Source: Candidatus Komeilibacteria bacterium
Lineage (GTDB): Bacteria > Patescibacteriota > Patescibacteriia > UBA1558
Assembly (NCBI GenBank): GCA_048538275.1
Contig: JBLYPW010000002.1
Coordinates: 2,111-66,110 of the forward strand
DNA length: 64,000 nucleotides
Direction of reading: 5' to 3'
The notes under the pieces were generated by a model that saw only the letters and a list, made by a program, of their open reading frames with translations, did not search any database and had not been told where the DNA came from. Made by a program: the position numbers and the translations under genes. Of the stretch, positions 1-64,000 are shown one piece after another. The number at the start of each line of letters is the position of its first letter. Within the stretch, counting starts at the first letter, position 1.

Positions 1-2
1 TA

Positions 3-3000
3 CAAGTTGCTTCCAATGGAGCAACCGGCGGTGATATTTTAACGATCAATTCTACGGGGCAGGTCGGCATCGGAACGACGAGTCCTGGAAGTTATTATAC
101 ATATGCTGACGATTTGGTACTATATAAAGTAGATGGAGTGAGTAATCAAGGAGCAGGATTGTCTTTAATTAGTGGTAGTAATGATATAAGCGTTATAGCG
201 TTTGGAGATGGAATGACGGGTAGCTCATCATACGCAGGGAGTATAATGTATAATCATGCTGATAATTCTATGAGACTTAGTACGAATGCTAATGAAGCCA
301 TACGAATAGATTCTTCCGGTGAGGTCGGCATCGGAACTACAGATCCAGGAGCAAAATTAGATGTTTATACTAGTGCTGGGGTTAATGGTGTAAGTCAAGC
401 TCAATTGGTATGGAGTAATGGTGCGCAGGAAGCAGCATTTTTAGGTAATTCGGACGGTGTAGGTACAATTGGATTGGCTTATTATGATGATGACTCTGGT
501 AATGTGTTTAGCGTTTACAGTAGTGATGTTAACGCAGAAGCATATTTTGCCGGTAATGTCGGCATCGGGACGACGGCGCCTTCTGCTCAGCTTGATGTGA
601 TTGGGACAACTGGTGCAACATCTTCTGCTGGGAGTAAAGGATTAGAAGTTTTTGGTGGCACTGGTGGTGTTGGTTCGGCTGGTGTCGGTGGCGCCGGTGG
701 AGGAAATAGTATCCAGGGTGGCACTGGTGGAGTTGGCAATGGCACTTCTGGCGGTGAAGGTTATGCTGGTGGCGCCGGTGGCACAAATATTATACAAGGA
801 GGTACTGGAGGTGTTGGCGCAACTGGCACCATCGGCGATATAGGTGGCGCCGGTGGTGCTGGCGGGGTCGTGTATTTGGTTGGTGGCGCCGGTGGCGCTG
901 GCGGAGCATCGGGCGGCGCAGGGGCTGGTACTAGTGGAGATGGTGGCAATGTTTATATATATGGCGGCGCAGGCAATACAAATGGCGATGTTATCTTGGC
1001 TCACACAGGATCAGCCGCACAGGGTAAGGTTGGTATCGGTACAACGGCGCCAGGCTATTTATTAGATGTGAATGGGAGTTTGAATGCGGGCGCTGCTACG
1101 GTTACATCTTTAACCAGTAGTGGAGCGGTGTCCGGTACAACCGGGACTTTTTCCTCTGTTATTAATGTTGGTGGTACCAGCGGCAGAGCTTATAATTCTT
1201 TTTCAACTTCTGCGGCTAAAAGTAGAAGCAATATAGCTAATGCCGATGATTTATATGTAGCTGGTGATATCGAAGTTGATACATATTTATTTGTCGATGG
1301 TAACGTGGCTATGGCTGAGGATGCTACAATAGGAATTAGCCCTAGCACGGAGAGAATCGTTTTCAATGGGGGGTCCGATGTTATTCAGGTACTTTCTTCA
1401 GATTTTTCTGTAGGTACATCAGATTTTTATGTAGATGATTCCGCAGGTCAGATCGGCATCGGCACAACTTCTCCATCGGCAGATCTTGATGTAGCTGGTA
1501 CATTTAAGACAAGTGGCGTCGGTGATGTTACTATTGCTAATGATATATATATGTCAAATGGTGTAGCTTCTGAGATTCAGAGTAAATCATCTTTGACTAT
1601 CCAAGCAGGAGATGCCGGGACTAATAGTAATATTGTTTTAGATCCACAGGGTACCGGAGGTGTAGTGATAGATATGCCGGCGGGCACTAGTACTCAGGGA
1701 GTTTGTCATAGTGGTGCCAGTGCAGGATCTGGTGGGGCTAGTGCAAGAACGCTTCTCGCGTGTAATGGTGCTCCGGCTGATTATGCTGAGTGGTATAGAG
1801 TCAAGCTGAATGAGAACGTAGAAGCTGGAGACATTGTTTTGCCAGAATATGAGGAAGATAACGTCAAGGGTAAAAATTTTGCACTAGTTAAAAGTGGTGA
1901 GGCATATGCTCGTCCTATAGTAGGTGTTATTTCGACTGAGCCATACCGAGTTATTGGTGAAAATATATTTCCCGAGGGTGCTGAAATTAGCGAGGGCACA
2001 GTAATAGAAATAGAGGGCGTTCATTATGCAGCAGTGGCATTAAATGGTCGCGTGTCTGTTAAAGTATCCGCCGAAAACGGTTCCATTGGAGTTGGGGATA
2101 TGATTACAACCTCTACTATACCAGGCTATGGTATGAAATTAAACGAATGGGAATCAGGACCAATTGTAGGAAAAGCACTCGAATCTTTGGAGAGCGGCGT
2201 TGGTTTAATTGAGGTTTTTATGAGTATTGGATATTATAGCGGTAATTATGCAAAGTTGATTCAAAATAATTTATTGCTGAATGATTATCATTTACAGTTT
2301 GGTACCAGTAATGCATGGACAGTAAATTATGATTCTAGTAATACTGGTAATTTGCTAGTCACATCAAATCAAGCTAATTCTAATTTTGTGGTAAGCTTAG
2401 CTGATCAAAGTGATAGTTTGTTGGTTAATAATGGTAATTTGCAAGTAGGCGACGGTTCTCCAGATTTGAGTTTGGCTGGTAATAGTTTATATGTGCAGGG
2501 TAGTCTAGAAGCTGATGGCGATGCTAGATTGGATGGCGCACTGACAGTAGCCGGTAGTACGACATTAAACGGTCCGCTAGATATTATATATGATGGCGAT
2601 ACGACCATTGGTGGTGACTTGGTATTAGATAAAACTGGTGGTAGTAATATTACTTCTAGTGACCAATTAACTTTAAGTTCTACTTCTGGCCAAGTCCAAA
2701 TAGACGACGAATTAGTGATCGGCAATGATAATGTCGGTATCGGATCTATTACATCAGACAGTGCTGGTGTTACTGTTAAAGCTGATGCTGGAAATTCTGG
2801 ACAGGTGCGGGGTATTAGCCTAGAGTTGGATGATAATGCCGGGCAGTCGGCCTTGACCATTATGAATAGTGACAGTTCGGCCGTGGGCACAGTTGATTCT
2901 CTCGGTAATCTGGCCTTGGCCGGCTCGGTCAATAGCGACTTATCAGTGGTGGCGCAGATGTTCCCGGTCACGACGGATGTCGGCGGCCAATTACCAGATA

Positions 3001-6000
3001 CCGGTGATATTGTTATCACCGCCAATGATAGCTCGGATAATTTAATTCGCTCGCAAAGTGAATATCAGAATAATGTTATTGGTGTAGTTACCGCTAAAGC
3101 GGCCGTTACTTTGGACAATGATGTTATGGGTAGAGCGATCGCTCTGGCTGGCACAGTTGATATTAAAGTTAATGATAGTAATGGCGCAATCGCGGCCGGT
3201 GATTATTTGACCACGTCGGCAACACCGGGTGTTGCCATGAAAGCCACCCAGGCCGGCCCGGTAGTAGCCAAAGCGCTTGAGAGCTTTTCTGGGAGTTCCG
3301 AAGGATCTTCCGGAGTTAGCGAAATTAAAGCCTTTATCCACGTTTCTTGGTATGACCCGCTTTCTGATAATTTGTTGGTTAGTGGAACTTTGACCGTGGG
3401 TGGCGATACTGATTTACAAGGTGGTGTGATCTTAGGTAATGCCAGCGACGATTTGATAGAAGTGAAGGGTAAATTCAAATCTGCTCTCTTGGCTGATAGT
3501 GATAATATTTATAATTTAGGTGACGATACCAATCGTTGGGCGAGCGGTTACTTTGGCACGGAGGTGAAAGTAGACAATTTGAGTTTGACCAATAATCAAA
3601 TCAGCACCACCAATGATTTGGCGATCAAGTCGGTGGAAGGAAATATGACTTTGCAGACTACTGCTCTTGATTCTACTATTACTTTGAAACCGGCTGACGG
3701 CACGGCTGCGCTAGAAGTGAACAGTGATAATAATTTGGCTACTTTGGTGGGACGCGGCGGTTATTTACGCGTGGGTATGGGTAGTACCGCCGATCATGTC
3801 ACTAATGAAAATGATTTATATGTGGCCGGCAGTATGGAAGTAAATGGTGATTTGTATATTGCCGGTGATGTTTTGGCGCCGCGGTTGACTGATAGTATTC
3901 AGCAGCAGATCCAGGAGAATTTAGTATTAAAAACACAGAGCGTTTATGCTCAGGATGATCGTCGCTTTACATGGCAATCTGGTAATTTTCATGATGTGGC
4001 CACTGTTACCACCAGCGATGATAAGTGGGTAGTGGTATATAGCGACGCGGATGATAATGATAGCGGTCATTATATCATATTTGACCGTGATGGCAGTGAA
4101 CAGACGCGAGGTATATTTAATAGCGGCGCCACGAACAATACGCAAGTTGTTGCTATGTCCGGTGGTCAGGTGATGATTGTCTATACCGATGCCGGCAATT
4201 CAAATTATGGCACTTTGGCGGTAGTAAATAGTGCTGGCCAGCTACAAGTGGACGAAACTGTATTCAATAGCGCCGCCACTGATGCTTTGGCAGCGGTTGC
4301 ATTAAACAATGGCAACATTTTCTTGAGTTATAGTGATAATGGCACTGCTAAATATACTATTATTACGCCAAATTATAATATTGTAAAAGGAGAAACCGCT
4401 TTAAGTATTGACAATGTTAGCTCTATCAAAGCAGTACAGTCCGGTCAAGAAATTATCATGACTGTGCTGGGTGGTGTAACCCCAGCATTACAAAGCCTGA
4501 CTATTGATTTGTCTGATTATAGCGTGTTGAGCAATACTGTTACCACTGACACGGTGAATGATATGATATTGCGTTCATCCGGCAAGCAGACAATATTGGC
4601 TTATGTGACAGCGACCGGATTGCATATGGGTGAGATTGATCACAATGCTTTATTTACGGCGTGGTCTTATCAAGTGGCCGGTGTTGAGAAAGTTGATGTA
4701 CAGAGTTTGGCTGGGGAAAGGTGGCTAGTGGTGACTAGCGCCGCTGGTCAGCTGAGTAGAGTGATCTTGGATCAAGCCGGCAATGTTTTATTAGCGCGTG
4801 CTGCTATTGCCGCTAGTGGCAGTGATTGGCAGTTGACAGCTGATCAGCAGGGTAGAGCCTTTTTGGCAACAGCCGCCATTACCGGTTTATCGGGCTTGTC
4901 TTGGGATGAAACGGTTGGTTATGATTTGTTAAATAATCAGGGTCGTTGGCATAGTATCAATGTAAATGTGGGACAGGATGAGAAAGTTGTCTTAGCTATG
5001 CCGTATAATTCAGGTTGGCAGTATTCTGATCCGATTAGTCTGACAGCCGGAGATAATGATATCAATCTTGGTTTTGCCACTTATGAATTTACCAGCCGAG
5101 CGGGTGATAATTATTTCAGTTTGCCGGGCCGGGGATTGGGCGTGGCCGATATTCGCGGCATTAGCGATGAAGAGGGTAGGACATACCAAGCTAAATTTAA
5201 TAATAAGTTCTTTTATATCCCTGACATGGGGGCTGCTCATCAGGTGACAGTGACTTACGCTTTACCCATCAATAGCCAGGCCATGACTATTGTGGGTGGA
5301 ATTGATGATAGTCAAGCTACTATCAATAGCGCTGTCACCTTGAGCGCAGCCCAGGCCAATAGCGTGGCCACCGCTGCTTGGTCAGACGGTACCACTGCGT
5401 TGGCCTTTGTGGATAGCAGCGACCAGTTGGCAAAAATAAATATATATAATGATGCGGATAAGTTAGTGGCTACTAAAGTTTTAAGCTCCACTCCAGCTAG
5501 TGCTATTGCCATGGCGCGCACCGCCAGTGATGATAACTTGGTAGCCTGGCGCAGTGGCCAAGATTTGTACTCTGCTATTGTGAATAAAGGCGGCGCCATT
5601 GCCAACCAACGGCACTTATCCAGCCAAGCAGGGGGTAAATTAGCGATCGTTGGTATTGGTAAAGATAGTGAAGCTTTATTCTATATTGCTAGTGACCAAG
5701 CTTTGCACGCTATCAACTTATCTTATGATAATAATACTGTAACTCCTGATACCACCATAGTGGCGGCGGCAGTGAATGATTTTGCTAGCAGTATTATGCC
5801 GGATGGCAATATTTGGCTGACTTGGAGTGATACGGCCGGTCGCGTGGCAGTGTTAGGAGATGATTTACAAATTATTAGCAGCGCCACTTTCCAATCATTT
5901 GCGCCGGTTAAAGTAGCTACCAGTCGTTTATTAGACAACAATTATTTAATTGGCTTTATTGATAGTAGCGATAATAGCGTTAAATATATGGTCTTCAATG

Positions 6001-8258
6001 ATAATGTTGAATCCGTAGTGGGTACTACTATGATAGGGAATAATGCCAGTAAATTGATATCTAGCCGTCTGCTGGGCGGTCAATCCTGGTTATTATGGCA
6101 GGAAGGTGTTAATTTGCTGGGCGCCTTGGTGGCAGCCGACGGGACTGTACAAATTGACAGCACGACGATAGCTACTGGTAGCTTATTGAACACGCTGGGC
6201 AATAAAGTTATTTATCAAAATGGTAGTGCTATATTGCGTAGTGAAGTATTGCCTTGGACGGGTACAAATTTGGCAGTGGGTAATATCAGTCAAGCGGATT
6301 TTGTTTTTGAAGATTATAGCCTGTCCGATAATGATCAAGCGATTGATAGTAGCGGTGATAATAATAATAGTGCCAACGGCGACGTGGCGGAAAATATGAC
6401 GGTACGCGTGTTGAATGATCAAGATGTACGTCAAATTACGGGCATGACAGTGGAAGAATTTAATACTTATGAATATACGTACTGTGATGTGAAGAATAAT
6501 ACGAATGTAGTTGATACGAATAATGAGGATGTTATTAATGACTGTGCTTGGGAACAATTACCGGCGGCCGGTGATGTCGTAGTAGCTGATTATGCCGGCA
6601 CTGTCATGGCTGTCAAATCAGTTCAAGCCAATGCTCGCAATATTGTTGGCGTGGTAACAACTGATCCGGCGGTTATTTTGAAGAAGAATTTGGAAGGTCG
6701 TACTATTGTACTGACCGGCACTACGCCAGTGAATGTCAGTTTGGAGAATGGTCCGATTGCCAAGGGTGATCTTTTGACTACCGCTACCGCGGCTGGTTAT
6801 GCCATGAAAGCGACGCAAAGAACCGCCGGAACGATTGGCGTGGCTTTGGAGGCTTTTGATCCGGTTGCCAGTTGTCAGCAGCAGACGCGTGATGATTATC
6901 AAGCACAATTGTTAGTAGAGTATCCGGAGTGGGATGAAGCGCAAGTGCAAGAAGCTATTGACGCTTTGGATATTAGTAGTTGCGCTGATACGGCATCGCA
7001 GTATGGGCAGGTTAAAGTATTATTGAGCATCAATAATCCGGTAGTGACCGCCAGTGGCAGTGTCATAACAATTGTGTCCGGTGATGATGTGGATAGCTCT
7101 ACGATTGATTTATCCATTGTTGAATATGAAGAATTTGGCAATGTAGTGGTCAAAGGCGATGCTATTTTTGGTGGCAAGATAACCGTGGCCAAAGCCGAGT
7201 TTTTGGGCAATGTCGTGGTGGCCGGCAATGTTAAACTGGCGGGAGATTTGGAATTAGCCGGCGCTATTACTCAGGATTATTGGGACGGTTCTGACGGTAA
7301 TTTGACGGTTGGTGACGCGGTTTATATTGCCGGCGCCAATACTGTCAATATCACGTGGGCCGATGATGATAGCTTCCACCCGGCTATTGGCTTGGCAGTG
7401 CAAATATTACCGTTTGACTTGATAAACAAGAGTAAATTAGCTGATTATGTGAAAGCTTTAGGGTATGAAGATGTGGATAGTCTGCCGACTGATGTCCGAT
7501 CCACTATTCGCTTGGTGAAAGTGGCTTCGGCTGGAGTAGTGGGAGGCTTTGCTAATTTGCAACCGGGCAACCGTTATTATCTGGCTACTGCCAGTAATGC
7601 GGTAGCTGATGACAGCTGGTCAGATATTAATGATTTATTAGCTGAATCGGCGGCTTTGACGGCGTCTATTAATGATCAGCAAGTAGCGGTGAATGAATTA
7701 TTGGGTAATTCTGAACCAACGCCGACCAACCAACGATCATTATCCATTATACCGCCTCAGAGCGAACAAGCAGTCAAGCAGATTATGGGTGTGGCCAAGA
7801 GTCAGACAGAGTTGTTGATTATGCCGAGCTTAAATTATCAAGGTGGTAATAGCGATGCGGCTGAAATTGTTGAGCCGGCTAGCAGCGCTCCGGTGGTGAA
7901 TGTTAGCCCGGTCAATACTAGTGATGACACAATAGTGAATGTTGACAATAGCGCCACCGAGACCACGTCGGCTGAGGATGATTCTATCAGCGTTGAACAA
8001 GCAGATGACGCAATTAGTAGCGACCCGACAGAAAGTGATGACACGATTGAGAATAATACTGCTAGTACGACTGATAATATAACAACTGATAGCAGTACAA
8101 CTACTGATACTGCCAGCGGTGATGAGGTAGCCGCTCCATCATCAGATACAGTGGATAATATTGATACGACGGCCAGTCAAGACACGGTTTCACTTGATAG
8201 CTCGGCTAGTGATAGTGCGGCAGCGCCCACTGACGACAGCGTTGTGATAGGGGAATGA
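3..8258 (+). CDS. Giant secreted or surface protein of more than 2,750 aa with VGIGTT-P-x-LDV repeats. It is 5'-partial: the reading frame is open to the window edge, and the ORF-track start at 114 is a TTG codon inside the frame. It contains tail-fibre-like repeat modules, a collagen-like Gly-rich block and an S/T/D-rich acidic C-terminal tail.
   Basis: Frame 3 has no stop from position 3 onward, and the GQVGIGTTSPG motif is already present before 114. At least 8 copies of the x-G-x-VGIGTT-x-P-x-x-x-LDV motif occur at intervals of 80-100 aa. This resembles the tail-fibre-domain repeats that, as I recall, occur in proteins with phage endosialidase-chaperone-type C-termini. A Gly-rich GGTGGVG/GGAGGAGG region spans nt 640-1000. 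Three internal repeats of about 95 aa (nt ~1775-2200, 3050-3300, 6585-6860) share GD-L/Y-LTTS-x-x-PG-Y/V-x-MKAT. nt 7850-8255 is a low-complexity S/T/D/E-rich tail. Confidence 0.8.
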   Translation, partial: QVASNGATGGDILTINSTGQVGIGTTSPGSYYTYADDLVLYKVDGVSNQGAGLSLISGSNDISVIAFGDGMTGSSSYAGSIMYNHADNSMRLSTNANEAIRIDSSGEVGIGTTDPGAKLDVYTSAGVNGVSQAQLVWSNGAQEAAFLGNSDGVGTIGLAYYDDDSGNVFSVYSSDVNAEAYFAGNVGIGTTAPSAQLDVIGTTGATSSAGSKGLEVFGGTGGVGSAGVGGAGGGNSIQGGTGGVGNGTSGGEGYAGGAGGTNIIQGGTGGVGATGTIGDIGGAGGAGGVVYLVGGAGGAGGASGGAGAGTSGDGGNVYIYGGAGNTNGDVILAHTGSAAQGKVGIGTTAPGYLLDVNGSLNAGAATVTSLTSSGAVSGTTGTFSSVINVGGTSGRAYNSFSTSAAKSRSNIANADDLYVAGDIEVDTYLFVDGNVAMAEDATIGISPSTERIVFNGGSDVIQVLSSDFSVGTSDFYVDDSAGQIGIGTTSPSADLDVAGTFKTSGVGDVTIANDIYMSNGVASEIQSKSSLTIQAGDAGTNSNIVLDPQGTGGVVIDMPAGTSTQGVCHSGASAGSGGASARTLLACNGAPADYAEWYRVKLNENVEAGDIVLPEYEEDNVKGKNFALVKSGEAYARPIVGVISTEPYRVIGENIFPEGAEISEGTVIEIEGVHYAAVALNGRVSVKVSAENGSIGVGDMITTSTIPGYGMKLNEWESGPIVGKALESLESGVGLIEVFMSIGYYSGNYAKLIQNNLLLNDYHLQFGTSNAWTVNYDSSNTGNLLVTSNQANSNFVVSLADQSDSLLVNNGNLQVGDGSPDLSLAGNSLYVQGSLEADGDARLDGALTVAGSTTLNGPLDIIYDGDTTIGGDLVLDKTGGSNITSSDQLTLSSTSGQVQIDDELVIGNDNVGIGSITSDSAGVTVKADAGNSGQVRGISLELDDNAGQSALTIMNSDSSAVGTVDSLGNLALAGSVNSDLSVVAQMFPVTTDVGGQLPDTGDIVITANDSSDNLIRSQSEYQNNVIGVVTAKAAVTLDNDVMGRAIALAGTVDIKVNDSNGAIAAGDYLTTSATPGVAMKATQAGPVVAKALESFSGSSEGSSGVSEIKAFIHVSWYDPLSDNLLVSGTLTVGGDTDLQGGVILGNASDDLIEVKGKFKSALLADSDNIYNLGDDTNRWASGYFGTEVKVDNLSLTNNQISTTNDLAIKSVEGNMTLQTTALDSTITLKPADGTAALEVNSDNNLATLVGRGGYLRVGMGSTADHVTNENDLYVAGSMEVNGDLYIAGDVLAPRLTDSIQQQIQENLVLKTQSVYAQDDRRFTWQSGNFHDVATVTTSDDKWVVVYSDADDNDSGHYIIFDRDGSEQTRGIFNSGATNNTQVVAMSGGQVMIVYTDAGNSNYGTLAVVNSAGQLQVDETVFNSAATDALAAVALNNGNIFLSYSDNGTAKYTIITPNYNIVKGETALSIDNVSSIKAVQSGQEIIMTVLGGVTPALQSLTIDLSDYSVLSNTVTTDTVNDMILRSSGKQTILAYVTATGLHMGEIDHNALFTAWSYQVAGVEKVDVQSLAGERWLVVTSAAGQLSRVILDQAGNVLLARAAIAASGSDWQLTADQQGRAFLATAAITGLSGLSWDETVGYDLLNNQGRWHSINVNVGQDEKVVLAMPYNSGWQYSDPISLTAGDNDINLGFATYEFTSRAGDNYFSLPGRGLGVADIRGISDEEGRTYQAKFNNKFFYIPDMGAAHQVTVTYALPINSQAMTIVGGIDDSQATINSAVTLSAAQANSVATAAWSDGTTALAFVDSSDQLAKINIYNDADKLVATKVLSSTPASAIAMARTASDDNLVAWRSGQDLYSAIVNKGGAIANQRHLSSQAGGKLAIVGIGKDSEALFYIASDQALHAINLSYDNNTVTPDTTIVAAAVNDFASSIMPDGNIWLTWSDTAGRVAVLGDDLQIISSATFQSFAPVKVATSRLLDNNYLIGFIDSSDNSVKYMVFNDNVESVVGTTMIGNNASKLISSRLLGGQSWLLWQEGVNLLGALVAADGTVQIDSTTIATGSLLNTLGNKVIYQNGSAILRSEVLPWTGTNLAVGNISQADFVFEDYSLSDNDQAIDSSGDNNNSANGDVAENMTVRVLNDQDVRQITGMTVEEFNTYEYTYCDVKNNTNVVDTNNEDVINDCAWEQLPAAGDVVVADYAGTVMAVKSVQANARNIVGVVTTDPAVILKKNLEGRTIVLTGTTPVNVSLENGPIAKGDLLTTATAAGYAMKATQRTAGTIGVALEAFDPVASCQQQTRDDYQAQLLVEYPEWDEAQVQEAIDALDISSCADTASQYGQVKVLLSINNPVVTASGSVITIVSGDDVDSSTIDLSIVEYEEFGNVVVKGDAIFGGKITVAKAEFLGNVVVAGNVKLAGDLELAGAITQDYWDGSDGNLTVGDAVYIAGANTVNITWADDDSFHPAIGLAVQILPFDLINKSKLADYVKALGYEDVDSLPTDVRSTIRLVKVASAGVVGGFANLQPGNRYYLATASNAVADDSWSDINDLLAESAALTASINDQQVAVNELLGNSEPTPTNQRSLSIIPPQSEQAVKQIMGVAKSQTELLIMPSLNYQGGNSDAAEIVEPASSAPVVNVSPVNTSDDTIVNVDNSATETTSAEDDSISVEQADDAISSDPTESDDTIENNTASTTDNITTDSSTTTDTASGDEVAAPSSDTVDNIDTTASQDTVSLDSSASDSAAAPTDDSVVIGE

Positions 8259-8324
8259 TTTGATTGCGACTTTACCCTTCTCATTATGTAAATAAATTTA
8301 GGTAGAAGCAAAATAATTTAGATC

Positions 8325-10754
8325 ATGATTTATCGCCCGCTAAACAATTTAGTTTTTATGAAATTTTTGCAGAACAGTAGAATATTATTAACCAAGTGGT
8401 GGCCCCATATTTTAGTATTGGTTATTTTATTGGCGCAATTTGGTGGCCTATTGGGCAGTAGCTTGCCGGCTGGGTGGGACACATTGCCGCATTATTATGG
8501 TTTGCAAAAAATGGCCGATTGGTTGCCGCAAGGTAAAATAACCGGTTATGATATGAATTGGTTTAGCGGCTTTCCATTGTTCCAATTTTATGGACCACTG
8601 TTGCCAATGTTGATTGCCGGTTTGTATTTACTAGCCGGTAAATTATTAGCTTTGGCGTTTTGGTATCGTTTGGCAATACTATTGAGCTTATTGGCTTTTG
8701 TTTATAGTTTTGTCTGGTTTGTTATCACCTGGTGGGGTAGAAAGTTACGACCGTGGGCATATTTGGTAGCTTTGTCATTTCTATTTTACCCTAAATTATT
8801 ATCCAATCATGCTTTGGGGGCGGGCGCGTCTATTATTGACGGTATGTTTGTTAATTTGTATGGCATCGCTTTATTTTTATTATTTTTGACATTATTGCGC
8901 CGTTGGGAAAGGTTTAGAAATATGCGGGATTGGTGGTGGTTGGTAGTGATTGGTAGCGCCACGGTATTGACTCACACACTCACTACCATTGCTTTGTTGG
9001 TGACGGTATTATTGTATTGTTTATTGCGTTGGCGGCGTAGATTATGGTTATCTATGGCAAAATTAGCGGGCTTGGTATTTTTATTGACTGCTTGGTGGCT
9101 CATACCATTTGGGAAAGGTTTGCCCTATGCTTCATCCGCCACGGCCATCGCTTTACATGATTATTTATTTTTACTTTTCCCTTGGGATTGGCAGGCTTTA
9201 TTACATGGTCAATGGGGGCAGTTAGAATGGTTGGCGGCGGCGGTATTTGTTTGTGGTATTTTTGGGTTGGTAAAATTGATTCATTCCCGCCAGTATATTT
9301 GGCCAAGCTTTTTATTGATTTGGTTATTGATTTTAGCCAGTCGCTATATTGTCACTTTCGCGCCTAATTTTCCGCTACATTATTACCGACTTTTTCCTTT
9401 TGTATATGTAATTTTTTTGGCGATGGCCGCTTTCGGTTTAAGCAGTTTATGGCAATGGTCACGCGCCTATAAAATATGGCGAGGAGTGGGCTTGGCTTTA
9501 TTGGTGTTTGTATTTATTTATACTATTGCTTGGCATTATCGCTTGGCTGGTGGCTCGGGACAGATTGATTGGCGTTATTTGCGTTGGGACAGCCCTTATT
9601 ATTTTGCTTTGGATAAATATCCGGCCGCCCAAGAGGCTCGCCAACTGACTGATTATCTAGCCACCTTGCCGGACAGGCAAAGAATATTGGTAGAACAGCC
9701 CACGACTGATCAAGGCTGGGTTGGCTCGCCTCACTATTTTAAAACTATATTGCCTTTACAAGGCCAAGCAGTGCCGGGCGGTTTGTATATTGAAGGCGCG
9801 ATTGAGAGTCCACTTTTTAGTCCAACTTGGGCGGTCGTCTCGGACAGTTTTACCTGGGGGGAGATGTCTTTGTACAATGATCCGACTTTTCGTCAGCAAA
9901 GCAGTGATTCTATGTTGGAGCGGTTACAATATTTTGGTGTAGATACGGTGGTGGCTATTAGCGATAAGTTGAAAAACGCTTTATCCGCATTTTCCAGCGC
10001 CAAGTTGATTTATAGCTTGCAAGATTATGATGTTTATGAATTGTCTGGTAGTATGCCGTTTGTTTATAGCGCGCATTATCAGCCGGGCATTTATTTTTCC
10101 AATAATAATTTATCTTTTCGTGATTTAGTAAAAATATGGTATAAATTTCCCTTGTTGCTGGATATGCCGATAGTGGAAGCGCGTACTGATCTAGCTACTA
10201 CCCAGTCAGCGGAATTGGAAAAATTCGCTTATATTATGGTAAACGGTAGCTTAGCAACAGGCGATTTAGAACAATTAGCCAATGCGTCTGGTCTGATAAT
10301 ATGGCTAAACGCCCCCAATCCCGCCAATATTCCGGAAAATATGCGCAGTCATTTGTTATTTATAGATGATTTTAGTGCCAATCCGATTAGTGGAGGGCCG
10401 GTTAAATTAGCCAGAGAATTAAGTAAATATAGAGAGGCTTGGCGTTTATCACCGCAGCCGGTGGAGATGATCAGGCAGGATAATGAAAAATTAGAGTTTA
10501 GTGCTAGCGGACCGACGATAATAAATTTTGGTTATTTTCCTTATTGGCAAGATCAATCAGGACAAGAGGTTTATCAAACCACGCCGGCTAGTCAGATGTT
10601 GGTGTGGGCAAATGGCGACACTAATCTGGTTTATCAGCCGGATAAAGATAAAATATTTAGCCGTTGGGTTAGTATAATGACTTTATTAGTTGTATTATTG
10701 TATTGGTTATTGGGCAGAAGAAAGTTTCAGTTAGTTATTAAGAAGTTGTCATAG
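8325..10754 (+). CDS. Polytopic membrane protein with about 12 Trp-rich TM helices and a soluble C-terminal domain of about 350 aa. It is GT-C-like (ArnT/PMT/YfhO-type architecture), so a candidate glycosyltransferase.
   Basis: Hydrophobicity pattern and W/F/L-rich helices in the first ~450 aa. The C-terminal half is hydrophilic. The start could also be the ATG at 8358. No catalytic motif was verified. Confidence 0.55.
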   Translation: MIYRPLNNLVFMKFLQNSRILLTKWWPHILVLVILLAQFGGLLGSSLPAGWDTLPHYYGLQKMADWLPQGKITGYDMNWFSGFPLFQFYGPLLPMLIAGLYLLAGKLLALAFWYRLAILLSLLAFVYSFVWFVITWWGRKLRPWAYLVALSFLFYPKLLSNHALGAGASIIDGMFVNLYGIALFLLFLTLLRRWERFRNMRDWWWLVVIGSATVLTHTLTTIALLVTVLLYCLLRWRRRLWLSMAKLAGLVFLLTAWWLIPFGKGLPYASSATAIALHDYLFLLFPWDWQALLHGQWGQLEWLAAAVFVCGIFGLVKLIHSRQYIWPSFLLIWLLILASRYIVTFAPNFPLHYYRLFPFVYVIFLAMAAFGLSSLWQWSRAYKIWRGVGLALLVFVFIYTIAWHYRLAGGSGQIDWRYLRWDSPYYFALDKYPAAQEARQLTDYLATLPDRQRILVEQPTTDQGWVGSPHYFKTILPLQGQAVPGGLYIEGAIESPLFSPTWAVVSDSFTWGEMSLYNDPTFRQQSSDSMLERLQYFGVDTVVAISDKLKNALSAFSSAKLIYSLQDYDVYELSGSMPFVYSAHYQPGIYFSNNNLSFRDLVKIWYKFPLLLDMPIVEARTDLATTQSAELEKFAYIMVNGSLATGDLEQLANASGLIIWLNAPNPANIPENMRSHLLFIDDFSANPISGGPVKLARELSKYREAWRLSPQPVEMIRQDNEKLEFSASGPTIINFGYFPYWQDQSGQEVYQTTPASQMLVWANGDTNLVYQPDKDKIFSRWVSIMTLLVVLLYWLLGRRKFQLVIKKLS

Positions 10755-10802
10755 CATATAAGTTTTGTATAATTAGTATTTAATCTTTTAAATGATAAAA
10801 TT

Positions 10803-11312
10803 ATGTCTGATGATATTCGTCGGCCGCTCCGCCAAACAATGGAGCGACCGGTTAGCAAAATGATAGACAAGCCATCACGCCCATGGCAGAGTTTGTTTTT
10901 CTCTAGCGTTTGGTTGGGTAGAATGCTTTTATTGGCGGTGATTATTATTTTATTAGCTTGGTGGTGGCAAGACCAAAGGAGTTCGGTGGATTATTTGGCG
11001 GAGTATAATATTCAGTCAGAATGGCAAGCGGTCTTTTTGGATAATGGTCAGACTTATTTTGGTCAAGTGAAGAATGTTAATAGCCAGACTTTGTGGTTGG
11101 ATAATGTTTATTATCTTCAGTCGCAAACGCCTTTACAATCAGGGCCTCAGCCCAAAGAAGGAGAAATAGCGATTGTCAAACTGGGCAAAGAAATTCATGG
11201 CCCGGAGGCGCAGATGATTATCCCGACCGTTGGTATTAGTTATGTAGAGAATTTGAAGGACACCTCTGCAATCGTGAGGGCGATCAAACAGGCAACCCCC
11301 GGCGTTGAATAA
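10803..11312 (+). CDS. Small membrane-anchored protein of 169 aa, paralog of 45856-46398. Its C-terminus (ATPGVE) is encoded by a REP 15-mer.
   Basis: One N-terminal TM segment. The W-Q-A-V-F-L-x-N-G-Q-x-Y-F-G ... N-x-Y-Y-L-Q ... VKLG-x-E-x-HGP block is shared with the protein at 45856. The last codons overlap caacccccggcgttg at 11293-11307. Confidence 0.6.
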   Translation: MSDDIRRPLRQTMERPVSKMIDKPSRPWQSLFFSSVWLGRMLLLAVIIILLAWWWQDQRSSVDYLAEYNIQSEWQAVFLDNGQTYFGQVKNVNSQTLWLDNVYYLQSQTPLQSGPQPKEGEIAIVKLGKEIHGPEAQMIIPTVGISYVENLKDTSAIVRAIKQATPGVE

Positions 11313-11404
11313 AAAAACATGGTAAAAATCAAGGAAAAATTGAAAAATAAAGCCAACCCCCGGCGTTGGCAACCCCCGGCGTTGAATAAAATGTAATTAT
11401 TTAG
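11296..11404 (+). repeat. Duplicated copy of the 85-bp 5' leader cassette of the gene at 14926. It forms a 25-aa decoy ORF at 11327-11404 (MVKIKEKLKNKANPRRWQPPALNKM) and contains two tandem REP 15-mers at 11354-11385.
   Basis: Near-identical to 14900-14985: ggcgttgaataaaaaaacatggtaaaaatcaaggaaaaattgaaaaataaagccaacccccggcgttggcaacccccggcgttg. Confidence 0.7.
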
Positions 11405-11411
11405 TCAATAA

Positions 11412-14400
11412 ATGAAAAAAAGCACAACCTATTATATATCTATATTATTTACTGCCATTATTATTGTGGCGGGTTTAGTTTATCTTTTTCAGGCATATAA
11501 TGTATGGGCATATTTGAATCCTGGCGCTGATCCAATACATTATTGGAATATGGATGAAATGGACTACAATACTTGTCCTAGTGGTGGCGATGTTTGTGAT
11601 ATGACTGGTGTATATAATGGGACAGCTTATGGCAGTATTGGGTGGGTAGGAGAAGATGAGTGCGTTGCTGGCGGTTGTATGTATTTTGACGGAGTGGATG
11701 ATTATGTCAACTTTGGTGATATACCAAGTGTAGAAGGTGATTTGTCTATATCTTTTTGGATACGACCAACAGATATGACTTATCGTCAAAATCCTTTAGG
11801 TAAGGCATATTATGATGAATTTGATTTTACTTTAGAAATAGATGACGGTCTGCAGTATTATCATGGTGAGACATCAAGCTTTTATTATGGTGTTACAACA
11901 GATCCGGAATATTATTTGAGTAATAATCAATGGCAGCACATTGTTGTTACTAGAGACGTGAGCGCACGTACGGGGGTGTATTATGTTAATGGCGCAGCGA
12001 TTAAAACATTTAATTGGGATGCTAGTCGGGATCCAACTGCGGGGGGTGTAAATTTTCAATTTGGTAAGACTTATATTGCGAATGAGTATAAAGGTTATTT
12101 AGATGAAGTAAAAATTTACAATTATCAGAGAAATGCATCCCAGGTGGCTGCTGATTACAATGCCGGCATAGCCGGCCATACTCCTAAAATTGGGTCAGGA
12201 GTTGCTTTAGGATCAAATAATAATGCTGATCCGGGAGTACCTTATGCTTATTGGCAAATGGATGATAGCGCTGTGCCTGGCATAGCTTATGATAGCAGTG
12301 GTAATGGCTTTACTGGAATACCGGCTAATATTTCTTGGGAGCCGGGAAAGAGAGGTAATGCTGCATTATTTAATTCTTCCTCGGATAAAATTACTTTACC
12401 TTATACGTGGCAAGTTACGGATTCTACAAAGCCTTTTGGGTCTAAGAATAGCGACATGTCAATTAGCATGTGGATCTATCCAACCGTTGATAATGCCACC
12501 TGTTCTAATCATAACATCTGTAATATTATGTTTGCTAATGCCGGCACTGCTATAGATGATAATTTTGAAATGGGTTGGTATCAAGATACTGTAAATTTTT
12601 ATATGGAGTTAAGTGGAACAGATTATGAAGTTTTTGTTTCTTCAAATATGATAATACGTGAAAATGCTGAGTGGAGATATATTACCTTGACTAAGTCTTC
12701 AACCGCTGGCGTGAAAGTATATGTGAATGGTATTTTACAAGCCACCTACCCCACTTTAACAGGTACATTTAATGTTAACGGCGTTCAAGGAAATGATTTG
12801 ATGATCGGCCAAACAAATAATACGGGAGTGTATTATAGTGGCTATATTGATGATCTTAGAATTTATGATTATGCTATTGAGGAAAAGCAAATATTAAATG
12901 ATATGTATGCTGCTAAAGGCACGCATCCAATATTGCACTATGCTTTTGAAGAAAATGGTAATACAGCGGCTTCTGATAGCACTCTATCAGCTTTTCAAGG
13001 CACGATAAATGGTTCTCCAAACAGATCGCAGGATGGCGTTTTGGGCAGGGGGTTATATTTTGATGGGTCTGACGATAGAATTGCTATTAGTAATTGGGGT
13101 TATCCTGCGAGCTGGTCTGATTATTTTTCTATTTCAACATGGATAAATGTTCCGGCTTCAGAAACTTGGACCAATGGCTATAAGAGCGCTATTATGGGCA
13201 GAGGGGATGGTGCCGGTTCTCATGGGTTGATAAGACAAACTACCAATAATCAAGTGGCAATGTATGTTAGAGGCGATAATGGTGAAATATATGCGAGCGG
13301 CACTATAACACGGGACAGCTGGCATCATTTAGTGGGAATATGGGACGGGACACAAGTTGCGCTATATATAGATGGGGTATTAGAAAGTCAGACAGGCACA
13401 GCGAGAACTGGTTCGCCTGCTGCGAACACTTGGTATGTCAATGGTCCGGTGACCTTTGGTGGTAATATTGGCCAATATAATGAAGGTGGGCTAGATGAAT
13501 TAAAATTTTATAACTATGCATTAAGTTCTGATGATATTGCCAATGATTTTAATTATGGTTCGGCAGTTGTTTTGGGTGCCGACAAAACTAGTTCATCTTC
13601 TTGGGTTGATGGTGGGTTTGGTGGGGATCCGCTATTAGCTTATTGGAATTTTGAAGAGGGTAGTGGTAGTATAGCACAAGATATAAGCAGTAACGGTTAT
13701 TTGGGTACTTACGTGGGCTCTCCCCAGTATAGCTTGGGTAAGATAGGCTGGGGTTTAGAGTTTGATGGAGGCGATTATATTAATATCGCTGATAATTTAG
13801 GAGATCCAACTGCGATTACTATAGAGCTGTGGTTTAAAAAGTCCAACATCAATGCAGGATCGCAATACATGATGGATGCTAGAAATGGCGGCACTTGGTG
13901 GTGGTTACAGGATTATGTTGCCGGCGTTTGTACAGATAGCAATGGCAATATTTGTTTTGATGCAAGGGCTGAGATTCCATCTTCAGAACTTTCTAATAAT
14001 ACATGGTACCACGTGGCAGTTACTGACGACGCTAGTGCGGTTAAATTATATCTTGATGGCAGGTTGATAGCTACAGGCACTGGTGAAGATCCTGGTTTAG
14101 GGACAAATTTACGAATAGGCACACGATACACTGATGCTAATAGGTTTGTTGGCAGCATGGATGAAATTAAGATATTTAATTATGTTCGTTCTCAAGCACA
14201 AATAGCTTTTGATATGAATGGGGGTAAGCCAACAGCTCATTGGAATTTTGACGAGAATACTGGAACCTCAGCTTATGATAGATATGGTGGCTATACGGGG
14301 ACTTTAACGGGCGATGGTGTAACGTGGGTAGACGGAAAATTTGGTTATGCGCTTAATTTTGCTGGTTCTTCAGATTATATAAATATTGAACCTCTTGATA

Positions 14401-14876
14401 CTGATTTTAATATTGATGGTAATGCTAATGTGACATTTGCTGCATGGATATATCCTACCAGCTTAGGCGCTACCCGAGGTATAATCGGTATCACAACATC
14501 TAACCGTGACTATGCTTTACAAATTAACTCGTCCAATTATTTGATTTATCATTTTAACGACGGTAGTTTTTATAATTGCACAGATTCAACATCAACCGTC
14601 AGCCTTAATACTTGGACTCACGTTGCGGCTAGTATGGAAGATACAGGTTCTAGTAGTACTAGAGTTAGATTGTATAAAGATGGTATATTGGTAAATACAT
14701 GTGATCATGCGGCTGATCCCGTTGGTACTTCCAGTGTATGGGTTATAGGTGGGCTTACCACTACCGTAGAAGAGTTTATTGGCAGTATTGATGATGTGCA
14801 GTTTTATAATTATGCTTTGTCAGATGATCAAGTTAAGAAAGCAATGTTTGCCAACAGTGCCGTCTATCTTGAATAG
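11412..14876 (+). CDS. Giant paralog 1 (1,154 aa): N-terminal signal-anchor followed by about five LamG-like (Laminin_G_3 / concanavalin-A-like lectin) modules.
   Basis: TM helix YYISILFTAIIIVAGLVYLF. Module-terminal motifs recur: LDEVKIYNYQRNASQV, IDDLRIYDYAIEE, LDELKFYNYALSSDDI, MDEIKIFNYVRSQAQI, IDDVQFYNYALSDDQV. They are typical of the LamG/pentraxin-like superfamily. Confidence 0.8.
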   Translation: MKKSTTYYISILFTAIIIVAGLVYLFQAYNVWAYLNPGADPIHYWNMDEMDYNTCPSGGDVCDMTGVYNGTAYGSIGWVGEDECVAGGCMYFDGVDDYVNFGDIPSVEGDLSISFWIRPTDMTYRQNPLGKAYYDEFDFTLEIDDGLQYYHGETSSFYYGVTTDPEYYLSNNQWQHIVVTRDVSARTGVYYVNGAAIKTFNWDASRDPTAGGVNFQFGKTYIANEYKGYLDEVKIYNYQRNASQVAADYNAGIAGHTPKIGSGVALGSNNNADPGVPYAYWQMDDSAVPGIAYDSSGNGFTGIPANISWEPGKRGNAALFNSSSDKITLPYTWQVTDSTKPFGSKNSDMSISMWIYPTVDNATCSNHNICNIMFANAGTAIDDNFEMGWYQDTVNFYMELSGTDYEVFVSSNMIIRENAEWRYITLTKSSTAGVKVYVNGILQATYPTLTGTFNVNGVQGNDLMIGQTNNTGVYYSGYIDDLRIYDYAIEEKQILNDMYAAKGTHPILHYAFEENGNTAASDSTLSAFQGTINGSPNRSQDGVLGRGLYFDGSDDRIAISNWGYPASWSDYFSISTWINVPASETWTNGYKSAIMGRGDGAGSHGLIRQTTNNQVAMYVRGDNGEIYASGTITRDSWHHLVGIWDGTQVALYIDGVLESQTGTARTGSPAANTWYVNGPVTFGGNIGQYNEGGLDELKFYNYALSSDDIANDFNYGSAVVLGADKTSSSSWVDGGFGGDPLLAYWNFEEGSGSIAQDISSNGYLGTYVGSPQYSLGKIGWGLEFDGGDYINIADNLGDPTAITIELWFKKSNINAGSQYMMDARNGGTWWWLQDYVAGVCTDSNGNICFDARAEIPSSELSNNTWYHVAVTDDASAVKLYLDGRLIATGTGEDPGLGTNLRIGTRYTDANRFVGSMDEIKIFNYVRSQAQIAFDMNGGKPTAHWNFDENTGTSAYDRYGGYTGTLTGDGVTWVDGKFGYALNFAGSSDYINIEPLDTDFNIDGNANVTFAAWIYPTSLGATRGIIGITTSNRDYALQINSSNYLIYHFNDGSFYNCTDSTSTVSLNTWTHVAASMEDTGSSSTRVRLYKDGILVNTCDHAADPVGTSSVWVIGGLTTTVEEFIGSIDDVQFYNYALSDDQVKKAMFANSAVYLE

Positions 14877-14925
14877 CTACTAACAACCCCCGGCGTTGGC
14901 AACCCCCGGCGTTGAATAAAAAAAC

Positions 14926-17900
14926 ATGGTAAAAATCAAGGAAAAATTGAAAAATAAAGCCAACCCCCGGCGTTGGCAACCCCCGGCGTTGGCAACCCCC
15001 GGCGTTGTGGCAAAGGCCGTCATCGCCGCTTTAATAGTGGTTGGTTTTCTTGGTGGTATTACCTGGGCGGCTGGTGGCTGGGGATTTGGTAGTGGCAGCA
15101 GTAGCACGACGGATGTTTCTGTCGGCACCTCAGCCGACAAAGGCTTGATTGGTTATTGGCCATTGGATAGTGCTAGTGAGAAAGTGGGGAGTGAATTGGT
15201 TATGAATGAAGATATGGAGTTAGATAGTAATTGGTCAAGTTATAATTCTCCTACAACTAATGAACAAAGTAATGAACAAGTGTATACTGGAACATATAGT
15301 CGAAAATTTATTGCAGATGCTTTAAACGAAGGTATACGGAGTGAAAATTTTAGTGTTATTGCTGGAAAAAAATATAGAGTGACTGCCTGGATATATTCAG
15401 TGAATAAATCTTGGGCTACTCTACGTGTTAGGCATGGCGACGGCACTGGATTTGCATATAATTATGCTAATACTGTCACTAATGGAGAATGGACTTTAAT
15501 AAAAGCCGATTACACAGAGACTATAAGTGGCTCTAACGCATATATTCATTTTGATAGTGGAGGATATTCTAGTGGCACTTGGTATGTTGACAATGTTAGC
15601 ATTAAAGAAATTAAAACAGCTGACGCAACGCCATACTCTCATCACGGTACTGTTTATGGCGCGACGCAGAATGATGATGATATGACCTTTGATGGTACGG
15701 ATGATTATATTAATGCTGGTACTGCTGATATGAATACTGACGAACTTACAATTTCATTTTGGGTTTATTCTGAAGATGCTGGTGATCAGGATCATCATAT
15801 TATATCAAACGCAGACAATACTGGTTGGTATCAGCCCAATGGTTTTGATATTGGGGATGGCTGGACAGCTGGCTATTATTTTTACTATTCATATATAGGT
15901 AACGCCCATATACAGCAACACCCGTCACATATGATCGGCGTTTGGTCGCATATTACTTTTGTTTATGCTAAAGGAGATTATATGAAGGGTTATATAAATG
16001 GTGATTATTTTGCACAATCAGCTAGCGTGGGCACAGAAACTATTAATGCCGCTAATACTTTATATATCGGCAGAGCTATTCGGTCAGGCAAGTTTAAGGG
16101 AAAGCTCAAGGACGTCCGTATCTACAATCGTGCCTTATCTGACACAGAAGTGGCTAGCTTGTATAATGGTGGTAAAAGTGCCAGTAAAAATTTGGTGATT
16201 GGTAGTAAAAGTAAAGGTTTGGTCGGAGAGTGGAAGCTGGATCAGGCGAGTGAAAAGGTGGGCGATGAAATGCATTCCAATTTTGACATGGAGTCGGGTA
16301 TTACTTCGTGGACATTTGATTCCAAAACAAATGGTTCTAGAGATAGCTATACTGCTGACTTTAAGTTTGGTTTAAAATCAGTTAGAATTAAAAATTCTAC
16401 GGTAGGACCGATTGCTTTTTGGCAAGCTAAGTCCGCTTCGGTGGGTGAGTTGTATAAAGTTGTTGTTTGGGCTAAAAATATAGATTCTCCGACGATTCCG
16501 TATTTTAGTTCCGCCGGCGCTACCTTTGTTAGTGGCGATACTTCTTTTGTTGATATCAGTACGACCGAATGGCAAAAATATGAAGGGATTTTTAAGGCAA
16601 CAGATACAACTATTAATATTTACATCAGAACTGCTGCAAATGCGACCCAGGGTTATTTTTTGGTTGATAATTATTCTTTGAAACAAATATACACTAAAGA
16701 TGCAACACCTTATAGTAATAACGGCGCTATTTACGGCGCTACTTATACTACCGATCGCCAGGGTCAAGCTAATAAGGCGATGAGTTTTGATGGAGTGGAT
16801 GATTATATAAATGCGGGTAATATTTCTCAAACAAATTTTGGTACCGGTGATTTTAGTATCAGCGCTTGGATAAATACTACGGATAGTCAATTTTATATTT
16901 TAGGCAAGCAAACCTGGGGAGTAGCAGAAGGTTTTTTTCTAGGCACAAAAGCTGGATATGATGGTGGGGATGATAATTATTTTTGGTTTGATACTGGTTA
17001 TAGTTCTGCTAATGCTAAAATTTTAACCTCACTAATTAATACTGGACAATGGGTCCATGTAGTTGCGATCAGAAGTAATGGAGTTGGTTATATTTATGTT
17101 AATAATGCTTTGGAAGTTACGGATAGTAGTAATTCCCAGAATGTTGACTCAAATGCTAGTCTGACTATAGGACGCCGGACGGGTAGCGGGTATTATTTGG
17201 ATGGTGATCTAAGCGACGTCCGTATCTACGATCGTGCTTTGTCAGCGGAAGAAATAGCTTCTTTGTATAATTCTTACAATCCAATAATATCTACCGGTAG
17301 TCTGCAAAAGGGTTTGGTTTTGGACATGCCGCTGGATAGTAAGCGGGAAAAGGTGGGTGGTGAAACTATTACTAATGGTGATGCGGAAATAGGCGATGTC
17401 ACGGGTTGGTCTGTCCAAGGGGGCGCGAGTAGAAGTTCTGTTATATCGCAATTACATAGCGGTACATATTCTCTACAGGTTACAAATTCTAATACTTCTG
17501 GGGGCTTACCCTATAATTTCATTTATCAGCAAGTTAATGGATTAACAATTGGAGCTACTTATAGAACTGTGGCTTGGGTTAAGGGAGCTACTAGCTCTGA
17601 CACTGGCTACATTGGTGTGTCGGACGATATTGTACAGGGAGAAGCATCTTATTATGGTTCGGATGGCGGTCCTAATCATTCTGATTGGACAAAATTAAGC
17701 GTTACCTTTGTGCCGGAAGCTACTACAGTTTATGTTCAATTATATTCTAACTCAGGTGCTAATATATCGTATTGGGACGATATTAGTTTAAAAGAAATCC
17801 AAACAGCTGACACTACCACTTATTCAAATCATGGAGTTGTTTATGGCGCAACGCAGAATAGTGATAGCATGAGTTTTGATGGTAGCACTAACTATATTGT

Positions 17901-18378
17901 TACATCTAAGAATAATATTGAAAATACATTTACTTTTTCTGCTTGGATAAATGGTGATACTAGTTTTGATGGGCAAATATTGGGCAGGTTGAATACTACT
18001 TGGTCATCATCATCTGTTGGAGATTTTATTTATTACGCAGGTACTTCAGCATGGGGATTATACGGATTTTTAGGAAGTGGTGTGAATGGTGGAGCCAATT
18101 CTTATTTAATAAGCAATTCATTATCTCCTAATACTTGGTATCATTTAGTTGCAACCTATGATGGAACTACGATTAAATATTATAAGGATGGAGTAGATAT
18201 TAATGATGATAAGGCTATGCTATTCAGTGATGATGCATCGTCATTAAATATTTGGATAGGAGCAAGACAGTATAGTGGTAGTATGGCACATTTTGAAGGA
18301 GATATAGCAAATGTGAAAATCTACAATCGTGCTTTATCGGCAGATGAGGTACAATTGTTGTATAATAAGGGGAGGTAA
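14926..18378 (+). CDS. Giant paralog 2 (1,150 aa): leader containing REP, TM anchor, then alternating CBM4/9-like and LamG-like modules.
   Basis: N-terminus MVKIKEKLKNKANPRRWQPPALATPGVV is encoded by three tandem REP 15-mers at 14961-15007, followed by a TM helix. The repeated K-E-I-K/Q-TADxTPYS-x-HG-x-VYGATQN linker occurs 3 times. DVRIYNRALSDTEV-type LamG ends are present. Segments such as WATLRVRHGDGTGF...WYVDNVSIKEI resemble CBM_4_9. Confidence 0.8.
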   Translation: MVKIKEKLKNKANPRRWQPPALATPGVVAKAVIAALIVVGFLGGITWAAGGWGFGSGSSSTTDVSVGTSADKGLIGYWPLDSASEKVGSELVMNEDMELDSNWSSYNSPTTNEQSNEQVYTGTYSRKFIADALNEGIRSENFSVIAGKKYRVTAWIYSVNKSWATLRVRHGDGTGFAYNYANTVTNGEWTLIKADYTETISGSNAYIHFDSGGYSSGTWYVDNVSIKEIKTADATPYSHHGTVYGATQNDDDMTFDGTDDYINAGTADMNTDELTISFWVYSEDAGDQDHHIISNADNTGWYQPNGFDIGDGWTAGYYFYYSYIGNAHIQQHPSHMIGVWSHITFVYAKGDYMKGYINGDYFAQSASVGTETINAANTLYIGRAIRSGKFKGKLKDVRIYNRALSDTEVASLYNGGKSASKNLVIGSKSKGLVGEWKLDQASEKVGDEMHSNFDMESGITSWTFDSKTNGSRDSYTADFKFGLKSVRIKNSTVGPIAFWQAKSASVGELYKVVVWAKNIDSPTIPYFSSAGATFVSGDTSFVDISTTEWQKYEGIFKATDTTINIYIRTAANATQGYFLVDNYSLKQIYTKDATPYSNNGAIYGATYTTDRQGQANKAMSFDGVDDYINAGNISQTNFGTGDFSISAWINTTDSQFYILGKQTWGVAEGFFLGTKAGYDGGDDNYFWFDTGYSSANAKILTSLINTGQWVHVVAIRSNGVGYIYVNNALEVTDSSNSQNVDSNASLTIGRRTGSGYYLDGDLSDVRIYDRALSAEEIASLYNSYNPIISTGSLQKGLVLDMPLDSKREKVGGETITNGDAEIGDVTGWSVQGGASRSSVISQLHSGTYSLQVTNSNTSGGLPYNFIYQQVNGLTIGATYRTVAWVKGATSSDTGYIGVSDDIVQGEASYYGSDGGPNHSDWTKLSVTFVPEATTVYVQLYSNSGANISYWDDISLKEIQTADTTTYSNHGVVYGATQNSDSMSFDGSTNYIVTSKNNIENTFTFSAWINGDTSFDGQILGRLNTTWSSSSVGDFIYYAGTSAWGLYGFLGSGVNGGANSYLISNSLSPNTWYHLVATYDGTTIKYYKDGVDINDDKAMLFSDDASSLNIWIGARQYSGSMAHFEGDIANVKIYNRALSADEVQLLYNKGR

Positions 18379-18600
18379 TTGTCTCATTCCCAGTTTCTCT
18401 TGATTCCGCCGTGGGGCGGACGAAGTGGAGAAATCTGTATTTGCCACTATAAAATATGTTCTTTTAATATACCCTTTATTGCTATTAGACTTCTCCGCTC
18501 GTCCGCACTTCGTTTGGACATCGGTCGAAGTGACTGTGAGAATATAGAAGATTGCTTCGTCCGCTTGCAGAGGCGGATCAGAGTATAATTCGTATGGTCC
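18379..18600. repeat. MITE-like palindromic element, family 3, copy 1.
   Basis: The core cttctccgctcgtccgcacttcgtttggacatcggtcgaagtgac and its partial inverse ggcggacgaagtggagaa are related to the copies at 33463-33600, 39345-39540 and 46590-46860. The 69-aa ORF at 18379-18588 lies inside it and is probably spurious. Confidence 0.6.
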
Positions 18601-18675
18601 GTTGTATTCGTATCTATATTATTCGTATTGTAGCATCATTAGCATTTTTTCGTATCATTCGTATTAAATTTTCGT

Positions 18676-21600
18676 ATGTTAAATAAGATAAAAAATTTCA
18701 TAATTCATAATTTGCTGACCTCTGTCGTCGTAGCTTTAATAGTAGTTGGTTTTATCGTTAGCATTGGCTTGGCTGTTGGTGGCGGTGGTGGTGGCGGCAC
18801 CATTACTGCTGGTGATATAAATAAAGGCCTTGTTTTTCACGCACCACTTAATAGCGAGAGTGAGAAGGTTGGGAGTGAGTTAGTTACTAATGGCGGCTTT
18901 GATAGTTCTACGGGTTGGGGCGCAGGTACTGCGTGGAGTATAGCTAATGGAGTTGCTAGTTATGATGATAGTGGGACAAGTATTTTATCTCAAAATAATG
19001 TATTTACTGTTGGAAAAAGTTATATAATAAAATTTACTATTTCTAATTCTTCTGGCAATGGGGGGTATATAGCTATTTATAGTGATGCCTCGGGGGTTGT
19101 TGGATATACTTATTATACTGATGGAACTTATGTTGTTCAGGGTACTGCTAATGGTACTCAGTTAAGAATTTATGGTTCTTCTGGTGGTAGCAGTTTTGAC
19201 ATTGATGATGTATCAGTTAAAGAAATTCAAACTGCAGACACTACACCGAATGCGAACCATGGTACTGTTTATGGTGCTACTCAGAATACTGATGATATGA
19301 GTTTTGATGGAACTGATGATTATGTTGATGTTGAAGACAGTAATATTCTTGACATACAGGTTATTGATGGAATTAGTATTAGTGCATGGATAAAACCTGT
19401 TAATACTACAGCTTCTGATACATATTCAAGTACTAATCCACAATATATAGTAATAAAAGGTGCAGCTCCATTAAATTCTAATTATTGGTTTAGAATTTTA
19501 GGACAAAAGTTAAACTTTGGGTGGAGAAATAGTGCCAATGATGGCTATAATACCAAGGATATGGATTCTCATAATTTAACTAATAATGAATGGCAACATG
19601 TTTTAGTTATCCATGATGGTTCTGATATAATATTTTATATTGATGGAGTAGAACAGGCTAGTTCTGTTTCTAGTGGTTCAATGACTGATGAGTCTATTAG
19701 TAATTCAGATTTATTGTATATTGGTGTAGAGTTTGGAAACAGTCAAAGATATTTTAATGGCTCAATCAAAGATTTTCGCATATACAACCGAGCATTAAGT
19801 GCTACTGAAGTTAAAAGTCTTTATGACTTGGGTGGGCGACAAAATCAAATCTCAACAGGTTCTTTATACAAAGGTCTTGTCTTAGATATGCCACTTAATA
19901 GTGAGAGTGAGAAAGTTGGGAGTAATATATTTACCTCCAACAATCCAAATTTTGAGAGTGATACAAATTCCCCTCCTGTATACTGGTATAACACAGGAAC
20001 ACATGTGGCTACAGCAGTAGTTGATGCCACATCCCCCAATGGTTCAAATGTAATGGAAATTGTAGCTAGTGGAACAGGTAGTTTTTCAAGTAATGCTGTA
20101 TGGAATGGTTTCTTTAAATATGGTCGTTTAGTTAGTGGAAAATCATACAGATTAATATTTTATGCCAAGTCTATTTCTGGGTCTACTATTATTAGTGGAA
20201 GGTTCCAAAGCATTTCTATTCCTAATTGGACTATAACTACAGATTGGGAAAGATATGAATATGATTTTATTGGAAATGGTGGCACATATAATGAATTATA
20301 TTTTTTGTCTGCTAGTGGAGCGGCAACTTTTAGAATTGATAATATCTTAGTCAAAGAACTCCAAACAGCTGATACAACACCTAATGCTAACCACGGCACA
20401 GTTTATGGTGCTACACAAAATGCTGATACTATGAGCTTTGATGGTGACGATTATGTAAAGATTGATAATATATTACTAGCAGATAACTTCTCAATAAGTT
20501 TTAATTACACACCTGACACAATTGGCTCTAGTAGGGAAATTATTGATATTGGAAAGAATGCATTTACTTATGAGAATTTTAGATTAGGATTATTGTCAAA
20601 CGGTGGAACAGAAACAGTAATTTCTGATACGTCTTCAACAAGAGCATTTCCAACTTCATTTCCTGCTGGAACTTTTACTTCTGGAATAAAGAAATATATT
20701 GCTGTTACTTATGACGGAACAAATTTTAGAAATTATGCTGACGGAACATTAATCTCAACATCTGCTAATGTATCATTTGCAAGTGAATTGGTTTCTACTT
20801 ATTTATTTACAAGAAATGGGGCTACCAATTTTAATGACGGTAGTCTTCAAGACGTCCGTATCTACAACCGAGCATTATCAGCTGATGAGGTTAAACAACT
20901 TTATGATTTGGGTGGACGACAAAATCAAGTCTCTACTGGTAGTTTGTATAAAGGATTGGTTTTGGATATGCCACTCAATAGTGAGAGTGAGAAGGTTGGG
21001 AGTGAGTTAGTTACTAATGGGGATATTGCAAGTAGTGGAGTTACTGACAACTGGACTGCGGTAAATTCAACATTAACAGCTGAAAATAATGGTTTAAAGG
21101 TTTCTGATAATGGTTCATATTCTTCAGCTTATCAGTTAATAAATACTGTTGTTGGAAAGAAATATAGGTTAACCTTTGATGCTGAAGAAGTTTCTGGTGG
21201 TTTTTTTGTTGTTTATACTAGTAGTACAGCACCAGACGGAACATCTTATGGGGATACAGGTAGATATGTTAGTTCTTCTACAGGAAGACAAGTAATTGAT
21301 TTTATTTCTACAACCACAACTCTTCATATAATTTTTGCTTCACAATCAACAGATTATGCTATTTATAATAATATTTCATTTAGAGAAATCCAAACAGCCG
21401 ATACAACACCAAATGCTAATCACGGCATAGTACATGGGGCTACTGTTGGAAGTGATAGTACAAGTTTTGATGGGACGGATGATTATATACAAATACCCTC
21501 TAATTCTAATTTAGACTTACAATATGTTTCAGTTTCAGCTTGGGTAAAATATGCAACTGGTGGGATTATCATTGTAAATAAATATAATACTCAACCTGGA

Positions 21601-21957
21601 ACTTACACTTTATACAAAGACTCAATCACTAATAAATTCAGTTTTCATGTTAGATTAGATGGAAGTGAAGAAACTCAAAGAAAAGCAGAAGCAAACGATG
21701 TAGTGGATACTGAATGGCACCATGTAGTAGGAACTTATGATGGTTCAATAGTTAAACTATATGTTGATTATATTTTGCAAGATACAATTGATTCTACTAG
21801 TGGAGTTATAGATATTGATAATTCTAATATTTTAGGTATAGGATATAGACCAGTTAATGATGACCAGTTTTGGAATGGTCAAATTAAAGACGTCCGTATC
21901 TACAACCGAGCATTATCTGCCGATGAAGTTAAATTATTATATGATAAAGGGCGTTAA
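18676..21957 (+). CDS. Giant paralog 3 (1,093 aa): TM anchor, Gly-run, CBM4/9-like and LamG-like modules.
   Basis: TM helix LLTSVVVALIVVGFIVSIGLAVGGGGGGG. There are 3 copies of KEIQTADTTPNANHG-T/I-VYGAT linkers. Two near-identical DVRIYNRALSA-x-EVK-x-LYDLGGRQNQ-x-STGSLYKGLVLDMPLNSESEKVGS blocks lie at 19770-19920 and 20851-21000. Confidence 0.8.
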   Translation: MLNKIKNFIIHNLLTSVVVALIVVGFIVSIGLAVGGGGGGGTITAGDINKGLVFHAPLNSESEKVGSELVTNGGFDSSTGWGAGTAWSIANGVASYDDSGTSILSQNNVFTVGKSYIIKFTISNSSGNGGYIAIYSDASGVVGYTYYTDGTYVVQGTANGTQLRIYGSSGGSSFDIDDVSVKEIQTADTTPNANHGTVYGATQNTDDMSFDGTDDYVDVEDSNILDIQVIDGISISAWIKPVNTTASDTYSSTNPQYIVIKGAAPLNSNYWFRILGQKLNFGWRNSANDGYNTKDMDSHNLTNNEWQHVLVIHDGSDIIFYIDGVEQASSVSSGSMTDESISNSDLLYIGVEFGNSQRYFNGSIKDFRIYNRALSATEVKSLYDLGGRQNQISTGSLYKGLVLDMPLNSESEKVGSNIFTSNNPNFESDTNSPPVYWYNTGTHVATAVVDATSPNGSNVMEIVASGTGSFSSNAVWNGFFKYGRLVSGKSYRLIFYAKSISGSTIISGRFQSISIPNWTITTDWERYEYDFIGNGGTYNELYFLSASGAATFRIDNILVKELQTADTTPNANHGTVYGATQNADTMSFDGDDYVKIDNILLADNFSISFNYTPDTIGSSREIIDIGKNAFTYENFRLGLLSNGGTETVISDTSSTRAFPTSFPAGTFTSGIKKYIAVTYDGTNFRNYADGTLISTSANVSFASELVSTYLFTRNGATNFNDGSLQDVRIYNRALSADEVKQLYDLGGRQNQVSTGSLYKGLVLDMPLNSESEKVGSELVTNGDIASSGVTDNWTAVNSTLTAENNGLKVSDNGSYSSAYQLINTVVGKKYRLTFDAEEVSGGFFVVYTSSTAPDGTSYGDTGRYVSSSTGRQVIDFISTTTTLHIIFASQSTDYAIYNNISFREIQTADTTPNANHGIVHGATVGSDSTSFDGTDDYIQIPSNSNLDLQYVSVSAWVKYATGGIIIVNKYNTQPGTYTLYKDSITNKFSFHVRLDGSEETQRKAEANDVVDTEWHHVVGTYDGSIVKLYVDYILQDTIDSTSGVIDIDNSNILGIGYRPVNDDQFWNGQIKDVRIYNRALSADEVKLLYDKGR

Positions 21958-24900
21958 ATTAAATAAAATCAACCCCCGGCGTTGGCAACCCCCGGCGTTG
22001 ATTATAATAACAGCGATTATTATTGTAATTGGCCTTATTTATATCTTTAATAAACCAGAACCAGCCACTGCTTGGTTCAATGACGGCTGGCATTATCGGC
22101 AGACAGTAGCTGTTACTAATGCTGGTACTGAACAAACAGACTTTCAGATTAAGATAACTTTAGATACAGCCGCATTGGTTACGGCAGGCAAAATGCAATC
22201 AGATTGTGATGATATAAGACTTACAGACATTAATGGTAATGTATTATCTCATTGGATAGAAGATACCACTTGCAACACCGCGGCAACAGAGATTTGGACA
22301 AAGCTAGCATCAATTCCCACAACAGCAATTAATTTATATTTATATTATGGTAATCCTAGTGTTAATAGTGTTGAGGTGGGACAGTGTGATATGTTTGTAT
22401 GTTGTGGCTCAGATGTAGGTGGATCTTATCATAACAATCCAGGTTATGGATTAACATATAATACAACCGAAGATTATACTTTACAATTCGTTACATTGGA
22501 TTCAGAAATAGCTCAGGATATTGATGTTTATGTTCACGATGGGCCGGCGCCTACAGATACAATTTTATATACAAAATCTATATCTTTATCTTCTGGATTA
22601 AATACAGATGTTAATATTGAGATACCATTAGGTATAGGCACTAATTATTTATTAAGACCAGATAATACTAGGGATAATTTAAAAAGAACGCCTGACGACT
22701 CAAATTTACCATACGTTTGTGAAGGAATTACCATTAATGGTGGTAATCAAGGGTATTCTACATATTATTATTATTTTTATAATTGGAAATTAAGAAAACA
22801 TACTACCACCGAGCCAGTTGTTGGTGATCCATCTTCTGAAGAAAAAGGCCCGGGACCAATTGCTTATTGGAAATTTGATGAGGGTTATGGAATAACCGCA
22901 CAAGATTCTACCACGGGTAATAATGACGGCACCATAACCGGTGCCACTTGGCAAGCAGAAGACATGTGCGTGAGTGGGAAGTGCTTGAGTTTCAACGGCA
23001 GTAGTTATTTTGTTAAGGTTTCCGATAATAGTATTTTAAAACCCACAGATGTTATCACCGTAGGGGCGTGGTTTAATAGTAATGACATTACTACGTCCGG
23101 TCAACGCATAGTTTCTAAAACCGAAGGCAGCGGGTATCAATTAAGTTTAAACGAAAATAGCGCCTGTCCTACCAATACATTGTGTTTTTTAGCCCATGTT
23201 GCTGGAGGATATAGATCAGCTAGTTACGCCTCTTCTAATATAGAAAGCAATAAATGGTATTATCTCGTAGGCACATTTGATGGCACCAATGGTTATCTTT
23301 ATTTGAATGGTGAACAGGTTGGTAGTTTTTCTCAGTCTGGAACAATAGCTACCAGTACAGCTCCCGTATGTTTAGGAGCAGAGGCAACATCAACCTCTTG
23401 TAGTACGGGTTATTTTAATGGTCGGATGGATGGTGTAGGAATTTATAATTACGCTCGCACCGCCGCTCAAATAAAAGCAGATTATCTAGCTGGACAATCA
23501 GGCGCACCATCTGGTGCCAGCGCGTCTTTGGGTAGTAGGCAACAAGATCAGAGTGAAGGTTTGGTAGGTTATTGGAAGATGGATGATGCGGGTGTAGATG
23601 CTGAAGGTGAAACCATCAGTGACAGTTCCGGTAACGGTAATAGCGGCACGCTTTATGGTGATAATGCTACCGGTGATAATGGTACTGGCATGGATTGCAC
23701 AGCTAGCGGTAAATATGGCACGGGTTGTAGTTTTGATGGAGTGGATGATTATGTTTCAATCATAGATAATGGTGATTTGGATTTAGAAACAGCATGGACT
23801 GTCGCGACTTGGGTAAAACGAGAAGGCACTTGCGATAGTGGCGGTTATTCTAAAATAGTTTCAAAATGGGAAAATTATTTTTTAGCTATAGATTGTAATT
23901 TAGGTGATAATGTTTTGTATGGCTGTGTGGGTGATGGCTCTGGTCATACTTGTAATAATTCAAGGGATACGACTTTACCTCTTAATGAATGGCATTTTTT
24001 GACTTTTACATACAGCGAAGCCTTAGGTAAAGCCGATCTTTATATGGATACTCAATTAATACATAGCGTTGATGCTACTAGTACTGCTAGTAGCAATTAT
24101 GATTTAAATTTTGGTACGCCACATTCTGGTGTTACCAATCAGTATTTTCAAGGCAAAATAGATAATGTAAAAATATACAATACCGCCCGTACAGCCGAGC
24201 AGATCATGCGCGATTATAAAACCGGACCACCGCCGGTGGCTTACTATGATTTTGAGGAAAAATCTACATCTATAGCATATGACAAATCAACCTATGGTTA
24301 TAACCTTACAGCCGTTGGACTGGACAGTACAAATATAGTTTTAGGAAAAATTGGCAGTGCCTATAAATATGGGACGTGGACTGAAAGACACACTGGTTCA
24401 AGTTTTAATATTTGTAATAACATAACAATGGAAGCGTGGGTTTATCCTTTATCCACTCCATCAAATATGTATACGATTGTGTTAAATAATGGGGCAAATG
24501 CTGCTTATTTGAGCTATGATCCGTCCAATGGCGTAAGTACATATTGGTACAATAAATCTTCTGTAGGTTATCATTCATCTGGATCGTCCACAGTACCTTT
24601 AAATACATGGTCGCATGTAGCAGCTGTTTGGGATAATACTGGGGCTAATCTTTATGTAAATGGGATATTGAAAAATTTTGTATCATCTACAGGAACTTCG
24701 TCGTGTACTGGTGATGGTTTGGTTGTGGGAGCTGAAAATGACGTTAGACAAATGGATGGTTATATTGACGAGGTGAAAATCTACAACTACGCTCGCACCC
24801 CAGAGCAAATTTTACAAGACATGTATGGGGATGAGGACGCGCATCCGATTGCATATTACAAATTTGATGAGGGGTATGGAACATCTCTCAAAGATTCTAT

Positions 24901-26860
24901 AAATAATAATGATTTAACTAATAGTGGGGCTGATTGGACGCCAAATGGTAGGTTTAATAAGGCTCTAAGTTTTAATGGGTCTAGTGATTACTTAACTCGT
25001 AATATATTTTCTGATGATTGGACAAATTCATCATCTGGAAGTATTTCTATGTGGTTTAATTGGGATAGTACTGACACGGATGGAGTGGCGGGGCTTTTAG
25101 CTATTCAAGACACAAGTACAAACAACAATCTTTTTCGTTTATCTTTGGGTAATACTACCGGAAGCTGGGACGATGAAAGTATAAGAGTAGAATTTTATGA
25201 TAACTCCATTTGGGTTTATAATTATGTTTATAGAGGTGGTGAAGTTTTGTATAGGGATAGTCAGTGGCACAATGTTGTGTTTACTATAAATGAGAATGGT
25301 AATAATTTGTATGTTGATGGTGAAAAATTATCTGTGTCACAATGGGGAAGTTCTTTAGAGGGACAATCATCAACGCGTTGGTTAGATGATATACCAGAAG
25401 TGAATAATATTTTCGTTGGGTCTACGTATAGTAGCGGCGCTCCATATATTAATATTAAGGGTAAAATTGATGAATTAAAAATATTCAACTTTGCCTTGTC
25501 TCCAGAACAGATTAGGAAAGAATATAATCAAAGCGCGGGCTTGCAAATTAGAACACAAAAAAATGATTCATCCACTTGGGATGATGGTGGCTTTGGTGGT
25601 GCCGCGCCAATAGCGTATTGGGATTTTGAAGAGGGTAGTGGTAGTACGGCTTATGACAAGTCGGGCAATGGTTATAATGGTAGCATAGTAGGCGCTGCTT
25701 ATGATTTGGGCAAGAATGGTTGGGGTTTGGATTTTAATGGCACTAGTGATTATGTGAGTACGGGATTTACCGGATCATTTGCTGATATGACACAAGAATT
25801 TTGGATATATTTGCCCAGCGATTTTGATAATACGGTGCGTAATGAGGTGATTGGTGTAGATTGGACAGCTGGCGATAGAGCCACGCATTTTGCTATTGGT
25901 TGGGATAGTACTGCTAATACGCATTGGAATACAGGTAATGACTGGACCAATATACCAAATGACAATTTGAAAACCGGCTGGAACCATGTAGCCTTGGTTA
26001 TGGACAGCTCATCATCAAAGAAAATAGTTTATTTTAATGGCGCGGTAGCTTTGAGTAATAGTAATTATTCGGCGATAAACATATCAACTGATTTACAAAT
26101 CGGATATTTACGCGACTATGCTGGTTCTTATTTAGAATATCCATTAGACGAAATGAAAATATTTAACTACGCGCGCACTCCGGCGCAGATTGCTTATGAT
26201 TACAATGGTGGCAAGCCAATCGGCTGGTGGAAATTTGATGATGGTGAGGGAATTACTGCCAACGACGCTTCGGGTAATGGTAATAATGGAACATTGACCA
26301 ATATGGATCCGGCCACCGATTGGCTGGAAAGTAGCAATTGCCAATTTAATGGTTGTTTGGATTTTGATGGGACGGATGATAGAATTATAATCAATGAAAG
26401 TTCAGTTCTTAAGCTGACCAAAGCCGTTTCAATAGCAGTTTGGGTTAAGCCAAGCGCAATGGGTGTAAATCACTGGGGTTTGGTTAGTCAGGGTGATGCT
26501 TTCGGAGAATCATATTCTTTATATATAAGATACAACACCAACAACATGATAAGGATGGTTATTAATAATAATGGTTCTACGGCAGGAAATTTAGATATAG
26601 GTCAATGGAATCATATTGTGGGAACTTTTGATGTTACAGATGGTATTAAATTATATAAGAATGGAGAGTTGATTACTACAACTGCTTATTCGTCAGATAT
26701 AGTGCCGGTAGCAGAGGGTTTGTATATTGGCTGGCAATCTGGTTTATCAGGTTCAGATTATTTTCAGGGAAATATGGATGACGTCCGTATTTATAACTAC
26801 GCTTTAACAGCAGATCAAGTCAAAGAGGTGATGAATTATGGTTTGATCAGGTTTAAATAG
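21941..26860 (+). CDS. Giant paralog 4 (about 1,640 aa): REP-encoded leader, TM anchor, DUF2341-like domain, then multiple LamG-like modules. It ends in the conserved motif VMNYGLIRFK.
   Basis: The ORF is open from 21857, but the ATG at 21941 gives MIKGVKLNKINPRRWQPPALIIITAIIIV, matching the leader of the other paralogs, and overlaps the previous stop by 17 nt. The REP dimer is at 21970-22000. AWFNDGWHYRQTVAVTN...GKMQSDCDDIRLTD...LYLYYGNPS matches DUF2341 as I recall it. Many DEVKIYNYART-type LamG ends follow. Confidence 0.8.
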   Translation: MIKGVKLNKINPRRWQPPALIIITAIIIVIGLIYIFNKPEPATAWFNDGWHYRQTVAVTNAGTEQTDFQIKITLDTAALVTAGKMQSDCDDIRLTDINGNVLSHWIEDTTCNTAATEIWTKLASIPTTAINLYLYYGNPSVNSVEVGQCDMFVCCGSDVGGSYHNNPGYGLTYNTTEDYTLQFVTLDSEIAQDIDVYVHDGPAPTDTILYTKSISLSSGLNTDVNIEIPLGIGTNYLLRPDNTRDNLKRTPDDSNLPYVCEGITINGGNQGYSTYYYYFYNWKLRKHTTTEPVVGDPSSEEKGPGPIAYWKFDEGYGITAQDSTTGNNDGTITGATWQAEDMCVSGKCLSFNGSSYFVKVSDNSILKPTDVITVGAWFNSNDITTSGQRIVSKTEGSGYQLSLNENSACPTNTLCFLAHVAGGYRSASYASSNIESNKWYYLVGTFDGTNGYLYLNGEQVGSFSQSGTIATSTAPVCLGAEATSTSCSTGYFNGRMDGVGIYNYARTAAQIKADYLAGQSGAPSGASASLGSRQQDQSEGLVGYWKMDDAGVDAEGETISDSSGNGNSGTLYGDNATGDNGTGMDCTASGKYGTGCSFDGVDDYVSIIDNGDLDLETAWTVATWVKREGTCDSGGYSKIVSKWENYFLAIDCNLGDNVLYGCVGDGSGHTCNNSRDTTLPLNEWHFLTFTYSEALGKADLYMDTQLIHSVDATSTASSNYDLNFGTPHSGVTNQYFQGKIDNVKIYNTARTAEQIMRDYKTGPPPVAYYDFEEKSTSIAYDKSTYGYNLTAVGLDSTNIVLGKIGSAYKYGTWTERHTGSSFNICNNITMEAWVYPLSTPSNMYTIVLNNGANAAYLSYDPSNGVSTYWYNKSSVGYHSSGSSTVPLNTWSHVAAVWDNTGANLYVNGILKNFVSSTGTSSCTGDGLVVGAENDVRQMDGYIDEVKIYNYARTPEQILQDMYGDEDAHPIAYYKFDEGYGTSLKDSINNNDLTNSGADWTPNGRFNKALSFNGSSDYLTRNIFSDDWTNSSSGSISMWFNWDSTDTDGVAGLLAIQDTSTNNNLFRLSLGNTTGSWDDESIRVEFYDNSIWVYNYVYRGGEVLYRDSQWHNVVFTINENGNNLYVDGEKLSVSQWGSSLEGQSSTRWLDDIPEVNNIFVGSTYSSGAPYINIKGKIDELKIFNFALSPEQIRKEYNQSAGLQIRTQKNDSSTWDDGGFGGAAPIAYWDFEEGSGSTAYDKSGNGYNGSIVGAAYDLGKNGWGLDFNGTSDYVSTGFTGSFADMTQEFWIYLPSDFDNTVRNEVIGVDWTAGDRATHFAIGWDSTANTHWNTGNDWTNIPNDNLKTGWNHVALVMDSSSSKKIVYFNGAVALSNSNYSAINISTDLQIGYLRDYAGSYLEYPLDEMKIFNYARTPAQIAYDYNGGKPIGWWKFDDGEGITANDASGNGNNGTLTNMDPATDWLESSNCQFNGCLDFDGTDDRIIINESSVLKLTKAVSIAVWVKPSAMGVNHWGLVSQGDAFGESYSLYIRYNTNNMIRMVINNNGSTAGNLDIGQWNHIVGTFDVTDGIKLYKNGELITTTAYSSDIVPVAEGLYIGWQSGLSGSDYFQGNMDDVRIYNYALTADQVKEVMNYGLIRFK

Positions 26861-26864
26861 AATC

Positions 26865-26912
26865 CAACCCCCGGCGTTGCCAACGCCGGGGGTTGACAAC
26901 ACCCGGTGTTGG
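26865..26912. repeat. REP family 1 hairpin (caacccccggcgttg CCAACGCCGGGGGTTG inverted pair) plus the palindrome acaacacccggtgttgg, between paralog 4 and RAYT-A.
   Basis: Perfect inverted repeat of the 15-mer. Second palindrome at 26896-26912. Confidence 0.85.
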
Positions 26913-26962
26913 CGGTAAATTATAGAAAACAGGGTCTATCTAACGATTAACCCTGTATTTTT

Positions 26963-27538
26963 ATGCCTAAAATTGAGCGAAATATTGAACCCGGCTCTAT
27001 TCATCATGTCTATAATCGGTCGGTAGAGAAAAGAACCATATTTTTTATTGACAGAGATTATCAATGGTTTTTAGAAAAAATAGCGTTTTATAAAGTTAAA
27101 TATAAGGTAAAAATCTTAGCTTTTGCGCTTTTGCCTAACCATTGGCATTTGTTAGTGCAGGAACAGGAAGTAGTCCAACCCCCGGCGTTGGCAACGCCGG
27201 GGGTTGTTAGAATGATTGGAGATTTATGCAATGCCTATGTCAAGCGCTTCAACATAGCTCATGATCGCTCTGGACCCTTATTCCAGGGCAGATTTAAGTC
27301 AAAAGTGGTTGAAGATGAGCATTATTTGCAGAATCTTATTAATTATATCAATCTCAATCCAGTAAAACATAAAATAGTAAAGAATATTAAAGACTGGGAT
27401 TATACGTCACATTGGCACTACTTGGAGAAAGGGAAATTTGCTTTGGTTGATAAGAGTGAGTTTATAGATTTTGCGGTTTATAAGGCTGGCGTGGTTGATT
27501 ATTTACGAAAATTTGAGAATATTGAGGAAGAATTTTAA
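26963..27538 (+). CDS. IS200-like HuH tyrosine transposase, REP-associated (RAYT-A, 191 aa). It carries an in-frame REP hairpin insertion.
   Basis: N-terminus MPKIERNIEPGSIHHVYNR. HuH motif LLPNHWHLLV. C-terminal Y motif HYLQNLINYINLNPVKHKIV. REP caacccccggcgttggcaacgccgggggttg at 27177-27207 is translated as QPPALATPGVV. REP hairpins flank the gene at 26865-26895 and 27542-27572. Confidence 0.8.
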   Translation: MPKIERNIEPGSIHHVYNRSVEKRTIFFIDRDYQWFLEKIAFYKVKYKVKILAFALLPNHWHLLVQEQEVVQPPALATPGVVRMIGDLCNAYVKRFNIAHDRSGPLFQGRFKSKVVEDEHYLQNLINYINLNPVKHKIVKNIKDWDYTSHWHYLEKGKFALVDKSEFIDFAVYKAGVVDYLRKFENIEEEF

Positions 27539-27541
27539 ATC

Positions 27542-27572
27542 CAACCCCCGGCGTTGCCAACGCCGGGGGTTG
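27542..27572. repeat. REP family 1 hairpin immediately 3' of RAYT-A.
   Basis: caacccccggcgttgccaacgccgggggttg, a perfect inverted pair. Confidence 0.85.
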
Positions 27573-27673
27573 GATTACACAAAATCGTATTTTTCTGTTA
27601 TAATTTAATCGTAAAATTACAAAAAAAGAGGGCCATGTTAAAAGGTTTTTTGACGTGGCTTTTTATAATATAG

Positions 27674-30600
27674 ATGTTGAATATAAAGGAAAAATTTAAA
27701 ATCAACCCCCGGCGTTGGCAACGCCGGGGGTTGGCAACACCCGGTGTTGGAATCCGCATCGCTTCTATTCTTTTTATTGCTATCATTATAGTAGCTGGTT
27801 TAATTTATATATTCAATAAACCTCAATCAGTAGAAGCAACTTGGTGGAACCCCACCTGGAGTTATAGACAAAGCATTGCTGTCACCAATGGCTCAGGCGG
27901 TACTTTAACAGATTTTCAAGTTGAGATATTGCAGAATGTTGATTTGAGTAGCCTTAATACAGCCGGCAAGCTGCAAGCAGATTTGGCTGATTTACGTTTT
28001 ACCGATATAAATCATAGAGTTCTGCCTTATTGGATAGAAGATAATACTATCTCTTCTGTAAATGCTTGGATTAAAATACCATCTATTCCTACAACCGGTA
28101 CTACTATTTATATGTATTATGGGAATTCATCGGCTAGTGATGCGCAGGATGGATTTAATACATTTTTGGCTTTTGATGATTTTGAAGACGGGGATATGAG
28201 TACATGGGAGCATATAGATGCTTGGGGAGATAATCTTGGCACATGGACAGAGTCTGGTGGCGTTATGCGTGCTGATTGTAATACTTTATGGTGCCATGAA
28301 ACTGCCTGGCAACATGTAAATTTTCAAACCGATAATGTTGCTTTAGCTGCCAAACATCGTTGTTTGGGTAATAATTCTGACGGTGAAGGTGGGATAGGTA
28401 TTTCTTTTACAGGCGGATGGGAAAATTATAGCACACAACAAACAATGCTTATCCGTAATGATAATCAAGATATCTGGGCAAGTGGAGGCACCCCTAGTAC
28501 CACCGTGTCGTTTACTAATACATGTAATACATGGTATAAAACCGAAATTAGAGATATTGCTGGCTCTAATGCAACTTTATGGGTGGATGATGTACAAAAA
28601 CATGCCACCACTAATAGTGTTACTACTGTAAACGGTAGGCCAGCTTTATCCCAGTATAAGGGTGATATTGAATACGACTGGGTATATTATAGAAAATTAG
28701 CATCCACTCAGCCTACAGCCGGCAGTCCAGCCACTGAAGAAAACGCCCCCGGCCCAGTGGGTTATTGGAATTTTAATGAGGGATTTGGCACAACAGCTTA
28801 TGATAGTACAGGTTATGGTAATGATGGGACAATTTCAGGGGCAACCTGGGTGCAGAATGGTAAAAGTGGTAGAGCTTTGAGTTTTAACGGGAGTAGTGAT
28901 TATATTATAACTAATAATGATATTGGAATATCAGGAACAGATGAAAGGACAGTTAGTTTATGGGTAAAAACTACATCAGCAAATGTTACTACAAATTCTA
29001 TTATTTTTGGAATGGGCACCGCTGCTGCTAATAATTTATTTGCCATGAGAACTGATTCTACTACTGATACTTGGAGATTTACAGATGCATCAGTTGCAAG
29101 AGAAACAAATGTCTCAACAACTGGTCAGTGGCAACACATAGTAACTATACTTGATTCTAGTCAACAATTAAGCGTTTATATTGATGGAATTATAACAGAT
29201 GTAAATAATATTGATTTGTCATCACAAGATACTACTAATGCTCCTTTCTATATTGGTTCAAGTGTTAATAATACTTTGTATTTTGATGGTCTCATAGACG
29301 AAGTACGCATCTACGACCGTGCCTTGTCAGCCAATGAAGTGAAACAGCTTTATAATCAAAATGCCGGCAGCTTTAATGTCGGGCAGTCTGGTATATCCAC
29401 TTCTTGCGCTGATCAATTGGCAAAAAATCCCGGCTCTAAGTCTGGTGTTTATACTATTGATCCTGGCTATGGAGTTGATCCTTTTGATGTTTATTGTGAT
29501 ATGGAGACTGACGGTGGGGGGTGGACTATGGTGGCATCAAATCATTCTAGTAGTACTTTAATACCCTCTGGCACTGGCAGAAATTCTGCTGAGTATGAGT
29601 TGGATAGGAATGGCAGTTATACTGCGTTAGGGACACCTTCTCCAAATACGGATTATATTATTGGCGCAGCTATTAATATATTGGAATGGGATGAAGCAAG
29701 GATTACTATGTTTGGGTTTGATTCAACTAGTTCATCGTATGTTTATCCCACAAATTTGGGAGATTATGCAGATGTTAAATGGGATGTTCCTGGTTCTGAT
29801 GCCGGACGGTTGGATCAGGCCGTTGCGGCAGCTAGTGTGTCCATATTTAGGAATAATAATTTTGCAAGTTTTCATCCAAGTGTTGCTTATTTCTATGTAG
29901 ATGGAGTACATCATGACTATATGCCAGATAGTGTATATGGCGCTAATGCAAATCAGGCAACAGTTGGAGGTGTTGGTAGAAGTGGCACGACTGTTACCGG
30001 TACATACTTTGGGCATGGTGTAACTGAGGGAAGTTTTGAGGGTTCATATGGCCCAGGAAACACGGCGAGTAAAAATGCCTCTGGGTATGTTACGTGGGTT
30101 AGAAGTAATACTGTGACTAGTTCATCTGGCGTTGCTCTAGACCTCCCCTTTGAAGCCGTATCCGGCTCTACGACTTATGATATTTCTGGTAATGAAAATA
30201 ATGGCACCATTACCGGCGCTACTCACAAAACTTCAGCCAATTGTAAGGTGGGGCGGTGTTTTGAGTTTGATGGGAGTGGTGATACTATAACCATAAGTGA
30301 TAGCACCAGTATTAATGCTATAGGGCAAGCTATGACGCTATCTGCCTGGGTTAAACCATCAGCATTTACAACTAGTTATAGGTCGGGGATTATCACAAGA
30401 CGTAATGGCAATGCAGGTATTGGATTTTATTTGGCCGGTGATTTAGATCCTGCTACATCAGGAACAATGGAGGCTATGATTGGGGGCGGGGCAAATGTTG
30501 CAGCTAATACAGCCTTACCACTAGATGAGTGGTCTTATACAACTATGGTCGCAAGCGGCGACAGTATTTCTTTTTATTTGAATGGAGTAGATGATGGTGG

Positions 30601-33412
30601 CGGCGTTTTGACCGGTTGGACCTGGGATGATGGTGTGGCTGTTCAGATTGGTGGAGTTACTGGTACAGCTGGTTATACAATATTTGGATTTATTGATGAG
30701 CCTAAAATATTCAACCGCGCTCTTACGCAAAGAGAAATTATGATGGAAATGAACGCTGGTAAACATCAGCCAGTATTAGATTTAGGTTTTGATGAAGGTG
30801 GAGGCAGTACAGCTTATGATAAGTCAGTTTTAACTAATAATGGTAGTATTTCTGGAGCTGATTATAAAACTCCGGAAAATTGTGTAAGTGGAAGTTGTTT
30901 GGATTTTAATGGTAGTAGTGATCATGTACGGATTACAGATAGCAGTTCTGGTGATGATTTGGATTTTGGTAGTGACAGCTTTACCGTTTCAGCTTGGGCT
31001 AATATTGATGAAGGAACAACTGCGCGTGGCACAGTACTATCCAAATCTAATGATGTGACTATGCCGGATACAGTTGGCTATTGGTTGATGGGACCCTATA
31101 CTGGTTGGTCTAGCACCTTTGCTTTTGCTACCAACGATGGTTCAGGTAGCACATTTTATGTTAGTGATGGTGATACTAGCTTGATAGATGGTAAGTGGCA
31201 TCACGTTGGTTTGATTTTAAATAGAGATACGGGCATTATGACGCTTTATGAAGATGGTCAGTCAGTTGACACGGCTGATATTAGTTCTTTGGGTAGTATT
31301 TCTAATAGTTATAATTTTGGTGTAGGTAGTTATCAAGGTGGTGGCAGTAATGTGATCAATGGCAAAATAGATGAAGTTAAAATGTATAATTATGCTTTAA
31401 CAGAAGCAGAATTAAAACAAGAATACACTCAATCCAAAGGTCAGTTTGGGCGGACTAGTGCGGTGGGAGAAAAAACCACGCCCGGAGCTTCTTGCGCGGA
31501 TATTTTAGCGAAAAATTCTCAGGTCGCAGATGGATATTATTGGATAGATCCTAATGGCGGATCACAATCAGACGCTTTTAAGGTTTATTGTGATATGACC
31601 ACTAATGGCGGGGGCTGGACATTGATTGAGTCATTTTCTTTAGCTAATAAAGCAAGTTTTACATCATTTTTGGGCAACGTGTCTATAAATGAGGATGATC
31701 CGACTCAAATAGATAATTATAGATTATCTAAGACTAGAATGGATAATTTAAATGGCGTTTCAACACAATGGCGCTCAACCTGTCAAATGAATCAGGATCC
31801 TACTAGAGATTATGCAATATCTAATAAATCAGATACAGATATAATGACATTTGCAATTACTGATAGTTGCCGGGTTATGGTTGATGTAAATGTCCGTGGT
31901 TATAATTGTCAAAATTGTCAGGCTAAGTGGTGGGGTTATGCCGCAGGTAGTAAGCATACCCACTTAGATTCAAGCATTAATAATGCTGTGTGTGGTGTAG
32001 GATCGCTTGACTCAGACGCTGGCTCTGTAAGTTCAGAAGATAATTGGGGTTATTATGCTTATACAAATCCTGAATTTCAATGTACTGCTTCTAGCGATTC
32101 AACAACAAATTGGTGGATGGGAGGTCTTGGCAGTAGTATTTCTACCGGCCCTGTTCTTGACATGACTTTTGATAAATATGTTGGTGGAGTTTATTTGGAT
32201 GAGAGTGGCAACGGACATAATACTACTACTATTAGCAGTGATCCTGAATGGAAAACAACAGTCAATTGTAAGTCGGGCAGATGTGTAGATTTTGATGATA
32301 GTTCGGATTGGGTTAGGATTGCAGCAAATTCAGTATTTGATTTTACAGGCGACTATACTTTAGAGGCGTGGATTAAGCCAAATTCTGTCGTGGGTTATCG
32401 TCACGGCATTATGGGTAAATATTCTAGCGATGGTTGGGGTTTGAATTTGCATGAAGATAAGGTGAATTTTGGTAGTCATACTTGTAGTAACTTTAGTGGT
32501 TCAACTAGTTTGCAAGCAGGTGCTTGGTATCATGTGGTGGGTATTTATAAAGAAACAGGTGATGATGAACTTTATGTGAATAGTCGTTTAGATGGAACTG
32601 GTAATTTAACCGACGGGAATTGTAATGCTGATACTAGCGATGTTGTTATTGGTACTTATAGAACTTCAACAACAGAAGAGTTTAATGGGATCATTGATCA
32701 GGTAAAAATATACGATAGAGCTTTAACACAGAGAGAAATATCTATGAACTATAATGGCGGTCAACCGATTGGTTGGTGGCGACTGGATGAGGGGGCGGAT
32801 AATTTATGTTCTGACGGCAAAGACGCTTGTGATAGTTCCGGTGAAGGGAATAATGGGACAGAAAGTGGAAATATTACTTGGATAACAGATACTTCTTTGT
32901 GTAAACAGGGTGGTTGTGCTAGTTTTGACGGGAGCGGGGATTATATACAAACTAGTTTATCCCAAACTTTTAATTCAACGACTATATCTTTCTGGATGGA
33001 TTGGGATAATTATGGAACAGATACTATCGATTTTATAGGAGAAAGTGAGGATAGTAGTAAAGTAATGGTTCACACCGGCGGTGGATCAGGGATAAATGGT
33101 ATAAGGTTTCATTTTGCTTCAAGCGCTTCAGGGTTTGATACAATAGGTATAATCGGCTCTGGTTGGAATCATTATTTAGTCACTTATGATAATGGGAGTA
33201 TAAAAATTTATAAAAACGGAGTTTTGGAAAATTCCGCAACGGTGACAGATGAGTCTGCTACTATAAGTTCTTGGGATATTGGCAGAAGAAGTAATAGTGA
33301 TGGTTATCATTTTAATGGTTCTTTAGATGATATCCGCATCTACAACTACGCCCTCACCGATAAACAGGTTAAAGAAGTATATAATCAAGGGTTGATTCAT
33401 TTTACCCCGTAA
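27674..33412 (+). CDS. Giant paralog 5 (1,912 aa): REP-encoded leader, TM anchor, DUF2341-like domain, LamG-like modules and two fibrinogen-C-terminal-like domains.
   Basis: Leader MLNIKEKFKINPRRWQRRGLATPGVG is encoded by the REP inverted pair plus palindrome at 27705-27752. TM helix IASILFIAIIIVAGLIYIF. DUF2341-like block TWWNPTWSYRQSIAVTN...GKLQADLADLRFTD...IYMYYGNSSA. Fibrinogen-like motifs CADQLAKNPGSKSGVYTIDPGYGVDPFDVYCDMETDGGGWTMVA at ~29395-29560 and CADILAKNSQVADGYYWIDPNGG..FKVYCDMTTNGGGWTLIE at ~31480-31640. LamG ends DEVRIYDRALSANEV, DEVKMYNYALTEAEL, DDIRIYNYALTDKQV. Confidence 0.8.
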   Translation: MLNIKEKFKINPRRWQRRGLATPGVGIRIASILFIAIIIVAGLIYIFNKPQSVEATWWNPTWSYRQSIAVTNGSGGTLTDFQVEILQNVDLSSLNTAGKLQADLADLRFTDINHRVLPYWIEDNTISSVNAWIKIPSIPTTGTTIYMYYGNSSASDAQDGFNTFLAFDDFEDGDMSTWEHIDAWGDNLGTWTESGGVMRADCNTLWCHETAWQHVNFQTDNVALAAKHRCLGNNSDGEGGIGISFTGGWENYSTQQTMLIRNDNQDIWASGGTPSTTVSFTNTCNTWYKTEIRDIAGSNATLWVDDVQKHATTNSVTTVNGRPALSQYKGDIEYDWVYYRKLASTQPTAGSPATEENAPGPVGYWNFNEGFGTTAYDSTGYGNDGTISGATWVQNGKSGRALSFNGSSDYIITNNDIGISGTDERTVSLWVKTTSANVTTNSIIFGMGTAAANNLFAMRTDSTTDTWRFTDASVARETNVSTTGQWQHIVTILDSSQQLSVYIDGIITDVNNIDLSSQDTTNAPFYIGSSVNNTLYFDGLIDEVRIYDRALSANEVKQLYNQNAGSFNVGQSGISTSCADQLAKNPGSKSGVYTIDPGYGVDPFDVYCDMETDGGGWTMVASNHSSSTLIPSGTGRNSAEYELDRNGSYTALGTPSPNTDYIIGAAINILEWDEARITMFGFDSTSSSYVYPTNLGDYADVKWDVPGSDAGRLDQAVAAASVSIFRNNNFASFHPSVAYFYVDGVHHDYMPDSVYGANANQATVGGVGRSGTTVTGTYFGHGVTEGSFEGSYGPGNTASKNASGYVTWVRSNTVTSSSGVALDLPFEAVSGSTTYDISGNENNGTITGATHKTSANCKVGRCFEFDGSGDTITISDSTSINAIGQAMTLSAWVKPSAFTTSYRSGIITRRNGNAGIGFYLAGDLDPATSGTMEAMIGGGANVAANTALPLDEWSYTTMVASGDSISFYLNGVDDGGGVLTGWTWDDGVAVQIGGVTGTAGYTIFGFIDEPKIFNRALTQREIMMEMNAGKHQPVLDLGFDEGGGSTAYDKSVLTNNGSISGADYKTPENCVSGSCLDFNGSSDHVRITDSSSGDDLDFGSDSFTVSAWANIDEGTTARGTVLSKSNDVTMPDTVGYWLMGPYTGWSSTFAFATNDGSGSTFYVSDGDTSLIDGKWHHVGLILNRDTGIMTLYEDGQSVDTADISSLGSISNSYNFGVGSYQGGGSNVINGKIDEVKMYNYALTEAELKQEYTQSKGQFGRTSAVGEKTTPGASCADILAKNSQVADGYYWIDPNGGSQSDAFKVYCDMTTNGGGWTLIESFSLANKASFTSFLGNVSINEDDPTQIDNYRLSKTRMDNLNGVSTQWRSTCQMNQDPTRDYAISNKSDTDIMTFAITDSCRVMVDVNVRGYNCQNCQAKWWGYAAGSKHTHLDSSINNAVCGVGSLDSDAGSVSSEDNWGYYAYTNPEFQCTASSDSTTNWWMGGLGSSISTGPVLDMTFDKYVGGVYLDESGNGHNTTTISSDPEWKTTVNCKSGRCVDFDDSSDWVRIAANSVFDFTGDYTLEAWIKPNSVVGYRHGIMGKYSSDGWGLNLHEDKVNFGSHTCSNFSGSTSLQAGAWYHVVGIYKETGDDELYVNSRLDGTGNLTDGNCNADTSDVVIGTYRTSTTEEFNGIIDQVKIYDRALTQREISMNYNGGQPIGWWRLDEGADNLCSDGKDACDSSGEGNNGTESGNITWITDTSLCKQGGCASFDGSGDYIQTSLSQTFNSTTISFWMDWDNYGTDTIDFIGESEDSSKVMVHTGGGSGINGIRFHFASSASGFDTIGIIGSGWNHYLVTYDNGSIKIYKNGVLENSATVTDESATISSWDIGRRSNSDGYHFNGSLDDIRIYNYALTDKQVKEVYNQGLIHFTP

Positions 33413-33434
33413 AGTAACGAAGTTACTAACGGGG
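33405..33434. repeat. Palindrome family 2 (ccccgtaaagtaacgaagttactaacgggg), overlapping the stop codon of paralog 5.
   Basis: Nested inverted repeat with inner stem gtaacgaagttac. Related copies at 39306-39336 and 44821-44935. Confidence 0.75.
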
Positions 33435-33462
33435 TGAGGGATAATGGTTATAACATATCAAT

Positions 33463-33600
33463 ATACAATACCCCGTCACTTCGACCGATGTCCAAACGCA
33501 GTGCGGACGAGTGGAGAAGTCTATAGAGCAGCCGTGTGATGAGAGACTTCTCCGCTCGCTTTCGCTCGGTCGAAGTGAAGAGGAGTATGGTTACTAGGGG
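33463..33600. repeat. MITE-like palindromic element, family 3, copy 2.
   Basis: ccccgtcacttcgaccgatgtccaaacgcagtgcggacgagtggagaagtctatagagcagccgtgtgatgagagacttctccgctcgctttcgctcggtcgaagtga is a long imperfect palindrome. Confidence 0.7.
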
Positions 33601-33686
33601 CGGTAGAATTAAAAAGCCGTTCGGAGGAAGCTCCAGACACGTCTGACGTGTCCAGCTTCCGACGAACGTGTGGATGAGGCAAAATT

Positions 33687-33806
33687 ATGCTAAAAATATT
33701 AAAAAACTTAATAAAAACGAGCCGGTGGCGCCACCGGCCTCCGGCTCCCGGCCTCCGGCTCCCAGCCTCCGGCCTTAGGCTCGGAGAGCGTTGGAATTAG
33801 TAAATC
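33687..33806. repeat. About 120-bp GC-rich insertion, relative to the paralogous leader at 39540-39590. It has 9-bp direct repeats ATGCTAAAA at both ends and internal cctccggctcc tandem units.
   Basis: Upstream regions 33586-33686 and 39516-39587 align. The second copy runs straight into ATGCTAAAATTAGCC. The first copy duplicates ATGCTAAAA at 33687 and 33807, with ...gccggtggcgccaccggcctccggctcccggcctccggctcccagcctccggcc... in between. Confidence 0.6.
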
Positions 33807-36800
33807 ATGCTAAAATTAGCCAAAAAATTTAAAATCAACCCCCAGCGTTGGCAACCCCCGGCGTTGGGAATATTAATAACAGCGATTATTATTGTATTTG
33901 CCGTGGTTTATTTTCTTCGAACACCCGGTGTTGTACAGGCAGAATGGTGGAATGAGGGCTGGCATTATAGAGATTCATATCCTATTACATACTCATCATC
34001 TGGTTCGGAATTAACAGAATATCAAGTCTTGGTGGAGGATCTGGATACTGCTACTCTAATAGCGGCTGGCAAGATGCAGTCTGATTGCGCGGATATTAGG
34101 TTTACAGATGTTAATAGTACAGTATTGAATTATTCTATTGTCGGCGCTACTTGTAATACCAGCAATACTAAAATATGGGTGAAGATGGAAAGCATCCCGG
34201 CAGGAGGAACAACTTTGTATTTATATTATGGCAATCCAAGTGCTAGTTTTTATCAAAGTGAAGAGAACACATTTAGTTATAGTACAGAAAAAACAGTGGG
34301 ATATGTTTTAAATGACGGGAGTACAGCTTTTGATTTAATTAGTTTGGCAGATGGTAATTCTATAACACACAATAGTACGACTTTAACTTTGAATAAAGGT
34401 GAAAGTAGCGCCCTTACTACCTCTACTTATTTACCAGTAACTGCCAAAAAATTATTTAATATGTCCACTGAGGAGTATGATACTATTGTACCGATTGGTT
34501 GGGCTGGCACGGAGTTTGTTTACCAGAATCGCAACGGGACTTATGAAACAGATTTTGTTATGGTCAGTCCGTGGGGTACGGCTACCGTACAAATATATAT
34601 TGATGGTGTGCAATGTGGTGCTGATAGAACAGTAACTAGCTCTGGTTTAAAGGTGACAGACTGTGGCGGCGCTGCTTCTGATGTGTTTAGGATAGTAAGT
34701 GATATACCTATCATTGTAAATAGGTCTAGCAGTGTAAATGATCCCCACCCTATGCATCCGGCTGATTTAGGACCTTGGTATGGTTGGGATTCAAGCGGCG
34801 ATTATATTGCCGCTGGCCCTAGTGGAGCCAGTTATCAGTGGATAGATAGTGGCATGAGCTCTGTTTCCTCAAGTAGTTTAGGTGCAAATGCGGGGACTAC
34901 TTTAGAAGCTGGTGGTGGCAGTTATTATTCTGGTGATACTATTAAGGTTTGGTCAACAGATTATGTTATGGGCGCGTCTACAGCTGGTGATGCTGACGGA
35001 GGGGATGCTACTACTTATTTGCCAAACTGGGAATTTGGCACCATAACCGGGTCGCCTTATGCAACGGATTTTGTGGCAGTACTATCTGATCAGGCAGTCA
35101 CTTGTACAACTTATAATAATAGCGGTGCCACCGTAAATACACAGCAATTATCTAGTACCAATACACAGGTTTATGAACTGGGTGGAACAAACTTTGGTAT
35201 AGGAAGTACTAGTGAATATATTAGTGGTGCTTGGTATGTAGAATGTGATGGGCCAGCTATGTTTGTATCACAAAATGTTGATGATGAACAAAATATGTGG
35301 TCTTGGCCTATGATGCGGCAGTTTTCTTATCCTACACCAGCGGTTGGTTCGGCTAGTGGTGAGGAAAAAGGAGAAGCACCAATATTGTATTGGAAGTTTG
35401 ATGAAGGTGTAGATAATTCTTGTTCTGGTGGCGGCGATGTGTGTGATTCCACAACCACCGGCGATCACAGGAACTTAGTGGGAGAACCAGATTGGCAGAG
35501 TGAAGACATGTGCGTGTCTGGTAAATGTTTATACTTTGACGGTACTAATGATTATATAGATTTAGGTTTTGGCAGCGGTCGTAATTTAGCTACCGATCCA
35601 TTATCAATAAGTATGTGGGTTAGACCAACTAGTTCTAGTGAAGATAATATGTACATAGCAACAGTGAATGGTACCAATCAGAGATTTTATTTTGCTATAC
35701 AAAATGGTTTATGGGATATGGGAATTCAAAATTCAACTTGGAGTCAAGGGGGTGCTGTTACTAGTGCAGACCTTAACGAATGGACGCATATAGCTATTGT
35801 CGCTAATGGTTCAGCAGTTAGGTTATATGTTAATGGTAATTATAGTTTTCAGAAAACATATACTTCGTATGCATTAGCTGGTAATATTGCCATTGCCAGC
35901 CAAGGCCCTGCAGGTGGTTATAAATGGCGAGGCTCCATAGATGATGTTAAAATTTATAATTATGCTCGTACAGACGATCAGATTAAAGCCGACTACTTAG
36001 CCGGCTTATCTGGCTCTTCGTCTGGTGTTGGCGCGTCTTTGGGCAGTAGGCAACAAGATCAGAGTGAAGGGCTGGTTGGTTATTGGCAGATGGATGATGC
36101 GGGTGTAGATGCTGAAGGTGAAACCATCAGTGATAGTTCCGGTAACGGCAACAGCGGCACGCTTTATGGTGATAATGCTACCGGTGATAATGGTACTGGT
36201 ATGGATTGTACCGTTACCGGTAAATATGGTACGGGTTGTAGTTTTGACGGGGTGGATGATTATGTTCTGAGTAGTTCCAATATCCCCGCTATGTCAAATT
36301 TTACGATATCAGTATGGCTACAGTGGGATGATTATGGCACTTCAAATACTCAATTTGTCACTGGAGGTGCTCAGGAGCAGTTTGAAATTCAAACCGGTGG
36401 AGGCAGCGGAACAAACGGTTTACGTTTTATACCCAATACTCACGACGCATCTACGTTAGATGTTGCTAATGCAATTCCAGATGCAAACTGGCATCATTAT
36501 GCAGTTGTATATACCAACAATGATCAAGTACTTGCATATAGAGACGGAGACGAAATTGGAAATAAGAGTCACTCGGTAAGTAGTAGTACTACAGCAAGTC
36601 AATTCAATATTGGAAGAAGAAGCAATAATAGTTATTTTTTTGATGGCAAAATAGATAATGTAAAAATATACAATACCGCCCGTACAGCCGAGCAGATAAT
36701 GAGGGATTATAAAACTGGACCATCGCCGGTGGCTTATTATGATTTTGAAGAACAATCCACTAGCATAGCCTATGACAGATCAGGCACTGGTGTTAATTTA

Positions 36801-39272
36801 ACGGCTACTGGTCTTGATAGTACAAATATTGGTTTAGGTAAATATGGCAGTGCATATAAATATACTACATGGGAAGAAAATCATATAGGAACGGCTAGTA
36901 GTATTTGTAATACTATCACCATGGAAGCCTGGATCTACCCATTATCTGATCCTGCTGAAAGATATACCATAGTATTTTATTCAGGTTCTCAAGCCGCTTA
37001 TTTAAGCTATGCTAATGGGCAAGCCCTTAATACTTATTGGGCCAGCAAATCTTCTCCTGGTTATCATACGTCTGGTGCAAGCACTGTACCAATTAATCAG
37101 TGGTCTCATGTAGCCGCAGTTTGGGATGATGCTGGTGTCAGCCTTTATGTTAATGGCATTGAAAAAAATAGAGTGTCAACAACGGGTGGCTCTTGTACGG
37201 GAACAAGTTTAACTTTAGCTGCGCAAAATAGTGGACGACAAATGAATGGCTATATTGATGATGTTCGGATTTATGATTATCCCCGTACCCAGGAACAAAT
37301 TCTTTGGGACATGTATGGTGATGAATCGCCACACCCCATTGCTTATTGGAATTTTGATGAGGGATATGGCAGTACAGTTAATGATAGTGGGCCCTTGGGG
37401 GCTGATGGTACCATTACGGGTGGAACTTGGACAACGGATGGTAAATTAGCTAATGGTGTATCTATCAATAGTACGGACTCTATTAGTTGTGGCACTCATT
37501 CAGGTTTAATATTCGGTAGCGCAGATCATTCTTTTAGTGCTTGGGTAAAGCCAAGCGCTTTAACTAATTCTAATAATTATATTGTTGCCATTGGTAATAA
37601 TGCAACTGGCGAGCAATCCGGATTTGGTGTGAAAAGTGATGGAGATTTATTTCACTCAGCCTATTCTTCTCCTTTGGTAAGTTTTGATACGTCAGTTTCT
37701 ACGGGCAATTGGTATCATTTAGCTTTGGTACACGATAGTGGCACGAGTTATGCTTATGTGAACGGTGAACAAGTTAGCGGTCAAGCTATAGCTATGAATA
37801 TTACTACTGGCAAATGTTATATAGGCGCTCATACAGCCGCTGGTTCAACATTTAATGACGGCATCTTGGATGAAGTAAAAATATTCAATTTTGCTTTATC
37901 CCCAGAACAAGTCCGTCAAGAATATAATCAAGGTAGTCAGGTATCATTAGGTAAGCAAAAAAATGATTCATCCACTTGGGATGATGGTGGTTTTGGTGGT
38001 GCGGCGCCAGTAGCATATTGGAATTTTGAAGAGGGTAGTGGTTCTACGGTTTATGACCGGTCTGTTAATAGTAATAATGGTACGATTACCAATGCCACTT
38101 ATACGCTGGGTAAGCCTGGTTGGGGTATGCAGTTTGATCCTACTAATGAATATGTTTCTATTCCAGACCATACTGCATTAAAGCCAACAGAGATTACAGT
38201 TGAGGCTTGGGTAAAGCCTGGCACTACCATGTCTAATAATAGGATTATTTCTAAAACAGAGGTTAGTGGTTATACAATGGGCATGGCGATAGATGGTACA
38301 GCTGATAGTAACTTTTATGTATATAGAGATGGTGGATATATTAATGCTGGTTGGGATGTTTCTAATTTTAGTTCAGGTACTTGGTATCATATGGTTGGTA
38401 CTTATGATGGACAATATATTAAATTTTATGTAAATGGAGATCTTAAAGAATCTGTGGATGCGATTGGTAATTATCCCATAACATATATTGCTAATAATCT
38501 TTGTATTGGAATTGAAGCTGGCGGTACTACTTGTACAGATACTCGTGATTTTGACGGTGTTATAGACGAAGTAAAAATATTTGACTACGCTCGTACCCAA
38601 GCACAAATTGCTTATGATTATAATGGTGGTAAGCCGGTCGGTTGGTGGCCACTTGATAACAATGAGGGCATAACCGCTATGGATATTTCCGGAAATGGTA
38701 ATCATGGAACATTGACCGATATGGATCCGGCCACTGATTGGCTGGATGGTACAAGTTGTCAATACGAAGGCTGTCTGGATTTTGATGGGATGGATGATTA
38801 TGTTGATATCTCTTCATACGATATTTCTACCCCAAGTTTTACAGCTTCCTTATGGTTTAATATGACTACGTTAGAGGATAGTGATTATAATATACTTTTA
38901 CAGCAAACTGATAGTGGTTCAGGAACGGGTAGAACATTCCTTGGGATACACACAACCACTAATGACATATTTACAAATATTGGTAATTCACAATTAACTT
39001 CAGGAATCATTCCAGATACAGGAACTTGGTATCACGCTGTAGTATCTTTTGACGGTTCTAATCTCAAATTATATGTTAATGGAAAGTTAGAAAATTCCAC
39101 TACTGATGTGTTGGAAAGCGCTAACGCTTCAATATTAATTGGGGCTGGCAAATCGTTTTCTGCTACTCAATTCTTTGATGGTAAACTAGACGATGTTAGA
39201 ATATATAATTATGATCTAACCGCTGATCAAGTAAAAGAAGTTATGAACCACGGAGCTGTTTATTTTAAATAA
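33807..39272 (+). CDS. Giant paralog 6 (1,821 aa): REP-encoded leader, TM anchor, DUF2341-like domain, many LamG-like modules. It ends in VMNHGAVYFK.
   Basis: Leader MLKLAKKFKINPQRWQPPAL, with the REP dimer at 33836-33867. DUF2341-like block EWWNEGWHYRDSYPITY...GKMQSDCADIRFTD...LYLYYGNPSA. Several blocks are about 93 percent identical at nucleotide level to paralog 4 (for example 36033-36270 versus 23521-23760). Confidence 0.8.
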   Translation: MLKLAKKFKINPQRWQPPALGILITAIIIVFAVVYFLRTPGVVQAEWWNEGWHYRDSYPITYSSSGSELTEYQVLVEDLDTATLIAAGKMQSDCADIRFTDVNSTVLNYSIVGATCNTSNTKIWVKMESIPAGGTTLYLYYGNPSASFYQSEENTFSYSTEKTVGYVLNDGSTAFDLISLADGNSITHNSTTLTLNKGESSALTTSTYLPVTAKKLFNMSTEEYDTIVPIGWAGTEFVYQNRNGTYETDFVMVSPWGTATVQIYIDGVQCGADRTVTSSGLKVTDCGGAASDVFRIVSDIPIIVNRSSSVNDPHPMHPADLGPWYGWDSSGDYIAAGPSGASYQWIDSGMSSVSSSSLGANAGTTLEAGGGSYYSGDTIKVWSTDYVMGASTAGDADGGDATTYLPNWEFGTITGSPYATDFVAVLSDQAVTCTTYNNSGATVNTQQLSSTNTQVYELGGTNFGIGSTSEYISGAWYVECDGPAMFVSQNVDDEQNMWSWPMMRQFSYPTPAVGSASGEEKGEAPILYWKFDEGVDNSCSGGGDVCDSTTTGDHRNLVGEPDWQSEDMCVSGKCLYFDGTNDYIDLGFGSGRNLATDPLSISMWVRPTSSSEDNMYIATVNGTNQRFYFAIQNGLWDMGIQNSTWSQGGAVTSADLNEWTHIAIVANGSAVRLYVNGNYSFQKTYTSYALAGNIAIASQGPAGGYKWRGSIDDVKIYNYARTDDQIKADYLAGLSGSSSGVGASLGSRQQDQSEGLVGYWQMDDAGVDAEGETISDSSGNGNSGTLYGDNATGDNGTGMDCTVTGKYGTGCSFDGVDDYVLSSSNIPAMSNFTISVWLQWDDYGTSNTQFVTGGAQEQFEIQTGGGSGTNGLRFIPNTHDASTLDVANAIPDANWHHYAVVYTNNDQVLAYRDGDEIGNKSHSVSSSTTASQFNIGRRSNNSYFFDGKIDNVKIYNTARTAEQIMRDYKTGPSPVAYYDFEEQSTSIAYDRSGTGVNLTATGLDSTNIGLGKYGSAYKYTTWEENHIGTASSICNTITMEAWIYPLSDPAERYTIVFYSGSQAAYLSYANGQALNTYWASKSSPGYHTSGASTVPINQWSHVAAVWDDAGVSLYVNGIEKNRVSTTGGSCTGTSLTLAAQNSGRQMNGYIDDVRIYDYPRTQEQILWDMYGDESPHPIAYWNFDEGYGSTVNDSGPLGADGTITGGTWTTDGKLANGVSINSTDSISCGTHSGLIFGSADHSFSAWVKPSALTNSNNYIVAIGNNATGEQSGFGVKSDGDLFHSAYSSPLVSFDTSVSTGNWYHLALVHDSGTSYAYVNGEQVSGQAIAMNITTGKCYIGAHTAAGSTFNDGILDEVKIFNFALSPEQVRQEYNQGSQVSLGKQKNDSSTWDDGGFGGAAPVAYWNFEEGSGSTVYDRSVNSNNGTITNATYTLGKPGWGMQFDPTNEYVSIPDHTALKPTEITVEAWVKPGTTMSNNRIISKTEVSGYTMGMAIDGTADSNFYVYRDGGYINAGWDVSNFSSGTWYHMVGTYDGQYIKFYVNGDLKESVDAIGNYPITYIANNLCIGIEAGGTTCTDTRDFDGVIDEVKIFDYARTQAQIAYDYNGGKPVGWWPLDNNEGITAMDISGNGNHGTLTDMDPATDWLDGTSCQYEGCLDFDGMDDYVDISSYDISTPSFTASLWFNMTTLEDSDYNILLQQTDSGSGTGRTFLGIHTTTNDIFTNIGNSQLTSGIIPDTGTWYHAVVSFDGSNLKLYVNGKLENSTTDVLESANASILIGAGKSFSATQFFDGKLDDVRIYNYDLTADQVKEVMNHGAVYFK

Positions 39273-39305
39273 TTATTTAATAAGCAGGTGATGAACCCCG
39301 TAAAG

Positions 39306-39540
39306 TAACGAAGTTACTAATGGGGGTGAGGGATAATGGTCATAACAAATCAATATACAATACTCCGTCACTTCGACCGATGTCCAAACGCAGTGCGGAC
39401 GAGTGGAGAAGTCTATAGAGTAGCCGTGTGATGAGAGACTTCTCCACTCGCTTTCGCTCGATCGAAGTGACGGATGGGTTATGATGACTCGGTCGAAGTG
39501 ACGAGGAGTATGGTTACTAGGGGTGGTAGAATTAAAAAGC
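39306..39540. repeat. Palindrome family 2 copy (39306-39336) followed by MITE-like family 3 copy 3 (39345-39540).
   Basis: ccccgtaaagtaacgaagttactaatggggg, then ccgtcacttcgaccgatgtccaaacgcagtgcggacgagtggagaagtctatagagtagccgtgtgatgagagacttctccactcgctttcgctcgatcgaagtgac. Confidence 0.7.
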
Positions 39541-39587
39541 CGTTCGGAGGAAGCTGCTTCCGACGAACGTGTTGATGAGGTAAAATT

Positions 39588-42500
39588 ATGCTAAAATTAG
39601 CCAAAAAATTTAAAATCAACCCCCGGCGTTGGCAACCCCCGGCGTTGATTATAATAACAGCGATTATTATTGTATTTGCTGTGGTTTATTTTCTCCGAAC
39701 ACCCGGTGTTGTACAGGCAGAATGGTGGAATGATGGGTGGCATTATCGGCAGACAATTTCTTTAACAAATTCAGGTGCGGCACAAACCAATACGCAGGTA
39801 AAAATACTTAGTGCAGAAGACTTAAGTTCTTTAGTAACAGCTGGCAAGCTGCAATCCGACCTTGACGACCTTAGGTTTACTGATGTTAATGGTAATATTC
39901 TTAAACATTGGATAGAAGATTCTACTAATTCAAGTGTAGATATTTGGGCCTTTATAGATTCTGTATCAGCATCTGGCGCTACTATCTATATGTATTATGG
40001 CAATCCTTCTGCTAGTGCTGATATAGTTGCTTTAGGCACGGCTGCATATCCGGGGATATCTTGTAAATCTGTATTACTGAGTGGTATTACTGCGGATGGT
40101 ATATATTATATTGATCCTACCGGACAAGAAACTACAGATAAGCTTCAAGCTTACTGTGATATGAACACTAGTAGTGGTGGCTGGACTTTGATTTTTCAAA
40201 GAAGAGGTGGTGAGAGTTATAATAATGCAGAATCTTGTGGCTCAAATCTTAATTCTTTTTTAAGAGCTAGCTGCGGGTCATTAACCTCTTTAAACTATGG
40301 AGATTCATATAGTATGGATATAGATTATGCGCCGATTGCTAATGAATACATGTTTAGACAATATGATTCCAACATGACTTTTGATAGTGGCGATGCTTTT
40401 ATTATTAATTCTGACAATTTATTATTTCCTAATATTACCACTAGTTTAAGTAATATTGCTGTGAACGCAATTTGTGATTATAATAATGCGAACTGCGATA
40501 CTACGGATACTTATTTTAAATATACTGGCGCCGGATATTTTAGCAGTACGTATTGTAATAATGGTTATACTACAGGGTATGGAGGTAATTATGGATATTG
40601 TCAGAATGGCATTTCAACAACTTACTACTCAAATGGACTTTTTGGTAATAGATTGGCGTATGATGAAACAAAACTATGGGCACACAATAATGGATCTGAT
40701 GAGTATATGGAAAGGGTTTTTGTGCGTGAATCTACTATTTCAACCACTGGCCACACAGTTACAGCAAGCACCCCCTCCTCCGAAGAAAAAGGTCCTGGCC
40801 CGATAGCCTATTGGAAATTTGATGAAGGTTATGGAACTACTGCCTATGATAGTAGTAGCAATAATAACAACGGTTCTATTTCTGGTGCTGCATGGCAGAC
40901 GGAAGATATGTGTGTGACTGGAAAATGTTTATTATATAACGGTACAGAATATGTAGGTTCTTTTAGTGATAATTTAAGTATGGGGTCAGAAGATTTTACA
41001 GTTTCAGCTTGGTTTAAAACAAATAGTGTTGTCACTTATGGTCAGTGGATTGTTGGTAATAAAGGTACTAGCACTAGTAATGATACAGGCTTTGAGTTAA
41101 TAATGGAGGGTGGTAGGCCTGGTATTTTTATTGCAGATGGTTCTAATAATATTAAATATCAGACTGCCAATTCATATGCGGATAATACTTGGCATTTTAT
41201 AACTGCTACGGTTAGTAGGGGTAGTAGCATTAAGCTTTATGTGGATGGCAAATTTATTTCAGAAAGGAGTGAAACGTTAGCGGGTAGTATTAATGTAAGT
41301 TATGGTTTATCTGTTGGTTTAAGACCTGGCGGAGGAAGTGAATTTAATGGTTTCATCGACGAAGTTAAAATTTACCCCTACGCCCGCACCGCTACTCAAA
41401 TCAAAGCCGATTATTTAGCGGGCCAAGTTGGCGTTGCTGAGGGCACAACCGCTGGTTTTGGTTCAGCAACCACTGGCAAGTCTTTATCAGATGGTCTGGT
41501 TGGTTATTGGAAGATGGATGAGGCAAGTTGGAATGGAACATCTGGAGAAGTTATAGACAGCTCTGGTAGTGGTAATAATGGTACGGCAGGAAACGAAGCA
41601 TCAATAACAGGTGGAAAGTTTGGTAATGGAGGTACTTTTGATGGAAGTAATGATTATATATCAATACCTGACAGCTCAGCTGATTTGAGTGGTGATTTTT
41701 CTGTTTCTATGTGGGTTCATCCCAATGACAATAGTCAAAATCCAAGATGGTTTGGTCTTGTGGATGGGTCAAATACTTTAGCAGTGGGGTACATGGATGA
41801 TGATACAGTCTATTTTAGATTTGGTGGTGATTCTATAATAACTGATTCAACTCTAACTTACGGAAACTGGTATTATGTGACTTTTGTTTATCAATCCAAC
41901 GCAAAGCAAATATATATAAACGGAGAAATAATGAATACAAGTTCAGGAGGCATTACTGGTGATTCAACATTATCTGCTATAGGTGCAGGTTATGCAACAA
42001 CAAGCTACACTGCTGATGGAGAAATTGACGAAGTAAGATTATATGAACGTGCCCTATCAGCCAAAGAAGTTCGTGATTTATACAATTGGGCGCCCGGGCC
42101 AGTTGCCTATTATAATTTTGATGAAAAAACAGGCACCACGGCTTATGATAAATCAGGCAATGGAAATAATGGCACTTTAACCAATATGGATGCAGCAACG
42201 GACTGGGTATCTGGTAAATATGGCAGTGCTTTAGATTTTGATGGAGTTAATGATTATGTCAACATACCCGATCCTGGAGCAAATTCTGTATTTGATGTTA
42301 CGCAAAATCTTACAATTTCCATGTGGATGAATAAAGCGGTGGATAGCGCCCACGGTAATTTGATAGAAAAGGGAGGTTCTTGGTGGATTCATCACGATTC
42401 TGCTTTTGAAGGGTATGCTGGCAATGGCATTCAGGGCGATGCTTTTCATGGTATTCCAGAATGGAATTATGATTTAGCTGAGAATACTTGGTATTATGTG

Positions 42501-44798
42501 AGTTATACTTATAATGGTGTTATAGAGAGGGGGTATATTAATGGATTTCAGGTGTGGCAAAATAGTAGAACAGGCAGTATTACTTTGAATGATAACCCAA
42601 TACAATTAGGGTCGCGGAGCGGATCGGCTGAAAAATATCAAGGTAAATTAGATGAAGTTAAAATCTACAACTACGCTCGTACTCATAAGCAAATTGTTGA
42701 AGATATGAATGCTGGACATCCAGCTGGTGGTAGTCCAGTGGCTTCTCAGTTGGGATATTGGAAATTTGATGAAGGTTATGGTGACACAGCGTATGATAGT
42801 GGTTTTGGTGGGAATGATGGAACTATAACAGGGGCTAGTTGGAGTGATGAAGGTAAAAATAATAAAGGTATTTTAATTAACAGCACAGACAGTATTAATT
42901 GTGGCACTGATTCAGCATTTGCCTTTGGTGATAATGCGCATTCGTTTACGGCCTGGGTAAAGCCCTCAGCCCTAACTAGTGCCTATAATTATATTGTTGC
43001 GGTAGGTAATAATACTGATGGTAATCAATCCGGATTTGGTATTAGGAGCAATGGTAATTTATTTCATTCAGCTTATAGCGCGCCATTAGTTAATTTTAAC
43101 ACTACAATTAGTATAGGCGATTGGTCTCATTTAGCCTTAATTTATGAGAATGGTATAAGTTATGTTTATGTTGATGGTGTTTTAGCTGATAGTCAAAATA
43201 TAATTATGAATGTAACCACGGGTAAGTGCTATATTGGTACTCATACTGGCGGCACTTCTACGTTTAATGATGGAATTTTAGACGAAGTTAAAATATATAA
43301 TTACGCCCTGACAGCTGATGAAGTATTAATAGACATGAACCAAGGTGCAAGCTCTGTGATGGGTAATTTAGGCACAGACAGTTCTGGTAATCCGGATAAT
43401 TCAGCTAGTCGGGCTTATTGTGTACCGGGTGATACTAGTACTTGTGATCCGCCGGTGGCTGAATGGAAATTTGATGAAAAAACAGGTACTAGTACTTATG
43501 ATACATCTGAAAATAATTACACTGGTACTATAACCAATGCTACTTGGACTAGTGGTAAATTAGGAGGAGGATTAGGTTTTAATGGAACGAATGCATATGT
43601 GGATTGTTCAGATATTAATTCGCCTTCAAGTAGTTCAAAGATTTCTATAGGTGCTTGGGTTAAGTGGGATACATTGACTGGCCATAGGGCTATATTTACA
43701 GATGGAGGAGTCACACGAGGTATTGAATTTGGTTTGTATAATGATGAGCTTCACTTAGGTGTAGAGAATAATGATAGCCATAGAAGTATTGGCTATGCTA
43801 CCTCAAATTTAACTACTGATCGTTGGTATAATGTTGCAGCGGTTGCTGATGGACCGAATGGTGATATGTTTATTTACGTTGATGGAGTTTTAGTTGCATC
43901 AGATACAGCGCTAACTACTTTTACTGATTATAATGGAAGTAATGGCACTACTGTTGGAAATGCTGGGACGCAGTCTCCATCGGCAAATAATAATTCTGGA
44001 GTTCAGTCATATTTTCATTCAGGAGATATTGATAATGTTCGTATTTATGACTATGCTCGTACGCCCGCTCAAATTGCTTGGGATTTTAATAGAGGCGCGC
44101 CGGTGGGCTGGTGGAAATTTGATGAATGTGAAGGCTCTACAGTTTATGATTGGGCGCCATCTGGCGATGGTTATCGCGGAAATGACGGTACGATTACTAT
44201 TGGTGGCACCGGTACACAAACAGCCGTTGGTACTTGCGAAACATCAGGCACAGCTTGGTATAATGGCGCGAGCGGCCAGATTAATTCATCTTTAAATTTT
44301 GATGGGACGGATGATTATGTTGATGTGCCAGCCAGCGCTATAGTTCCAGGAAACGAAATAGCAATTGCTTTTTGGGAAAAGACACCAGCGGAGAAACAAA
44401 GCAGTATGATTTGGTTTGAGGATGCTAATGGAAGAGTGGTTAATATACATTTATTTTACAGTAATGGTAATACTTACTGGGATGCCGGCGTAGATAGCGG
44501 GGGCTATGATAGAATATACAAAAGTAACCCCAGTTTAGTATTGGGTCAGTGGAATCACTGGGTATTTACTAAAAATGCTGCTACGGGAATAATGAAGATA
44601 TACTTAAATGGAAAGGAATGGCATAGCGACACTGGTAAAAATAAACCTATTACAACACCCAATAGTTCTGGCAAAATTGGTTCTAGTAATACACTTTTTT
44701 ATGAAGGTAAATTAGATGATATGCGTATCTATAATTATGCTTTGACTGCCGAACAGATCCAGCAAGTCATGAACCACGGAGCTGTGTATTTTAAATAA
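39588..44798 (+). CDS. Giant paralog 7 (1,736 aa): REP-encoded leader, TM anchor, DUF2341-like domain, fibrinogen-like domain and LamG-like modules. It ends in VMNHGAVYFK.
   Basis: Leader MLKLAKKFKINPRRWQPPALIIITAIIIVFAVVYFL, with the REP dimer at 39617-39647. Fibrinogen-like CKSVLLSGITADGIYYIDPTGQETTDKLQAYCDMNTSSGGWTLIFQRRGGESYNN at ~40050-40230. LamG ends DEVKIYPYARTATQI, DEVRLYERALSAKEV, DEVKIYNYARTHKQI, DDMRIYNYALTAEQI. Confidence 0.8.
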   Translation: MLKLAKKFKINPRRWQPPALIIITAIIIVFAVVYFLRTPGVVQAEWWNDGWHYRQTISLTNSGAAQTNTQVKILSAEDLSSLVTAGKLQSDLDDLRFTDVNGNILKHWIEDSTNSSVDIWAFIDSVSASGATIYMYYGNPSASADIVALGTAAYPGISCKSVLLSGITADGIYYIDPTGQETTDKLQAYCDMNTSSGGWTLIFQRRGGESYNNAESCGSNLNSFLRASCGSLTSLNYGDSYSMDIDYAPIANEYMFRQYDSNMTFDSGDAFIINSDNLLFPNITTSLSNIAVNAICDYNNANCDTTDTYFKYTGAGYFSSTYCNNGYTTGYGGNYGYCQNGISTTYYSNGLFGNRLAYDETKLWAHNNGSDEYMERVFVRESTISTTGHTVTASTPSSEEKGPGPIAYWKFDEGYGTTAYDSSSNNNNGSISGAAWQTEDMCVTGKCLLYNGTEYVGSFSDNLSMGSEDFTVSAWFKTNSVVTYGQWIVGNKGTSTSNDTGFELIMEGGRPGIFIADGSNNIKYQTANSYADNTWHFITATVSRGSSIKLYVDGKFISERSETLAGSINVSYGLSVGLRPGGGSEFNGFIDEVKIYPYARTATQIKADYLAGQVGVAEGTTAGFGSATTGKSLSDGLVGYWKMDEASWNGTSGEVIDSSGSGNNGTAGNEASITGGKFGNGGTFDGSNDYISIPDSSADLSGDFSVSMWVHPNDNSQNPRWFGLVDGSNTLAVGYMDDDTVYFRFGGDSIITDSTLTYGNWYYVTFVYQSNAKQIYINGEIMNTSSGGITGDSTLSAIGAGYATTSYTADGEIDEVRLYERALSAKEVRDLYNWAPGPVAYYNFDEKTGTTAYDKSGNGNNGTLTNMDAATDWVSGKYGSALDFDGVNDYVNIPDPGANSVFDVTQNLTISMWMNKAVDSAHGNLIEKGGSWWIHHDSAFEGYAGNGIQGDAFHGIPEWNYDLAENTWYYVSYTYNGVIERGYINGFQVWQNSRTGSITLNDNPIQLGSRSGSAEKYQGKLDEVKIYNYARTHKQIVEDMNAGHPAGGSPVASQLGYWKFDEGYGDTAYDSGFGGNDGTITGASWSDEGKNNKGILINSTDSINCGTDSAFAFGDNAHSFTAWVKPSALTSAYNYIVAVGNNTDGNQSGFGIRSNGNLFHSAYSAPLVNFNTTISIGDWSHLALIYENGISYVYVDGVLADSQNIIMNVTTGKCYIGTHTGGTSTFNDGILDEVKIYNYALTADEVLIDMNQGASSVMGNLGTDSSGNPDNSASRAYCVPGDTSTCDPPVAEWKFDEKTGTSTYDTSENNYTGTITNATWTSGKLGGGLGFNGTNAYVDCSDINSPSSSSKISIGAWVKWDTLTGHRAIFTDGGVTRGIEFGLYNDELHLGVENNDSHRSIGYATSNLTTDRWYNVAAVADGPNGDMFIYVDGVLVASDTALTTFTDYNGSNGTTVGNAGTQSPSANNNSGVQSYFHSGDIDNVRIYDYARTPAQIAWDFNRGAPVGWWKFDECEGSTVYDWAPSGDGYRGNDGTITIGGTGTQTAVGTCETSGTAWYNGASGQINSSLNFDGTDDYVDVPASAIVPGNEIAIAFWEKTPAEKQSSMIWFEDANGRVVNIHLFYSNGNTYWDAGVDSGGYDRIYKSNPSLVLGQWNHWVFTKNAATGIMKIYLNGKEWHSDTGKNKPITTPNSSGKIGSSNTLFYEGKLDDMRIYNYALTAEQIQQVMNHGAVYFK

Positions 44799-44820
44799 TT
44801 ATTTAATAAGTAGGTGATGA

Positions 44821-44935
44821 ATCCTGTAAAGTAGCGAAGCTACTAACGGGATGAACCCTGTAAAGCAGTGAAGCTACTAACGGGGTGAACCCTGTAAAGT
44901 AGTGAAGCTACTAACAGGGTGAACCACGGCGCGGT
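44821..44935. repeat. Three tandem copies of a ~36-bp unit from palindrome family 2 (ccctgtaaagtagtgaagctactaacggggtgaa), immediately 3' of the minus-strand RAYT-B.
   Basis: Visible direct repeats. Each carries the inner hairpin gtagYgaagctac. Confidence 0.8.
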
Positions 44936-44941
44936 TTCTTT

Positions 44942-45619
44942 TTAAAATTTATTATTAATATTATTTCTATCTTGCGCCCAATTTGCAGGATTATTTTTGA
45001 TATATTCCCTGATTCTATCTAAATCATTATCATCTCTAATAATGTGTTCGTAATAATTGGATTGCCAGGCAAACCCCTGTAAACCAATATCATGAATGCG
45101 TTTGGTACATGCCGATTTGAATGAACGAACAATATTACCCAACGACGTTTTATTTAACATGGGATTGTATTTTCCGGTAATGCCACCCGCCATTTTGGCA
45201 CCCACCGCCATTTTGGCACCCACCGCCGTTTTGGCACCCACCGCCATTTTGGCACCCACCGCCATTTTGGTACCCACCGCCGTAGAGACGCGATTAATCG
45301 CGTCTCTACGGCGGTGGGTTGGTTCATTCAAATCGGCATTAATGACAAATATGACATGAATATGGTTAGGCATGACCATATATTCATCCAATGAAATATT
45401 ATTAAAATGTTTATTCATATTTGATAAATTTTGTTTTATTATCTCACCGTATTTATTTAATATCATTTGATCATGAATTACCTGACCAAAATACTCAATT
45501 CTATTTTTAGTACAAATGGTCACAAAATAATTTCCCGGTTGAGAATAATCATAATCTAATATCCTATTGGATGTGAGCCTATATTTTTCTTGGTATAATT
45601 TTGGGTTATATTGGGGCAT
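44942..45619 (-). CDS. RAYT-B (225 aa), an IS200-like/RAYT-type Y1 HuH transposase on the minus strand. An 18-bp microsatellite (AVGAKM x5) and a 44-bp perfect palindrome are inserted in frame.
   Basis: HuH motif MVMPNHIHVIF. C-terminal block GFAWQSNYYEHIIRDDNDLDRIREYIKNNPANW, which I recall as typical of TnpA_REP. Tandem ggcacccaccgccatttt units at ~45183-45290. Palindrome ccaccgccgtagagacgcgattaatcgcgtctctacggcggtgg at ~45282-45328. Confidence 0.8.
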   Translation of the reverse strand: MPQYNPKLYQEKYRLTSNRILDYDYSQPGNYFVTICTKNRIEYFGQVIHDQMILNKYGEIIKQNLSNMNKHFNNISLDEYMVMPNHIHVIFVINADLNEPTHRRRDAINRVSTAVGTKMAVGAKMAVGAKTAVGAKMAVGAKMAGGITGKYNPMLNKTSLGNIVRSFKSACTKRIHDIGLQGFAWQSNYYEHIIRDDNDLDRIREYIKNNPANWAQDRNNINNKF

Positions 45620-45855
45620 AATAAAAAAGGGTTAGTATTGAAACCGACCCTGTTTACCCCGTTTAACGTGGTTTGCCACATTTGATGAGGTTTGTCTATT
45701 GTGATTTATAGGTTTAGTTTATACTTTCAGTTATTTTTGTCAAAGCTTTTACTCGCCGGGGGTTGGAACATTATCCCCAGTTGAAGGTTTTATAAAATTG
45801 TTGTATAATACAGCTACAAATTGAGGGCTCAATTTATTATTAAAAAATTGTTAAT

Positions 45856-46398
45856 ATGACAGAAGATATCAAAAAACCGGATATGGCCGCTGCTTCTGGG
45901 CAGATGGAAAAGCCTAAGAAGAAAGCCGCCAAAGGTGGTATTGTAGCCAAGATTATAATGATCTTGATAGTGGTTGTTATTATTTTAGGCGGACTCTATT
46001 TTGTAGATAAATATACCAGTATTAATATCTTTGGTGTGCAATCAGCCGATGATAAAGTTACGGTAACCGATTGGCAGGCAGTATTTTTGAGCAATGGCCA
46101 AGTTTATTTTGGTAAAATAGTTAAACAAAATGATGATACATTAATATTACGTAATATTTATTATCTTCAGGTAGTACAACAGCCATTGCAAGCCACTCAA
46201 ACCGGCGAAGCTGTTGACACGCAAAATCAGCAACAGCAGAACCAATTATCTTTGGTAAAGCTAGGTAATGAATTGCACGGACCGCAAGATGAAATGCATA
46301 TTAATCCCAGTCAGGTTTTATTTACAGAACAGTTAAAGTCTGATTCCAAAGTAGTTGACGCTATCAATCGTTATTTGCAAGATCAGCAGAGCCAATAA
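45856..46398 (+). CDS. Small membrane-anchored protein (180 aa), paralog of 10803-11312.
   Basis: TM helix IIMILIVVVIILGGLYFV. Shared block WQAVFLSNGQVYFGK...LILRNIYYLQ...VKLGNELHGPQDEM. A candidate promoter TTGAAG-17-TATAAT lies at 45781-45809. Confidence 0.6.
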   Translation: MTEDIKKPDMAAASGQMEKPKKKAAKGGIVAKIIMILIVVVIILGGLYFVDKYTSINIFGVQSADDKVTVTDWQAVFLSNGQVYFGKIVKQNDDTLILRNIYYLQVVQQPLQATQTGEAVDTQNQQQQNQLSLVKLGNELHGPQDEMHINPSQVLFTEQLKSDSKVVDAINRYLQDQQSQ

Positions 46399-46416
46399 TA
46401 CGAATTTATAGATTTT

Positions 46417-46452
46417 TAAAACAACTCCTGCATAGGAGTTGTTTTAATTTTA
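46417..46452 (+). terminator. Rho-independent terminator.
   Basis: aaaacaactcctgcataggagttgtttt is a perfect 10-bp stem with a 4-nt loop, followed by a T-rich tract, 20 nt after the stop at 46398. Confidence 0.7.
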
Positions 46453-46589
46453 GGAAAGTTTATCACGAATATAGCAAATAATACCAATTATAGAAATAGA
46501 TAAAACTTATAATCTCTGATCACGGCGATTTCACGTATCATAATCATTGTGATTCGCACTATTTATAATCCTTATTAACCCCGTATGAC

Positions 46590-46860
46590 GGGGTTCCATC
46601 CGCTCACCATAACCCCTCTGTCACTTCGACTGAGTCATCATAACCACTCTGTCACTTTGACTAAGTCATCATAACTCATCTATCCCTTCGACCGAGTCAT
46701 CACACCCCCTCCGTCATCTCGACCGAGTCATCATACCCCCTCCGTCACTTCGACCGAGCGAAAGCGAGCGGAGAAGTCTCTCATCACGCGGCTACACTAT
46801 AGACTTCTCCGCTCGTCCGCACTGCGTTTGGACATCGGTCGAAGTGACGGGTAAGTATAT
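46590..46860. repeat. MITE-like family 3 copy 4, preceded by about five tandem ~30-bp units (ctctgtcacttcgacYgagtcatcataacc).
   Basis: Tandem units at 46598-46760. The palindromic core cgagcggagaagtctctcatcacgcggctacactatagacttctccgctcgtccgcactgcgtttggacatcggtcgaagtgac is at 46760-46853. Confidence 0.7.
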
Positions 46861-47055
46861 AATTAGTTTATTATTTGTGTATCATTAGTATTTTTTTTTA
46901 GTATAAAGTATAAAGTGCCACTTTACACTTTACACTTCTTAATATATAATATTCATAGGGTAGAGGACTGTGCATAAGTCTTAAACAAGGCTTTCTAAGC
47001 CTTTTCCCGAGAACTATATCTTTCCCCCAGCCGCTCGCGAGCGGCTGGGGCCCCC

Positions 47056-47289
47056 ATGCTTATGGCGAAAATAAAAATTGGACAATTAGCCAAAAGGGTT
47101 GGTTGCTTGCCGTCCACTATTCATTTTTATACGCAAGAGGGCCTACTAACAGTAGCTGGCACAACTCGTGGCGGCTATCGTTTGTATGAGGAGAAATATG
47201 CTTTAGATAGGATAGAGAGAATTCATAAGTTGAAAACCAAGCAGCGTTTAACATTAGCCGAGATAAAAAAAGTATTAAGGGTCAAATAA
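47056..47289 (+). CDS. Short MerR-family HTH DNA-binding protein (77 aa).
   Basis: IGQLAKRVGCLPSTIHFYTQEGLL...GGYRLYEEKYALDRIERIHKLKTKQRLTLAEIKKVL resembles the MerR N-terminal HTH plus the start of the dimerisation helix. No effector domain. Confidence 0.5.
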   Translation: MLMAKIKIGQLAKRVGCLPSTIHFYTQEGLLTVAGTTRGGYRLYEEKYALDRIERIHKLKTKQRLTLAEIKKVLRVK

Positions 47290-47537
47290 ATATGGTAAAT
47301 TATCGTAAATCATGGATAAGTCGCAATGGTACGGTGCGCCCGGACCGTCAAACTTTTCTTGCTCAGCGGCCTTCCCGAGTGGTCAATTATCCCTCTGATC
47401 ATCGTACAACTACGCCACCAAAGTTTGTTAAATTCATCCATAACTTATTGTTTTAATAAAGCATTGATTAATTTGCCAAATTCGTACTTTTTGGCTAATA
47501 TATAAATTATCGTTTAAGATTTATTATTACCTTATAT

Positions 47538-50393
47538 ATGAAGAGTTTTGCCGAGCAAGAAGTCAAAATATTGGCTCATTGGGAAAAAGACAATACCTTT
47601 CAAAAAAGTTTAGACAAACCGTCCCCGCGGGGCGATTTTGTTTTTTATGATGGACCGCCTTTTGCTACCGGTGAGCCGCATTATGGTCACATTGTAGCCA
47701 GCGTGATGAAGGATGTTGTGCCGCGTTATCAGACAATGCGCGGTTATCATGTGGAGCGAAAGTGGGGTTGGGATTGTCATGGCCTGCCGGTAGAAAATTT
47801 GGTGGAACAAGAATTGGATCTGAAAGAAAAGAGTGATATTGAAGCGATGGGTGTGGCTCAGTTTAACGACGCTTGTCGCGTTTCGGTTTTGCGCTATGCT
47901 GATAGCTGGCGCCAAGTTATACCGCGCATTGGCCGCTGGGTGGATATGGAACATGATTATAAGACCATGGATAGTGACTATATGGAATCAATTTGGTGGG
48001 TATTTAAGAATCTTTATGATCAGAGCTTGATTTATGAAGGCTATAAGTCTATGCATATTTGTCCGCGCTGTCAGACGACTTTGTCCAACTTTGAGGTGAC
48101 GCAGAATTATAAGGATATTAAGGACCTTTCTGTGACGGCTAAGTTTGCATTGCAGGACGAGCCCGGTACTTATTTATTGGCTTGGACTACCACGCCTTGG
48201 ACTTTGCCCGGCAATGTAGCTTTGGCAGTGAATCCTAAAATAAAATATGTCAAAGTTAAGATAGGTGAGGATAATTATATTGTGGCAAAAGATAGTCTAG
48301 ACAGGGTTATGATGGACAAGGACTATAAGGTAGTTAGTGATGTTGATATTAACTCATTATTAGAAAAAAAATATCAACCGTTATTTGATTATTATGTTCA
48401 ATCTGATTTGGACAATAAAGATAATATTTATACCATTCAATTAGCAGATTTTGTTACAGCAGAAGATGGTACTGGGATTGTTCATATTGCACCGGCTTTT
48501 GGTGAAGATGATTTGCAGTTGGGTCAGGCCAAAGATTTGCCTTTTATCCAACACGTTGATGAATCTGGTAAGTTTAAAGACGAGGTAAGAGAGTGGGCCG
48601 GTCAGTCGGTCAAACCTAAAGACAATCCGCAACAAGCCGACATTGAAATTATCAAATATTTAGCGGCTCAGGATTTATTATTCTCCAAATTAAAATATGA
48701 GCACAGTTATCCGCATTGTTGGCGTTGCGATACGCCATTATTAAACTACGCAACCTCATCTTGGTTTGTGAAAGTGACGGCGATCAAAGACAAAATGTTG
48801 AAGAATAATGAGGAAATTAATTGGCAGCCAGAACATATTAAAAACGGACGCTTTGGCAAGTGGCTGGAGGGAGCGCGTGATTGGGCAATTTCTCGCCAGC
48901 GCTATTGGGGTGCCGGTTTACCAATTTGGAAACACAATGTTACCGGCGAGATTAAATGTATTGCCAGTGTAGCTGAGTTGGAAAAATTGACCGGTCAGCC
49001 GATCAAAGACCTGCACCGCCCTTATATTGATGATATTGCTTGGTCAGATGAGCAGGGTAAGTGGCAACGCATTCCTGATGTGCTGGATTGTTGGTTTGAA
49101 TCAGGCTCCATGCCTTATGCCCAGAATCATTACACCGGTGAAGCGCAACCGAAATTTGATCCGACTCAGGGTAAAAATTTTCCGGCTCAGTTTATTGCTG
49201 AGGGGCAAGATCAGACCCGGGGTTGGTTTTATACTTTGATTGTATTGTCCACCGCATTATTTGACCAGCCGGCTTTTACTAATGTGATCGTCAATGGCAT
49301 AGTATTGGCGGAGGATGGTGCGAAAATGTCAAAGCGCCTACGCAATTATCCTGATCCGATGACAGTGATTGATAAATACGGCGCTGATGCTTTGCGGTAT
49401 TATTTATTAACTTCACCAGTGATCAAAGCCATGGATTTGCGTTTTTCGGAGAAAGATGTTGCCGAAGTTTATCGTAATGTTATTATGACTACTGTGAATA
49501 TCGTATCTTTTTATAAAATGTATGCCAATAGTGCCAGCGATGATAAAGAGTCCAGTGTATTGGATGATTGGCTAACGGCGCGTTGGCAGCAAATTGCACG
49601 CACAGTGACCAAGCATATGGAGACTTATCGTTTGGTAGAAGCCGCGCGTCCATTGGCTGAGTTTATCAATGATTTTTCTACTTGGTATATTCGTCGTAGC
49701 CGTGATCGCTTTAAGGCTGGTTCTAGCGCGGCTATTCAGACAACCCGGACCGTTTTATTGGACTTGGCTAAAATAAGCGCTCCTTTTATGCCGTTTTTGG
49801 CAGAGTGGATTTATCAAGAGCTGGGCAGTACAGCATCGGTTCATTTGGAAGATTGGCCGTCGGCAGGCAAATTGTCTGATGATCAGGAAAAAGTTTTGGC
49901 CAAAATGTCAGCCGTGCGCAGCTTGGTGGAGCGAGGTCATGCTTTGCGCGATGAAGCTGGTATTAAGGTGCGTCAGCCCCTGTCCAGTTTTACTGTGTAT
50001 AATGATGTTTTGCAAAACAATGATGCTGAGTATTTAGAAATTTTGGCGGCGGAATTAAATGTTAGGAAAATTGTATTAGCTGACACCTTATTAGACGATG
50101 CTATTTTGGATACTAAAATAACTCCCGCATTGCAGCGGGCTGGTGATTTGCGGGAGCTGATTCGTCATGTTAATAATTTACGTAAGCAAGCTGGTTTAAC
50201 GATTGCAGATCGGATTATTTTATATTGGCAAAGTAGGGATAAAGATTTGCAAGAACTATTTAGCACAGCCGATACCGAAATTAAGCAGCAAGTATTAGCG
50301 GATAATATTGTGAATGATAATAAACCTGGTTTGATTACAGATGAGGTAAAAATCAATGGCAAAGATTTGCGATTGAGTTTAACAAAAGAATAA
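47538..50393 (+). CDS. ileS: Isoleucine--tRNA ligase, type 2 (eukaryote/archaeal-like).
   Basis: FYDGPPFATGEPHYGHIVASVMKDVVPRYQTMRGYHVERKWGWDCHGLPVE contains the HIGH-class HYGH motif. KMSKRLRNYPDP is the KMSKS motif. WAISRQRYWG is conserved. 951 aa. Confidence 0.85.
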   Translation: MKSFAEQEVKILAHWEKDNTFQKSLDKPSPRGDFVFYDGPPFATGEPHYGHIVASVMKDVVPRYQTMRGYHVERKWGWDCHGLPVENLVEQELDLKEKSDIEAMGVAQFNDACRVSVLRYADSWRQVIPRIGRWVDMEHDYKTMDSDYMESIWWVFKNLYDQSLIYEGYKSMHICPRCQTTLSNFEVTQNYKDIKDLSVTAKFALQDEPGTYLLAWTTTPWTLPGNVALAVNPKIKYVKVKIGEDNYIVAKDSLDRVMMDKDYKVVSDVDINSLLEKKYQPLFDYYVQSDLDNKDNIYTIQLADFVTAEDGTGIVHIAPAFGEDDLQLGQAKDLPFIQHVDESGKFKDEVREWAGQSVKPKDNPQQADIEIIKYLAAQDLLFSKLKYEHSYPHCWRCDTPLLNYATSSWFVKVTAIKDKMLKNNEEINWQPEHIKNGRFGKWLEGARDWAISRQRYWGAGLPIWKHNVTGEIKCIASVAELEKLTGQPIKDLHRPYIDDIAWSDEQGKWQRIPDVLDCWFESGSMPYAQNHYTGEAQPKFDPTQGKNFPAQFIAEGQDQTRGWFYTLIVLSTALFDQPAFTNVIVNGIVLAEDGAKMSKRLRNYPDPMTVIDKYGADALRYYLLTSPVIKAMDLRFSEKDVAEVYRNVIMTTVNIVSFYKMYANSASDDKESSVLDDWLTARWQQIARTVTKHMETYRLVEAARPLAEFINDFSTWYIRRSRDRFKAGSSAAIQTTRTVLLDLAKISAPFMPFLAEWIYQELGSTASVHLEDWPSAGKLSDDQEKVLAKMSAVRSLVERGHALRDEAGIKVRQPLSSFTVYNDVLQNNDAEYLEILAAELNVRKIVLADTLLDDAILDTKITPALQRAGDLRELIRHVNNLRKQAGLTIADRIILYWQSRDKDLQELFSTADTEIKQQVLADNIVNDNKPGLITDEVKINGKDLRLSLTKE

Positions 50394-50503
50394 TCTTAAG
50401 TTTATCAGTTTGGCAGGTTTTAAGTTGTGTGTATTATTATCAAAATCAAAAAATAATAATGTCCAATTTATAAACTTAACACTTACCAATTCATTCACTA
50501 TTC

Positions 50504-51190
50504 ATGGGTTATCTCAAAGAAAACGCCATTGTATTACGCCAAACCACCGTGAGAAGAGGAGACCGGTGGTATACTTTATTATGTTCCGTAGCCGGCAAGC
50601 TGGATGTATTGGTGCGTAGTGCAGCCAGCAGTAAAAGTAAGCTGGCGGGGCATTTGTCAGTAGGCAGTAAGGTGGCGGTAATGTTAGCGCCGGGTAAGAG
50701 TATTATTCATTTAGCTGGTGTGAAACGTTTGCATAATTATCACCGGCCAGATCAAGAATTAGCCAGTTTATTACTGCGTTGGTCGTTGTTACACAGGACG
50801 GATCGTTTGTTATTTGGCAATGAAAATATTAATGACATATACCCGGTTTTAGATGATGTGTTATCTGTTTTATCAGATATGTCAGTTAGTAAACAATGGC
50901 AATTGGCTGATATTTATTTAGCGCATTTATTGGGCGCGGTGGGATTGGCGCCGGATTTTAAAACAGCCGGTCATTATTTTAGCTTAGGGCAAGCTCGTTC
51001 TAGCAGGCAGGTAGACGATTGGCCACAATTATTATCGTCAGAAACAATGACAGCCGCCGCTTATTGGTTTAGCCCGGCACACAATTGGCCAGACAAAATA
51101 GTATATTGGCAAAAAATTAGTAAGCCAAAAGGTTTATTTGCGCAATTTCACAGTTTGGTAGATAATTATTATAGATATCAAACCAGTTAA
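50504..51190 (+). CDS. recO: Possible DNA repair protein RecO, with an N-terminal OB-fold-like region.
   Basis: ENAIVLRQTTVRRGDRWYTLLCSVAGKLDVLVRSAASSKSKLAGHLSVGSKVAV resembles the RecO N-terminal pattern (ivLr..d.gE.d.i..llT.e.G.l.lvarGar.sks.l.g.l.pf). There is no Cys4 zinc finger, so this is tentative. Confidence 0.4.
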   Translation: MGYLKENAIVLRQTTVRRGDRWYTLLCSVAGKLDVLVRSAASSKSKLAGHLSVGSKVAVMLAPGKSIIHLAGVKRLHNYHRPDQELASLLLRWSLLHRTDRLLFGNENINDIYPVLDDVLSVLSDMSVSKQWQLADIYLAHLLGAVGLAPDFKTAGHYFSLGQARSSRQVDDWPQLLSSETMTAAAYWFSPAHNWPDKIVYWQKISKPKGLFAQFHSLVDNYYRYQTS

Positions 51191-51193
51191 TTT

Positions 51194-53005
51194 ATGTCCG
51201 ACACTAATAAAGAAAAAGAATTAGACATGATACGTCAGGCTTTTGGTAATAGCGATTATCGTATGACCAAGCCGGTGGCTAATAAACCGATTTTAGATAA
51301 GCGGCGTCGTTTATTACCATGGTTGGCGGCAGCTTTGGTAGTCAGCTTGGCTTTGACTATTTATTTTGGCATCAATACTATTCAAGGGACTGATCAGTCA
51401 ATTTTACTCAATATTGATTCTAGCTCAGAAGTGGTTGCCGGCAAACAAGTAAGTTATACTATTCATTATCAAAATGAAGATAAGGTGCCCATGACTCAGT
51501 TGTCTTTGAGTATTATTTATCCGGACGGCTTTACTTTCCAATCCGCTTCAACGGTACCAGCTAATGATGGTAAAAATTATTGGGAATTGCCGGATTTGCC
51601 GGCTCGTACAGCTAGTGCTATACAGGTGAACGGTTATTTAATAGGAGAGCAGGGTGAAAATAAAAATATTAAGGTGGAACTAGCTTATGAACCGGCTAAT
51701 TTTTCTTCCACTTTTGTGGCAGCGGCAGAATTTTCTCAAACTATTACTGATTTGGCTGTAGATATGTGGGCAGATGCGCCCAGCGAAGCCTTGCCGGGAG
51801 AATCTATTGGTTTGAAAATACATATTTTGAATCATCAGACTGACAATTGGCAACCATTGGCCGTAGAACTCACTTTGCCGGATCAAATTATGCTTTTGGA
51901 TGCTGACCCGGCCATTGAGTCAGATAATTTAATTCCTACTTGGCATATAGATAGTTTAGACCCCGAGCAAGAGAAAATTATTATGTTGCGGGCTGAAATA
52001 ATAGATGGGATCACTTTGGATAGATTGATTTGGCATTTACAGCTTTGGTCCGGTCTTGATAAGGATAAAAGAATATTATTGGATGATGATAGCGCCCAGA
52101 TTGATATTGCTAAACCTCAGGTGGTCGCTAGCTTAGCTTTGGCTGATGATAAAAATTTGATAAATTGGGGGGATATTATAAATTATCAATTAAAAATAAC
52201 TAATACGGGAGAATATACATTACATGATGCTACGCTTAGTTTATTATTGGATAGTGATTTTATAAATTGGCAAAACTGGCAAGCCAGCACTGGTATGCGT
52301 CGGGAAGATAATAAGGTGATTTGGACGACAGACCATCCCAAAGTTGGAGATAAGTTAAAGAATTTTGCGCCTGGCGATGAAATCAATATAAAGATTGGTG
52401 CCAAGTTACAAAATAAACCGATTGACGCGAATACTTTAACCTCAGCTGATTTATTAGTGCGCAGTGTGGCAAAATTGTCGGTACCGATTGGTCAGGGTGA
52501 ATATGTATCGGCCAGTGATACCATAACCGTGCAAATCGGGCAATTGCTTAGTTTGACCATGCGGCCATATTATTATGATGGTAGTGGTCAGGCGGTGGGT
52601 AGTGGGGCCATGCCACCGCAAGTAGGTTTGCCTACTGTTTATATCATTGATTGGCAATTAGCAGTCGGTCCTCAAGATTTGCAGTCTATTAGCTTATCCT
52701 CTTCCTTGCCCCCAGGAGTTGATTGGGTGGGTAGCAGCGGTGACGCGTCGGTAGAAATTAATAATTTGACGAAAGAAATTTCTTTATCTTTTGATAATTT
52801 ATCAGCCAGTAGTGTTTTAGCGGGAAGCTGGCAAGTACAGCTAAAACCCGAGGCCGATGATGTGGGGCAGTGGCCAATATTATTAAATCCTTGGCATATG
52901 CAAGCTAATGCTGGCGAGGTAGTTTGGCAAGGACAGACAGATGCTATCAATAGTCGTTTATTGACAGATAGCAAGGCCGCCAATAATGATAAAGTTATAA
53001 AGTAA
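51194..53005 (+). CDS. Hypothetical membrane-anchored extracytoplasmic protein (603 aa).
   Basis: Single N-terminal TM helix LLPWLAAALVVSLALTIYFGI, then a hydrophilic beta-rich sequence. No motif recognised. Confidence 0.6.
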   Translation: MSDTNKEKELDMIRQAFGNSDYRMTKPVANKPILDKRRRLLPWLAAALVVSLALTIYFGINTIQGTDQSILLNIDSSSEVVAGKQVSYTIHYQNEDKVPMTQLSLSIIYPDGFTFQSASTVPANDGKNYWELPDLPARTASAIQVNGYLIGEQGENKNIKVELAYEPANFSSTFVAAAEFSQTITDLAVDMWADAPSEALPGESIGLKIHILNHQTDNWQPLAVELTLPDQIMLLDADPAIESDNLIPTWHIDSLDPEQEKIIMLRAEIIDGITLDRLIWHLQLWSGLDKDKRILLDDDSAQIDIAKPQVVASLALADDKNLINWGDIINYQLKITNTGEYTLHDATLSLLLDSDFINWQNWQASTGMRREDNKVIWTTDHPKVGDKLKNFAPGDEINIKIGAKLQNKPIDANTLTSADLLVRSVAKLSVPIGQGEYVSASDTITVQIGQLLSLTMRPYYYDGSGQAVGSGAMPPQVGLPTVYIIDWQLAVGPQDLQSISLSSSLPPGVDWVGSSGDASVEINNLTKEISLSFDNLSASSVLAGSWQVQLKPEADDVGQWPILLNPWHMQANAGEVVWQGQTDAINSRLLTDSKAANNDKVIK

Positions 53006-53012
53006 TAATTTT

Positions 53013-54212
53013 ATGATTGGTGACTGGCGAGTATTAAAAAAATCAACCATTTCATCCGCGCGCAGAGGGCGTTTGGTCACGGGGCATGGTATTATCCAAA
53101 CCCCATTTTTTATGCCTATTGCCACCAAGGGCACGGTTAAAAGTTTAAGTGGTGATGATATGTCAGCTTTAGGTGCGCAGATTGTTTTGGCTAATACTTA
53201 TCATCTATATTTGCGTCCGGGATTAGAAGTATTGCGTCGGGTCGGCGGTTTGCACAATTTTATGAATTGGTCTGGGCCGATATTGACTGATTCAGGCGGT
53301 TTTCAGGTTTTTTCCTTGGCTGCCAGCGTGCAGCGAGTAGGCGTAAATAAAACCGGCCAAGCAGTTAAGGTAGATAGAAAAATCAGTCAACGCGGAGTAG
53401 AATTTCGTTCTTTCTGGGATGGATCAAAGCACTTATTTACCCCAGCCAAAGTTTTACATATTCAAAAAATAATTGGCTCGGATATAGCGATGGTGCTTGA
53501 CGAATGCGTGGGCAATCCCGCCACGCGCGAGCAAGCAGAGCAAGCTCTGCGCCGCACCACGCAGTGGGCGGGCCAGTCCCTGGCCGCTCGCGCTAAGTAT
53601 TTGGACTCTGCCCAATTATTATTTGCCATTGTGCAGGGATCAACTTATCAAGATTTACGTTTAACTTCCGCGCAAGAGTTGATTGCTTTGCAAGGGAGCG
53701 GTAAAAAAGTTTGGGATGGCTTTGCTATTGGCGGATTAGCAGTGGGTGAGAGTAATAAACAAATGTATCAAGTGCTTGATTATACGGTGCCGGCCTTACC
53801 AAGTGATAAACCGCGGTATTTGATGGGAGTTGGTTATCCTGATAATATCATTGAGGCTGTCAGACGAGGAGTTGATATGTTTGATTGTGTTATTCCAACT
53901 CGCGAGGCACGGCACGGACGATTGTATAAGTGGCTTTATTCAGATATAGCCAGTACTATCAAGGCTATTGTTGGAGGAAAACAATTTTATACCACTATCA
54001 ATATAAACAATGCTAGCTTTGCTCAGTCTTCAGTGATTTTACGACCAAACTTTTCTGCCAGTTGGTTGGATAATTATTCTTTAGCCTATTGGCATCATTT
54101 GTTTAAAGTAGGTGAGCCGCTAGCGCTACGTCTGGCTACTTGGAATAATGTTGCCTTTTACTTACAGTTAATGGCGCTATTGCGGCGAGCCATAAAGGAG
54201 GATCGTTTATGA
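53013..54212 (+). CDS. tgt: Queuine tRNA-ribosyltransferase.
   Basis: ARRGRLVTGHGIIQTPFFMPIATKGTVKSL...IVLANTYHLYLRPG...GGLHNFMNWSGPILTDSGGFQVFSL...MVLDEC...GFAIGGLAVGE...VIPTREARHG is the classic Tgt signature. Confidence 0.85.
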   Translation: MIGDWRVLKKSTISSARRGRLVTGHGIIQTPFFMPIATKGTVKSLSGDDMSALGAQIVLANTYHLYLRPGLEVLRRVGGLHNFMNWSGPILTDSGGFQVFSLAASVQRVGVNKTGQAVKVDRKISQRGVEFRSFWDGSKHLFTPAKVLHIQKIIGSDIAMVLDECVGNPATREQAEQALRRTTQWAGQSLAARAKYLDSAQLLFAIVQGSTYQDLRLTSAQELIALQGSGKKVWDGFAIGGLAVGESNKQMYQVLDYTVPALPSDKPRYLMGVGYPDNIIEAVRRGVDMFDCVIPTREARHGRLYKWLYSDIASTIKAIVGGKQFYTTININNASFAQSSVILRPNFSASWLDNYSLAYWHHLFKVGEPLALRLATWNNVAFYLQLMALLRRAIKEDRL

Positions 54213-54487
54213 ATATAATTATTTTTGCAGTTGCTTTACTTTTACTTTGGGTTGGTTTTTTATTGCGCGGCCGGCAAGTGGTTTGGCAGGTAGCGGAATT
54301 AAACCCCCGTCAACAAGCTTGGTGGCGTGGCCAACTAGCTTTGGCTAATTATTGTTTATGGGCAGCAGCGTTTTCCTTTGTCTGCGGTATTATTTGGTGG
54401 TGGTGGCCGGTTGTCGTATGGCTTTGGTTGGGCGTATTGCTGATTGGATTGTGGTATATTACTTATATTAGTTATTCCAAAAAATAA
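54209..54487 (+). CDS. Small integral membrane protein (92 aa).
   Basis: Two or three hydrophobic W-rich helices. Its start overlaps the tgt stop (ATGA). Confidence 0.5.
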   Translation: MNIIIFAVALLLLWVGFLLRGRQVVWQVAELNPRQQAWWRGQLALANYCLWAAAFSFVCGIIWWWWPVVVWLWLGVLLIGLWYITYISYSKK

Positions 54488-54509
54488 GTAAAAATGGTAT
54501 AATTTTTAC

Positions 54510-54872
54510 ATGATAACAAAAGCCGAAGCAATTTACGCTACCCGTTATTTATTGTGGGATTTTGTACGCGATATAATATATTTTCCTATTTGGTGGTATA
54601 GTGCGGGCCTGATTTTGGCTGGACGTTGGTTTAGCCGCGGCTTGCGTGCTGGTACGCAACGTTTAGCGCTGGTAATTTTGTTCCGTTATTGGTTTAAGCC
54701 GATGTATGGCCAAACTGATTGGCAGGGCAAGATTATCAGTTTTTTTATGCGCACCGTTACTTTGCTTTGGAAATTTTTCTTGTGGATGATTTGGCTAGCT
54801 ATTATGTTGGCATTATTGGCGGCCTATATTATTATTTTGCCAGCCATTCTTTATGAATTGTTTTTTGTTTAA
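54510..54872 (+). CDS. Small integral membrane protein (120 aa).
   Basis: Hydrophobic helices. A candidate extended -10 TGGTATAAT lies at 54495-54503, just upstream. Confidence 0.5.
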   Translation: MITKAEAIYATRYLLWDFVRDIIYFPIWWYSAGLILAGRWFSRGLRAGTQRLALVILFRYWFKPMYGQTDWQGKIISFFMRTVTLLWKFFLWMIWLAIMLALLAAYIIILPAILYELFFV

Positions 54873-54875
54873 ATT

Positions 54876-57497
54876 ATGAATAAACAGCCAGCACAAACTA
54901 TAAATTTGGAAGGTTATGATATTTATTGGGGCAAAAGCTATTCTACTCTATCTGTTTTGGTAGATCGTATTCATCATGGTATCCGGCTGGTATGGCTAGG
55001 AATATTATGGTTATTGGTAGCGGCCGGTTGGGTGGTCTTTATTTGGCATATATATAAACTGATTGACGCGCATTATGACTTTTTCTTAGTCAGTAGCTGG
55101 CAGGGCGATCATTTGCATTGGTGGTGGTTTGGTATTTTAGTGATGTTATATATTTTTTATTATCATCAAAAAGATAAAGGTGGTCGTTATACGGTTCTTC
55201 AGCCGGGAGATATTGATAAACATAAAAAGCGAGAGTCTTTGGATATTAGTTTTGCTTTTAGTCGGGCTAGTCATAAGGCAATGGAGCGGGCTTATGAAAT
55301 CGCTCACCAAGATAGTGGCAGCGCTATTCAATCTTTACATATTTTTGCCTCTTTATTACATGATGAGCGGGTTGGTTTGATTTTGCATCGTCTTGGTGTT
55401 GCTAGTGTAGATATACAGCAAACCACAGATCGTCTCATAAAAAATGACGGACTGATTTCGCCGACCAGTAGTTTGAATTTGGATGACAATGCTAGCCATG
55501 TAGTTTTATCCGCTTATTTAACCGCTTATCAACGTGGTGATAGCCAAGTAGAGATTCCTGATTTATTGTCAGCGGTGGTAGAAAGGGATGTTAAAGTCAA
55601 GGAGATTCTATTTGCTTATAAATTAACTGAAGATCAAATTAATAATGTCATAGCTTGGCTGCGTATTCAGCAGGCTTTGGCGGATCGTTATCGTCGCTAT
55701 CAGTATAAAGCCGGGTTTCGCCCCAAAGGAACAATGGACAAGGCTATGACCGCGGTAGCCACCCCCACCCTAGATCAATATAGTGATGATTTTACTGCTT
55801 TGGCTAAGGCTGGTTATTTTGGCCTGTGCGTGGCACGCGAAAAAGAATTTAATGAGCTATATAATATTTTAGAAGGTGGTGGAGCGCCATTATTGGTCGG
55901 TAATCCTGGCGTGGGGGTGGATAGTATAATTGAAGGTTTGGCTAATCGGATGGCGGCAGATGAAGTGCCGGCAGTTTTACAAGACAAACGCTTAGTGTCT
56001 TTGCATATATCAAAATTAGTAGCCGGCGCCACTACGGCCGGTGAATTGGAAGAGCGGGTAATGCGCCTGGTGTTTGAAATTAGTCGGGCTGGCAATATTG
56101 CATTATATATCAATAATTTACATAATTTGGTGGGCATTGGTGCGGCTGGTGCCAGTAATGTTGATTTGGCTGATGTACTGACGGAAAGTTTGATGAAACG
56201 CGGTATGTTGGTGCTAGGATCTACGACACCAAATGATTTCCGTAAATATATAGAGCATAGTGCTTTTAATAATTATTTTGATAAATTAGAAATAAATGAA
56301 CCTGATATAAATCAAGCCATTCAAATGCTAGAGGCCAATATTGGCAGTATAGAACATAAACAGGAAGTATTTTTTTCTTATGAAGCTTTAGATCGGGCGG
56401 TGGTATTGTCACAGCGTTATATTCCGGATCATTTTTTGCCCAGCAAAGCGATAAATATAGTAGAAGAAGTAGCCGCTCGTGTACGCAGTCAGCGAGGTAA
56501 GGATCAGTTGGTTAGCGGTCAGGATGTAGCCGAGCTTATTTCTAGTAAGACAGACATACCGCTGACTGCAGTGACCAGTGATGAATCGGCCAAATTATTA
56601 AATCTAGAGGAATTAATTCATCAAAGTATCGTCAATCAAAGTGAAGCCGTGAAGGTAGTATCTGCTGCCTTGCGGCGAGCGCGGGCTGAACTGCGCGATA
56701 CTAAGCGACCGATTGCCAGTTTCCTTTTTTTGGGTCCGACGGGCGTTGGTAAATCAGAGTTAGCCAAGACATTGGCAGCGGTTTATTTTGGCGGTAGCGA
56801 ACGTATGATCCGTTTGGATATGTCAGAGTATCAAGAAAAAAATAGTTTACAGCGCATGTTAGGTACTCCCGGAAGCAATGAGGGCGGTATTTTAACCGAA
56901 GCAGTGCGTGAATCTCCTTATTCTATTTTATTATTAGATGAAATAGAAAAAGCCCATCCTGATATTTTAAATATTTTTTTACAGGTAATGGAGGATGGAA
57001 GATTGACGGATGTGACTGGCCGGACGGTTGATTTTACCAATCTAATTATTATTGCTACTTCCAATGCGGGCACCAATTATATTCAAGATCAGACTAAGGC
57101 CGGTGCTACGGCAGAACAAATAAAAAATGCCTTATTAGAATCAGAATTACGTCCTTATTTTCGTCCTGAGTTTTTGAATCGTTTTGATAATATTGTTGTG
57201 TTCAAGCCATTAACCCAGGATCACATTGAACAGATCGCTGTTTTATTATTAAACGGTCAAAAAAAGCGCTTGGCTACCAAGGGAATATTTTTGGAAGCTA
57301 CACCGGCGGCAATTAAAGAGTTGGCGATTGCTGGCTATGATCCAAAATTTGGCGCTCGTCCTTTGCGTCGCGTTATTCAAGAGCAGGTGGAGAACGCCTT
57401 GGCCAACTTTTTATTAAAAGGCAAAATAGATCGTCGCGATAAGGTGATATTAGAAGCTGGTGGACAGATTCGCGTGGAAAAAGCCCAAAAATTGTAA
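54876..57497 (+). CDS. Clp/Hsp100-family AAA+ ATPase (ClpA/B/C-like, 873 aa). It has N-terminal hydrophobic segments and a degenerate first Walker A.
   Basis: The first ~130 aa contain two hydrophobic helices (LVWLGILWLLVAAGWVVFIW, WWWFGILVMLYIFYY). Clp-N-like AIQSLHIFASLLHDERVGLILHRLGV. D1 Walker A reads GNPGVGVDSIIEGLANR instead of GxPGVGKTAIVEGLA, so the lysine is missing. D2 is intact: GPTGVGKSELAKTLA, LLDEIEKAHPDILNIFLQVMEDGRLTD, IIIATSNAG. Confidence 0.75.
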   Translation: MNKQPAQTINLEGYDIYWGKSYSTLSVLVDRIHHGIRLVWLGILWLLVAAGWVVFIWHIYKLIDAHYDFFLVSSWQGDHLHWWWFGILVMLYIFYYHQKDKGGRYTVLQPGDIDKHKKRESLDISFAFSRASHKAMERAYEIAHQDSGSAIQSLHIFASLLHDERVGLILHRLGVASVDIQQTTDRLIKNDGLISPTSSLNLDDNASHVVLSAYLTAYQRGDSQVEIPDLLSAVVERDVKVKEILFAYKLTEDQINNVIAWLRIQQALADRYRRYQYKAGFRPKGTMDKAMTAVATPTLDQYSDDFTALAKAGYFGLCVAREKEFNELYNILEGGGAPLLVGNPGVGVDSIIEGLANRMAADEVPAVLQDKRLVSLHISKLVAGATTAGELEERVMRLVFEISRAGNIALYINNLHNLVGIGAAGASNVDLADVLTESLMKRGMLVLGSTTPNDFRKYIEHSAFNNYFDKLEINEPDINQAIQMLEANIGSIEHKQEVFFSYEALDRAVVLSQRYIPDHFLPSKAINIVEEVAARVRSQRGKDQLVSGQDVAELISSKTDIPLTAVTSDESAKLLNLEELIHQSIVNQSEAVKVVSAALRRARAELRDTKRPIASFLFLGPTGVGKSELAKTLAAVYFGGSERMIRLDMSEYQEKNSLQRMLGTPGSNEGGILTEAVRESPYSILLLDEIEKAHPDILNIFLQVMEDGRLTDVTGRTVDFTNLIIIATSNAGTNYIQDQTKAGATAEQIKNALLESELRPYFRPEFLNRFDNIVVFKPLTQDHIEQIAVLLLNGQKKRLATKGIFLEATPAAIKELAIAGYDPKFGARPLRRVIQEQVENALANFLLKGKIDRRDKVILEAGGQIRVEKAQKL

Positions 57498-57501
57498 TTC
57501 A

Positions 57502-57537
57502 ATTCAACCTTCAAGGTTTAGACCTTGAAGGTTGAAT
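57502..57537. repeat. Palindrome family 4 (caaccttcaaggtttagaccttgaaggttg), 5' flank of RAYT-C.
   Basis: Near-perfect inverted repeat. A second copy lies at 58011-58048. Confidence 0.85.
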
Positions 57538-57606
57538 TTGACCAATACGCAGCGGTGTGTTAAGTTCCAAATAACAGGGTTGATTTAATTATTGACCCGT
57601 TTTTTT

Positions 57607-58023
57607 ATGCCTAATGTAGCACGTAATTTTTTTCCTGGTAGCATTCACCATGTTTATAATAGGGCTAATGCAGGATTGATTATTTTTAGAAATGACAGGG
57701 ATTATGCTTATTTTTTGCATAGAATTAGTGTTTATAGGAAAAGAACCAGAGTTCATATCATCACTCAAGCCGTGTTACCAAACCATTGGCATTTTCTTTT
57801 GCAAGAGCCTAATGATGTGATAGGCAATAATAAATTACCCGCTATTTCAAAATTTGTGTCCTTATTATCTAATTCTTATACTAGATATTTTCAGTTAAAA
57901 TATGGTTATTTGGGGAGAATATTCCAGGGGCAGTTTAAGTCTAAGTGGGTTGAAGATGATGATTATTATGCTTATTTAATTGATTATATAACTCATAATA
58001 AGTTGCATCACCGCCAACCTTGA
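57607..58023 (+). CDS. RAYT-C, an IS200-like HuH transposase (about 138 aa from the ATG at 57607; the ORF track begins at the TTG at 57592). The 3' palindrome possibly truncates its C-terminus.
   Basis: MPNVARNFFPGSIHHVYNRA parallels the RAYT-A N-terminus. HuH motif VLPNHWHFLLQE. C-terminal YAYLIDYITHN. The stop is created inside the family 4 palindrome. Confidence 0.75.
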   Translation: MPNVARNFFPGSIHHVYNRANAGLIIFRNDRDYAYFLHRISVYRKRTRVHIITQAVLPNHWHFLLQEPNDVIGNNKLPAISKFVSLLSNSYTRYFQLKYGYLGRIFQGQFKSKWVEDDDYYAYLIDYITHNKLHHRQP

Positions 58024-58048
58024 AGGTCTAGACCTTCAAGGTTGGCGG
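58011..58048. repeat. Palindrome family 4 copy (ccgccaaccttgaaggtctagaccttcaaggttggcgg), 3' flank of RAYT-C.
   Basis: Perfect 38-bp palindrome overlapping the last codons of RAYT-C. Confidence 0.85.
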
Positions 58049-58129
58049 CTAGCTTGACCAGCTTGTTTTAATTTGTTAGTTTATAGTCTTATCGGACTTT
58101 AATAATTACATAGTATAAAAGGAGGAAGT

Positions 58130-59338
58130 ATGAGCTTTTTAGGTGGGAGGATTCGCCGTCTTCGTTTTAAGCATGAAGAAAAGATGGTTTATTGTTTAGT
58201 CAGAGCTGATATTTGGCAGAGTGACGCGGCTGTGATTCGGCAACCAGCTGCGCTAGCGGGAAAGATTTTAGTCGGCACTTGGCAGCGCTTGGATAATATT
58301 TATGATAATTTAGCCAGCGCTAAAAAACATGCATTTAGTCGTCAAGACAGGCGCTATATGCTACTTGATAATATCTGGGCTGCTCATCGTCAAGCTAATT
58401 ATATTTTGATTGGCATTGGCAAAAATAAATTTCAGGGCGAAAGAAAAGTCTTGCGCGAGTTAAGACGTCTCACCAGAGTTTATCACAACCGCACGGCAAA
58501 TTTGAGTAAAGAAAATGTCGCGGCCATATTCAGTGATTATCAAAAAGATATTGATAGAGTACGTAAAGAACTCATCAATAGCAAAGCTTTGCTCAAGCAA
58601 GACGCCTTACAAAAATGGGAAAGTATTGCTGGCGGTCAAGACATTCTTGGTCGGCTAAATAAACAGGCAACGGGCGCTAAGTTATGGAAGGCGGGAGATG
58701 ATTTGTCAGCGCGCTTGGCGGATTTAAGAGCTGTTTACAGCAAAGCCGTTGTTCATGCTGCTACCTTTGCGGGTCAAATTGATCTGGTAGTAGAGCTGCT
58801 TTGGGCCGTTGAAAACTGGGCTAAAATAATTCTTTTGGATGTGCAGAATCTTCGCTCTGAAGGTATTCATACAGCCTTAAGAACAGAGCTTGTTTGGCAT
58901 CAGCAGCAATTGCGAGAAATTGATTTTTCTCCCTATGTAGTCAGTAATGTTTATTGGGGTGAATTATTAACCACTGCAAATTCATTATTAAGCAATGAGT
59001 TGGTGCTAAGCAATATTAAGCGTTTGTGGCGCCTGTGTCGTATCAAGCGGATTCAATTGATAGTGGAAGAGATGATCGGTTTAATCAGCTATCATGATGC
59101 TGGTGATGCATATACTCAGTGGAGCGCTGAGTTGTCTAGAAAAAATCAGTTGATCAGCCGAATGTTTCGTGCTTATCGCGCATTGGCTTATGATCGTAAT
59201 TTGACCAGATATAAAAGGCTGCAATTGCGCTGGGATAATTTATCGGTTGTATTGGCTGATAATAAAGGTCATCGTTCGCACGCATTTTGGCAAGAGCACA
59301 AAGCCCAATTAAAGGAATTTTCGCAAAAATTGAATTAA
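58130..59338 (+). CDS. Hypothetical protein (402 aa), predicted helical or coiled-coil.
   Basis: Long ORF with an AGGAGG-like aaggaggaag RBS 6 nt upstream. No motif recognised. Confidence 0.55.
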   Translation: MSFLGGRIRRLRFKHEEKMVYCLVRADIWQSDAAVIRQPAALAGKILVGTWQRLDNIYDNLASAKKHAFSRQDRRYMLLDNIWAAHRQANYILIGIGKNKFQGERKVLRELRRLTRVYHNRTANLSKENVAAIFSDYQKDIDRVRKELINSKALLKQDALQKWESIAGGQDILGRLNKQATGAKLWKAGDDLSARLADLRAVYSKAVVHAATFAGQIDLVVELLWAVENWAKIILLDVQNLRSEGIHTALRTELVWHQQQLREIDFSPYVVSNVYWGELLTTANSLLSNELVLSNIKRLWRLCRIKRIQLIVEEMIGLISYHDAGDAYTQWSAELSRKNQLISRMFRAYRALAYDRNLTRYKRLQLRWDNLSVVLADNKGHRSHAFWQEHKAQLKEFSQKLN

Positions 59339-59352
59339 CCAAAAAAAGCTTA

Positions 59353-59392
59353 AACCCCGTTGTTTGAAATATAATCGGCGGGGTTTTTTAGT
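59353..59392 (+). terminator. Candidate intrinsic terminator.
   Basis: aaaccccg...cggggtttttt: an 8-bp stem with a long ~20-nt loop, then a T6 run, 15 nt after the stop at 59338. Confidence 0.4.
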
Positions 59393-59449
59393 TGACTTGT
59401 GATTAGTTTTTTGGTAATAAGTATGGTTTTTTTGTATTATTGGGTTAAT

Positions 59450-59478
59450 TTGCTAAATTGACTAAAATCCCCTATAAT
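59450..59478 (+). promoter_or_regulatory. Sigma70-like promoter TTGCTA-17 nt-TATAAT upstream of the GlyRS gene.
   Basis: -35 ttgcta at 59450-59455. A 17-nt spacer. -10 tataat at 59473-59478. Confidence 0.5.
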
Positions 59479-59500
59479 TTAGGGGTTAATTGTTATAAAT

Positions 59501-60913
59501 TTGCTAAAATACATGGCCCGACAAAAACAGTCAACAGACAATGGTTTGATGGAAAAAGTGGTGGCTTTGGCCAAGCGTCGCGGTTTTATTTTTCCTTCTT
59601 CAGAAATTTATGGAGGACTTGCTGCTACTTATGATTATGGTCCTTTGGGCGTGGAGTTAAAAAATAATATTAAACAGGCTTGGTGGAAAATGTTTGTTAC
59701 CGATAGACCAGACATGGTGGGCATTGATGCTGCCATTATTATGCATCCGAAAGTTTGGGAAGCGTCTGGCCATATTCAGAATTTTTCTGACCCTTTAGTG
59801 GATTGTAAACAATGTAAACGACGCTATCGGGCTGATCATTTATTGTCAGCAGACTCTTTAAGTCCGCAGTATGATAAAGCGCAGGCCCCTGAATTAGACA
59901 ATATTAAATGTCCAGAATGTGGCGGAGAATTGACGGCAGCGCGTAATTTTAATTTAATGTTTAAGACTCACATGGGTCCGGTGGAGGATGAAGGTGCGGA
60001 AGTATACTTGCGTCCGGAGACCGCTGGCGGCATGTTTGTTAATTTTAAAAATATTGTAGATACGATGCGCATGCGTATACCTTTTGGCATGGGGCAAGTT
60101 GGTAAAGCTTTTAGAAACGAGATAACCACGGAAAATTTTATTTTTCGGACAAGAGAATTTGAACAATTAGAAGTAGAATATTTTATTCACCCCCAAGATT
60201 GGCAGAAACATTTTGCCGATTGGTTGAAGATTATGGATGATTGGTGTGAGTTTATTGGTGTGCCCAAAGAAAATTATGTAAAGGTTGAAATAGATGAAAA
60301 GGATAGAGCTTTTTATTCAAAGCGGACAGTAGATTTTGAGTATAAATATCCATTTGGCCAAAAAGAATTATATGGCCTAGCGTACCGGACAGATTATGAT
60401 TTGACACAACACGCCAAGTTTTCTAAGCAAGATTTAACATATACAGACCCTATTACAAAAGAAAAATATATTCCTCATGTGATTGAGCCATCGCTAGGAC
60501 TTGATCGCTCGGTATTGGCTTGTTTATTGTCAGCTTATACAGAAATAGCCGGTGGCAGGTCAACCACTACAGATGCTATCAAAGATATAGAAGTGGTATT
60601 ACGCTTACCCTATGTTTTAGCGCCTATTAAAGTAGCTATTCTGCCCTTATCAAAGAAAGAACCATTAGCCAATTTGGCTAAAGAAATTGATGAGTTGTTA
60701 CGTCCGCATTGGCGAACGATGTATGATGAAACAGCTTCTATTGGTAAACGTTATCGTCGTCAGGATGAAATTGGTACACCATATTGCGTGACCGTGGATT
60801 TTGATAGTTTGGCAGATGGACAAGTGACTGTACGTGATCGTGATACCATGGAGCAAGTGAGAATAGCTATTACCGAGTTGCCTGATTATTTCAAAAATAA
60901 ATTAAATTTTTAA
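59501..60913 (+). CDS. glyQS: Glycine--tRNA ligase, alpha2 (GlyQS) type.
   Basis: MEKVVALAKRRGFIFPSSEIYGGLAATYDYGPLGVELKNNIKQAWW is the hallmark GlyRS N-terminus. The true start may be the internal ATG at 59549 (MEKVV...). Confidence 0.85.
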   Translation: MLKYMARQKQSTDNGLMEKVVALAKRRGFIFPSSEIYGGLAATYDYGPLGVELKNNIKQAWWKMFVTDRPDMVGIDAAIIMHPKVWEASGHIQNFSDPLVDCKQCKRRYRADHLLSADSLSPQYDKAQAPELDNIKCPECGGELTAARNFNLMFKTHMGPVEDEGAEVYLRPETAGGMFVNFKNIVDTMRMRIPFGMGQVGKAFRNEITTENFIFRTREFEQLEVEYFIHPQDWQKHFADWLKIMDDWCEFIGVPKENYVKVEIDEKDRAFYSKRTVDFEYKYPFGQKELYGLAYRTDYDLTQHAKFSKQDLTYTDPITKEKYIPHVIEPSLGLDRSVLACLLSAYTEIAGGRSTTTDAIKDIEVVLRLPYVLAPIKVAILPLSKKEPLANLAKEIDELLRPHWRTMYDETASIGKRYRRQDEIGTPYCVTVDFDSLADGQVTVRDRDTMEQVRIAITELPDYFKNKLNF

Positions 60914-60928
60914 GTTCATTTATATACA

Positions 60929-62221
60929 ATGTTAAAAAAGAAAATTCATGAACAGTTATTGGCTAATGGCGCGCGTGTTATTTTAGCGCCTCGCCAAGAA
61001 ACGGAAGCGGTTACTTTATTGGTAATGTTTGGCGTGGGTTCACGTCAGGAAAATGCCGACAACAATGGCGTTTCACATTTTATTGAGCATTTATTTTTTA
61101 AAGGAACGACCCATCGTCCATCCACTTTATTGATCAGCCAAGAATTGGATAAAATCGGTGCCAGTTATAATGCTTTTACCAGTAAAGATTATACCGGGTA
61201 TTATGTCAAAGTAGCTAAAAAACATTTACCCATAGCATTTGATATTTTATCCGATATGTTATTACATCCTTTATTTAAAGGAGTGGAAATAAATCGGGAG
61301 CGGGGAGTGATAATTGAAGAAATCAGAATGTATCAGGACAATCCCGCTTGGCATATTGGCGATATTTTGGAACAATCGGTTTATCGTGGTCATCCTTTAG
61401 GACAAGACATTGCCGGACCGGAAGAAATAATAGCCGGTATCAAGCGAAGTGACATTATCGGATATAGAGATAGTTTTTATGCGCCTGCTAATATGGTAAT
61501 TGCTCTGGCTGGTAACTTTAGCAAAACAACTGCTCATCATTATTTGCACCAATATTTTGACAAACCTTTTGGGCCCAATCAGGTAGCGAGTGGGGATCAT
61601 TTATTAGTACCAGCGCAAACGCAGCCACGTTTACAATTGGAGTATAAGGATACAGCCCAAGCGCAACTGGCTTTGGGGTGGGTAGCACCGGGTAAAATTA
61701 GCTCGGATTATTGGCCGTTATTGGTCATGGCTACAATTTTGGGGGGTAATATGAGTTCGCGTTTGTTTATCAATGTACGTGAACGTAATGGCTTGGCTTA
61801 TACCGTGAAGGCGGGTGTGGATGATCATCCTGATGTCAGCACTTTTTATGTACAGGCCGGTGTGGCTAAAGATAAGCTGGATAAAACTTTATCATTGATT
61901 TGGCGAGAGCTGAGGCAGGTTAAAAATAAACTGGTTACTAAAACAGAATTAGACAAGGCAAAAGATTATTTGCAGGGCAAATTAGTATTATCTTTAGAGG
62001 ATAGTTTTACAGAAGCATATCGTTTGGCCGAACAAACTTTATGGCAAGGCAAGGTGCAGAATATTGCGCGCACCAAGCGGGCGATCGCCGCAGTCACTCC
62101 TGCTCAAGTGCGTCAAATAGCTCGTCATATTTTAAATTCTGTAAATACAAATTTGGCCATTATCGGCCCTTATAAAAGTAAAACAAAATTTAAACAATGG
62201 TTAAATAAACAAACTATATGA
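60929..62221 (+). CDS. M16-family zinc metallopeptidase (insulinase/pitrilysin-like).
   Basis: Inverted zinc motif HFIEHLFFKGT (HxxEH). The overall M16 N-terminal domain pattern continues through NRERGVIIEEIRMYQDNP. Confidence 0.8.
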   Translation: MLKKKIHEQLLANGARVILAPRQETEAVTLLVMFGVGSRQENADNNGVSHFIEHLFFKGTTHRPSTLLISQELDKIGASYNAFTSKDYTGYYVKVAKKHLPIAFDILSDMLLHPLFKGVEINRERGVIIEEIRMYQDNPAWHIGDILEQSVYRGHPLGQDIAGPEEIIAGIKRSDIIGYRDSFYAPANMVIALAGNFSKTTAHHYLHQYFDKPFGPNQVASGDHLLVPAQTQPRLQLEYKDTAQAQLALGWVAPGKISSDYWPLLVMATILGGNMSSRLFINVRERNGLAYTVKAGVDDHPDVSTFYVQAGVAKDKLDKTLSLIWRELRQVKNKLVTKTELDKAKDYLQGKLVLSLEDSFTEAYRLAEQTLWQGKVQNIARTKRAIAAVTPAQVRQIARHILNSVNTNLAIIGPYKSKTKFKQWLNKQTI

Positions 62222-63261
62222 GTACAGACAACTTGACCATCAATATTTCCACACAGACTTTTATAAAAATATTGATTTTTATCATTGCTGTCGGTTTTAT
62301 TTATTTGGTGCGGGAAGCGGTAGCTTTGATTTTCATTGCTTTGATTTTAGCATCTGCTCTAGATCCTTTGGTGGATTGGTTGCGCAAATTTAAGATCCCA
62401 CGTGGTTTGGGCATTATTATTATTTATCTTGTATTGTTTGCTATTATTAGTGGTGTGATTATTTTAATAATTCCGCCCATAACTTCTGAATTAAAATTAA
62501 TAGCCAATGACTTTCCGGCTTATTATGAAAAGGTAATTTCCGGATTCAATTATTTGACGACCAATCGTAGTGAAATGGAGGTAGCTGATCAGATTCAAGG
62601 CAGCTTAGACTCTATTACCAGTAATCTTAGTCGAGCAGCGAGTGGTGCTTTTTCTACTTTGATGGATATTTTTGGCGGTATTATTTCCTTTTTCTTGGTA
62701 CTGGTCATTACTTTTTATTTTACCGTAGAGGAAGAGGGGATGAAGCGTTTTGTTCGTTCTATTAGCCCGGCCCATTATCAGCCATATTTAATGCAGTTGA
62801 TGGCGCGCATTCAACGTCGTTTAGGTTATTGGTTACGTGGGCAGCTGATTTTATCTTTAATAATATTTATTCTCACTTTTATTGGCTTGACTTTGCTCGG
62901 TGTAGAATATGCTTTATTATTAGCTTTGTTGGCCGGAGTGTTTGAAGTCATTCCTTATTTAGGACCGTTTTTAGGTGCAGTACCAGCTGTATTTTTAGCT
63001 TTTGCGCAATCGCCGGTCAAAGCTATGCTGGTTGCTATTTTATATGTGATTGTTCAGCAATTAGAAAATAATGTCATCGTGCCTAAAGTGATGAGCAAGT
63101 CTGTCGGTATCAATCCCTTGGTAGTCATAATTGTATTATTGATCGGTGGTAAATTGGGTGGAGTTGTTGGCATGGTATTGGCCGTACCGGTAGCAACCGC
63201 TATCTCTGTCTTTTTGGAAGATTTTATGGATAGAAGAATAAAACAAGCCGCCGATGCCTAA
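62218..63261 (+). CDS. AI-2E family transporter (PerM/UPF0118-type permease).
   Basis: Eight-TM pattern. The N-terminal LILASALDPLVDWLRKFKIPRGLGIIIIYLVLF and C-terminal LGPFLGAVPAVFLAF...VIVPKVMSKSVGINPLVVI blocks are characteristic. Confidence 0.7.
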   Translation: MSTDNLTINISTQTFIKILIFIIAVGFIYLVREAVALIFIALILASALDPLVDWLRKFKIPRGLGIIIIYLVLFAIISGVIILIIPPITSELKLIANDFPAYYEKVISGFNYLTTNRSEMEVADQIQGSLDSITSNLSRAASGAFSTLMDIFGGIISFFLVLVITFYFTVEEEGMKRFVRSISPAHYQPYLMQLMARIQRRLGYWLRGQLILSLIIFILTFIGLTLLGVEYALLLALLAGVFEVIPYLGPFLGAVPAVFLAFAQSPVKAMLVAILYVIVQQLENNVIVPKVMSKSVGINPLVVIIVLLIGGKLGGVVGMVLAVPVATAISVFLEDFMDRRIKQAADA

Positions 63262-63934
63262 TGTGAGCACCCTATTTATTGTAGCTACGCCTCTAGGTAA
63301 TTTAAATGATATTAGCTTGCGAGCTTTGGATACTTTACGCAATGTTGATGTTATAGCTTGTGAAGATACCCGTGTTTCTAGTAAGTTGCTGGCGCATTAT
63401 GACATCAGCAAACCTTTATTGTCATATTGGCAACACAGTAAATCAGTACAAACAGAGAAAGTATTGGCTTTATTGGGTCAAGGTAAAACGGTAGCTTTGT
63501 TGACTGATGCCGGGACGCCAGGCATAGCGGATCCAGGAGGACGATTGGTGGCCGCTGTTAGTTTGGCGGGTTATAATGTCATACCAGTGCCGGGACCGAG
63601 CGCTATTGTCACTGCGCTTAGTATTTCTGGTTTTGCGGCAGATGAATTTATGTTTTTTGGTTTTCTACCTCATAAAAAAGGACGACAAACAAAATTGCAA
63701 GAGGTGGTAACTACGACTACAACCGCTGTTTTATATGAGTCGGTTCACCGTATAGAAAAATTATTACAACAGTTGATTGAATATGGGATTGGCGACCGAC
63801 GCATTGTATTAGCTAGAGAATTAACAAAAAAATTTGAAACTATTTATCGGGGCACAGCAAAAGAAGTATTAGCACAATTATCTGCTGATACTATCAAAGG
63901 GGAGTTTGTATTAGTGATGGATAGAAAGAATTAA
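63254..63934 (+). CDS. rsmI: 16S rRNA (cytidine1402-2'-O)-methyltransferase RsmI (tetrapyrrole-methylase fold).
   Basis: LFIVATPLGNLNDISLRALDTLRNVDVIACEDTRVSSKLL...LLTDAGTPGIADPGGRLVAAV...IPVPGPSAIVTAL matches RsmI. Confidence 0.8.
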   Translation: MPNVSTLFIVATPLGNLNDISLRALDTLRNVDVIACEDTRVSSKLLAHYDISKPLLSYWQHSKSVQTEKVLALLGQGKTVALLTDAGTPGIADPGGRLVAAVSLAGYNVIPVPGPSAIVTALSISGFAADEFMFFGFLPHKKGRQTKLQEVVTTTTTAVLYESVHRIEKLLQQLIEYGIGDRRIVLARELTKKFETIYRGTAKEVLAQLSADTIKGEFVLVMDRKN

Positions 63935-64000
63935 ATTATGGAAAAGTTTTATATCACAACGCCTATATATTATGTCAACGACCCCGCCACGGACTCACTA

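Follow-up and report, generated by a model that had tools for sequence, protein, structure and literature searches.

The opa genes of Neisseria are several full-length, separate surface-adhesin paralogs in which variable regions lie between a conserved framework, and in which recombination or gene conversion among the copies produces mosaics; the part coding for the signal or leader peptide carries repeat units, and the products are 8-strand outer-membrane barrels. In Helicobacter pylori, gene conversion takes place between outer-membrane adhesin paralogs (babA/babB and sabA/sabB/hopQ), with the conserved 5' and 3' ends homogenised and the middle swapped. Neisseria pilE/pilS, Borrelia vlsE, Mycoplasma genitalium MgPar and Treponema tprK are systems of silent-cassette antigenic variation by segmental gene conversion. 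Finally, tufA/tufB and the rRNA operons undergo concerted evolution by ectopic gene conversion, by which whole genes are homogenised.

The locus described here belongs to a 64-kb window (the whole stretch of DNA that was analysed) of a contig from a metagenome-assembled genome (MAG) of an uncultured member of the Komeilibacteria (Patescibacteria). All seven paralogs of the window are complete ORFs, each with its own start codon and membrane anchor. In Pfam, these proteins match Laminin_G_3 at 358-513 bits, in 5-6 copies per protein, and DUF2341 at 40-70 bits, above cut-off; together with a jelly-roll fold, the two matches place them in the LamG/ConA-like lectin-fold family. Gene F ("paralog 4" in the first-pass annotation; 21857-26860, forward strand; ORF list, Pfam and module HMM), which probably begins at the ATG at 21941, judging by its alignment to the start of gene H, encodes a membrane-anchored protein composed of DUF2341 and six LamG (Laminin_G_3) modules according to Pfam and the module HMM. 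Gene H ("paralog 6"; 33807-39272, forward strand; same sources) has the architecture of gene F plus an insert of about 360 amino acids following DUF2341, and its product is identical to the NCBI protein P0001 of a Candidatus Komeilibacteria MAG. We read these neighbouring genes, as the best interpretation, as old tandem paralogs encoding membrane-anchored multi-LamG surface proteins. The array resembles the opa family in its full-length paralogs, its alternation of variable and framework parts, its mosaics and its leader repeats; unlike opa, the paralogs form one tandem array, and the proteins are unrelated, those found here being giant multi-LamG proteins of Patescibacteria anchored by an N-terminal helix. 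The leader repeats differ as well, consisting here of 16-nt GC-rich units or hairpins, for which a role in phase variation would be hypothetical. These units are carried by a 5' leader and membrane-anchor tract detected by blastn and common to F (21941-22090, forward strand), H (33807-33960) and gene I (39588-39746), which constitutes a fifth similar stretch absent from the first-pass list. REP-associated-transposase-like genes were also observed near the paralog array.

A strict blastn comparison of the window with itself detected four internal tracts shared by F and H, all ungapped and on the forward strand: J2 (F 23520-23755 = H 36031-36266; 93.2% over 236 nt, 16 mismatches), J3 (F 24152-24264 = H 36645-36757; 92.9% over 113 nt), J5 (F 25556-25657 = H 37956-38057; 92.2% over 102 nt) and J6b (F 26276-26328 = H 38694-38746; 94.3% over 53 nt). 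Identity inside the tracts is thus 92-94% versus a background of 57%, and their bit scores (82-341) are far above chance in a 64-kb window. Among the paralog pairs of the window, internal tracts occur in F-H only. The first-pass annotation had claimed four blocks of about 93% identity, and all of them lie within a few bases of where it placed them; the peptides that it quoted are correct. In the first block, J2, 75 of 78 residues are identical and the differences are 13 synonymous and 3 non-synonymous. The longest exact runs between F and H reach about 50-60 nt. The 35 mismatches of the four tracts (22 transitions, 13 transversions; 21 at third codon positions) involve all base pairs; they are not adenine-specific and a reverse-transcriptase domain was not found among the ORFs scanned, so that a diversity-generating retroelement was rejected.

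The tracts follow the modular structure of the proteins. In J2, a linker is followed by the first 4-5 beta-strands of LamG 2, the tract stopping exactly after the FDGVDDYV motif. J3, whose 53-nt perfect match opens it exactly at G-KIDNVKIYN, codes for the final strand and helix with which LamG 2 closes, then for the linker and for the strand that opens LamG 3. J5 covers a linker together with the first strand of LamG 5, and J6b lies within the first strands of LamG 6. In a structure model (pLDDT 82, pTM 0.84), J2 and J3 map to a single jelly-roll domain, J2 to its first strands and J3 to its final strand and helix; this domain matches ConA-like lectin domains (AbnA domain 4 and the clostridial neurotoxin Hc lectin-like domains, E ~1e-11). 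Each LamG domain is read here as a conserved frame and a variable core of about 115-135 residues. A frame runs across a domain boundary: it starts with the terminal strand and helix of one domain, continues through the linker and ends in the following domain, whose first strands it includes as far as FDGxDDYV. The frame motifs are kept at the protein level across genomes, and J2 of F and H has in common a longer derived loop that is missing in gene I and in the outgroups. The recent F-H events are confined to frame segments, and the variable cores remain distinct. As in the bab and sab genes of H. pylori, segments would have been exchanged non-reciprocally between intact adhesin-type paralogs of one chromosome, giving chimeras and the concerted evolution of conserved parts; in H. 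pylori it is the ends that are homogenised, whereas in F and H homogenisation would concern at least four frame segments in the interior of a repeat-domain protein. The silent-cassette systems are similar in that segmental conversion produces mosaics of a surface protein and in that conserved stretches flank the variable ones and provide homology, but here the tracts are the conserved and not the variable parts, and all paralogs are complete ORFs. A system of the pilE/pilS or vlsE type was therefore rejected, as the single expression site and the promoterless partial cassettes are absent; the blastn self-comparison revealed no LamG fragments in the intergenic spaces of the window.

Between the tracts, the sequences of F and H are about 66% identical or unalignable. 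The strong divergence that the first-pass annotation attributed to these regions applies to LamG cores 2, 4, 5 and 6 (18-28% amino-acid identity, effectively unalignable) but not to core 3 (F 24305-24763 versus H 36798-37253, forward strand), which retains 65% amino-acid and 66% nucleotide identity. The silent sites of core 3 are saturated and at chance level, and its similarity is old homology. Recent copying of cores was also considered for three similar pairs (H core 2/G core 5, H core 4/I core 4 and F core 1/H core 5) and rejected: their silent sites are at chance, so that the core-level similarities of the window are ancient.

Silent sites separate the tracts from the other conserved segments. 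At identical residues, F and H use the same codon in 137 of 168 cases (0.82) inside the tracts versus 142 of 305 (0.47) in the other conserved segments (Fisher P=4.8e-14), while the expectation from codon usage is 0.48, alike inside and outside the tracts. The other conserved segments, with 63-76% amino-acid identity, are thus at chance level, and each tract departs from it (z = 6.7 for J2, with 59 of 72 codons, 4.1 for J3, 4.6 for J5 and 3.4 for J6b). This similarity is clustered along F-H (scan-statistic permutation P<=1e-4). By the NG86 method, dS in the tracts is 0.21-0.38 (J2 0.32, J3 0.38, J5 0.21), whereas in the other conserved segments silent sites are saturated (pS 0.77 for the K1 end and linker, 0.70 for core 3, 0.96 for J4 and >1 for the C-terminal end). 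Since homogenisation includes silent sites, protein constraint does not explain the likeness of the tracts. In comparisons between genomes, J2, J3 and J6b are at chance for same-codon use against every outgroup. The silent identity of J5 is raised between genomes too (z ~3.5), so that its similarity is only partly peculiar to F and H, and something besides F-H exchange acts at J5.

The comparison with orthologous loci, proposed in the first-pass annotation, was made with two related genomes, L001 and L002, which are distant (about 40% protein identity). Segment trees switch along the gene, grouping H with F in the blocks and H with its orthologues in the flanks. Indeed, F is the nearest relative of H in the tract segments, with identities of 0.93 (J2), 0.86 (J3), 0.92 (J5) and 0.85 (J6b), the next-best relative reaching 0.64, 0.73, 0.82 and 0.78, respectively. 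From the 5' to the 3' end, the nearest relative of H is F (J2 and J3), L2b/P0005 (J4), P0005 (J5a), F (J5), P0008/P0005 (J5c, core 5 and J6a), F (J6b) and, at the C-terminal end, P0008 and other outgroups. The F+H clade has bootstraps of 99.5% at J3, 83% at J5 and 83.5% at J6b, the 83% values resting on few sites because the segments are short; the clade H+P0008+P0005 reaches 100% at J5c, and H+P0008 71% at J6a. The flanks that group H with its orthologues are only tens of bases away from the tracts. Between J5 and J6b, the backbone of H (J5c, core 5 and J6a; 38055-38693, forward strand) is unconverted according to nearest neighbours, trees and informative sites, its orthologues being P0008 (L001) and P0005 (L002) rather than F; core 5 of H is 64% identical to one P0008 core. 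Counts of informative sites agree, with 60 H=F versus 6 H=P0008 in the four 60-nt bins of J2 (36000-36239) and about 150 H=P0008 versus 44 H=F in H 38055-38693 (runs test along H, P<=1e-4). The phylogeny along H is therefore incongruent, an older, orthologous history being kept in J4, J5a, J5c, core 5, J6a and the C-terminal end.

The F and H copies of the tracts are equidistant from the outgroups, and the available pieces of L001 and L002 contain no clear orthologue of F. The 41-nt exact core of J2 had no match in the genome or metagenome contigs searched, a search for related loci, aimed at closer strains, gave at best 33-37% identity, and no contig turned up when H itself was looked up as an exact match; P0002, a lone gene in a different genomic context, was used for allele comparison only and not as a closer outgroup. 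In L002 and L001, the paralogs carry tracts of their own, with genome-specific residues, at J1, J2, J5 and the N-terminus; such tracts thus recur in the paralog arrays of both related genomes.

Taken together, paralog-closest tracts, incongruent flanks and homogenised silent sites are the marks of ectopic gene conversion. We consider short-tract gene conversion between old tandem paralogs to be the probable origin of the four F-H tracts (probability of about 80%), in agreement with the segmental gene conversion proposed in the first-pass annotation, which the silent sites and the switching segment trees support. Through non-reciprocal homologous recombination, four or more frame segments would have passed between F and H, in tracts of 50-240 bp and long after the divergence of the two genes; the word "recent" used in the first-pass annotation holds in this relative sense only, the tracts differing by about 7% (pS 0.14-0.30, dS ~0.2-0.4). 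The tracts end where similarity collapses at the core edges, or within family-wide motifs, and their limits may be set by sequence divergence or by selection. With such copying the frames evolve in concert and the cores stay different, and the conserved frames may in turn supply the homology for core swapping. A pathway of the RecA/RecFOR type would be a plausible enzymology. A RecO-like gene (50504-51190, forward strand; Pfam RecO_N above cut-off, TIGR00613 below), predicted to encode a RecA-loading mediator, shows, as far as its domain matches indicate, that machinery for homologous recombination is, at least in part, encoded nearby; no RecA was seen in the 64-kb window. The situation is close to that of the tuf genes and rRNA operons, as paralogs within a genome are closer than orthologues between genomes, silent sites included, but whole genes are homogenised in those cases and only short frames in F and H, where the intervening cores are very different.

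Cassette exchange, which the first-pass annotation gave as an alternative to conversion, also occurs in the family, as the alleles P0002 and P0003 of a related gene differ by the replacement of a whole core at the same motif boundaries; for F and H, the recent events concern frames only. In an unlikely scenario, the blocks are remnants of a duplication or conversion that took place about 7% of divergence ago and involved F and H as a whole or over a long segment, the intervening parts having since been replaced, either through cassette swaps or through recombination with diverged alleles of other strains. Divergence is equal across the four tracts (chi-square P=0.96), which is also consistent with one older shared segment subsequently broken up; core 2 is bounded exactly by J2 and J3, and in that slot the cores of F and H are unrelated; and the P0002/P0003 replacement, together with the presence of LamG cores in different slots in different proteins, favours the same scenario. 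It requires, however, more and longer replacement events than four short conversions. The J5c-core 5-J6a segment of H is orthologous to P0008/P0005 with boundaries that differ from the core boundaries, H is likewise nearer to outgroup genes than to F in J4, J5a and at its C-terminal end, and the restoration of orthologous segments needs a donor that is now gone from the genome. The core replacement, the changing slots and the silent conservation of J5 across genomes are likewise compatible with a dedicated cassette-shuffling system, in which the frames would be joints by which these episymbiotic bacteria re-assort LamG binding cores among tandem genes and change host or glycan specificity, with the 16-nt leader repeats or hairpins and the REP-associated-transposase-like genes as on/off or recombination controls; we regard such a system as improbable.

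Explanations that dispense with exchange between the genes fare worse than short-tract conversion. The blocks might be the most constrained segments, alike in DNA through codon bias or selection for accurate translation, and the conservation of the frame motifs in protein across genomes, as well as the raised same-codon identity of J5 even between genomes, goes in this direction. This is nevertheless very unlikely: segments of 63-76% amino-acid identity have same-codon use at chance, the expected value of 0.48 is the same in and out of the blocks, and the topology alternates along the gene; for J2, J3 and J6b, at chance against every outgroup, it is contradicted. The uniform divergence, with matched codon bias, under which the first-pass annotation would have abandoned its own proposal was accordingly not found (82% versus 47% same-codon use, switching trees). 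We give equally little credit to a nucleotide-level element within the blocks (RNA structure, internal regulatory site or recombination signal), which could account for the silent conservation of J5 across genomes, whereas the window has no Rfam match, J2 folds no better than shuffled sequences (z=+1.1), and J2, J3 and J6b lack silent conservation between genomes. An assembly artefact, either a chimera or the merging of strain variants or paralogs into one consensus during metagenome assembly, has to be considered for a MAG in which repeated frames could mislead assemblers, but is hardly credible: the copies are 93% and not 100% identical within one contig, their longest exact runs reach about 50-60 nt, a like pattern exists in two independent assemblies of other sources, and, while flanks could be swapped by such an error, similar blocks that have diverged could not arise from it.

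Patescibacteria live attached to other microbes and, to our knowledge, little is known on the evolution of their ConA-like lectin proteins. These proteins are suspected attachment factors (PMC12911398), and large DUF2341 proteins have been discussed (PMC11809585); our full-text literature search found no published report of such a mosaic in DUF2341/LamG proteins. Since surface-protein families are well known to undergo gene conversion, the gain is one of scope and not of principle: a known process is seen here in a poorly studied lineage. For such giant genes, mosaics are a source of error in orthology calls and gene trees, and they can also confuse assemblies. The locus has a frame-and-cassette organisation, in which frames are kept alike by conversion and the binding cores differ, with complete core replacement seen between two alleles of a related gene, and which could be a testable route for diversifying host-recognition repertoires in reduced genomes.

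The window carries a tandem array of very large genes, which all lie on one strand in its ORF list: A (114-8258), C (11412-14876, five LamG modules), D (14926-18378, three LamG modules plus CBM_4_9 domains), E (18676-21957, three LamG modules), F (21857-26860), G (27674-33412), H (33807-39272) and I (39588-44798). Housekeeping genes (IleRS, RecO-like, TGT, ClpB-like and others) follow 3' of the array. The products of F, G, H and I each have a leader that is short and charged and a single hydrophobic helix, together with a DUF2341 domain and five or six Laminin_G_3 (LamG) modules; F and H are collinear, with six LamG modules apiece. The H product matches, at 100% identity, an NCBI protein from a Candidatus Komeilibacteria MAG, encoded on a 200,731-bp contig that also carries F and I. 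The longest F ORF and the 3' end of E overlap by 100 nt (21857-21957); the NCBI annotation gives a 1661-aa product, and aligning F with H and I points to the ATG at 21941 (MIKGVKLNKINPRRW...) as the likely true start. Glycine repeats abound in gene A (at least 2714 aa, extending past the window start), and gene B (8325-10754; 809 aa) has many hydrophobic helices; a Pfam search returned no match for either. Between their LamG modules, G and I contain fibrinogen_C / fibrillar-collagen-C-terminal-like (COLFI) domains, a type likewise present in paralogs of the outgroup loci L001 and L002. D and E are made of three internal repeats of a CBM-like and a LamG domain, and E contains blocks 84-96% identical within the gene (e.g. 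18844-18893 and 20971-21020, 20849-20895 and 21887-21933), which suggests homogenisation among repeats inside one gene.

The first-pass annotation had described blocks about 93% identical between F and H (its paralogs 4 and 6) at 23500-38800 and had read them as recent gene conversion or cassette exchange. A strict self-comparison of the window recovered all four, ungapped, and the quoted peptides were correct: J2 (F 23520-23755, H 36031-36266; 93.2% over 236 nt), J3 (F 24152-24264, H 36645-36757; 92.9% over 113 nt), J5 (F 25556-25657, H 37956-38057; 92.2% over 102 nt) and J6b (F 26276-26328, H 38694-38746; 94.3% over 53 nt). Overall, F and H share 57% nucleotide identity across aligned codons. 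The strong divergence claimed between the blocks holds for the variable middles (cores) of LamG domains 2, 4, 5 and 6 (18-28% protein identity), but core 3 is still 65% identical.

Silent-site divergence (Nei-Gojobori) is low in the tracts, with dS of 0.32 (dN 0.016) in J2, 0.38 in J3 and 0.21 in J5, whereas silent sites are saturated in the conserved segments outside them: the end of core 1 with its linker (71% amino-acid identity, pS 0.77), core 3 (65%, pS 0.70), the frame segment J4 (66%, pS 0.96) and the C-terminal end (76%, pS >1). We also counted same and different codons at identical, degenerate residues, with the expectation drawn from the paralogs' own codon usage. The same codon is used at 137/168 positions in the four blocks (0.82, expected 0.48; z-scores 6.7, 4.1, 4.6 and 3.4) and at 142/305 in all remaining conserved segments pooled (0.47, expected 0.48; Fisher's exact P 4.8e-14). 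In a maximal-segment scan of silent identity, the observed value lay above 10,000/10,000 permutations. The possibility that the blocks are merely the most constrained segments with matching codon bias is rejected by this difference (0.82 in blocks, 0.47 elsewhere, 0.48 expected). Judged by silent sites, the F/H divergence outside the blocks is as old as such sites can record, and the blocks are much younger; "recent" applies in a relative sense only.

A close strain of the window lineage was not found in sequence searches of genome and metagenome contigs. The closest relatives share about 40% protein identity and are found in comparable tandem arrays: L001 (NCBI GCA_041294365.1, containing gene P0008) and L002 (JGI 3300082323, containing P0005 and P0011), the latter syntenic with the window (array, Y1-transposase-like gene, IleRS). 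For each H segment, the best-matching segment of every other gene was chosen and the codons were compared. The nearest relative of H switches back and forth along the gene: F at J2 (0.93 nucleotide identity, next 0.64) and J3 (0.86, next 0.73), the outgroup genes L2b / P0005 at J4 (F at pS 0.95), P0005 at J5a, F at J5 (0.92, next 0.82), P0008 / P0005 at J5c, P0008 at J6a, F at J6b (0.85, next 0.78), and P0008 with other outgroups at the C-terminal end. Neighbour-joining bootstrap values are 99.5% (J3), 83% (J5) and 83.5% (J6b) for F+H, and 75.5% for H+P0005 at J5a, 100% for H+P0008+P0005 at J5c and 71% for H+P0008 at J6a. Strong clustering is seen in the sites that tell H=F and H=P0008 apart (416 runs, permutation mean 548, P<=1e-4), and core 5 of H is 64% identical to one P0008 core; a clear orthologue of F was not found in the available pieces of L001 and L002. 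H is thus an old lineage with orthologues elsewhere, bearing short F-like patches, or the reverse. Such patches in a gene with outgroup orthologues are a hallmark of conversion between paralogs of ancient origin. The grouping of H with F in tracts and with its orthologues outside, together with the silent-site excess, supports the segmental conversion originally proposed.

An AlphaFold model of F module 2, built on an alignment of the 34 LamG modules of the window, is a single beta-sandwich (pLDDT 82, pTM 0.84) resembling ConA-like lectin domains over about 230/240 residues (AbnA domain 4, clostridial neurotoxin Hc N-domain; E ~1e-11). J2 covers model residues 1-79 (linker and first four to five strands, up to FDGVDDYV) and J3 runs from residue 212 through the last strand (KIDNVKIYN) and helix into the next module. 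Each domain thus consists of a conserved frame and a variable middle, and the tracts are frame segments. Their ends are sharp: J2 stops at the final base of the DDYV motif, and J3 opens at GKIDNVKIYN with a 53-nt perfect match.

We propose that this pattern would arise by homologous recombination with short conversion tracts, acting on direct tandem paralogs that lie about 12.5 kb from each other. Heteroduplex would form only at still-similar frames, or selection would purge conversions overwriting cores, and the tracts would in turn hold the frames similar enough for more exchange. The window includes a RecO-like gene; we infer the remainder of the pathway. The four tracts are statistically equal in divergence (5.7-7.8%, chi-square P=0.96), which fits similar-age events, a steady state of mutation and conversion, or a long shared segment of greater age that was interrupted afterwards. 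Although it agrees with this equality, we consider the last option, with the blocks as remnants, improbable: between J5 and J6b, H is orthologous to outgroup genes and the boundaries are not core boundaries, so that re-import would require a donor that is now gone. For J2, core 2 and J3, which make up slot 2, descent from one shared segment with a later swap of the core is quite possible.

A nucleotide-level element that keeps the blocks alike is unlikely, given that an Rfam search of the window gave no matches, that the predicted folding of the J2 tract is no more stable than that of shuffled sequences and that silent sites of J2, J3 and J6b are not conserved from genome to genome. Blocks 93% identical inside one contig cannot come from an assembly artefact, and the same pattern occurs in independent assemblies. 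DGR-type mutagenesis is excluded by the tract mismatch spectrum.

Orthology of LamG cores does not go by slot: the best match of F core 4 is the final P0007 core (77/151 identical), that of F core 5 is core 2 of an L001 gene, and that of H core 2 is G core 5. P0002 (L072 10001-16237) and P0003 (L074 101-6388) are alleles of a related single-copy DUF2341/LamG gene from different samples. Their scaffold DNA is 91-96% identical and three cores are fully replaced, with nothing alignable (nt 1755-2102, 5089-5495 and 5757-6141), though P0003 comes from one short contig, seen in two samples, and may be an assembly chimera. The breakpoints lie directly 3' of FDGxxDY and directly 5' of GxIDEVKIYN. These alleles support, for the family, the cassette-exchange part of the earlier reading; between F and H, core comparisons in the window found no recent core exchange. 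Silent sites are at chance level in the core pairs H core 3/F core 3, H core 4/I core 4 and H core 2/G core 5, and the between-core similarities within the window are thus ancient.

Among paralog pairs of the window, internal tracts occur only in F-H; a 5' leader tract is common to F, H and I, and weakly to G. Paralogs of L001 and L002 have their own short tracts (82-98% identity, silent identity in excess), at J1, J2, J5 and an N-terminal domain in L002 and at the N-terminus and a J2-like junction in L001. The J5 junction (..WDxGGFGG.AP.AYW.FEEGSGST..) was compared across genomes (H 37953-38054, F 25553-25654; L002 8654-8733, 14287-14358, 19594-19664; L001 15050-15134). It is a tract in 3/3 L002 pairs, and its residues are genome-specific among paralogs (DSSTW in the window, DSSETW in L002, STETW in L001). 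The same-codon excess at J5 persists from one genome to another (z 3.3-3.6 for comparisons with four outgroup genes), whereas silent identity at other junctions is at chance; the F-H similarity there is therefore only partly pair-specific, and a hot spot, nucleotide-level constraint or inter-genome exchange may be responsible.

A 16-nt GC-rich unit, CAACCCCCGGCGTTGG, recurs in the window in two arrangements (11297-11391, 14884-15013, 21970-22003, 26861-26895, 27174-27206, 27538-27576, 27703-27750, 33836-33870 and 39617-39650). Direct tandem copies (2-3 units) occupy the 5' coding leaders of D, F, H and I and sites upstream of C and D; in leaders they translate as NPRRWQPPAL, directly before the membrane helix. 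Since 16 is not a multiple of 3, an altered unit number would shift the reading frame. Inverted pairs form perfect 31-35-nt palindromes in the G leader and around and within the ORF 26963-27538 (+); the palindromes flanking this ORF give a REP/RAYT-like arrangement. This ORF and 44942-45619 (-) match Y1_Tnp (IS200-like), with "REP-associated tyrosine transposase" as best NCBIfam match (71 and 58 bits, below the cut-off of 80). A 191-aa homologue lies at the syntenic position in L002, and within ORF 44942-45619 there are tandem repeats (45187-45283) as well as a 48-nt palindrome (45272-45319). The unit also occurs in the P0008 leader; L002 paralogs have other GC-rich 16-nt repeats or hairpins there. 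Upstream of C, 11291-11384 is 100% identical over 94 nt to 14898-14991 at the D 5' end; upstream of C, the leader ORF MVKIKEKLKNKANPRRWQPPAL... holds two repeat units and reaches a stop, and in D it holds three and is fused in frame to the protein. H and I are 93-97% identical over ~450-560 nt in their 5' ends and the sequence upstream of them (33404-33968, 39295-39746), part of this intergenic sequence being repeated inverted at 46719-46874 and also at 18486-18534 upstream of E; their 3' ends and downstream regions (39238-39320, 44764-44846) are 91.6% identical.

The sequence comparisons support interparalog gene conversion with concerted evolution, a known kind of process, for F and H: testing showed three of its defining features to be present, and the proposed non-reciprocal, recombination-protein-dependent transfer is the fourth. 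In organisation the array most resembles adhesin families that consist of intact paralogs and combine a conserved framework with variable regions, Neisseria opa and Helicobacter bab/sab being examples. Silent-cassette antigenic variation differs in its defining feature, because every window paralog is a complete gene. An F/H-type mosaic was not described in the papers from a full-text literature search. The separate tracts and genome-specific J5 residues indicate that frame homogenisation is recurrent in the family, with partners differing by genome. Papers found in that search name large Patescibacteria proteins with DUF2341, and ConA-like lectins, as candidate attachment factors (PMC11809585, PMC12911398).

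Follow-up and report, generated by a model that had tools for sequence, protein, structure and literature searches.

The RAYT-type transposase gene of a Candidatus Komeilibacteria genome, hereafter RAYT-A, carries a copy of its own genome's REP in frame, inside the sequence coding for its catalytic domain. The same site is filled in all 15 sequence-distinct loci of its Patescibacteria clade that were compared at the DNA level, each time by 1-2 units of the repeat of the genome concerned, in the loop that connects the HUH strand to the hairpin-binding helix. This internal copy is probably an old in-frame REP, inherited throughout the clade and kept in step with the repeats of each genome by copying, rather than a fresh insertion. 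The initial annotation had described a one-off interruption of a single gene; the same-site repeats in at least 14 other genomes, each with its own hairpin, indicate a conserved design and not such an accident.

Table 1. Features of the window, i.e. the whole 64-kb stretch of DNA that was analysed
Feature	Position	Strand	Description
Dispersed unit copies	11293-11384	+	Single unit 11293-11307 and direct doublet 11354-11384; flank a short leader-peptide-like ORF
Direct doublet and direct triplet	14884-14914 and 14961-15007	+	Triplet in frame at +35 of ORF 14926-18378
Direct doublet	21970-22000	+	5' coding end of the giant protein gene ending at 26860; likely start ATG 21941
Upstream REP cluster	26865-26911	+	Inverted doublet 26865-26895 and variant unit CAACACCCGGTGTTG (26897-26911); DNA fold -23.6 kcal/mol, z -5.1
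Promoter-like site	26893-26921	+	TTGACA formed by the REP end, 17 nt, TAAATT; consensus match only, putative function
Leader stem-loop	26929-26962	+	ACAGGGT-(14 nt)-ACCCTGT, then ATTTTT; ends at the ATG
RAYT-A gene	26963-27538	+	191 aa, ATG to TAA; Y1 HUH transposase, RAYT type
Intragenic REP inverted doublet	27176-27206	+	In frame, Q72-V82 (QPPALATPGVV), between H60/H62 and Y128
Downstream REP inverted doublet	27538-27576	+	Core 27542-27572; perfect palindrome of 19+1+19 nt; overlaps the stop codon; -24.1 kcal/mol, z -9.0
REP triplet	27703-27749	+	Inverted doublet and variant unit; 29 nt into ORF 27674-33412
Direct doublet	33836-33866	+	In frame at +29 of ORF 33807-39272
Direct doublet	39617-39647	+	In frame at +29 of ORF 39588-44798 (Laminin_G_3 giant protein)
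RAYT-B	44942-45619	-	Second, very divergent Y1_Tnp gene; in-frame insert of ~60 aa in the same post-HUH loop
RAYT-B insert tandem array	45187-45276		Five 18-nt units
RAYT-B insert palindrome	45274-45294 and 45297-45317 (arms)		46 nt; perfect 21-nt arms around TA; contains GTAGAGACGCGAT-TA-ATCGCGTCTCTAC

The ORF of RAYT-A, in which a missed frameshift had been feared, is intact and aligns end to end with its homologs. The protein matches Pfam Y1_Tnp PF01797 (E 2.5e-6) and NCBIfam REP_Tyr_transpos NF047646 (E 8.2e-20), the latter with 71.2 bits against an equivalog cut-off of 80 bits, which makes it a divergent relative and not an equivalog by the NCBI threshold. Its best PDB sequence match is E. 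coli TnpA_REP, 4ER8 (E 1e-12), which is also the top Foldseek match (4er8_A, E 5.7e-9, TM 0.72); the AF2 model has a pLDDT of 85.9. The HUH motif is formed by H60 and H62 (27140-27148) and the catalytic tyrosine is Tyr128 (27344-27346), in a Y-x-x-x-N-P-x-x-H motif that includes the N/H metal ligands. H60, H62, Y128, N132 and H136 are invariant and correspond to H59, H61, the catalytic Tyr, N119 and H123 of the E. coli enzyme. RAYT-A has the Y1 HUH fold, the motif and the single catalytic Tyr of RAYT/TnpA_REP proteins. It appears to be single copy, because its protein (P0001) is found on one contig of the protein collection; the window also holds one copy. A giant Laminin_G_3 gene lies upstream of RAYT-A in both the window and L004 (66% protein identity), and the genes downstream of the RAYT are common to L012, L022 and L030.

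The repeat is a 16-nt unit, CAACCCCCGGCGTTGG, two of which form a perfect 31-nt palindrome, CAACCCCCGGCGTTG-N-CAACGCCGGGGGTTG. Four such palindromes are present in the window (26865-26895, 27176-27206, 27542-27572 and 27703-27733), and as single-stranded DNA they fold at -19 to -24 kcal/mol (z -5 to -9). The 64 kb contain 10 occurrences of a 23-nt core and 24 of the 16-nt unit, for shuffle expectations of 0.00 and 0.01, which rules out a chance origin. As initially annotated, perfect inverted-pair hairpins flank RAYT-A on both sides, one lying 68 nt upstream of the start and the other overlapping the stop codon; homologous loci are built alike. The label of "classical" REP unit had to be abandoned: these are mini-hairpins of 15-16 nt, devoid of a GTAG tag and also found in frame in other genes. 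Indeed, the conserved 5' GTAG of RAYT group 2 (E. coli type) is not a feature of this repeat, whose units are preceded by variable bases (aatC, aaaT, aagC, ctaa, cagg), and the GTAG at 27170-27173, ahead of the internal copy, was rejected as a recognition tag since the other copies have none. Comparison with Rfam gave only sub-threshold, microRNA-like hairpin noise, and a known RNA family was rejected on this ground.

The units form inverted doublets around RAYT-A and direct tandems elsewhere. All 24 lie in 10 clusters between 11.3 and 39.6 kb; each cluster not adjoining RAYT-A sits where a paralogous giant-protein gene begins, and the 24 kb of the window occupied by housekeeping genes contain none. 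Related loci have 0-1 further repeat cluster within the 10-20 kb fetched. The triplet that follows RAYT-A is translated in frame as NPRRWQRRGLATPGVG, ahead of a membrane helix, at the beginning of a Laminin_G_3/DUF2341 giant protein. The equivalent gene of L004 carries three units of the L004 repeat at +29, like the window genes filled at +29, and this position is a second conserved in-frame site that behaves like the RAYT loop. Units of the same type also occur in frame in unrelated genes, such as PrmC in L003 and the 3' end of tmk, besides the N-termini of the giant proteins.

The hairpin inside RAYT-A had been placed at 27177-27207; it does exist, one base away from this position (Table 1). 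Its translation without a break of the frame, as residues 72-82 between the HUH and Tyr motifs, was described correctly. The copy lies wholly inside the ORF, keeps the frame and is lacking in distant homologs, as is characteristic of intragenic in-frame palindromic repeats. Its DNA fold reaches -19.1 kcal/mol (z -6.8), and no other 45-nt RNA window of the gene is as stable (-28.1, for a median of -5.2). No T-run follows the hairpin, and an intrinsic terminator was rejected for this reason. In the AF2 model, residues 60-67 form a strand and residues 80-99 a helix, with a loop (68-79, pLDDT ~67) between them. The insert falls in this loop of low confidence, which separates the HUH strand from the helix. 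The internal copy encodes the loop as well as the initial turn of the helix, which is the counterpart of alphaC in E. coli TnpA_REP. When RAYT-A is aligned by profile to 4ER8, the insert coincides with TLPEGDDD of the E. coli protein, immediately before alphaC, which sits in the minor groove of the REP hairpin. The loop exceeds that of the nearest relatives, P0173 and P0062, by 7 aa and canonical RAYT loops by ~11 aa, instead of the 10 aa first proposed; because it is 7 aa shorter in the nearest relatives, repeat units have been gained and lost.

The insertion had been considered either tolerated or inactivating. The conserved catalytic residues, the position in a loop and dN/dS values of 0.10-0.21 in the eight comparable pairs of insert-bearing RAYT genes decide for toleration and against inactivation. 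RAYT genes with the internal repeat are under purifying selection and, judging from these sequence comparisons, functional.

The 15 loci (window, L004, L010, L020, L011, L006, L026, L008, L013, L023, L016, L003, L014, L012 and L022) display ~11 repeat types, for example CAACCCCCGGCGTTG, CGACACCCGGCATC, CACCCTTAGGGTG, CAACCTCGAAGGTTG, TCACCCGCCGGGTGA and CACGTCAGAGGTG. All are units of 15-16 nt without a GTAG tag, in arrays of 1-3, tandem or inverted, and often inside coding sequence. Those of the loop are GC-rich mini-palindromes located within ~12 nt past the codons for H-x-[LF]-[LIVT]-x-[KQT]-E. At all 15 loci, the internal copy matches the repeats flanking its own gene. The longest word shared by the loop and its own flanks has a median length of 14 nt (range 11-33), versus a median of 8 and a 95th percentile of 11 with the flanks of other genomes, where high values are almost restricted to loci sharing, or nearly sharing, a repeat type. 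The parts of the genes outside the loop have only AT-rich words of 10-14 nt in common with their own flanks.

In seven lineages, the loop contains a 33-nt module (C + 15 + N + 15 + G, read P-T-x-x-V...) in identical register and with different sequences. Compensatory changes in this module amount to 14 double-change cells in 7 pairs, a level reached by 0 of 500 shuffles. Between L013 and L006, whose proteins are 83% identical, the same C:G to T:A difference affects the two internal units as well as the flanking copies, and L013 retains one copy of the old type 6 kb away. No loop variation was found among strains inside 90% identity clusters. In the window's own subclade (window, L004, L010 and L020), start nucleotides and frames of the units differ and the register is not conserved. 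The number of units is 1-2 by DNA and up to 4 by peptide, and loop length is hypervariable among the best 150 cluster representatives. The clade tree was built by plain neighbour joining (NJ) and has no support values.

The search for uninterrupted relatives that had been recommended was fruitful: the site is empty in the clade member L031, which has a long loop, retains KEP and carries one frameshift, and in L032, the sister of the code-25 relative L017, while more distant RAYTs display a short loop without palindrome. L017 has two internal copies at different sites; one of its palindromes, TTCGAGTCCGGACTCGAA, encodes FESGLE where L032 has LEKGFQ, without change of length and with E and G in common. 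An upstream copy is missing in L016 and a downstream copy in L012. Among the broader RAYT-A profile matches, in-phase palindromes are not enriched (ratio 1.0, in a test that misses out-of-phase palindromes), and the feature is thus confined to a narrow clade within that family. Direct doublets and single units fold weakly (-9 to -12 kcal/mol), and five of the 15 genes have weak structure at the site; any function needing a big stem, such as a large mRNA hairpin conserved for its own sake, is weakened as a consequence.

The presence of a REP at the post-HUH site is most likely a heritable trait of the whole Patescibacteria RAYT clade. When the REP of a genome drifts to a new palindrome, the internal copy would be rewritten in step with the outside copies, and selection would keep the reading frame open and the enzyme functional. 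Since the position of the internal copy is fixed by the protein alignment, changes in its sequence must come from rewriting in place. The co-variation of internal and flanking copies most likely results from templated copying, either gene conversion or a RAYT-catalysed replacement between REPs. Beyond mere toleration, the internal REP may serve as a cis site for the putative enzyme, whose substrate would then be present in the very gene or transcript that encodes it. Such a site could cap RAYT expression or activity or, alternatively, could keep a master REP copy permanently linked to the gene.

The same data could be explained by independent and recurrent REP insertions in the vicinity of a cis-acting RAYT, the post-HUH loop being a harmless place without function. 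The shifting starts, frames and unit numbers in the window's subclade, the hypervariable loop, the second internal copy of L017 in another loop and the in-frame units of unrelated genes are what this scenario predicts, and protein loops are known to tolerate intragenic REPs (PMC3733652). Nevertheless, all 15 intact clade members are filled and the only empty member, L031, is frameshifted. Independent events would hardly produce the identical 33-nt register with different sequences in seven lineages, no target-site duplications were seen, and two relatives of RAYT-B carry the internal palindrome as sole copy in the fetched flanks. Recurrent insertion is consequently judged unlikely, although it is the most serious of the competing explanations. 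The reverse direction of copying, in which the loop segment is the ancestral master copy from which extragenic REPs were spun off, is improbable. It could account for the equal lengths and common residues of the L017 and L032 peptides, for an internal copy at least as universal as either flank, and for L034 and L036, which have no extragenic copy in the fetched flanks. However, distant RAYTs have the short loop without palindrome, and the peptide that the segment encodes varies across the clade. The related proposal of an ancestral peptide later copied by intergenic REPs does not apply to the clade, because the peptide differs from genome to genome while the DNA tracks the local repeat; its exclusion is weaker for L017. 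Present sequences do not reveal the direction of copying, and the idea of the gene as source overlaps the master-copy variant of the explanation preferred here, i.e. an old internal REP kept in step by copying.

Two further explanations deserve little credit. A decaying pseudogene that happens to be still open, its enzyme having been killed by the insertion, would fit the NF047646 score below the curated cut-off and the frameshift of L031, but it is very improbable in view of the dN/dS values, the retention of all catalytic residues, the confident AF2 model and the full-length ORFs found in 15 lineages, down to 44% identity. It is scarcely credible that the architecture reflects a chimeric join made at a repeat during metagenome assembly. 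Although repeats are the classic points of break and join in assemblies, the protein remains collinear with its homologs before and after the repeat, and the architecture recurs in independent assemblies and samples, including those of L003, L015, L027, L028 and L029, which come from different projects; P0008 is found on 21 contigs.

The second Y1_Tnp gene of the window, RAYT-B, belongs to the large "RRDAINRVST" family of about 2,000 proteins, whose members occur in Moranbacteria, Marinimicrobia and Melainabacteria, among others. Its internal palindrome begins with GTAG, unlike the RAYT-A repeats, and a perfect GTAG-type palindrome was found at the DNA level in the same loop in four genomes of the family. 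In L034 and L036, the flanks fetched, up to 10 kb on each side, contain no further copy of it. In at least 61 of 118 RAYT-B family proteins, a peptide in the post-HUH zone could be encoded by an in-phase palindrome; such peptides are 19-fold enriched there relative to the rest of the protein. The RAYT-A clade and the RAYT-B family are barely alignable, and the palindrome occupies the same structural position in both.

A tentative and rather doubtful generalisation is that RAYT genes generally contain their own recognition hairpin, located in the loop that precedes the helix binding it, as the functional heart of the system. The internal copy would then be the cis site where the new enzyme loads. 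It could serve as an origin-like master copy that seeds and homogenises the REP population of the genome, and also as a self-targeting brake on the enzyme level. If this generalisation is true, gene and repeat form one physically linked replicator, and the shared position of the palindrome in the two families is explained.

RAYT-A resembles REP/REPIN-RAYT systems (E. coli TnpA_REP 4ER8, Pseudomonas RAYTs) in its single Y1 HUH enzyme of the same fold, its apparently single copy and its conserved synteny. In those systems, the gene is flanked by palindromic repeats that are specific to the genome and co-evolve with the RAYT (PMC8266576), and RAYT-A behaves likewise. It differs from them by its short, untagged units in arrays of 1-3, often inside coding sequence, and by the copy inside the RAYT catalytic domain. 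Rickettsia palindromic elements and intragenic GTAG/CGTC REPs are also short palindromes translated in frame, which functional proteins tolerate in their loops or termini; different REPs were reported at about the same recB site in two Xanthomonas species (Di Nocera et al. 2013, PMC3733652). In contrast to these elements, the host gene here encodes the enzyme that putatively mobilises the repeat, the site is filled clade-wide and its sequence co-varies with the local repeat in ~11 types. Like IS200/IS605 elements, RAYT-A has a Y1 fold (with Foldseek matches to ISDra2 and IS608), hairpins at both gene ends and a leader stem-loop before the start codon. However, IS200/IS605 are multicopy insertion sequences not known to have an internal hairpin in the catalytic core, whereas the end hairpins of RAYT-A probably belong to a dispersed repeat family, and an assignment to these insertion sequences was rejected on its one copy in the window and protein collection and on synteny conserved at 66% protein identity.

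HUH initiators can have the nick site in their own gene, as in the origins located in phiX174 gene A and pT181 repC. Here too, the putative recognition hairpin of an HUH/Tyr nuclease lies in its own coding sequence, an arrangement that would promote cis action and tie the enzyme to its site. The phiX174 and pT181 sites serve autonomous replicons as replication origins, and their nicking has been demonstrated, whereas nicking, replication and cis preference are putative for RAYT-A. To our knowledge, REP transposition has never been reconstituted, and both the copying of REPs and REPINs and the long-term matching of RAYTs and repeats are unsettled.

In the parts of the key RAYT and REP literature covered by targeted searches, intragenic REPs in other genes and REPs overlapping the ends of RAYT genes are described, and no published description was found of a RAYT with its own REP inside the sequence coding for the core catalytic domain. 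A repeat locked in the reading frame of the enzyme is a natural marker for REP copying. An internal copy that changed in step with the outside copies ~11 times provides comparative evidence for templated homogenisation of REPs, the copying itself being deduced from co-variation. As the palindrome can be recoded without protein change and the loop can be deleted, the system offers an experimental handle on RAYT expression, REP cleavage and REP turnover. If the RAYT-B family pattern holds at the DNA level, it would be an overlooked general feature of domesticated transposases, and many Pro/Gly/Arg-rich loops of annotated CPR proteins would be translated repeats.

Most homologous loci have a TTGACA just past the upstream REP, as in the promoter-like site of the window. 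The leader stem-loop looks like a terminator or an attenuator, and the leaders of homologs have an equal layout with other stem sequences, e.g. AATAGGTC/GACCTATT.

A copy of the local repeat, translated in frame, occupies the loop between the HUH strand and helix alphaC of a functional RAYT, is conserved across a clade and co-varies with the local repeats. The RAYT-A ORF (26963-27538, + strand) encodes 191 aa in an uninterrupted reading frame and matches both Pfam Y1_Tnp PF01797 (E 2.5e-6) and NCBIfam NF047646 'REP-associated tyrosine transposase' (E 8e-20), its 71.2 bits falling below the equivalog cut-off of 80 bits. An identical protein is recorded from a Candidatus Komeilibacteria MAG (single 200-kb contig). 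The initial annotation had reported perfect hairpin copies on both sides of the gene and a third within it; this is correct, because the palindromes were located, the internal one is in frame and no such matches occur in shuffled window sequence, only the internal coordinates having been one base off. As had also been claimed, the frame is kept through the internal copy, which encodes Q72-V82 (QPPALATPGVV), between H60/H62 and Y128. Folded as single strands, the four palindromes reach -19 to -24 kcal/mol (z -5 to -9).

They are built from a 16-nt unit, CAACCCCCGGCGTTGG, of which the window contains 24 copies. Near RAYT-A, head-to-head pairs of this unit make long hairpins; away from it the units form direct tandems of two or three, all on the + strand. 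Most distal arrays sit within the first 30-130 nt of paralogous giant Laminin_G_3/DUF2341 surface-protein ORFs, where they encode an Arg-rich stretch (INPRRWQPPAL...) directly ahead of a membrane helix. As the unit copies in the window share no conserved GTAG tag, the term 'classical' initially given to the REP unit does not hold: these repeats are mini-REPs, tolerated in frame by this lineage.

Repeats and genes in the window, and repeat units of related loci read as DNA (L handles)
Feature	Locus	Sequence	Coordinates	Strand	Remark
Perfect 31-nt palindrome	window	CAACCCCCGGCGTTG-N-CAACGCCGGGGGTTG	26865-26895		
Perfect 31-nt palindrome	window	CAACCCCCGGCGTTG-N-CAACGCCGGGGGTTG	27176-27206		inside RAYT-A ORF, in frame
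Perfect 31-nt palindrome	window	CAACCCCCGGCGTTG-N-CAACGCCGGGGGTTG	27542-27572		
Perfect 31-nt palindrome	window	CAACCCCCGGCGTTG-N-CAACGCCGGGGGTTG	27703-27733		
Direct tandem arrays (starts)	window		11293, 11354, 14884, 14961, 21970, 33836, 39617	+	
RAYT-B, Y1_Tnp gene	window		44942-45619	-	barely alignable to RAYT-A
Unit	window	CAACCCCCGGCGTTG			
Unit	L004	CGACACCCGGCATC			
Unit	L010	GGTTCCGGGATCC			
Unit	L020	CAACTCCCGGAGTTG			
Unit	L011	CAACCTCGCAGGTTG			one unit
Unit	L006	CGACCCCCGGGGTCG			
Unit	L026	CAACCCCGGGGGTTG			
Unit	L008	CACCCTTAGGGTG			
Unit	L013 / L023	CGACCCTCAGGGTCG			
Unit	L016	CACGTCAGAGGTG			
Unit	L003	CAACCTCGAAGGTTG			
Unit	L014	CGACCTCGCAGGTG			
Unit	L012 / L022	TCACCCGCCGGGTGA			

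The sole solved structure reached from the RAYT-A sequence, E. coli TnpA_REP (4ER8, E 1e-12), is also the top structural match to its AlphaFold model (pLDDT 85.9). On the initial question of whether the insert maps to a loop, the AF2 model shows a strand (60-67, HUH) followed by a low-confidence loop (68-79) and a helix (80-99), and profile alignment places the insert at TLPEGDDD of 4ER8, immediately ahead of alphaC. In E. coli, this helix lies in the REP-hairpin minor groove and makes base-specific contacts through R78 and K82 (Messing et al., PMC3479197); it is the conserved DNA-binding helix alpha3 of Corneloup et al. (PMC8266576). The REP-encoded peptide is thus predicted by the model to adjoin the REP-binding surface. 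Since the catalytic set is invariant among homologs and matches the residues that Messing et al. (PMC3479197) describe for the E. coli enzyme, dN/dS is low (0.10-0.21 in eight measurable pairs of 68-85% identity, window versus L004 being excluded because dS is saturated) and the insert lies in a loop, the insertion has been tolerated; inactivation, the other outcome initially envisaged, is rejected. Judging from these sequences, the insert-bearing RAYT-A genes do appear to work.

In more distant Y1/RAYT homologs, few residues link the HUH strand to the next helix (e.g. HLLLQVGKVSISK), and all close relatives (44-68% identity) carry extra residues at the same place, with a different peptide in each. 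Every close relative that exact-protein look-ups, a scan of genome collections and a scan of metagenome collections could supply was read as DNA, giving 15 sequence-distinct loci with the window included. In 15/15, the extra residues are encoded by a GC-rich mini-palindrome, present as one unit or two, and in all 15 this is the mini-palindrome that flanks the respective gene. The outgroups L018 (Cloacimonadota) and L019 (Ferruginibacter) have their own repeats at the flanks and none within the gene. Within each locus, the post-HUH segment and the flanks have a GC-rich word of 11-33 nt in common, versus only AT-rich words of 10-14 nt for other gene segments. Across genomes, the longest word that a loop has in common with its own flanks measures 14 nt at the median, versus 8 (95th percentile 11) with the flanks of other genomes, large off-diagonal values being almost confined to locus pairs with the same or nearly the same repeat type.

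The internal repeat is moreover under palindrome constraint at the DNA level. Seven lineages have a 33-nt module in identical register (GAR / C-unit-N-unit-G / TAT or similar), and the differences between these modules are compensatory: 14 double-change cells are spread over 7 of 16 pairs, and the paired fraction of cells is 85.7%. In 500 shuffles, neither the observed double-change count nor the percentage paired nor the covariation score was ever reached. Between L013 and L006, whose proteins are 83% identical, the same C:G to T:A pair change affects both internal units and the flanking copies, one old-type copy surviving 6 kb away in L013. Copying between repeats can produce such co-variation of internal and flanking copies. 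Independent point mutation, also considered as its source, was ruled out, being incapable of the pattern.

The internal repeat is old but has not stayed fixed. A simple NJ tree groups the 15 insert-bearing genes into one clade with L031, which has one frameshift, keeps KEP and lacks the repeat; sister to this clade is the pair L017/L032. This pair belongs to a lineage that reads UGA as sense (several in-frame TGA, genes intact with table 25). L032 has repeats at its flanks only and none inside the gene, and L017 carries three copies of the palindrome TTCGAGTCCGGACTCGAA: two inside the gene (10166-10183 and 10249-10266), of which one lies at the post-HUH site with loop length unchanged and one in a second loop, and a third just past the stop codon (10481-10495). 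Within the window's subclade, the start nucleotide and frame of the unit vary. The loop is 7 aa shorter, and holds a single TPGVV/MPGIV word, in the two nearest relatives found among the representative sequences; therefore, the window lineage gained a unit. Within clusters of 90% identity, the members show no loop variation. HUH and SY are usually 19-21 residues apart in the best 150 cluster representatives; at least ~25 of these have expanded loops at the peptide level, several with doubled GC-codon words (e.g. STPGV...NPRG).

The most likely reading is an old insertion, vertically inherited and homogenised with the genome's repeats through templated copying. A repeat would have entered the post-HUH loop long ago and been inherited vertically since, while gene conversion or RAYT-catalysed exchange would have kept the internal copy matched to the other repeats. 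The main rival, repeated neutral insertion at a permissive hotspot adjoining the source of activity, would account for the variable registers, the gains and losses of units and the second internal site of L017, but agrees poorly with the universal presence of the internal repeat and with a register common to seven lineages. We infer that the internal site would act in cis, in self-limitation of the enzyme or as a linked master copy. HUH initiators with a nick site inside their own gene, phiX174 gene A and pT181 repC, probably provide the nearest functional analogy for this internal hairpin.

Earlier work has established that REPs flank RAYT genes and that RAYT and REP co-evolve (PMC3116915, PMC8266576). 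Also known are intragenic in-frame REPs, Rickettsia RPEs, REPs overlapping RAYT gene ends and, in a single instance, two Xanthomonas species with different REPs at nearly the same position of recB (PMC3733652). The RAYT/REP literature searched, with partial coverage, yielded neither a REP in a RAYT catalytic core, nor clade-wide conservation of one, nor RAYTs in candidate phyla. A REP within the RAYT core that is kept clade-wide is therefore apparently undescribed, whereas flanking and intragenic REPs as such are known.

The giant-protein gene of L004, a locus with a RAYT 66% identical to RAYT-A and the same type of gene upstream of it, contains three units of L004's own repeat from nucleotide +29 (4890-4935). 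Units begin at this same position in three window genes (27703, 33836 and 39617), and the reading frame is preserved despite the differing unit number. In L003, three tandem units in opposite orientation (2291-2337, 48 nt) lie in frame within a PrmC/HemK methyltransferase gene, immediately ahead of the SAM-binding motif ILDIGCGCG. Therefore, the RAYT gene is not alone in having an old repeat site rewritten in place. Also in L003, the downstream RAYT doublet overlaps the tmk 3' end. Window giant-protein genes carry in-frame units at +29 to +35 (27703-27749, 33836-33866, 39617-39647, 14961-15007, 21970-22000); because each unit measures 16 nt, gain or loss of copies would shift their frame and could give phase variation. 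In two of them, a variant unit, ACACCCGGTGTTG (read TPGVV), directly follows the membrane-helix codons (~33920-33935 and ~39700-39715), so that the helix-coding segment is bracketed by repeat units. A short ORF at 11319-11396 (MVKIKEKLKNKANPRRWQPPALNKM, then a stop codon), made of a conserved N-terminal leader and two repeat units, ends just ahead of the real start of gene 11412-14876 and could represent either a remnant or an upstream ORF; its leader module is also fused in frame at 14926.

RAYT-B has a ~60-aa in-frame insert directly after HUH (45187-45317), which holds a GTAG-type palindrome of 46 nt, its perfect 21-nt arms separated by TA (45274-45317; contains GTAGAGACGCGAT-TA-ATCGCGTCTCTAC), and five tandem 18-nt units (TKMAVG/AKMAVG repeated). 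In its family (1,962 matches, many labelled RayT by JGI), the post-HUH segment is hypervariable in length, and loop words such as RRDAINRVST, RDVACNVST, VETPRRGVST and VGARHAVPL are translated GTAG-type palindromes. Of 118 family proteins, 61 have a peptide compatible with an in-phase palindrome in the stretch of 43 residues that follows HUH, where such peptides are enriched 19-fold relative to the remaining protein sequence. Three further members read as DNA, L033 (Moranbacteria), L034 (Marinimicrobia) and L036, have perfect 30-40-nt palindromes at the post-HUH site; L033 has one flanking copy, and L034 and L036 have none within the flanks fetched (up to 10 kb either side). In Komeilibacteria-like genomes, the RAYT-B-type gene of L036 (10001-10576) and the RAYT-A-type gene of L004 (2089-2670) fill the same syntenic slot, in the order giant Laminin_G_3 gene, RAYT, UPF0102, ComM.

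Two tandem arrays unrelated to the 16-nt unit occur in the window, one just downstream of RAYT-B (44816-44925, 34 nt x 3.2, every unit with a small GTAGC...CTAC stem) and one at 46604-46758 (31 nt x 5). Finally, a conserved leader stem-loop followed by a T-run and ending at the ATG precedes both RAYT-A (26929-26962) and RAYT-B (~45622-45655), and a stem-loop is found at the equivalent position in L006, L008, L003, L012 and L036. Its stems vary among lineages through compensatory changes, and it looks like a putative transcription attenuator or translational operator.

What the first reader, a model, noticed from the sequence alone, without database searches (positions are those of the whole stretch)
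26922..57609. A conserved hairpin plus T-run immediately upstream of the start codon of all three divergent RAYT genes
The three RAYT starts are preceded by alignable sequences. A (26928-26965): AACAGGGTCTATCTAACGATTAACCCTGTATTTTTATGCC. B (reverse complement of 45617-45657): AACAGGGTCGGTTTCAATACTAACCCTTTTTTATTATGCC. C (57573-57609): AACAGGGTTGATTTAATTATTGACCCGTTTTTTTATGCC. Each can form an AGGGT/ACCCT stem followed by 5-7 T residues and then ATGCC. The three proteins and their flanking palindrome families are otherwise quite different, so this nucleotide-level conservation implies a function. It could be a subterminal left-end hairpin of an IS200/IS605-type element, which TnpA enzymes of that family recognise. 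It could also be a terminator-like attenuator that keeps transposase expression low.
Basis: seen in the sequence. Interest (0 to 1): 0.6.

Follow-up and report, generated by a model that had tools for sequence, protein, structure and literature searches.

The report
Terminator-like leader hairpin before RAYT genes
Each of the three RAYT (domesticated transposase) genes in this Komeilibacteria window has a conserved RNA hairpin plus U-run between its promoter and start codon; it is most likely a built-in transcription brake, not a transposon end.

Summary
AACAGGGT-N14-ACCC-T-run-ATGCC occurs three times in 64 kb, each time directly before a RAYT start codon, against 0.02 expected by chance.

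I collected 25 related leaders from other Patescibacteria. They precede 18 A-type RAYTs, 4 unrelated B-type RAYTs and 3 yraN genes.

- **Structure:** the hairpin is kept by compensatory changes. 84% of cells pair, against 28-53% in slid controls, and 8 of 11 pairs change on both sides. G·U pairs outnumber C·A mismatches 36 to 6, which points to the coding strand.
- **U-run:** it always follows the stem, even where the ATG lies 19-33 nt further on.
- **Promoter:** a TTGACA-16/18-TAnnnT promoter-like site lies upstream in all 25.
- **Independent support:** a covariance model found new copies in loci it was not built from, before RAYT or yraN genes apart from one ordinary gene-end terminator. It found nothing else in the window.

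Best reading: an intrinsic-terminator-shaped 5' leader that attenuates RAYT transcription.

The IS200/IS605 left-end-hairpin idea fails on three counts:
- there is no right-end copy;
- REPs are the flanking repeats;
- the motif also precedes yraN.

No Rfam family matches. I rate it a new member of a known kind, of moderate interest. All of this is inferred from sequence; no transcript ends were mapped.

The parts
26928..26962 (+). Leader A: hairpin (arms ACAGGGT 26929-26935 / ACCCTGT 26950-26956, upper stem ATC/GAT) followed by ATTTTT, ending at the ATG of RAYT-A
   Evidence: -13.5 kcal/mol, z -5.4; model hit, E 3e-5
26893..26921 (+). Promoter-like site TTGACA-17-TAAATT. Its -35 hexamer overlaps the 3' end of the upstream REP. 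The -10 hexamer ends 6 nt before AACAGGGT, so the predicted transcript start is at the foot of the hairpin.
26963..27538 (+). RAYT-A gene (191 aa, HUH motif HWH and catalytic Tyr present), with an in-frame REP copy at 27172-27206
26861..26895 (.). REP palindrome upstream of RAYT-A. Identical copy at 27538-27572 downstream of the gene.
45620..45654 (-). Leader B: AACAGGGT..ACCCT hairpin (AGGGT 45651-45647 / ACCCT 45632-45628, upper stem GGT/ACT) followed by TTTTTATT, ending at the ATG (45619-45617) of RAYT-B
   Evidence: -8.9 kcal/mol; E 1.5e-5
45716..45743 (-). Promoter-like site TTGACA-16-TAAACT, about 60 nt upstream of leader B
44942..45619 (-). RAYT-B gene (225 aa, a different RAYT clade, 51% identical to the L172 B-type RAYT). 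It carries a 31-aa in-frame insertion of tandem 18-nt repeats plus a palindrome.
57573..57606 (+). Leader C: hairpin GGGTTGAT/ATTGACCC (57577-57598) followed by G and T7, ending at the ATG (57607) of RAYT-C
   Evidence: called terminator-like by the scan; E 2.7e-4
57538..57566 (+). Weaker promoter-like site TTGACC-17-TAAGTT. The -10 hexamer ends 6 nt before AACAGGGT.
   Evidence: it falls below the threshold of the scan
57607..58023 (+). RAYT-C gene (about 138 aa from the ATG). The reading frame ends inside REP palindrome 58011-48, so the gene is probably truncated.

Best explanation
The motif is the transcribed 5' leader of the RAYT mRNAs. It is an RNA hairpin of 8-13 pairs, GC-rich at the foot and AU-rich above, followed at once by a run of 5-8 U. 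That is the shape of an intrinsic (Rho-independent) terminator, placed between a sigma-70-type promoter and the start codon.

Proposed mechanism (inferred, not shown): RNA polymerase starts at a good promoter whose -35 hexamer is partly built from the end of the neighbouring REP. Most transcripts end in the U-run after 35-90 nt. Only read-through transcripts carry the RAYT reading frame. In the Komeilibacteria-type leaders the same U-run abuts the AUG, so it also forms the unstructured, Shine-Dalgarno-less ribosome landing region. The result is low expression of a DNA-cutting enzyme.

The leader is a lineage-specific family. It serves two unrelated RAYT clades, and yraN where yraN sits in the same gene cluster.
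For: Shown by sequence analysis:
1. Three sites against 0.02 expected in the window.
2. 25 leaders from different genomes all fold into hairpins of about -8 to -17 kcal/mol.
3. In an alignment of 22 leaders, 83.9% of cells pair, against 28-53% when the partner columns are slid. 8 of 11 pairs change on both sides. The covariation score is 0.456 against 0.278 in shuffles, reached by 0 of 500.
4. There are 36 G·U pairs against 6 C·A mismatches, so the structure works on the coding strand.
5. Most leaders have at least 5 T in the 8 bases after the folded stem. The run stays next to the stem in leaders whose ATG is 19-33 nt further downstream: L001 RAYT, L003 and L010-L013.
6. All 25 leaders have TTGACA(-like)-16/18-TAnnnT upstream, with an exact TTGACA in 21. 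The gap to the hairpin core is 5-9 nt in 11 leaders and 15-63 nt in 14.
7. In L003, L007 and window B the upstream neighbour is divergent. There the hairpin cannot be the terminator of an upstream gene.
8. Covariance models found copies they were not built from. Model R1 found those in L173 (before both a RAYT and yraN) and L172. Model R2 found those in L178 (two) and L179. E-values run from 2e-5 to 0.013.
9. The models found nothing else in the window at E below 0.1, except the reverse strand of site A.
10. A similar hairpin in L176 lies right after a stop codon, where it would act as an ordinary terminator.
Against: - No transcript ends were mapped, so promoters, start sites and termination are all predictions.
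- I made the structural alignment by hand, guided by the hairpin, so the pair counts lean towards that structure.
- Hairpins A and B have internal mismatches and failed the simple terminator scan. They may terminate weakly.
- Most genes in this window lack a Shine-Dalgarno sequence and have AT-rich upstream regions. A T-rich stretch before an ATG is therefore not special in itself.
- The 5' arm AGG(G)TCG is much more conserved than a plain terminator needs. This could point to an additional partner.
- Simple descent does not explain why the same leader sits on two RAYT clades with no detectable BLASTP similarity.
Confidence: 0.55

Rival explanations
1. The leader is a conditional switch. A trans-acting factor (protein or small RNA) binds the conserved 5' arm AGG(G)UCG and prevents or promotes termination. 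RAYT genes and yraN-comM would then be co-regulated. Alternatively, the abundant short terminated RNA is itself the functional product.
For: - The 5' arm is nearly invariant across genomes (G9 and G10 invariant, T11 and C12 at least 90%), while the 3' arm drifts.
- The promoter has a near-consensus -35 hexamer directly followed by a terminator, a layout typical of regulated leaders.
- The same leader is found on two unrelated RAYT clades and on yraN within one gene cluster.
- The IS200 5' UTR is known to be processed into a regulatory small RNA (title and abstract of PMC5435999, seen).
Against: - No alternative (antiterminator) pairing is conserved.
- In 11 leaders the hairpin starts at the predicted transcript start, leaving no upstream RNA to compete with it.
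- Loop length and sequence are not conserved, so there is no ligand pocket.
- The arm asymmetry follows from G-rich 5' arms tolerating C-to-U changes in the partner.
- No candidate factor was identified.
Confidence: 0.15
2. The hairpin acts only after transcription. It stabilises the mRNA 5' end and sets the rate of ribosome loading on the U-rich, Shine-Dalgarno-less start region. Termination plays no real part.
For: - The hairpin begins within a few bases of the predicted start site in 11 of 25 leaders.
- The U-run abuts the AUG in the Komeilibacteria-type leaders.
- The genome rarely uses Shine-Dalgarno sequences.
- In IS200, a 5' UTR stem-loop limits translation (PMC4513863).
Against: - In L001 RAYT, L003 and L010-L013 the U-run stays with the stem, 19-33 nt away from the ATG.
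- In 14 leaders the hairpin is 15-63 nt from the predicted start, too far to cap the 5' end.
- The hairpin does not cover the start codon.
Confidence: 0.13
3. The hairpin plus T-run is a landing pad or recombination hot spot. RAYT reading frames end up immediately 3' of it, as group IIC introns do after terminators. On this view it is a target, not part of the gene's own control region.
For: - In the Komeilibacteria-type leaders the ATG follows the T-run with no spacer, for both A-type and B-type RAYTs.
- In L172 and L179 a B-type RAYT sits between such a leader and yraN. In L173, L001 and L176 a similar leader directly precedes yraN.
- Window B's leader has an A-like 3' arm, while its L172 relative has a different one.
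- IIC introns are typically located after terminator motifs (abstract of PMC1702495).
Against: - No unoccupied copies exist in the 64-kb window.
- yraN itself follows the T-run with zero spacing, so the spacing belongs to the leader type, not to RAYT insertion.
- The inserted segment in L172 has no end structures: 17 nt separate the RAYT stop from the yraN ATG.
- A simpler account is that the yraN leaders are B-type RAYT leaders left behind after loss of the RAYT reading frame.
Confidence: 0.1
4. It is the subterminal left-end hairpin of an IS200/IS605-type element, recognised as single-stranded DNA by the Y1 transposase.
For: - The genes encode Y1 (HUH) transposase relatives.
- The hairpin lies just upstream of the gene and is asymmetric between strands, as top-strand transposon ends are.
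- IS200 has a hairpin/terminator in its left end (PMC4513863).
Against: - No matching right-end hairpin lies 3' of any RAYT in the window or in about 550 kb of loci.
- The flanking inverted repeats are REPs of three different families. One shared hairpin serving three RAYTs with different REPs is hard to reconcile with specific recognition.
- The hairpin lies downstream of the promoter. The IS200 terminator lies upstream of the transcript start.
- The motif also precedes yraN.
- The gene copies are divergent single genes, not identical element copies.
Confidence: 0.04
5. It is a double-stranded DNA operator: two inverted half-sites (ACAGGGT / ACCCTGT) bound by a dimeric repressor.
For: The sequence is an inverted repeat overlapping the predicted transcript start in leader A, with half-site centres 21 bp apart.
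Against: - The distance between the arms varies by more than 10 bp among leaders.
- Many pairs are G·U, which are mismatches in a DNA palindrome.
- The upper stem also covaries.
- The T-run is conserved, and in 14 leaders the site is 15-63 nt downstream of the promoter.
Confidence: 0.03

Closest known systems
IS200 left end: terminator hairpin (nt 12-34) plus the tnpA 5' UTR stem-loop (PMC4513863)
   Same: - The gene is from the Y1 (HUH) transposase family.
- It is kept at low expression by RNA structure at its 5' side.
- One of the structures is an intrinsic-terminator-type hairpin.
   Different: - In IS200 the terminator lies upstream of the transcript start (about nt 40) and blocks transcription coming from outside. 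Here the hairpin lies downstream of the predicted promoter and would act on the gene's own transcripts.
- IS200 hides a strong Shine-Dalgarno sequence in a second stem-loop and has an antisense RNA. Here there is no Shine-Dalgarno sequence and no second stem.
- There is no sequence similarity. Rfam IS200-related models such as STnc490 give no meaningful hit.
- The present leader also serves yraN.
Classical leader (attenuator) terminators of bacterial operons, from established knowledge (e.g. trp, pyr, and riboswitch expression platforms)
   Same: A GC-rich hairpin plus U-run lies between promoter and start codon, and read-through is needed for expression.
   Different: No leader peptide, antiterminator, aptamer or known binding-protein site was found. 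The U-run abuts the start codon, and in 11 of 25 cases the hairpin starts at the predicted 5' end of the RNA.
REP / REPIN palindromes, the substrates of RAYTs
   Same: Short GC-rich palindromes next to RAYT genes. The arms (GGTYG / YRACC) loosely resemble swapped REP arms (CAACC...GGTTG).
   Different: - Only one copy per RAYT gene, always on the 5' side and in one orientation.
- No GTAG or CGTC tag, an AT-rich upper stem, and an obligatory T-run.
- The true REPs of the three genes are different sequences that flank the genes on both sides.
Terminator motifs used as insertion sites by group IIC introns (PMC1702495)
   Same: A mobile-element-related gene sits immediately 3' of an inverted repeat followed by T's.
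   Different: No intron or retroelement is present. There is no evidence here that the RAYT genes moved to these sites by a targeted mechanism.

Membership tests
IS200/IS605 subterminal end hairpins | Related imperfect hairpins near both ends (left end and right end) of the element | tested here: not met
   Covariance models R1 and R2 find one copy per gene, always 5' of it, and none 3' of any RAYT.
IS200/IS605 subterminal end hairpins | Found only as part of a transposase-bearing mobile unit, present as near-identical element copies | tested here: not met
   The same leader precedes yraN in L001, L173 and L176. The three window genes are divergent: 44% identity for A and C, no BLASTP similarity for A and B.
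IS200/IS605 subterminal end hairpins | Bound and cleaved nearby by the Y1 transposase on single-stranded DNA | not testable with these tools
   This needs biochemistry.
Intrinsic (Rho-independent) terminator | Stable stem-loop with G-C pairs at its base | tested here: met
   MFE of about -8 to -17 kcal/mol. Core pairs are G-C or G·U in all 22 aligned leaders.
Intrinsic (Rho-independent) terminator | U-run immediately 3' of the stem | tested here: met
   The run directly follows the stem in all 25 leaders, with 5-7 T in the 8 bases after the folded stem in 23. It also does so where the ATG is 19-33 nt away.
Intrinsic (Rho-independent) terminator | RNA 3' ends form in the U-run | not testable with these tools
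   No transcriptome or in vitro transcription data are available.
5' leader attenuator | Lies between the promoter / transcript start and the start codon of the regulated gene | tested here: met
   A TTGACA(-like)-16/18-TAnnnT site lies upstream of all 25 leaders. This is a prediction only; start sites were not mapped.
5' leader attenuator | A competing antiterminator structure, leader peptide or bound factor that modulates termination | tested here: inconclusive
   No conserved alternative pairing was found. In some longer leaders a repeated GCGAT and an AAGAAAAG box could pair with the 5' arm or the U-run, but not consistently.
REP / REPIN | Many intergenic copies per genome, GTAG or CGTC tag at the foot, often inverted pairs | tested here: not met
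   There are only 3 copies in 64 kb, all at RAYT starts. There is no tag. The real REPs are other sequences.
Riboswitch or other described RNA family (Rfam 15) | Match to a curated covariance model | tested here: not met
   No hit at gathering score in the window or in 19 loci. Only chance-level hits appear at E up to 10 around the three sites.
Riboswitch or other described RNA family (Rfam 15) | Conserved unpaired nucleotides that form a ligand pocket | tested here: not met
   Loop length (3 to more than 13 nt beyond the common stem) and loop sequence vary freely.
RAYT (REP-associated tyrosine transposase), for the three genes | Y1_Tnp fold with HUH and catalytic Tyr, and flanking REPs | tested here: met
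   - Pfam PF01797 scores above its cutoff for A and B, and below it for truncated C.
- NCBIfam REP_Tyr_transpos is the best hit for all three, though below the equivalog cutoff.
- REPs flank A and C, and GTAG-type REPs lie 3' of B.

The most novel reading that the evidence does not exclude
The leader is a dedicated conditional antitermination switch. A strong promoter borne on the REP end drives mostly a 35-40-nt hairpin RNA. A lineage-specific factor that recognises the invariant 5' arm AGG(G)UCG decides when read-through occurs. Domesticated RAYT nucleases of two unrelated clades would then be co-regulated with the yraN-comM recombination genes in Komeilibacteria-like Patescibacteria. Alternatively, the short RNA itself serves the RAYT.
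Probability: 0.12. Interest if true: 0.65.

Novelty: new member of a known kind. Interest (0 to 1): 0.35.

Why it matters
How RAYT genes are expressed is essentially unstudied. The library searches found nothing on RAYT leaders. RAYTs are thought to be domesticated nucleases that maintain REP populations, so their dosage should matter.

A conserved leader with covariation support, shared by two unrelated RAYT clades, gives three things:
- a concrete, testable handle on RAYT control in uncultivated Patescibacteria;
- a small new candidate cis-regulatory RNA family that is absent from Rfam;
- a recurring RAYT - yraN - comM gene neighbourhood, which hints at a functional link between RAYTs and recombination or DNA-uptake genes.

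If it is only a constitutive attenuator, it is an ordinary solution already known from IS200, applied to a new gene family.

Tried and rejected
- **Rfam:** I searched at gathering score and at E up to 10 around all three sites and in 19 related loci. There was nothing at the leaders. An early idea from memory, that the motif resembles a preQ1-I-like mini-riboswitch, was dropped for three reasons: no model hit, a U-rich rather than A-rich tail, and unconserved loops.
- **Missing Shine-Dalgarno as a special feature:** dropped, because most genes of the window lack one.
- **Generic terminator scan over 60 kb:** counts were close to shuffle expectation, so it said nothing about how terminators normally look here.
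- **The search for related loci with a 27-sequence alignment:** failed because it had no conserved stretch. I redid it with 8 close sequences.
- **Distant RAYT relatives:** the genome and metagenome scans returned mostly distant RAYTs without the leader.
- **Extending the window:** the look-up through the RsmI gene failed because that product is not on record. The rest of the 200-kb contig could not be scanned.
- **Viral-contig pattern scans:** they gave seven hits, none followed by a RAYT reading frame. Two are plainly ordinary terminators.
- **Link to REPs:** I considered a link between the leader arms and the GTAG-type REPs next to RAYT-B, or REP 3' arms in general. The resemblance is only 6-8 nt and is not consistent across genomes.
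- **Chimeric start codons in L172** (RAYT-B swapped with yraN): rejected, because the N-termini are colinear with their relatives.

Full report
**1. The observation**

- Site A has AACAGGGT at 26928-26935, ACCCTGT at 26950-26956, ATTTTT up to 26962 and the ATG at 26963.
- Site B, on the minus strand, has AACAGGGT at 45654-45647, ACCCT at 45632-45628, TTTTTATT at 45627-45620 and the ATG at 45619-45617.
- Site C has AACAGGGT at 57573-57580, a stem at 57577-57598, G plus T7 up to 57606 and the ATG at 57607.

The pattern CAGGGT-N10-20-ACCC-N0-4-TTTTT hits only these three places, against 0.02 expected. Conservation begins sharply at AACAGGGT and ends at ATGCC.

The genes are Y1_Tnp / REP-associated tyrosine transposase relatives. 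The organism is a Candidatus Komeilibacteria MAG, since the RAYT-A protein is identical to an NCBI entry on a 200,731-nt contig. A and C are 44% identical. A and B have no significant BLASTP similarity. Their flanking palindromes belong to different families.

**2. Related sequences**

I fetched loci around relatives of RAYT-A. A related leader is present in every close relative I could fetch (38-68% identity). It is absent from roughly 150 more distant RAYT loci from Daviesbacteria, Saccharibacteria, Bacteroidota and others.

There are two forms.
- **Short form** (window A, B, C; L007-L009, L088, L089, L168-L170): a hairpin with a GC-rich foot and an AU-rich upper stem, followed by T5-8 and then directly by the ATG.
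- **Long form** (L003, L010-L013): the same foot (TAGGTCGC / GCGAYC) closes a 4-6-nt loop and T5-7 follows. The ATG comes 19-32 nt later, after a conserved AAGAAAAGCGA box.

**3. Structure**

All leaders fold into hairpins of about -8 to -17 kcal/mol. I built a structural alignment by hand, anchored on the GGU/ACC core, and passed it unchanged through the aligner. On 22 leaders and an 11-pair stem:
- 83.9% of cells form standard pairs, against 28-53% when the 3' partners are slid by 1-3 columns;
- 8 pairs show changes on both sides, for example G-C to A-U at the fourth pair and U-A to C-G at the core pair in L012;
- the covariation score is 0.456 against 0.278 in shuffles, reached by 0 of 500.

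Because I made the alignment with the hairpin in mind, these numbers lean towards it.

The independent check is the covariance model.
- Model R1 was built without them, yet found the leaders of L173 (before both a RAYT and yraN) and L172.
- Model R2 found three more in L178 and L179, at E from 2e-5 to 7e-5. Each lies immediately before a RAYT gene, and nothing else in those 24 kb scored below E 1.
- In the window the models hit only the three RAYT sites. The next best hit is the reverse strand of site A.

G·U pairs (36) far outnumber C·A mismatches (6) in the stem. The structure is therefore selected on the coding strand. That fits mRNA, but it would also fit top-strand DNA.

**4. Position relative to promoters**

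Every one of 25 leaders has a TTGACA(-like) hexamer, a 16-18-nt spacer and a TAnnnT hexamer upstream. The TTGACA is exact in 21. The scan tool also calls the sites for A (26893-26921) and B (45743-45716).

The -35 hexamer often overlaps the GGTTG end of the neighbouring REP. The -10 hexamer ends 5-9 nt before the hairpin core in 11 leaders, so the predicted start is at the foot of the hairpin. It ends 15-63 nt before the core in the other 14. The hairpin is therefore transcribed leader.

In L003, L007 and window B the upstream neighbour is divergent, so there the hairpin cannot be the terminator of an upstream gene.

**5. Why a terminator-type attenuator**

The U-run is attached to the stem in all leaders, and it remains attached where the ATG is 19-33 nt away. 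This ties the U-run to the hairpin rather than to the start codon, which is the defining geometry of an intrinsic terminator.

A sequence of the same family in L176 and L177 (AATAGGGTTG...TGACCCTG plus T7) sits about 20 nt after the stop codon of an unrelated gene and is followed by no reading frame. That is the position of an ordinary terminator.

My model follows. All steps after the sequence facts are inference.
- A good promoter fires, and most transcripts end in the U-run.
- Read-through transcripts are translated from a Shine-Dalgarno-less, U-rich start region.
- Lack of a Shine-Dalgarno sequence is normal for this genome, so it is not evidence in itself.

**6. Not a transposon end**

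- No second copy lies 3' of any RAYT.
- The genes are flanked by REPs: A at 26861-26895 and 27538-27572, C at 57501-57538 and 58011-58048, and B by three GTAG-type units at 44817-44919.
- The same leader serves RAYTs with three different REP families.
- The leader also precedes yraN (UPF0102 nuclease) in L001, L173-L175 and L176-L177.
- In IS200 the terminator hairpin (nt 12-34) lies upstream of the transcript start (about nt 40) and blocks outside transcription, and a second stem-loop hides the Shine-Dalgarno sequence (PMC4513863). Here the hairpin lies downstream of the promoter. The analogy is functional, not one of membership.

**7. The yraN copies and B-type RAYTs**

Related genomes share the order giant LamG gene - RAYT - yraN - comM.
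- In L172 and L179 the leader is followed by a B-type RAYT (51% identical to window B) and then directly by yraN-comM.
- In L178 a B-type RAYT elsewhere in the genome has the same leader.
- The yraN leaders of L173 and L001 (...AGTGATCTTGTTTTTTTATGCAAAC) closely resemble the B-type leaders (...AGTGAGTCTGTTTTTTTATGCAAAAA).

I infer that the yraN leaders are B-type RAYT leaders left in place after loss of the RAYT reading frame. The reverse remains possible: RAYT genes landing behind a pre-existing leader.

Across about 145 kb of Komeilibacteria-type sequence, the leader precedes 9 of 11 RAYT genes. Besides the three yraN genes, it precedes no other gene. The only other copy is the one gene-end terminator.

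**8. Other readings considered**

- **Riboswitch:** no Rfam match, and the loops are not conserved.
- **Duplex DNA operator:** the arm spacing varies by more than 10 bp and many pairs are G·U.
- **Pure translational or stability element:** contradicted by the leaders whose ATG is distant and by hairpins lying far from the predicted start.
- **Regulated switch with a trans factor:** not excluded. The 5' arm AGG(G)UCG is nearly invariant, although G-rich arms tolerate C-to-U drift in their partners, which explains much of the asymmetry.

**9. Verdict**

This is an undescribed, lineage-restricted leader family of a known kind, a terminator-type attenuator in front of a transposase-family gene. 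Searches of the paper library found no report of RAYT leaders. Interest is moderate. Its main value is as a testable handle on RAYT expression and as a pointer to the RAYT - yraN - comM neighbourhood.

Noticed in passing
window 27172-27206: A full REP palindrome (94% identical to the flanking REPs) sits in frame inside the RAYT-A reading frame, between the HUH motif and the Tyr region. The reading frame stays open (it encodes ..VVQPPALATPGVV..).
   Followed up: partly
window 45187-45319: RAYT-B carries five tandem 18-nt units plus a perfect 48-nt palindrome (45272-45319), all in frame. Together they make a 31-aa insertion relative to the L172 ortholog.
   Followed up: partly
window 58011-58048: The RAYT-C reading frame ends inside a REP palindrome, giving about 138 aa against about 190 in relatives. 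It is probably a REP-truncated gene that still keeps its leader.
   Followed up: no
window 44817-44919: Three tandem 34-nt GTAG-type REP units (AGTAGC-GAA-GCTACT cores) lie between the stop of the giant gene and the stop of RAYT-B. Their outer arms CCCTGT/ACAGGG resemble the leader arms ACAGGGT/ACCCTGT. This may be chance.
   Followed up: partly
window 27623-27660; L173 about 3090-3130; L179 about 3545-3585: A different conserved terminator-like hairpin (GGCCATGTT...ACGTGGC plus T5-7) lies about 8-14 nt before the ATG of the giant gene at 27674, after a TGTTATAAT promoter-like site. It travels with that gene in L173 and L179, so terminator-shaped leaders may be a habit of this lineage.
   Followed up: partly
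window 26893-26898 and many loci (L001, L003, L010, L169, L173): The -35 hexamer TTGACA of the RAYT promoter-like sites overlaps the GGTTG 3' end of the upstream REP. The REP end supplies part of the promoter.
   Followed up: partly
L001, L172, L173-175, L176, L179: The gene order giant LamG protein - RAYT - yraN (UPF0102) - comM-like Mg-chelatase ATPase recurs, with different RAYT clades in different positions. One database protein (P0125, 311 aa) appears to be a RAYT-B/YraN fusion call.
   Followed up: partly
L003, L008-L013, L089, L168 (upstream of the RAYT ATG): A conserved box AAGAAAAGCGAT lies after the hairpin in some leaders, before it in others, and on both sides in L011. REP copies are inserted between the box and the hairpin in L009, L011, L089 and L168.
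   Followed up: no
window, all gene starts: Only 2 of 26 gene starts (54209 and 58130) have an obvious AGGAGG-type Shine-Dalgarno sequence. The rest have AT-rich upstream regions.
   Followed up: partly
window 114-44798: The window holds an array of very large genes (1,093 to more than 2,700 aa). Orthologous neighbours in L172 and L176 carry LamG / Laminin_G_3 domains. REP copies lie between several of these genes.
   Followed up: no
L176 13075-13110; L172 12630-12670: A conserved palindrome ACCATAAAG...CTTTACACTTTATGGT lies upstream of a merR-like gene. It is probably that gene's operator.
   Followed up: no
L007 923-1311; L089 802-905: A tmRNA gene and a SAM-I riboswitch lie close to the RAYT loci in two related genomes (Rfam gathering hits).
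   Followed up: no
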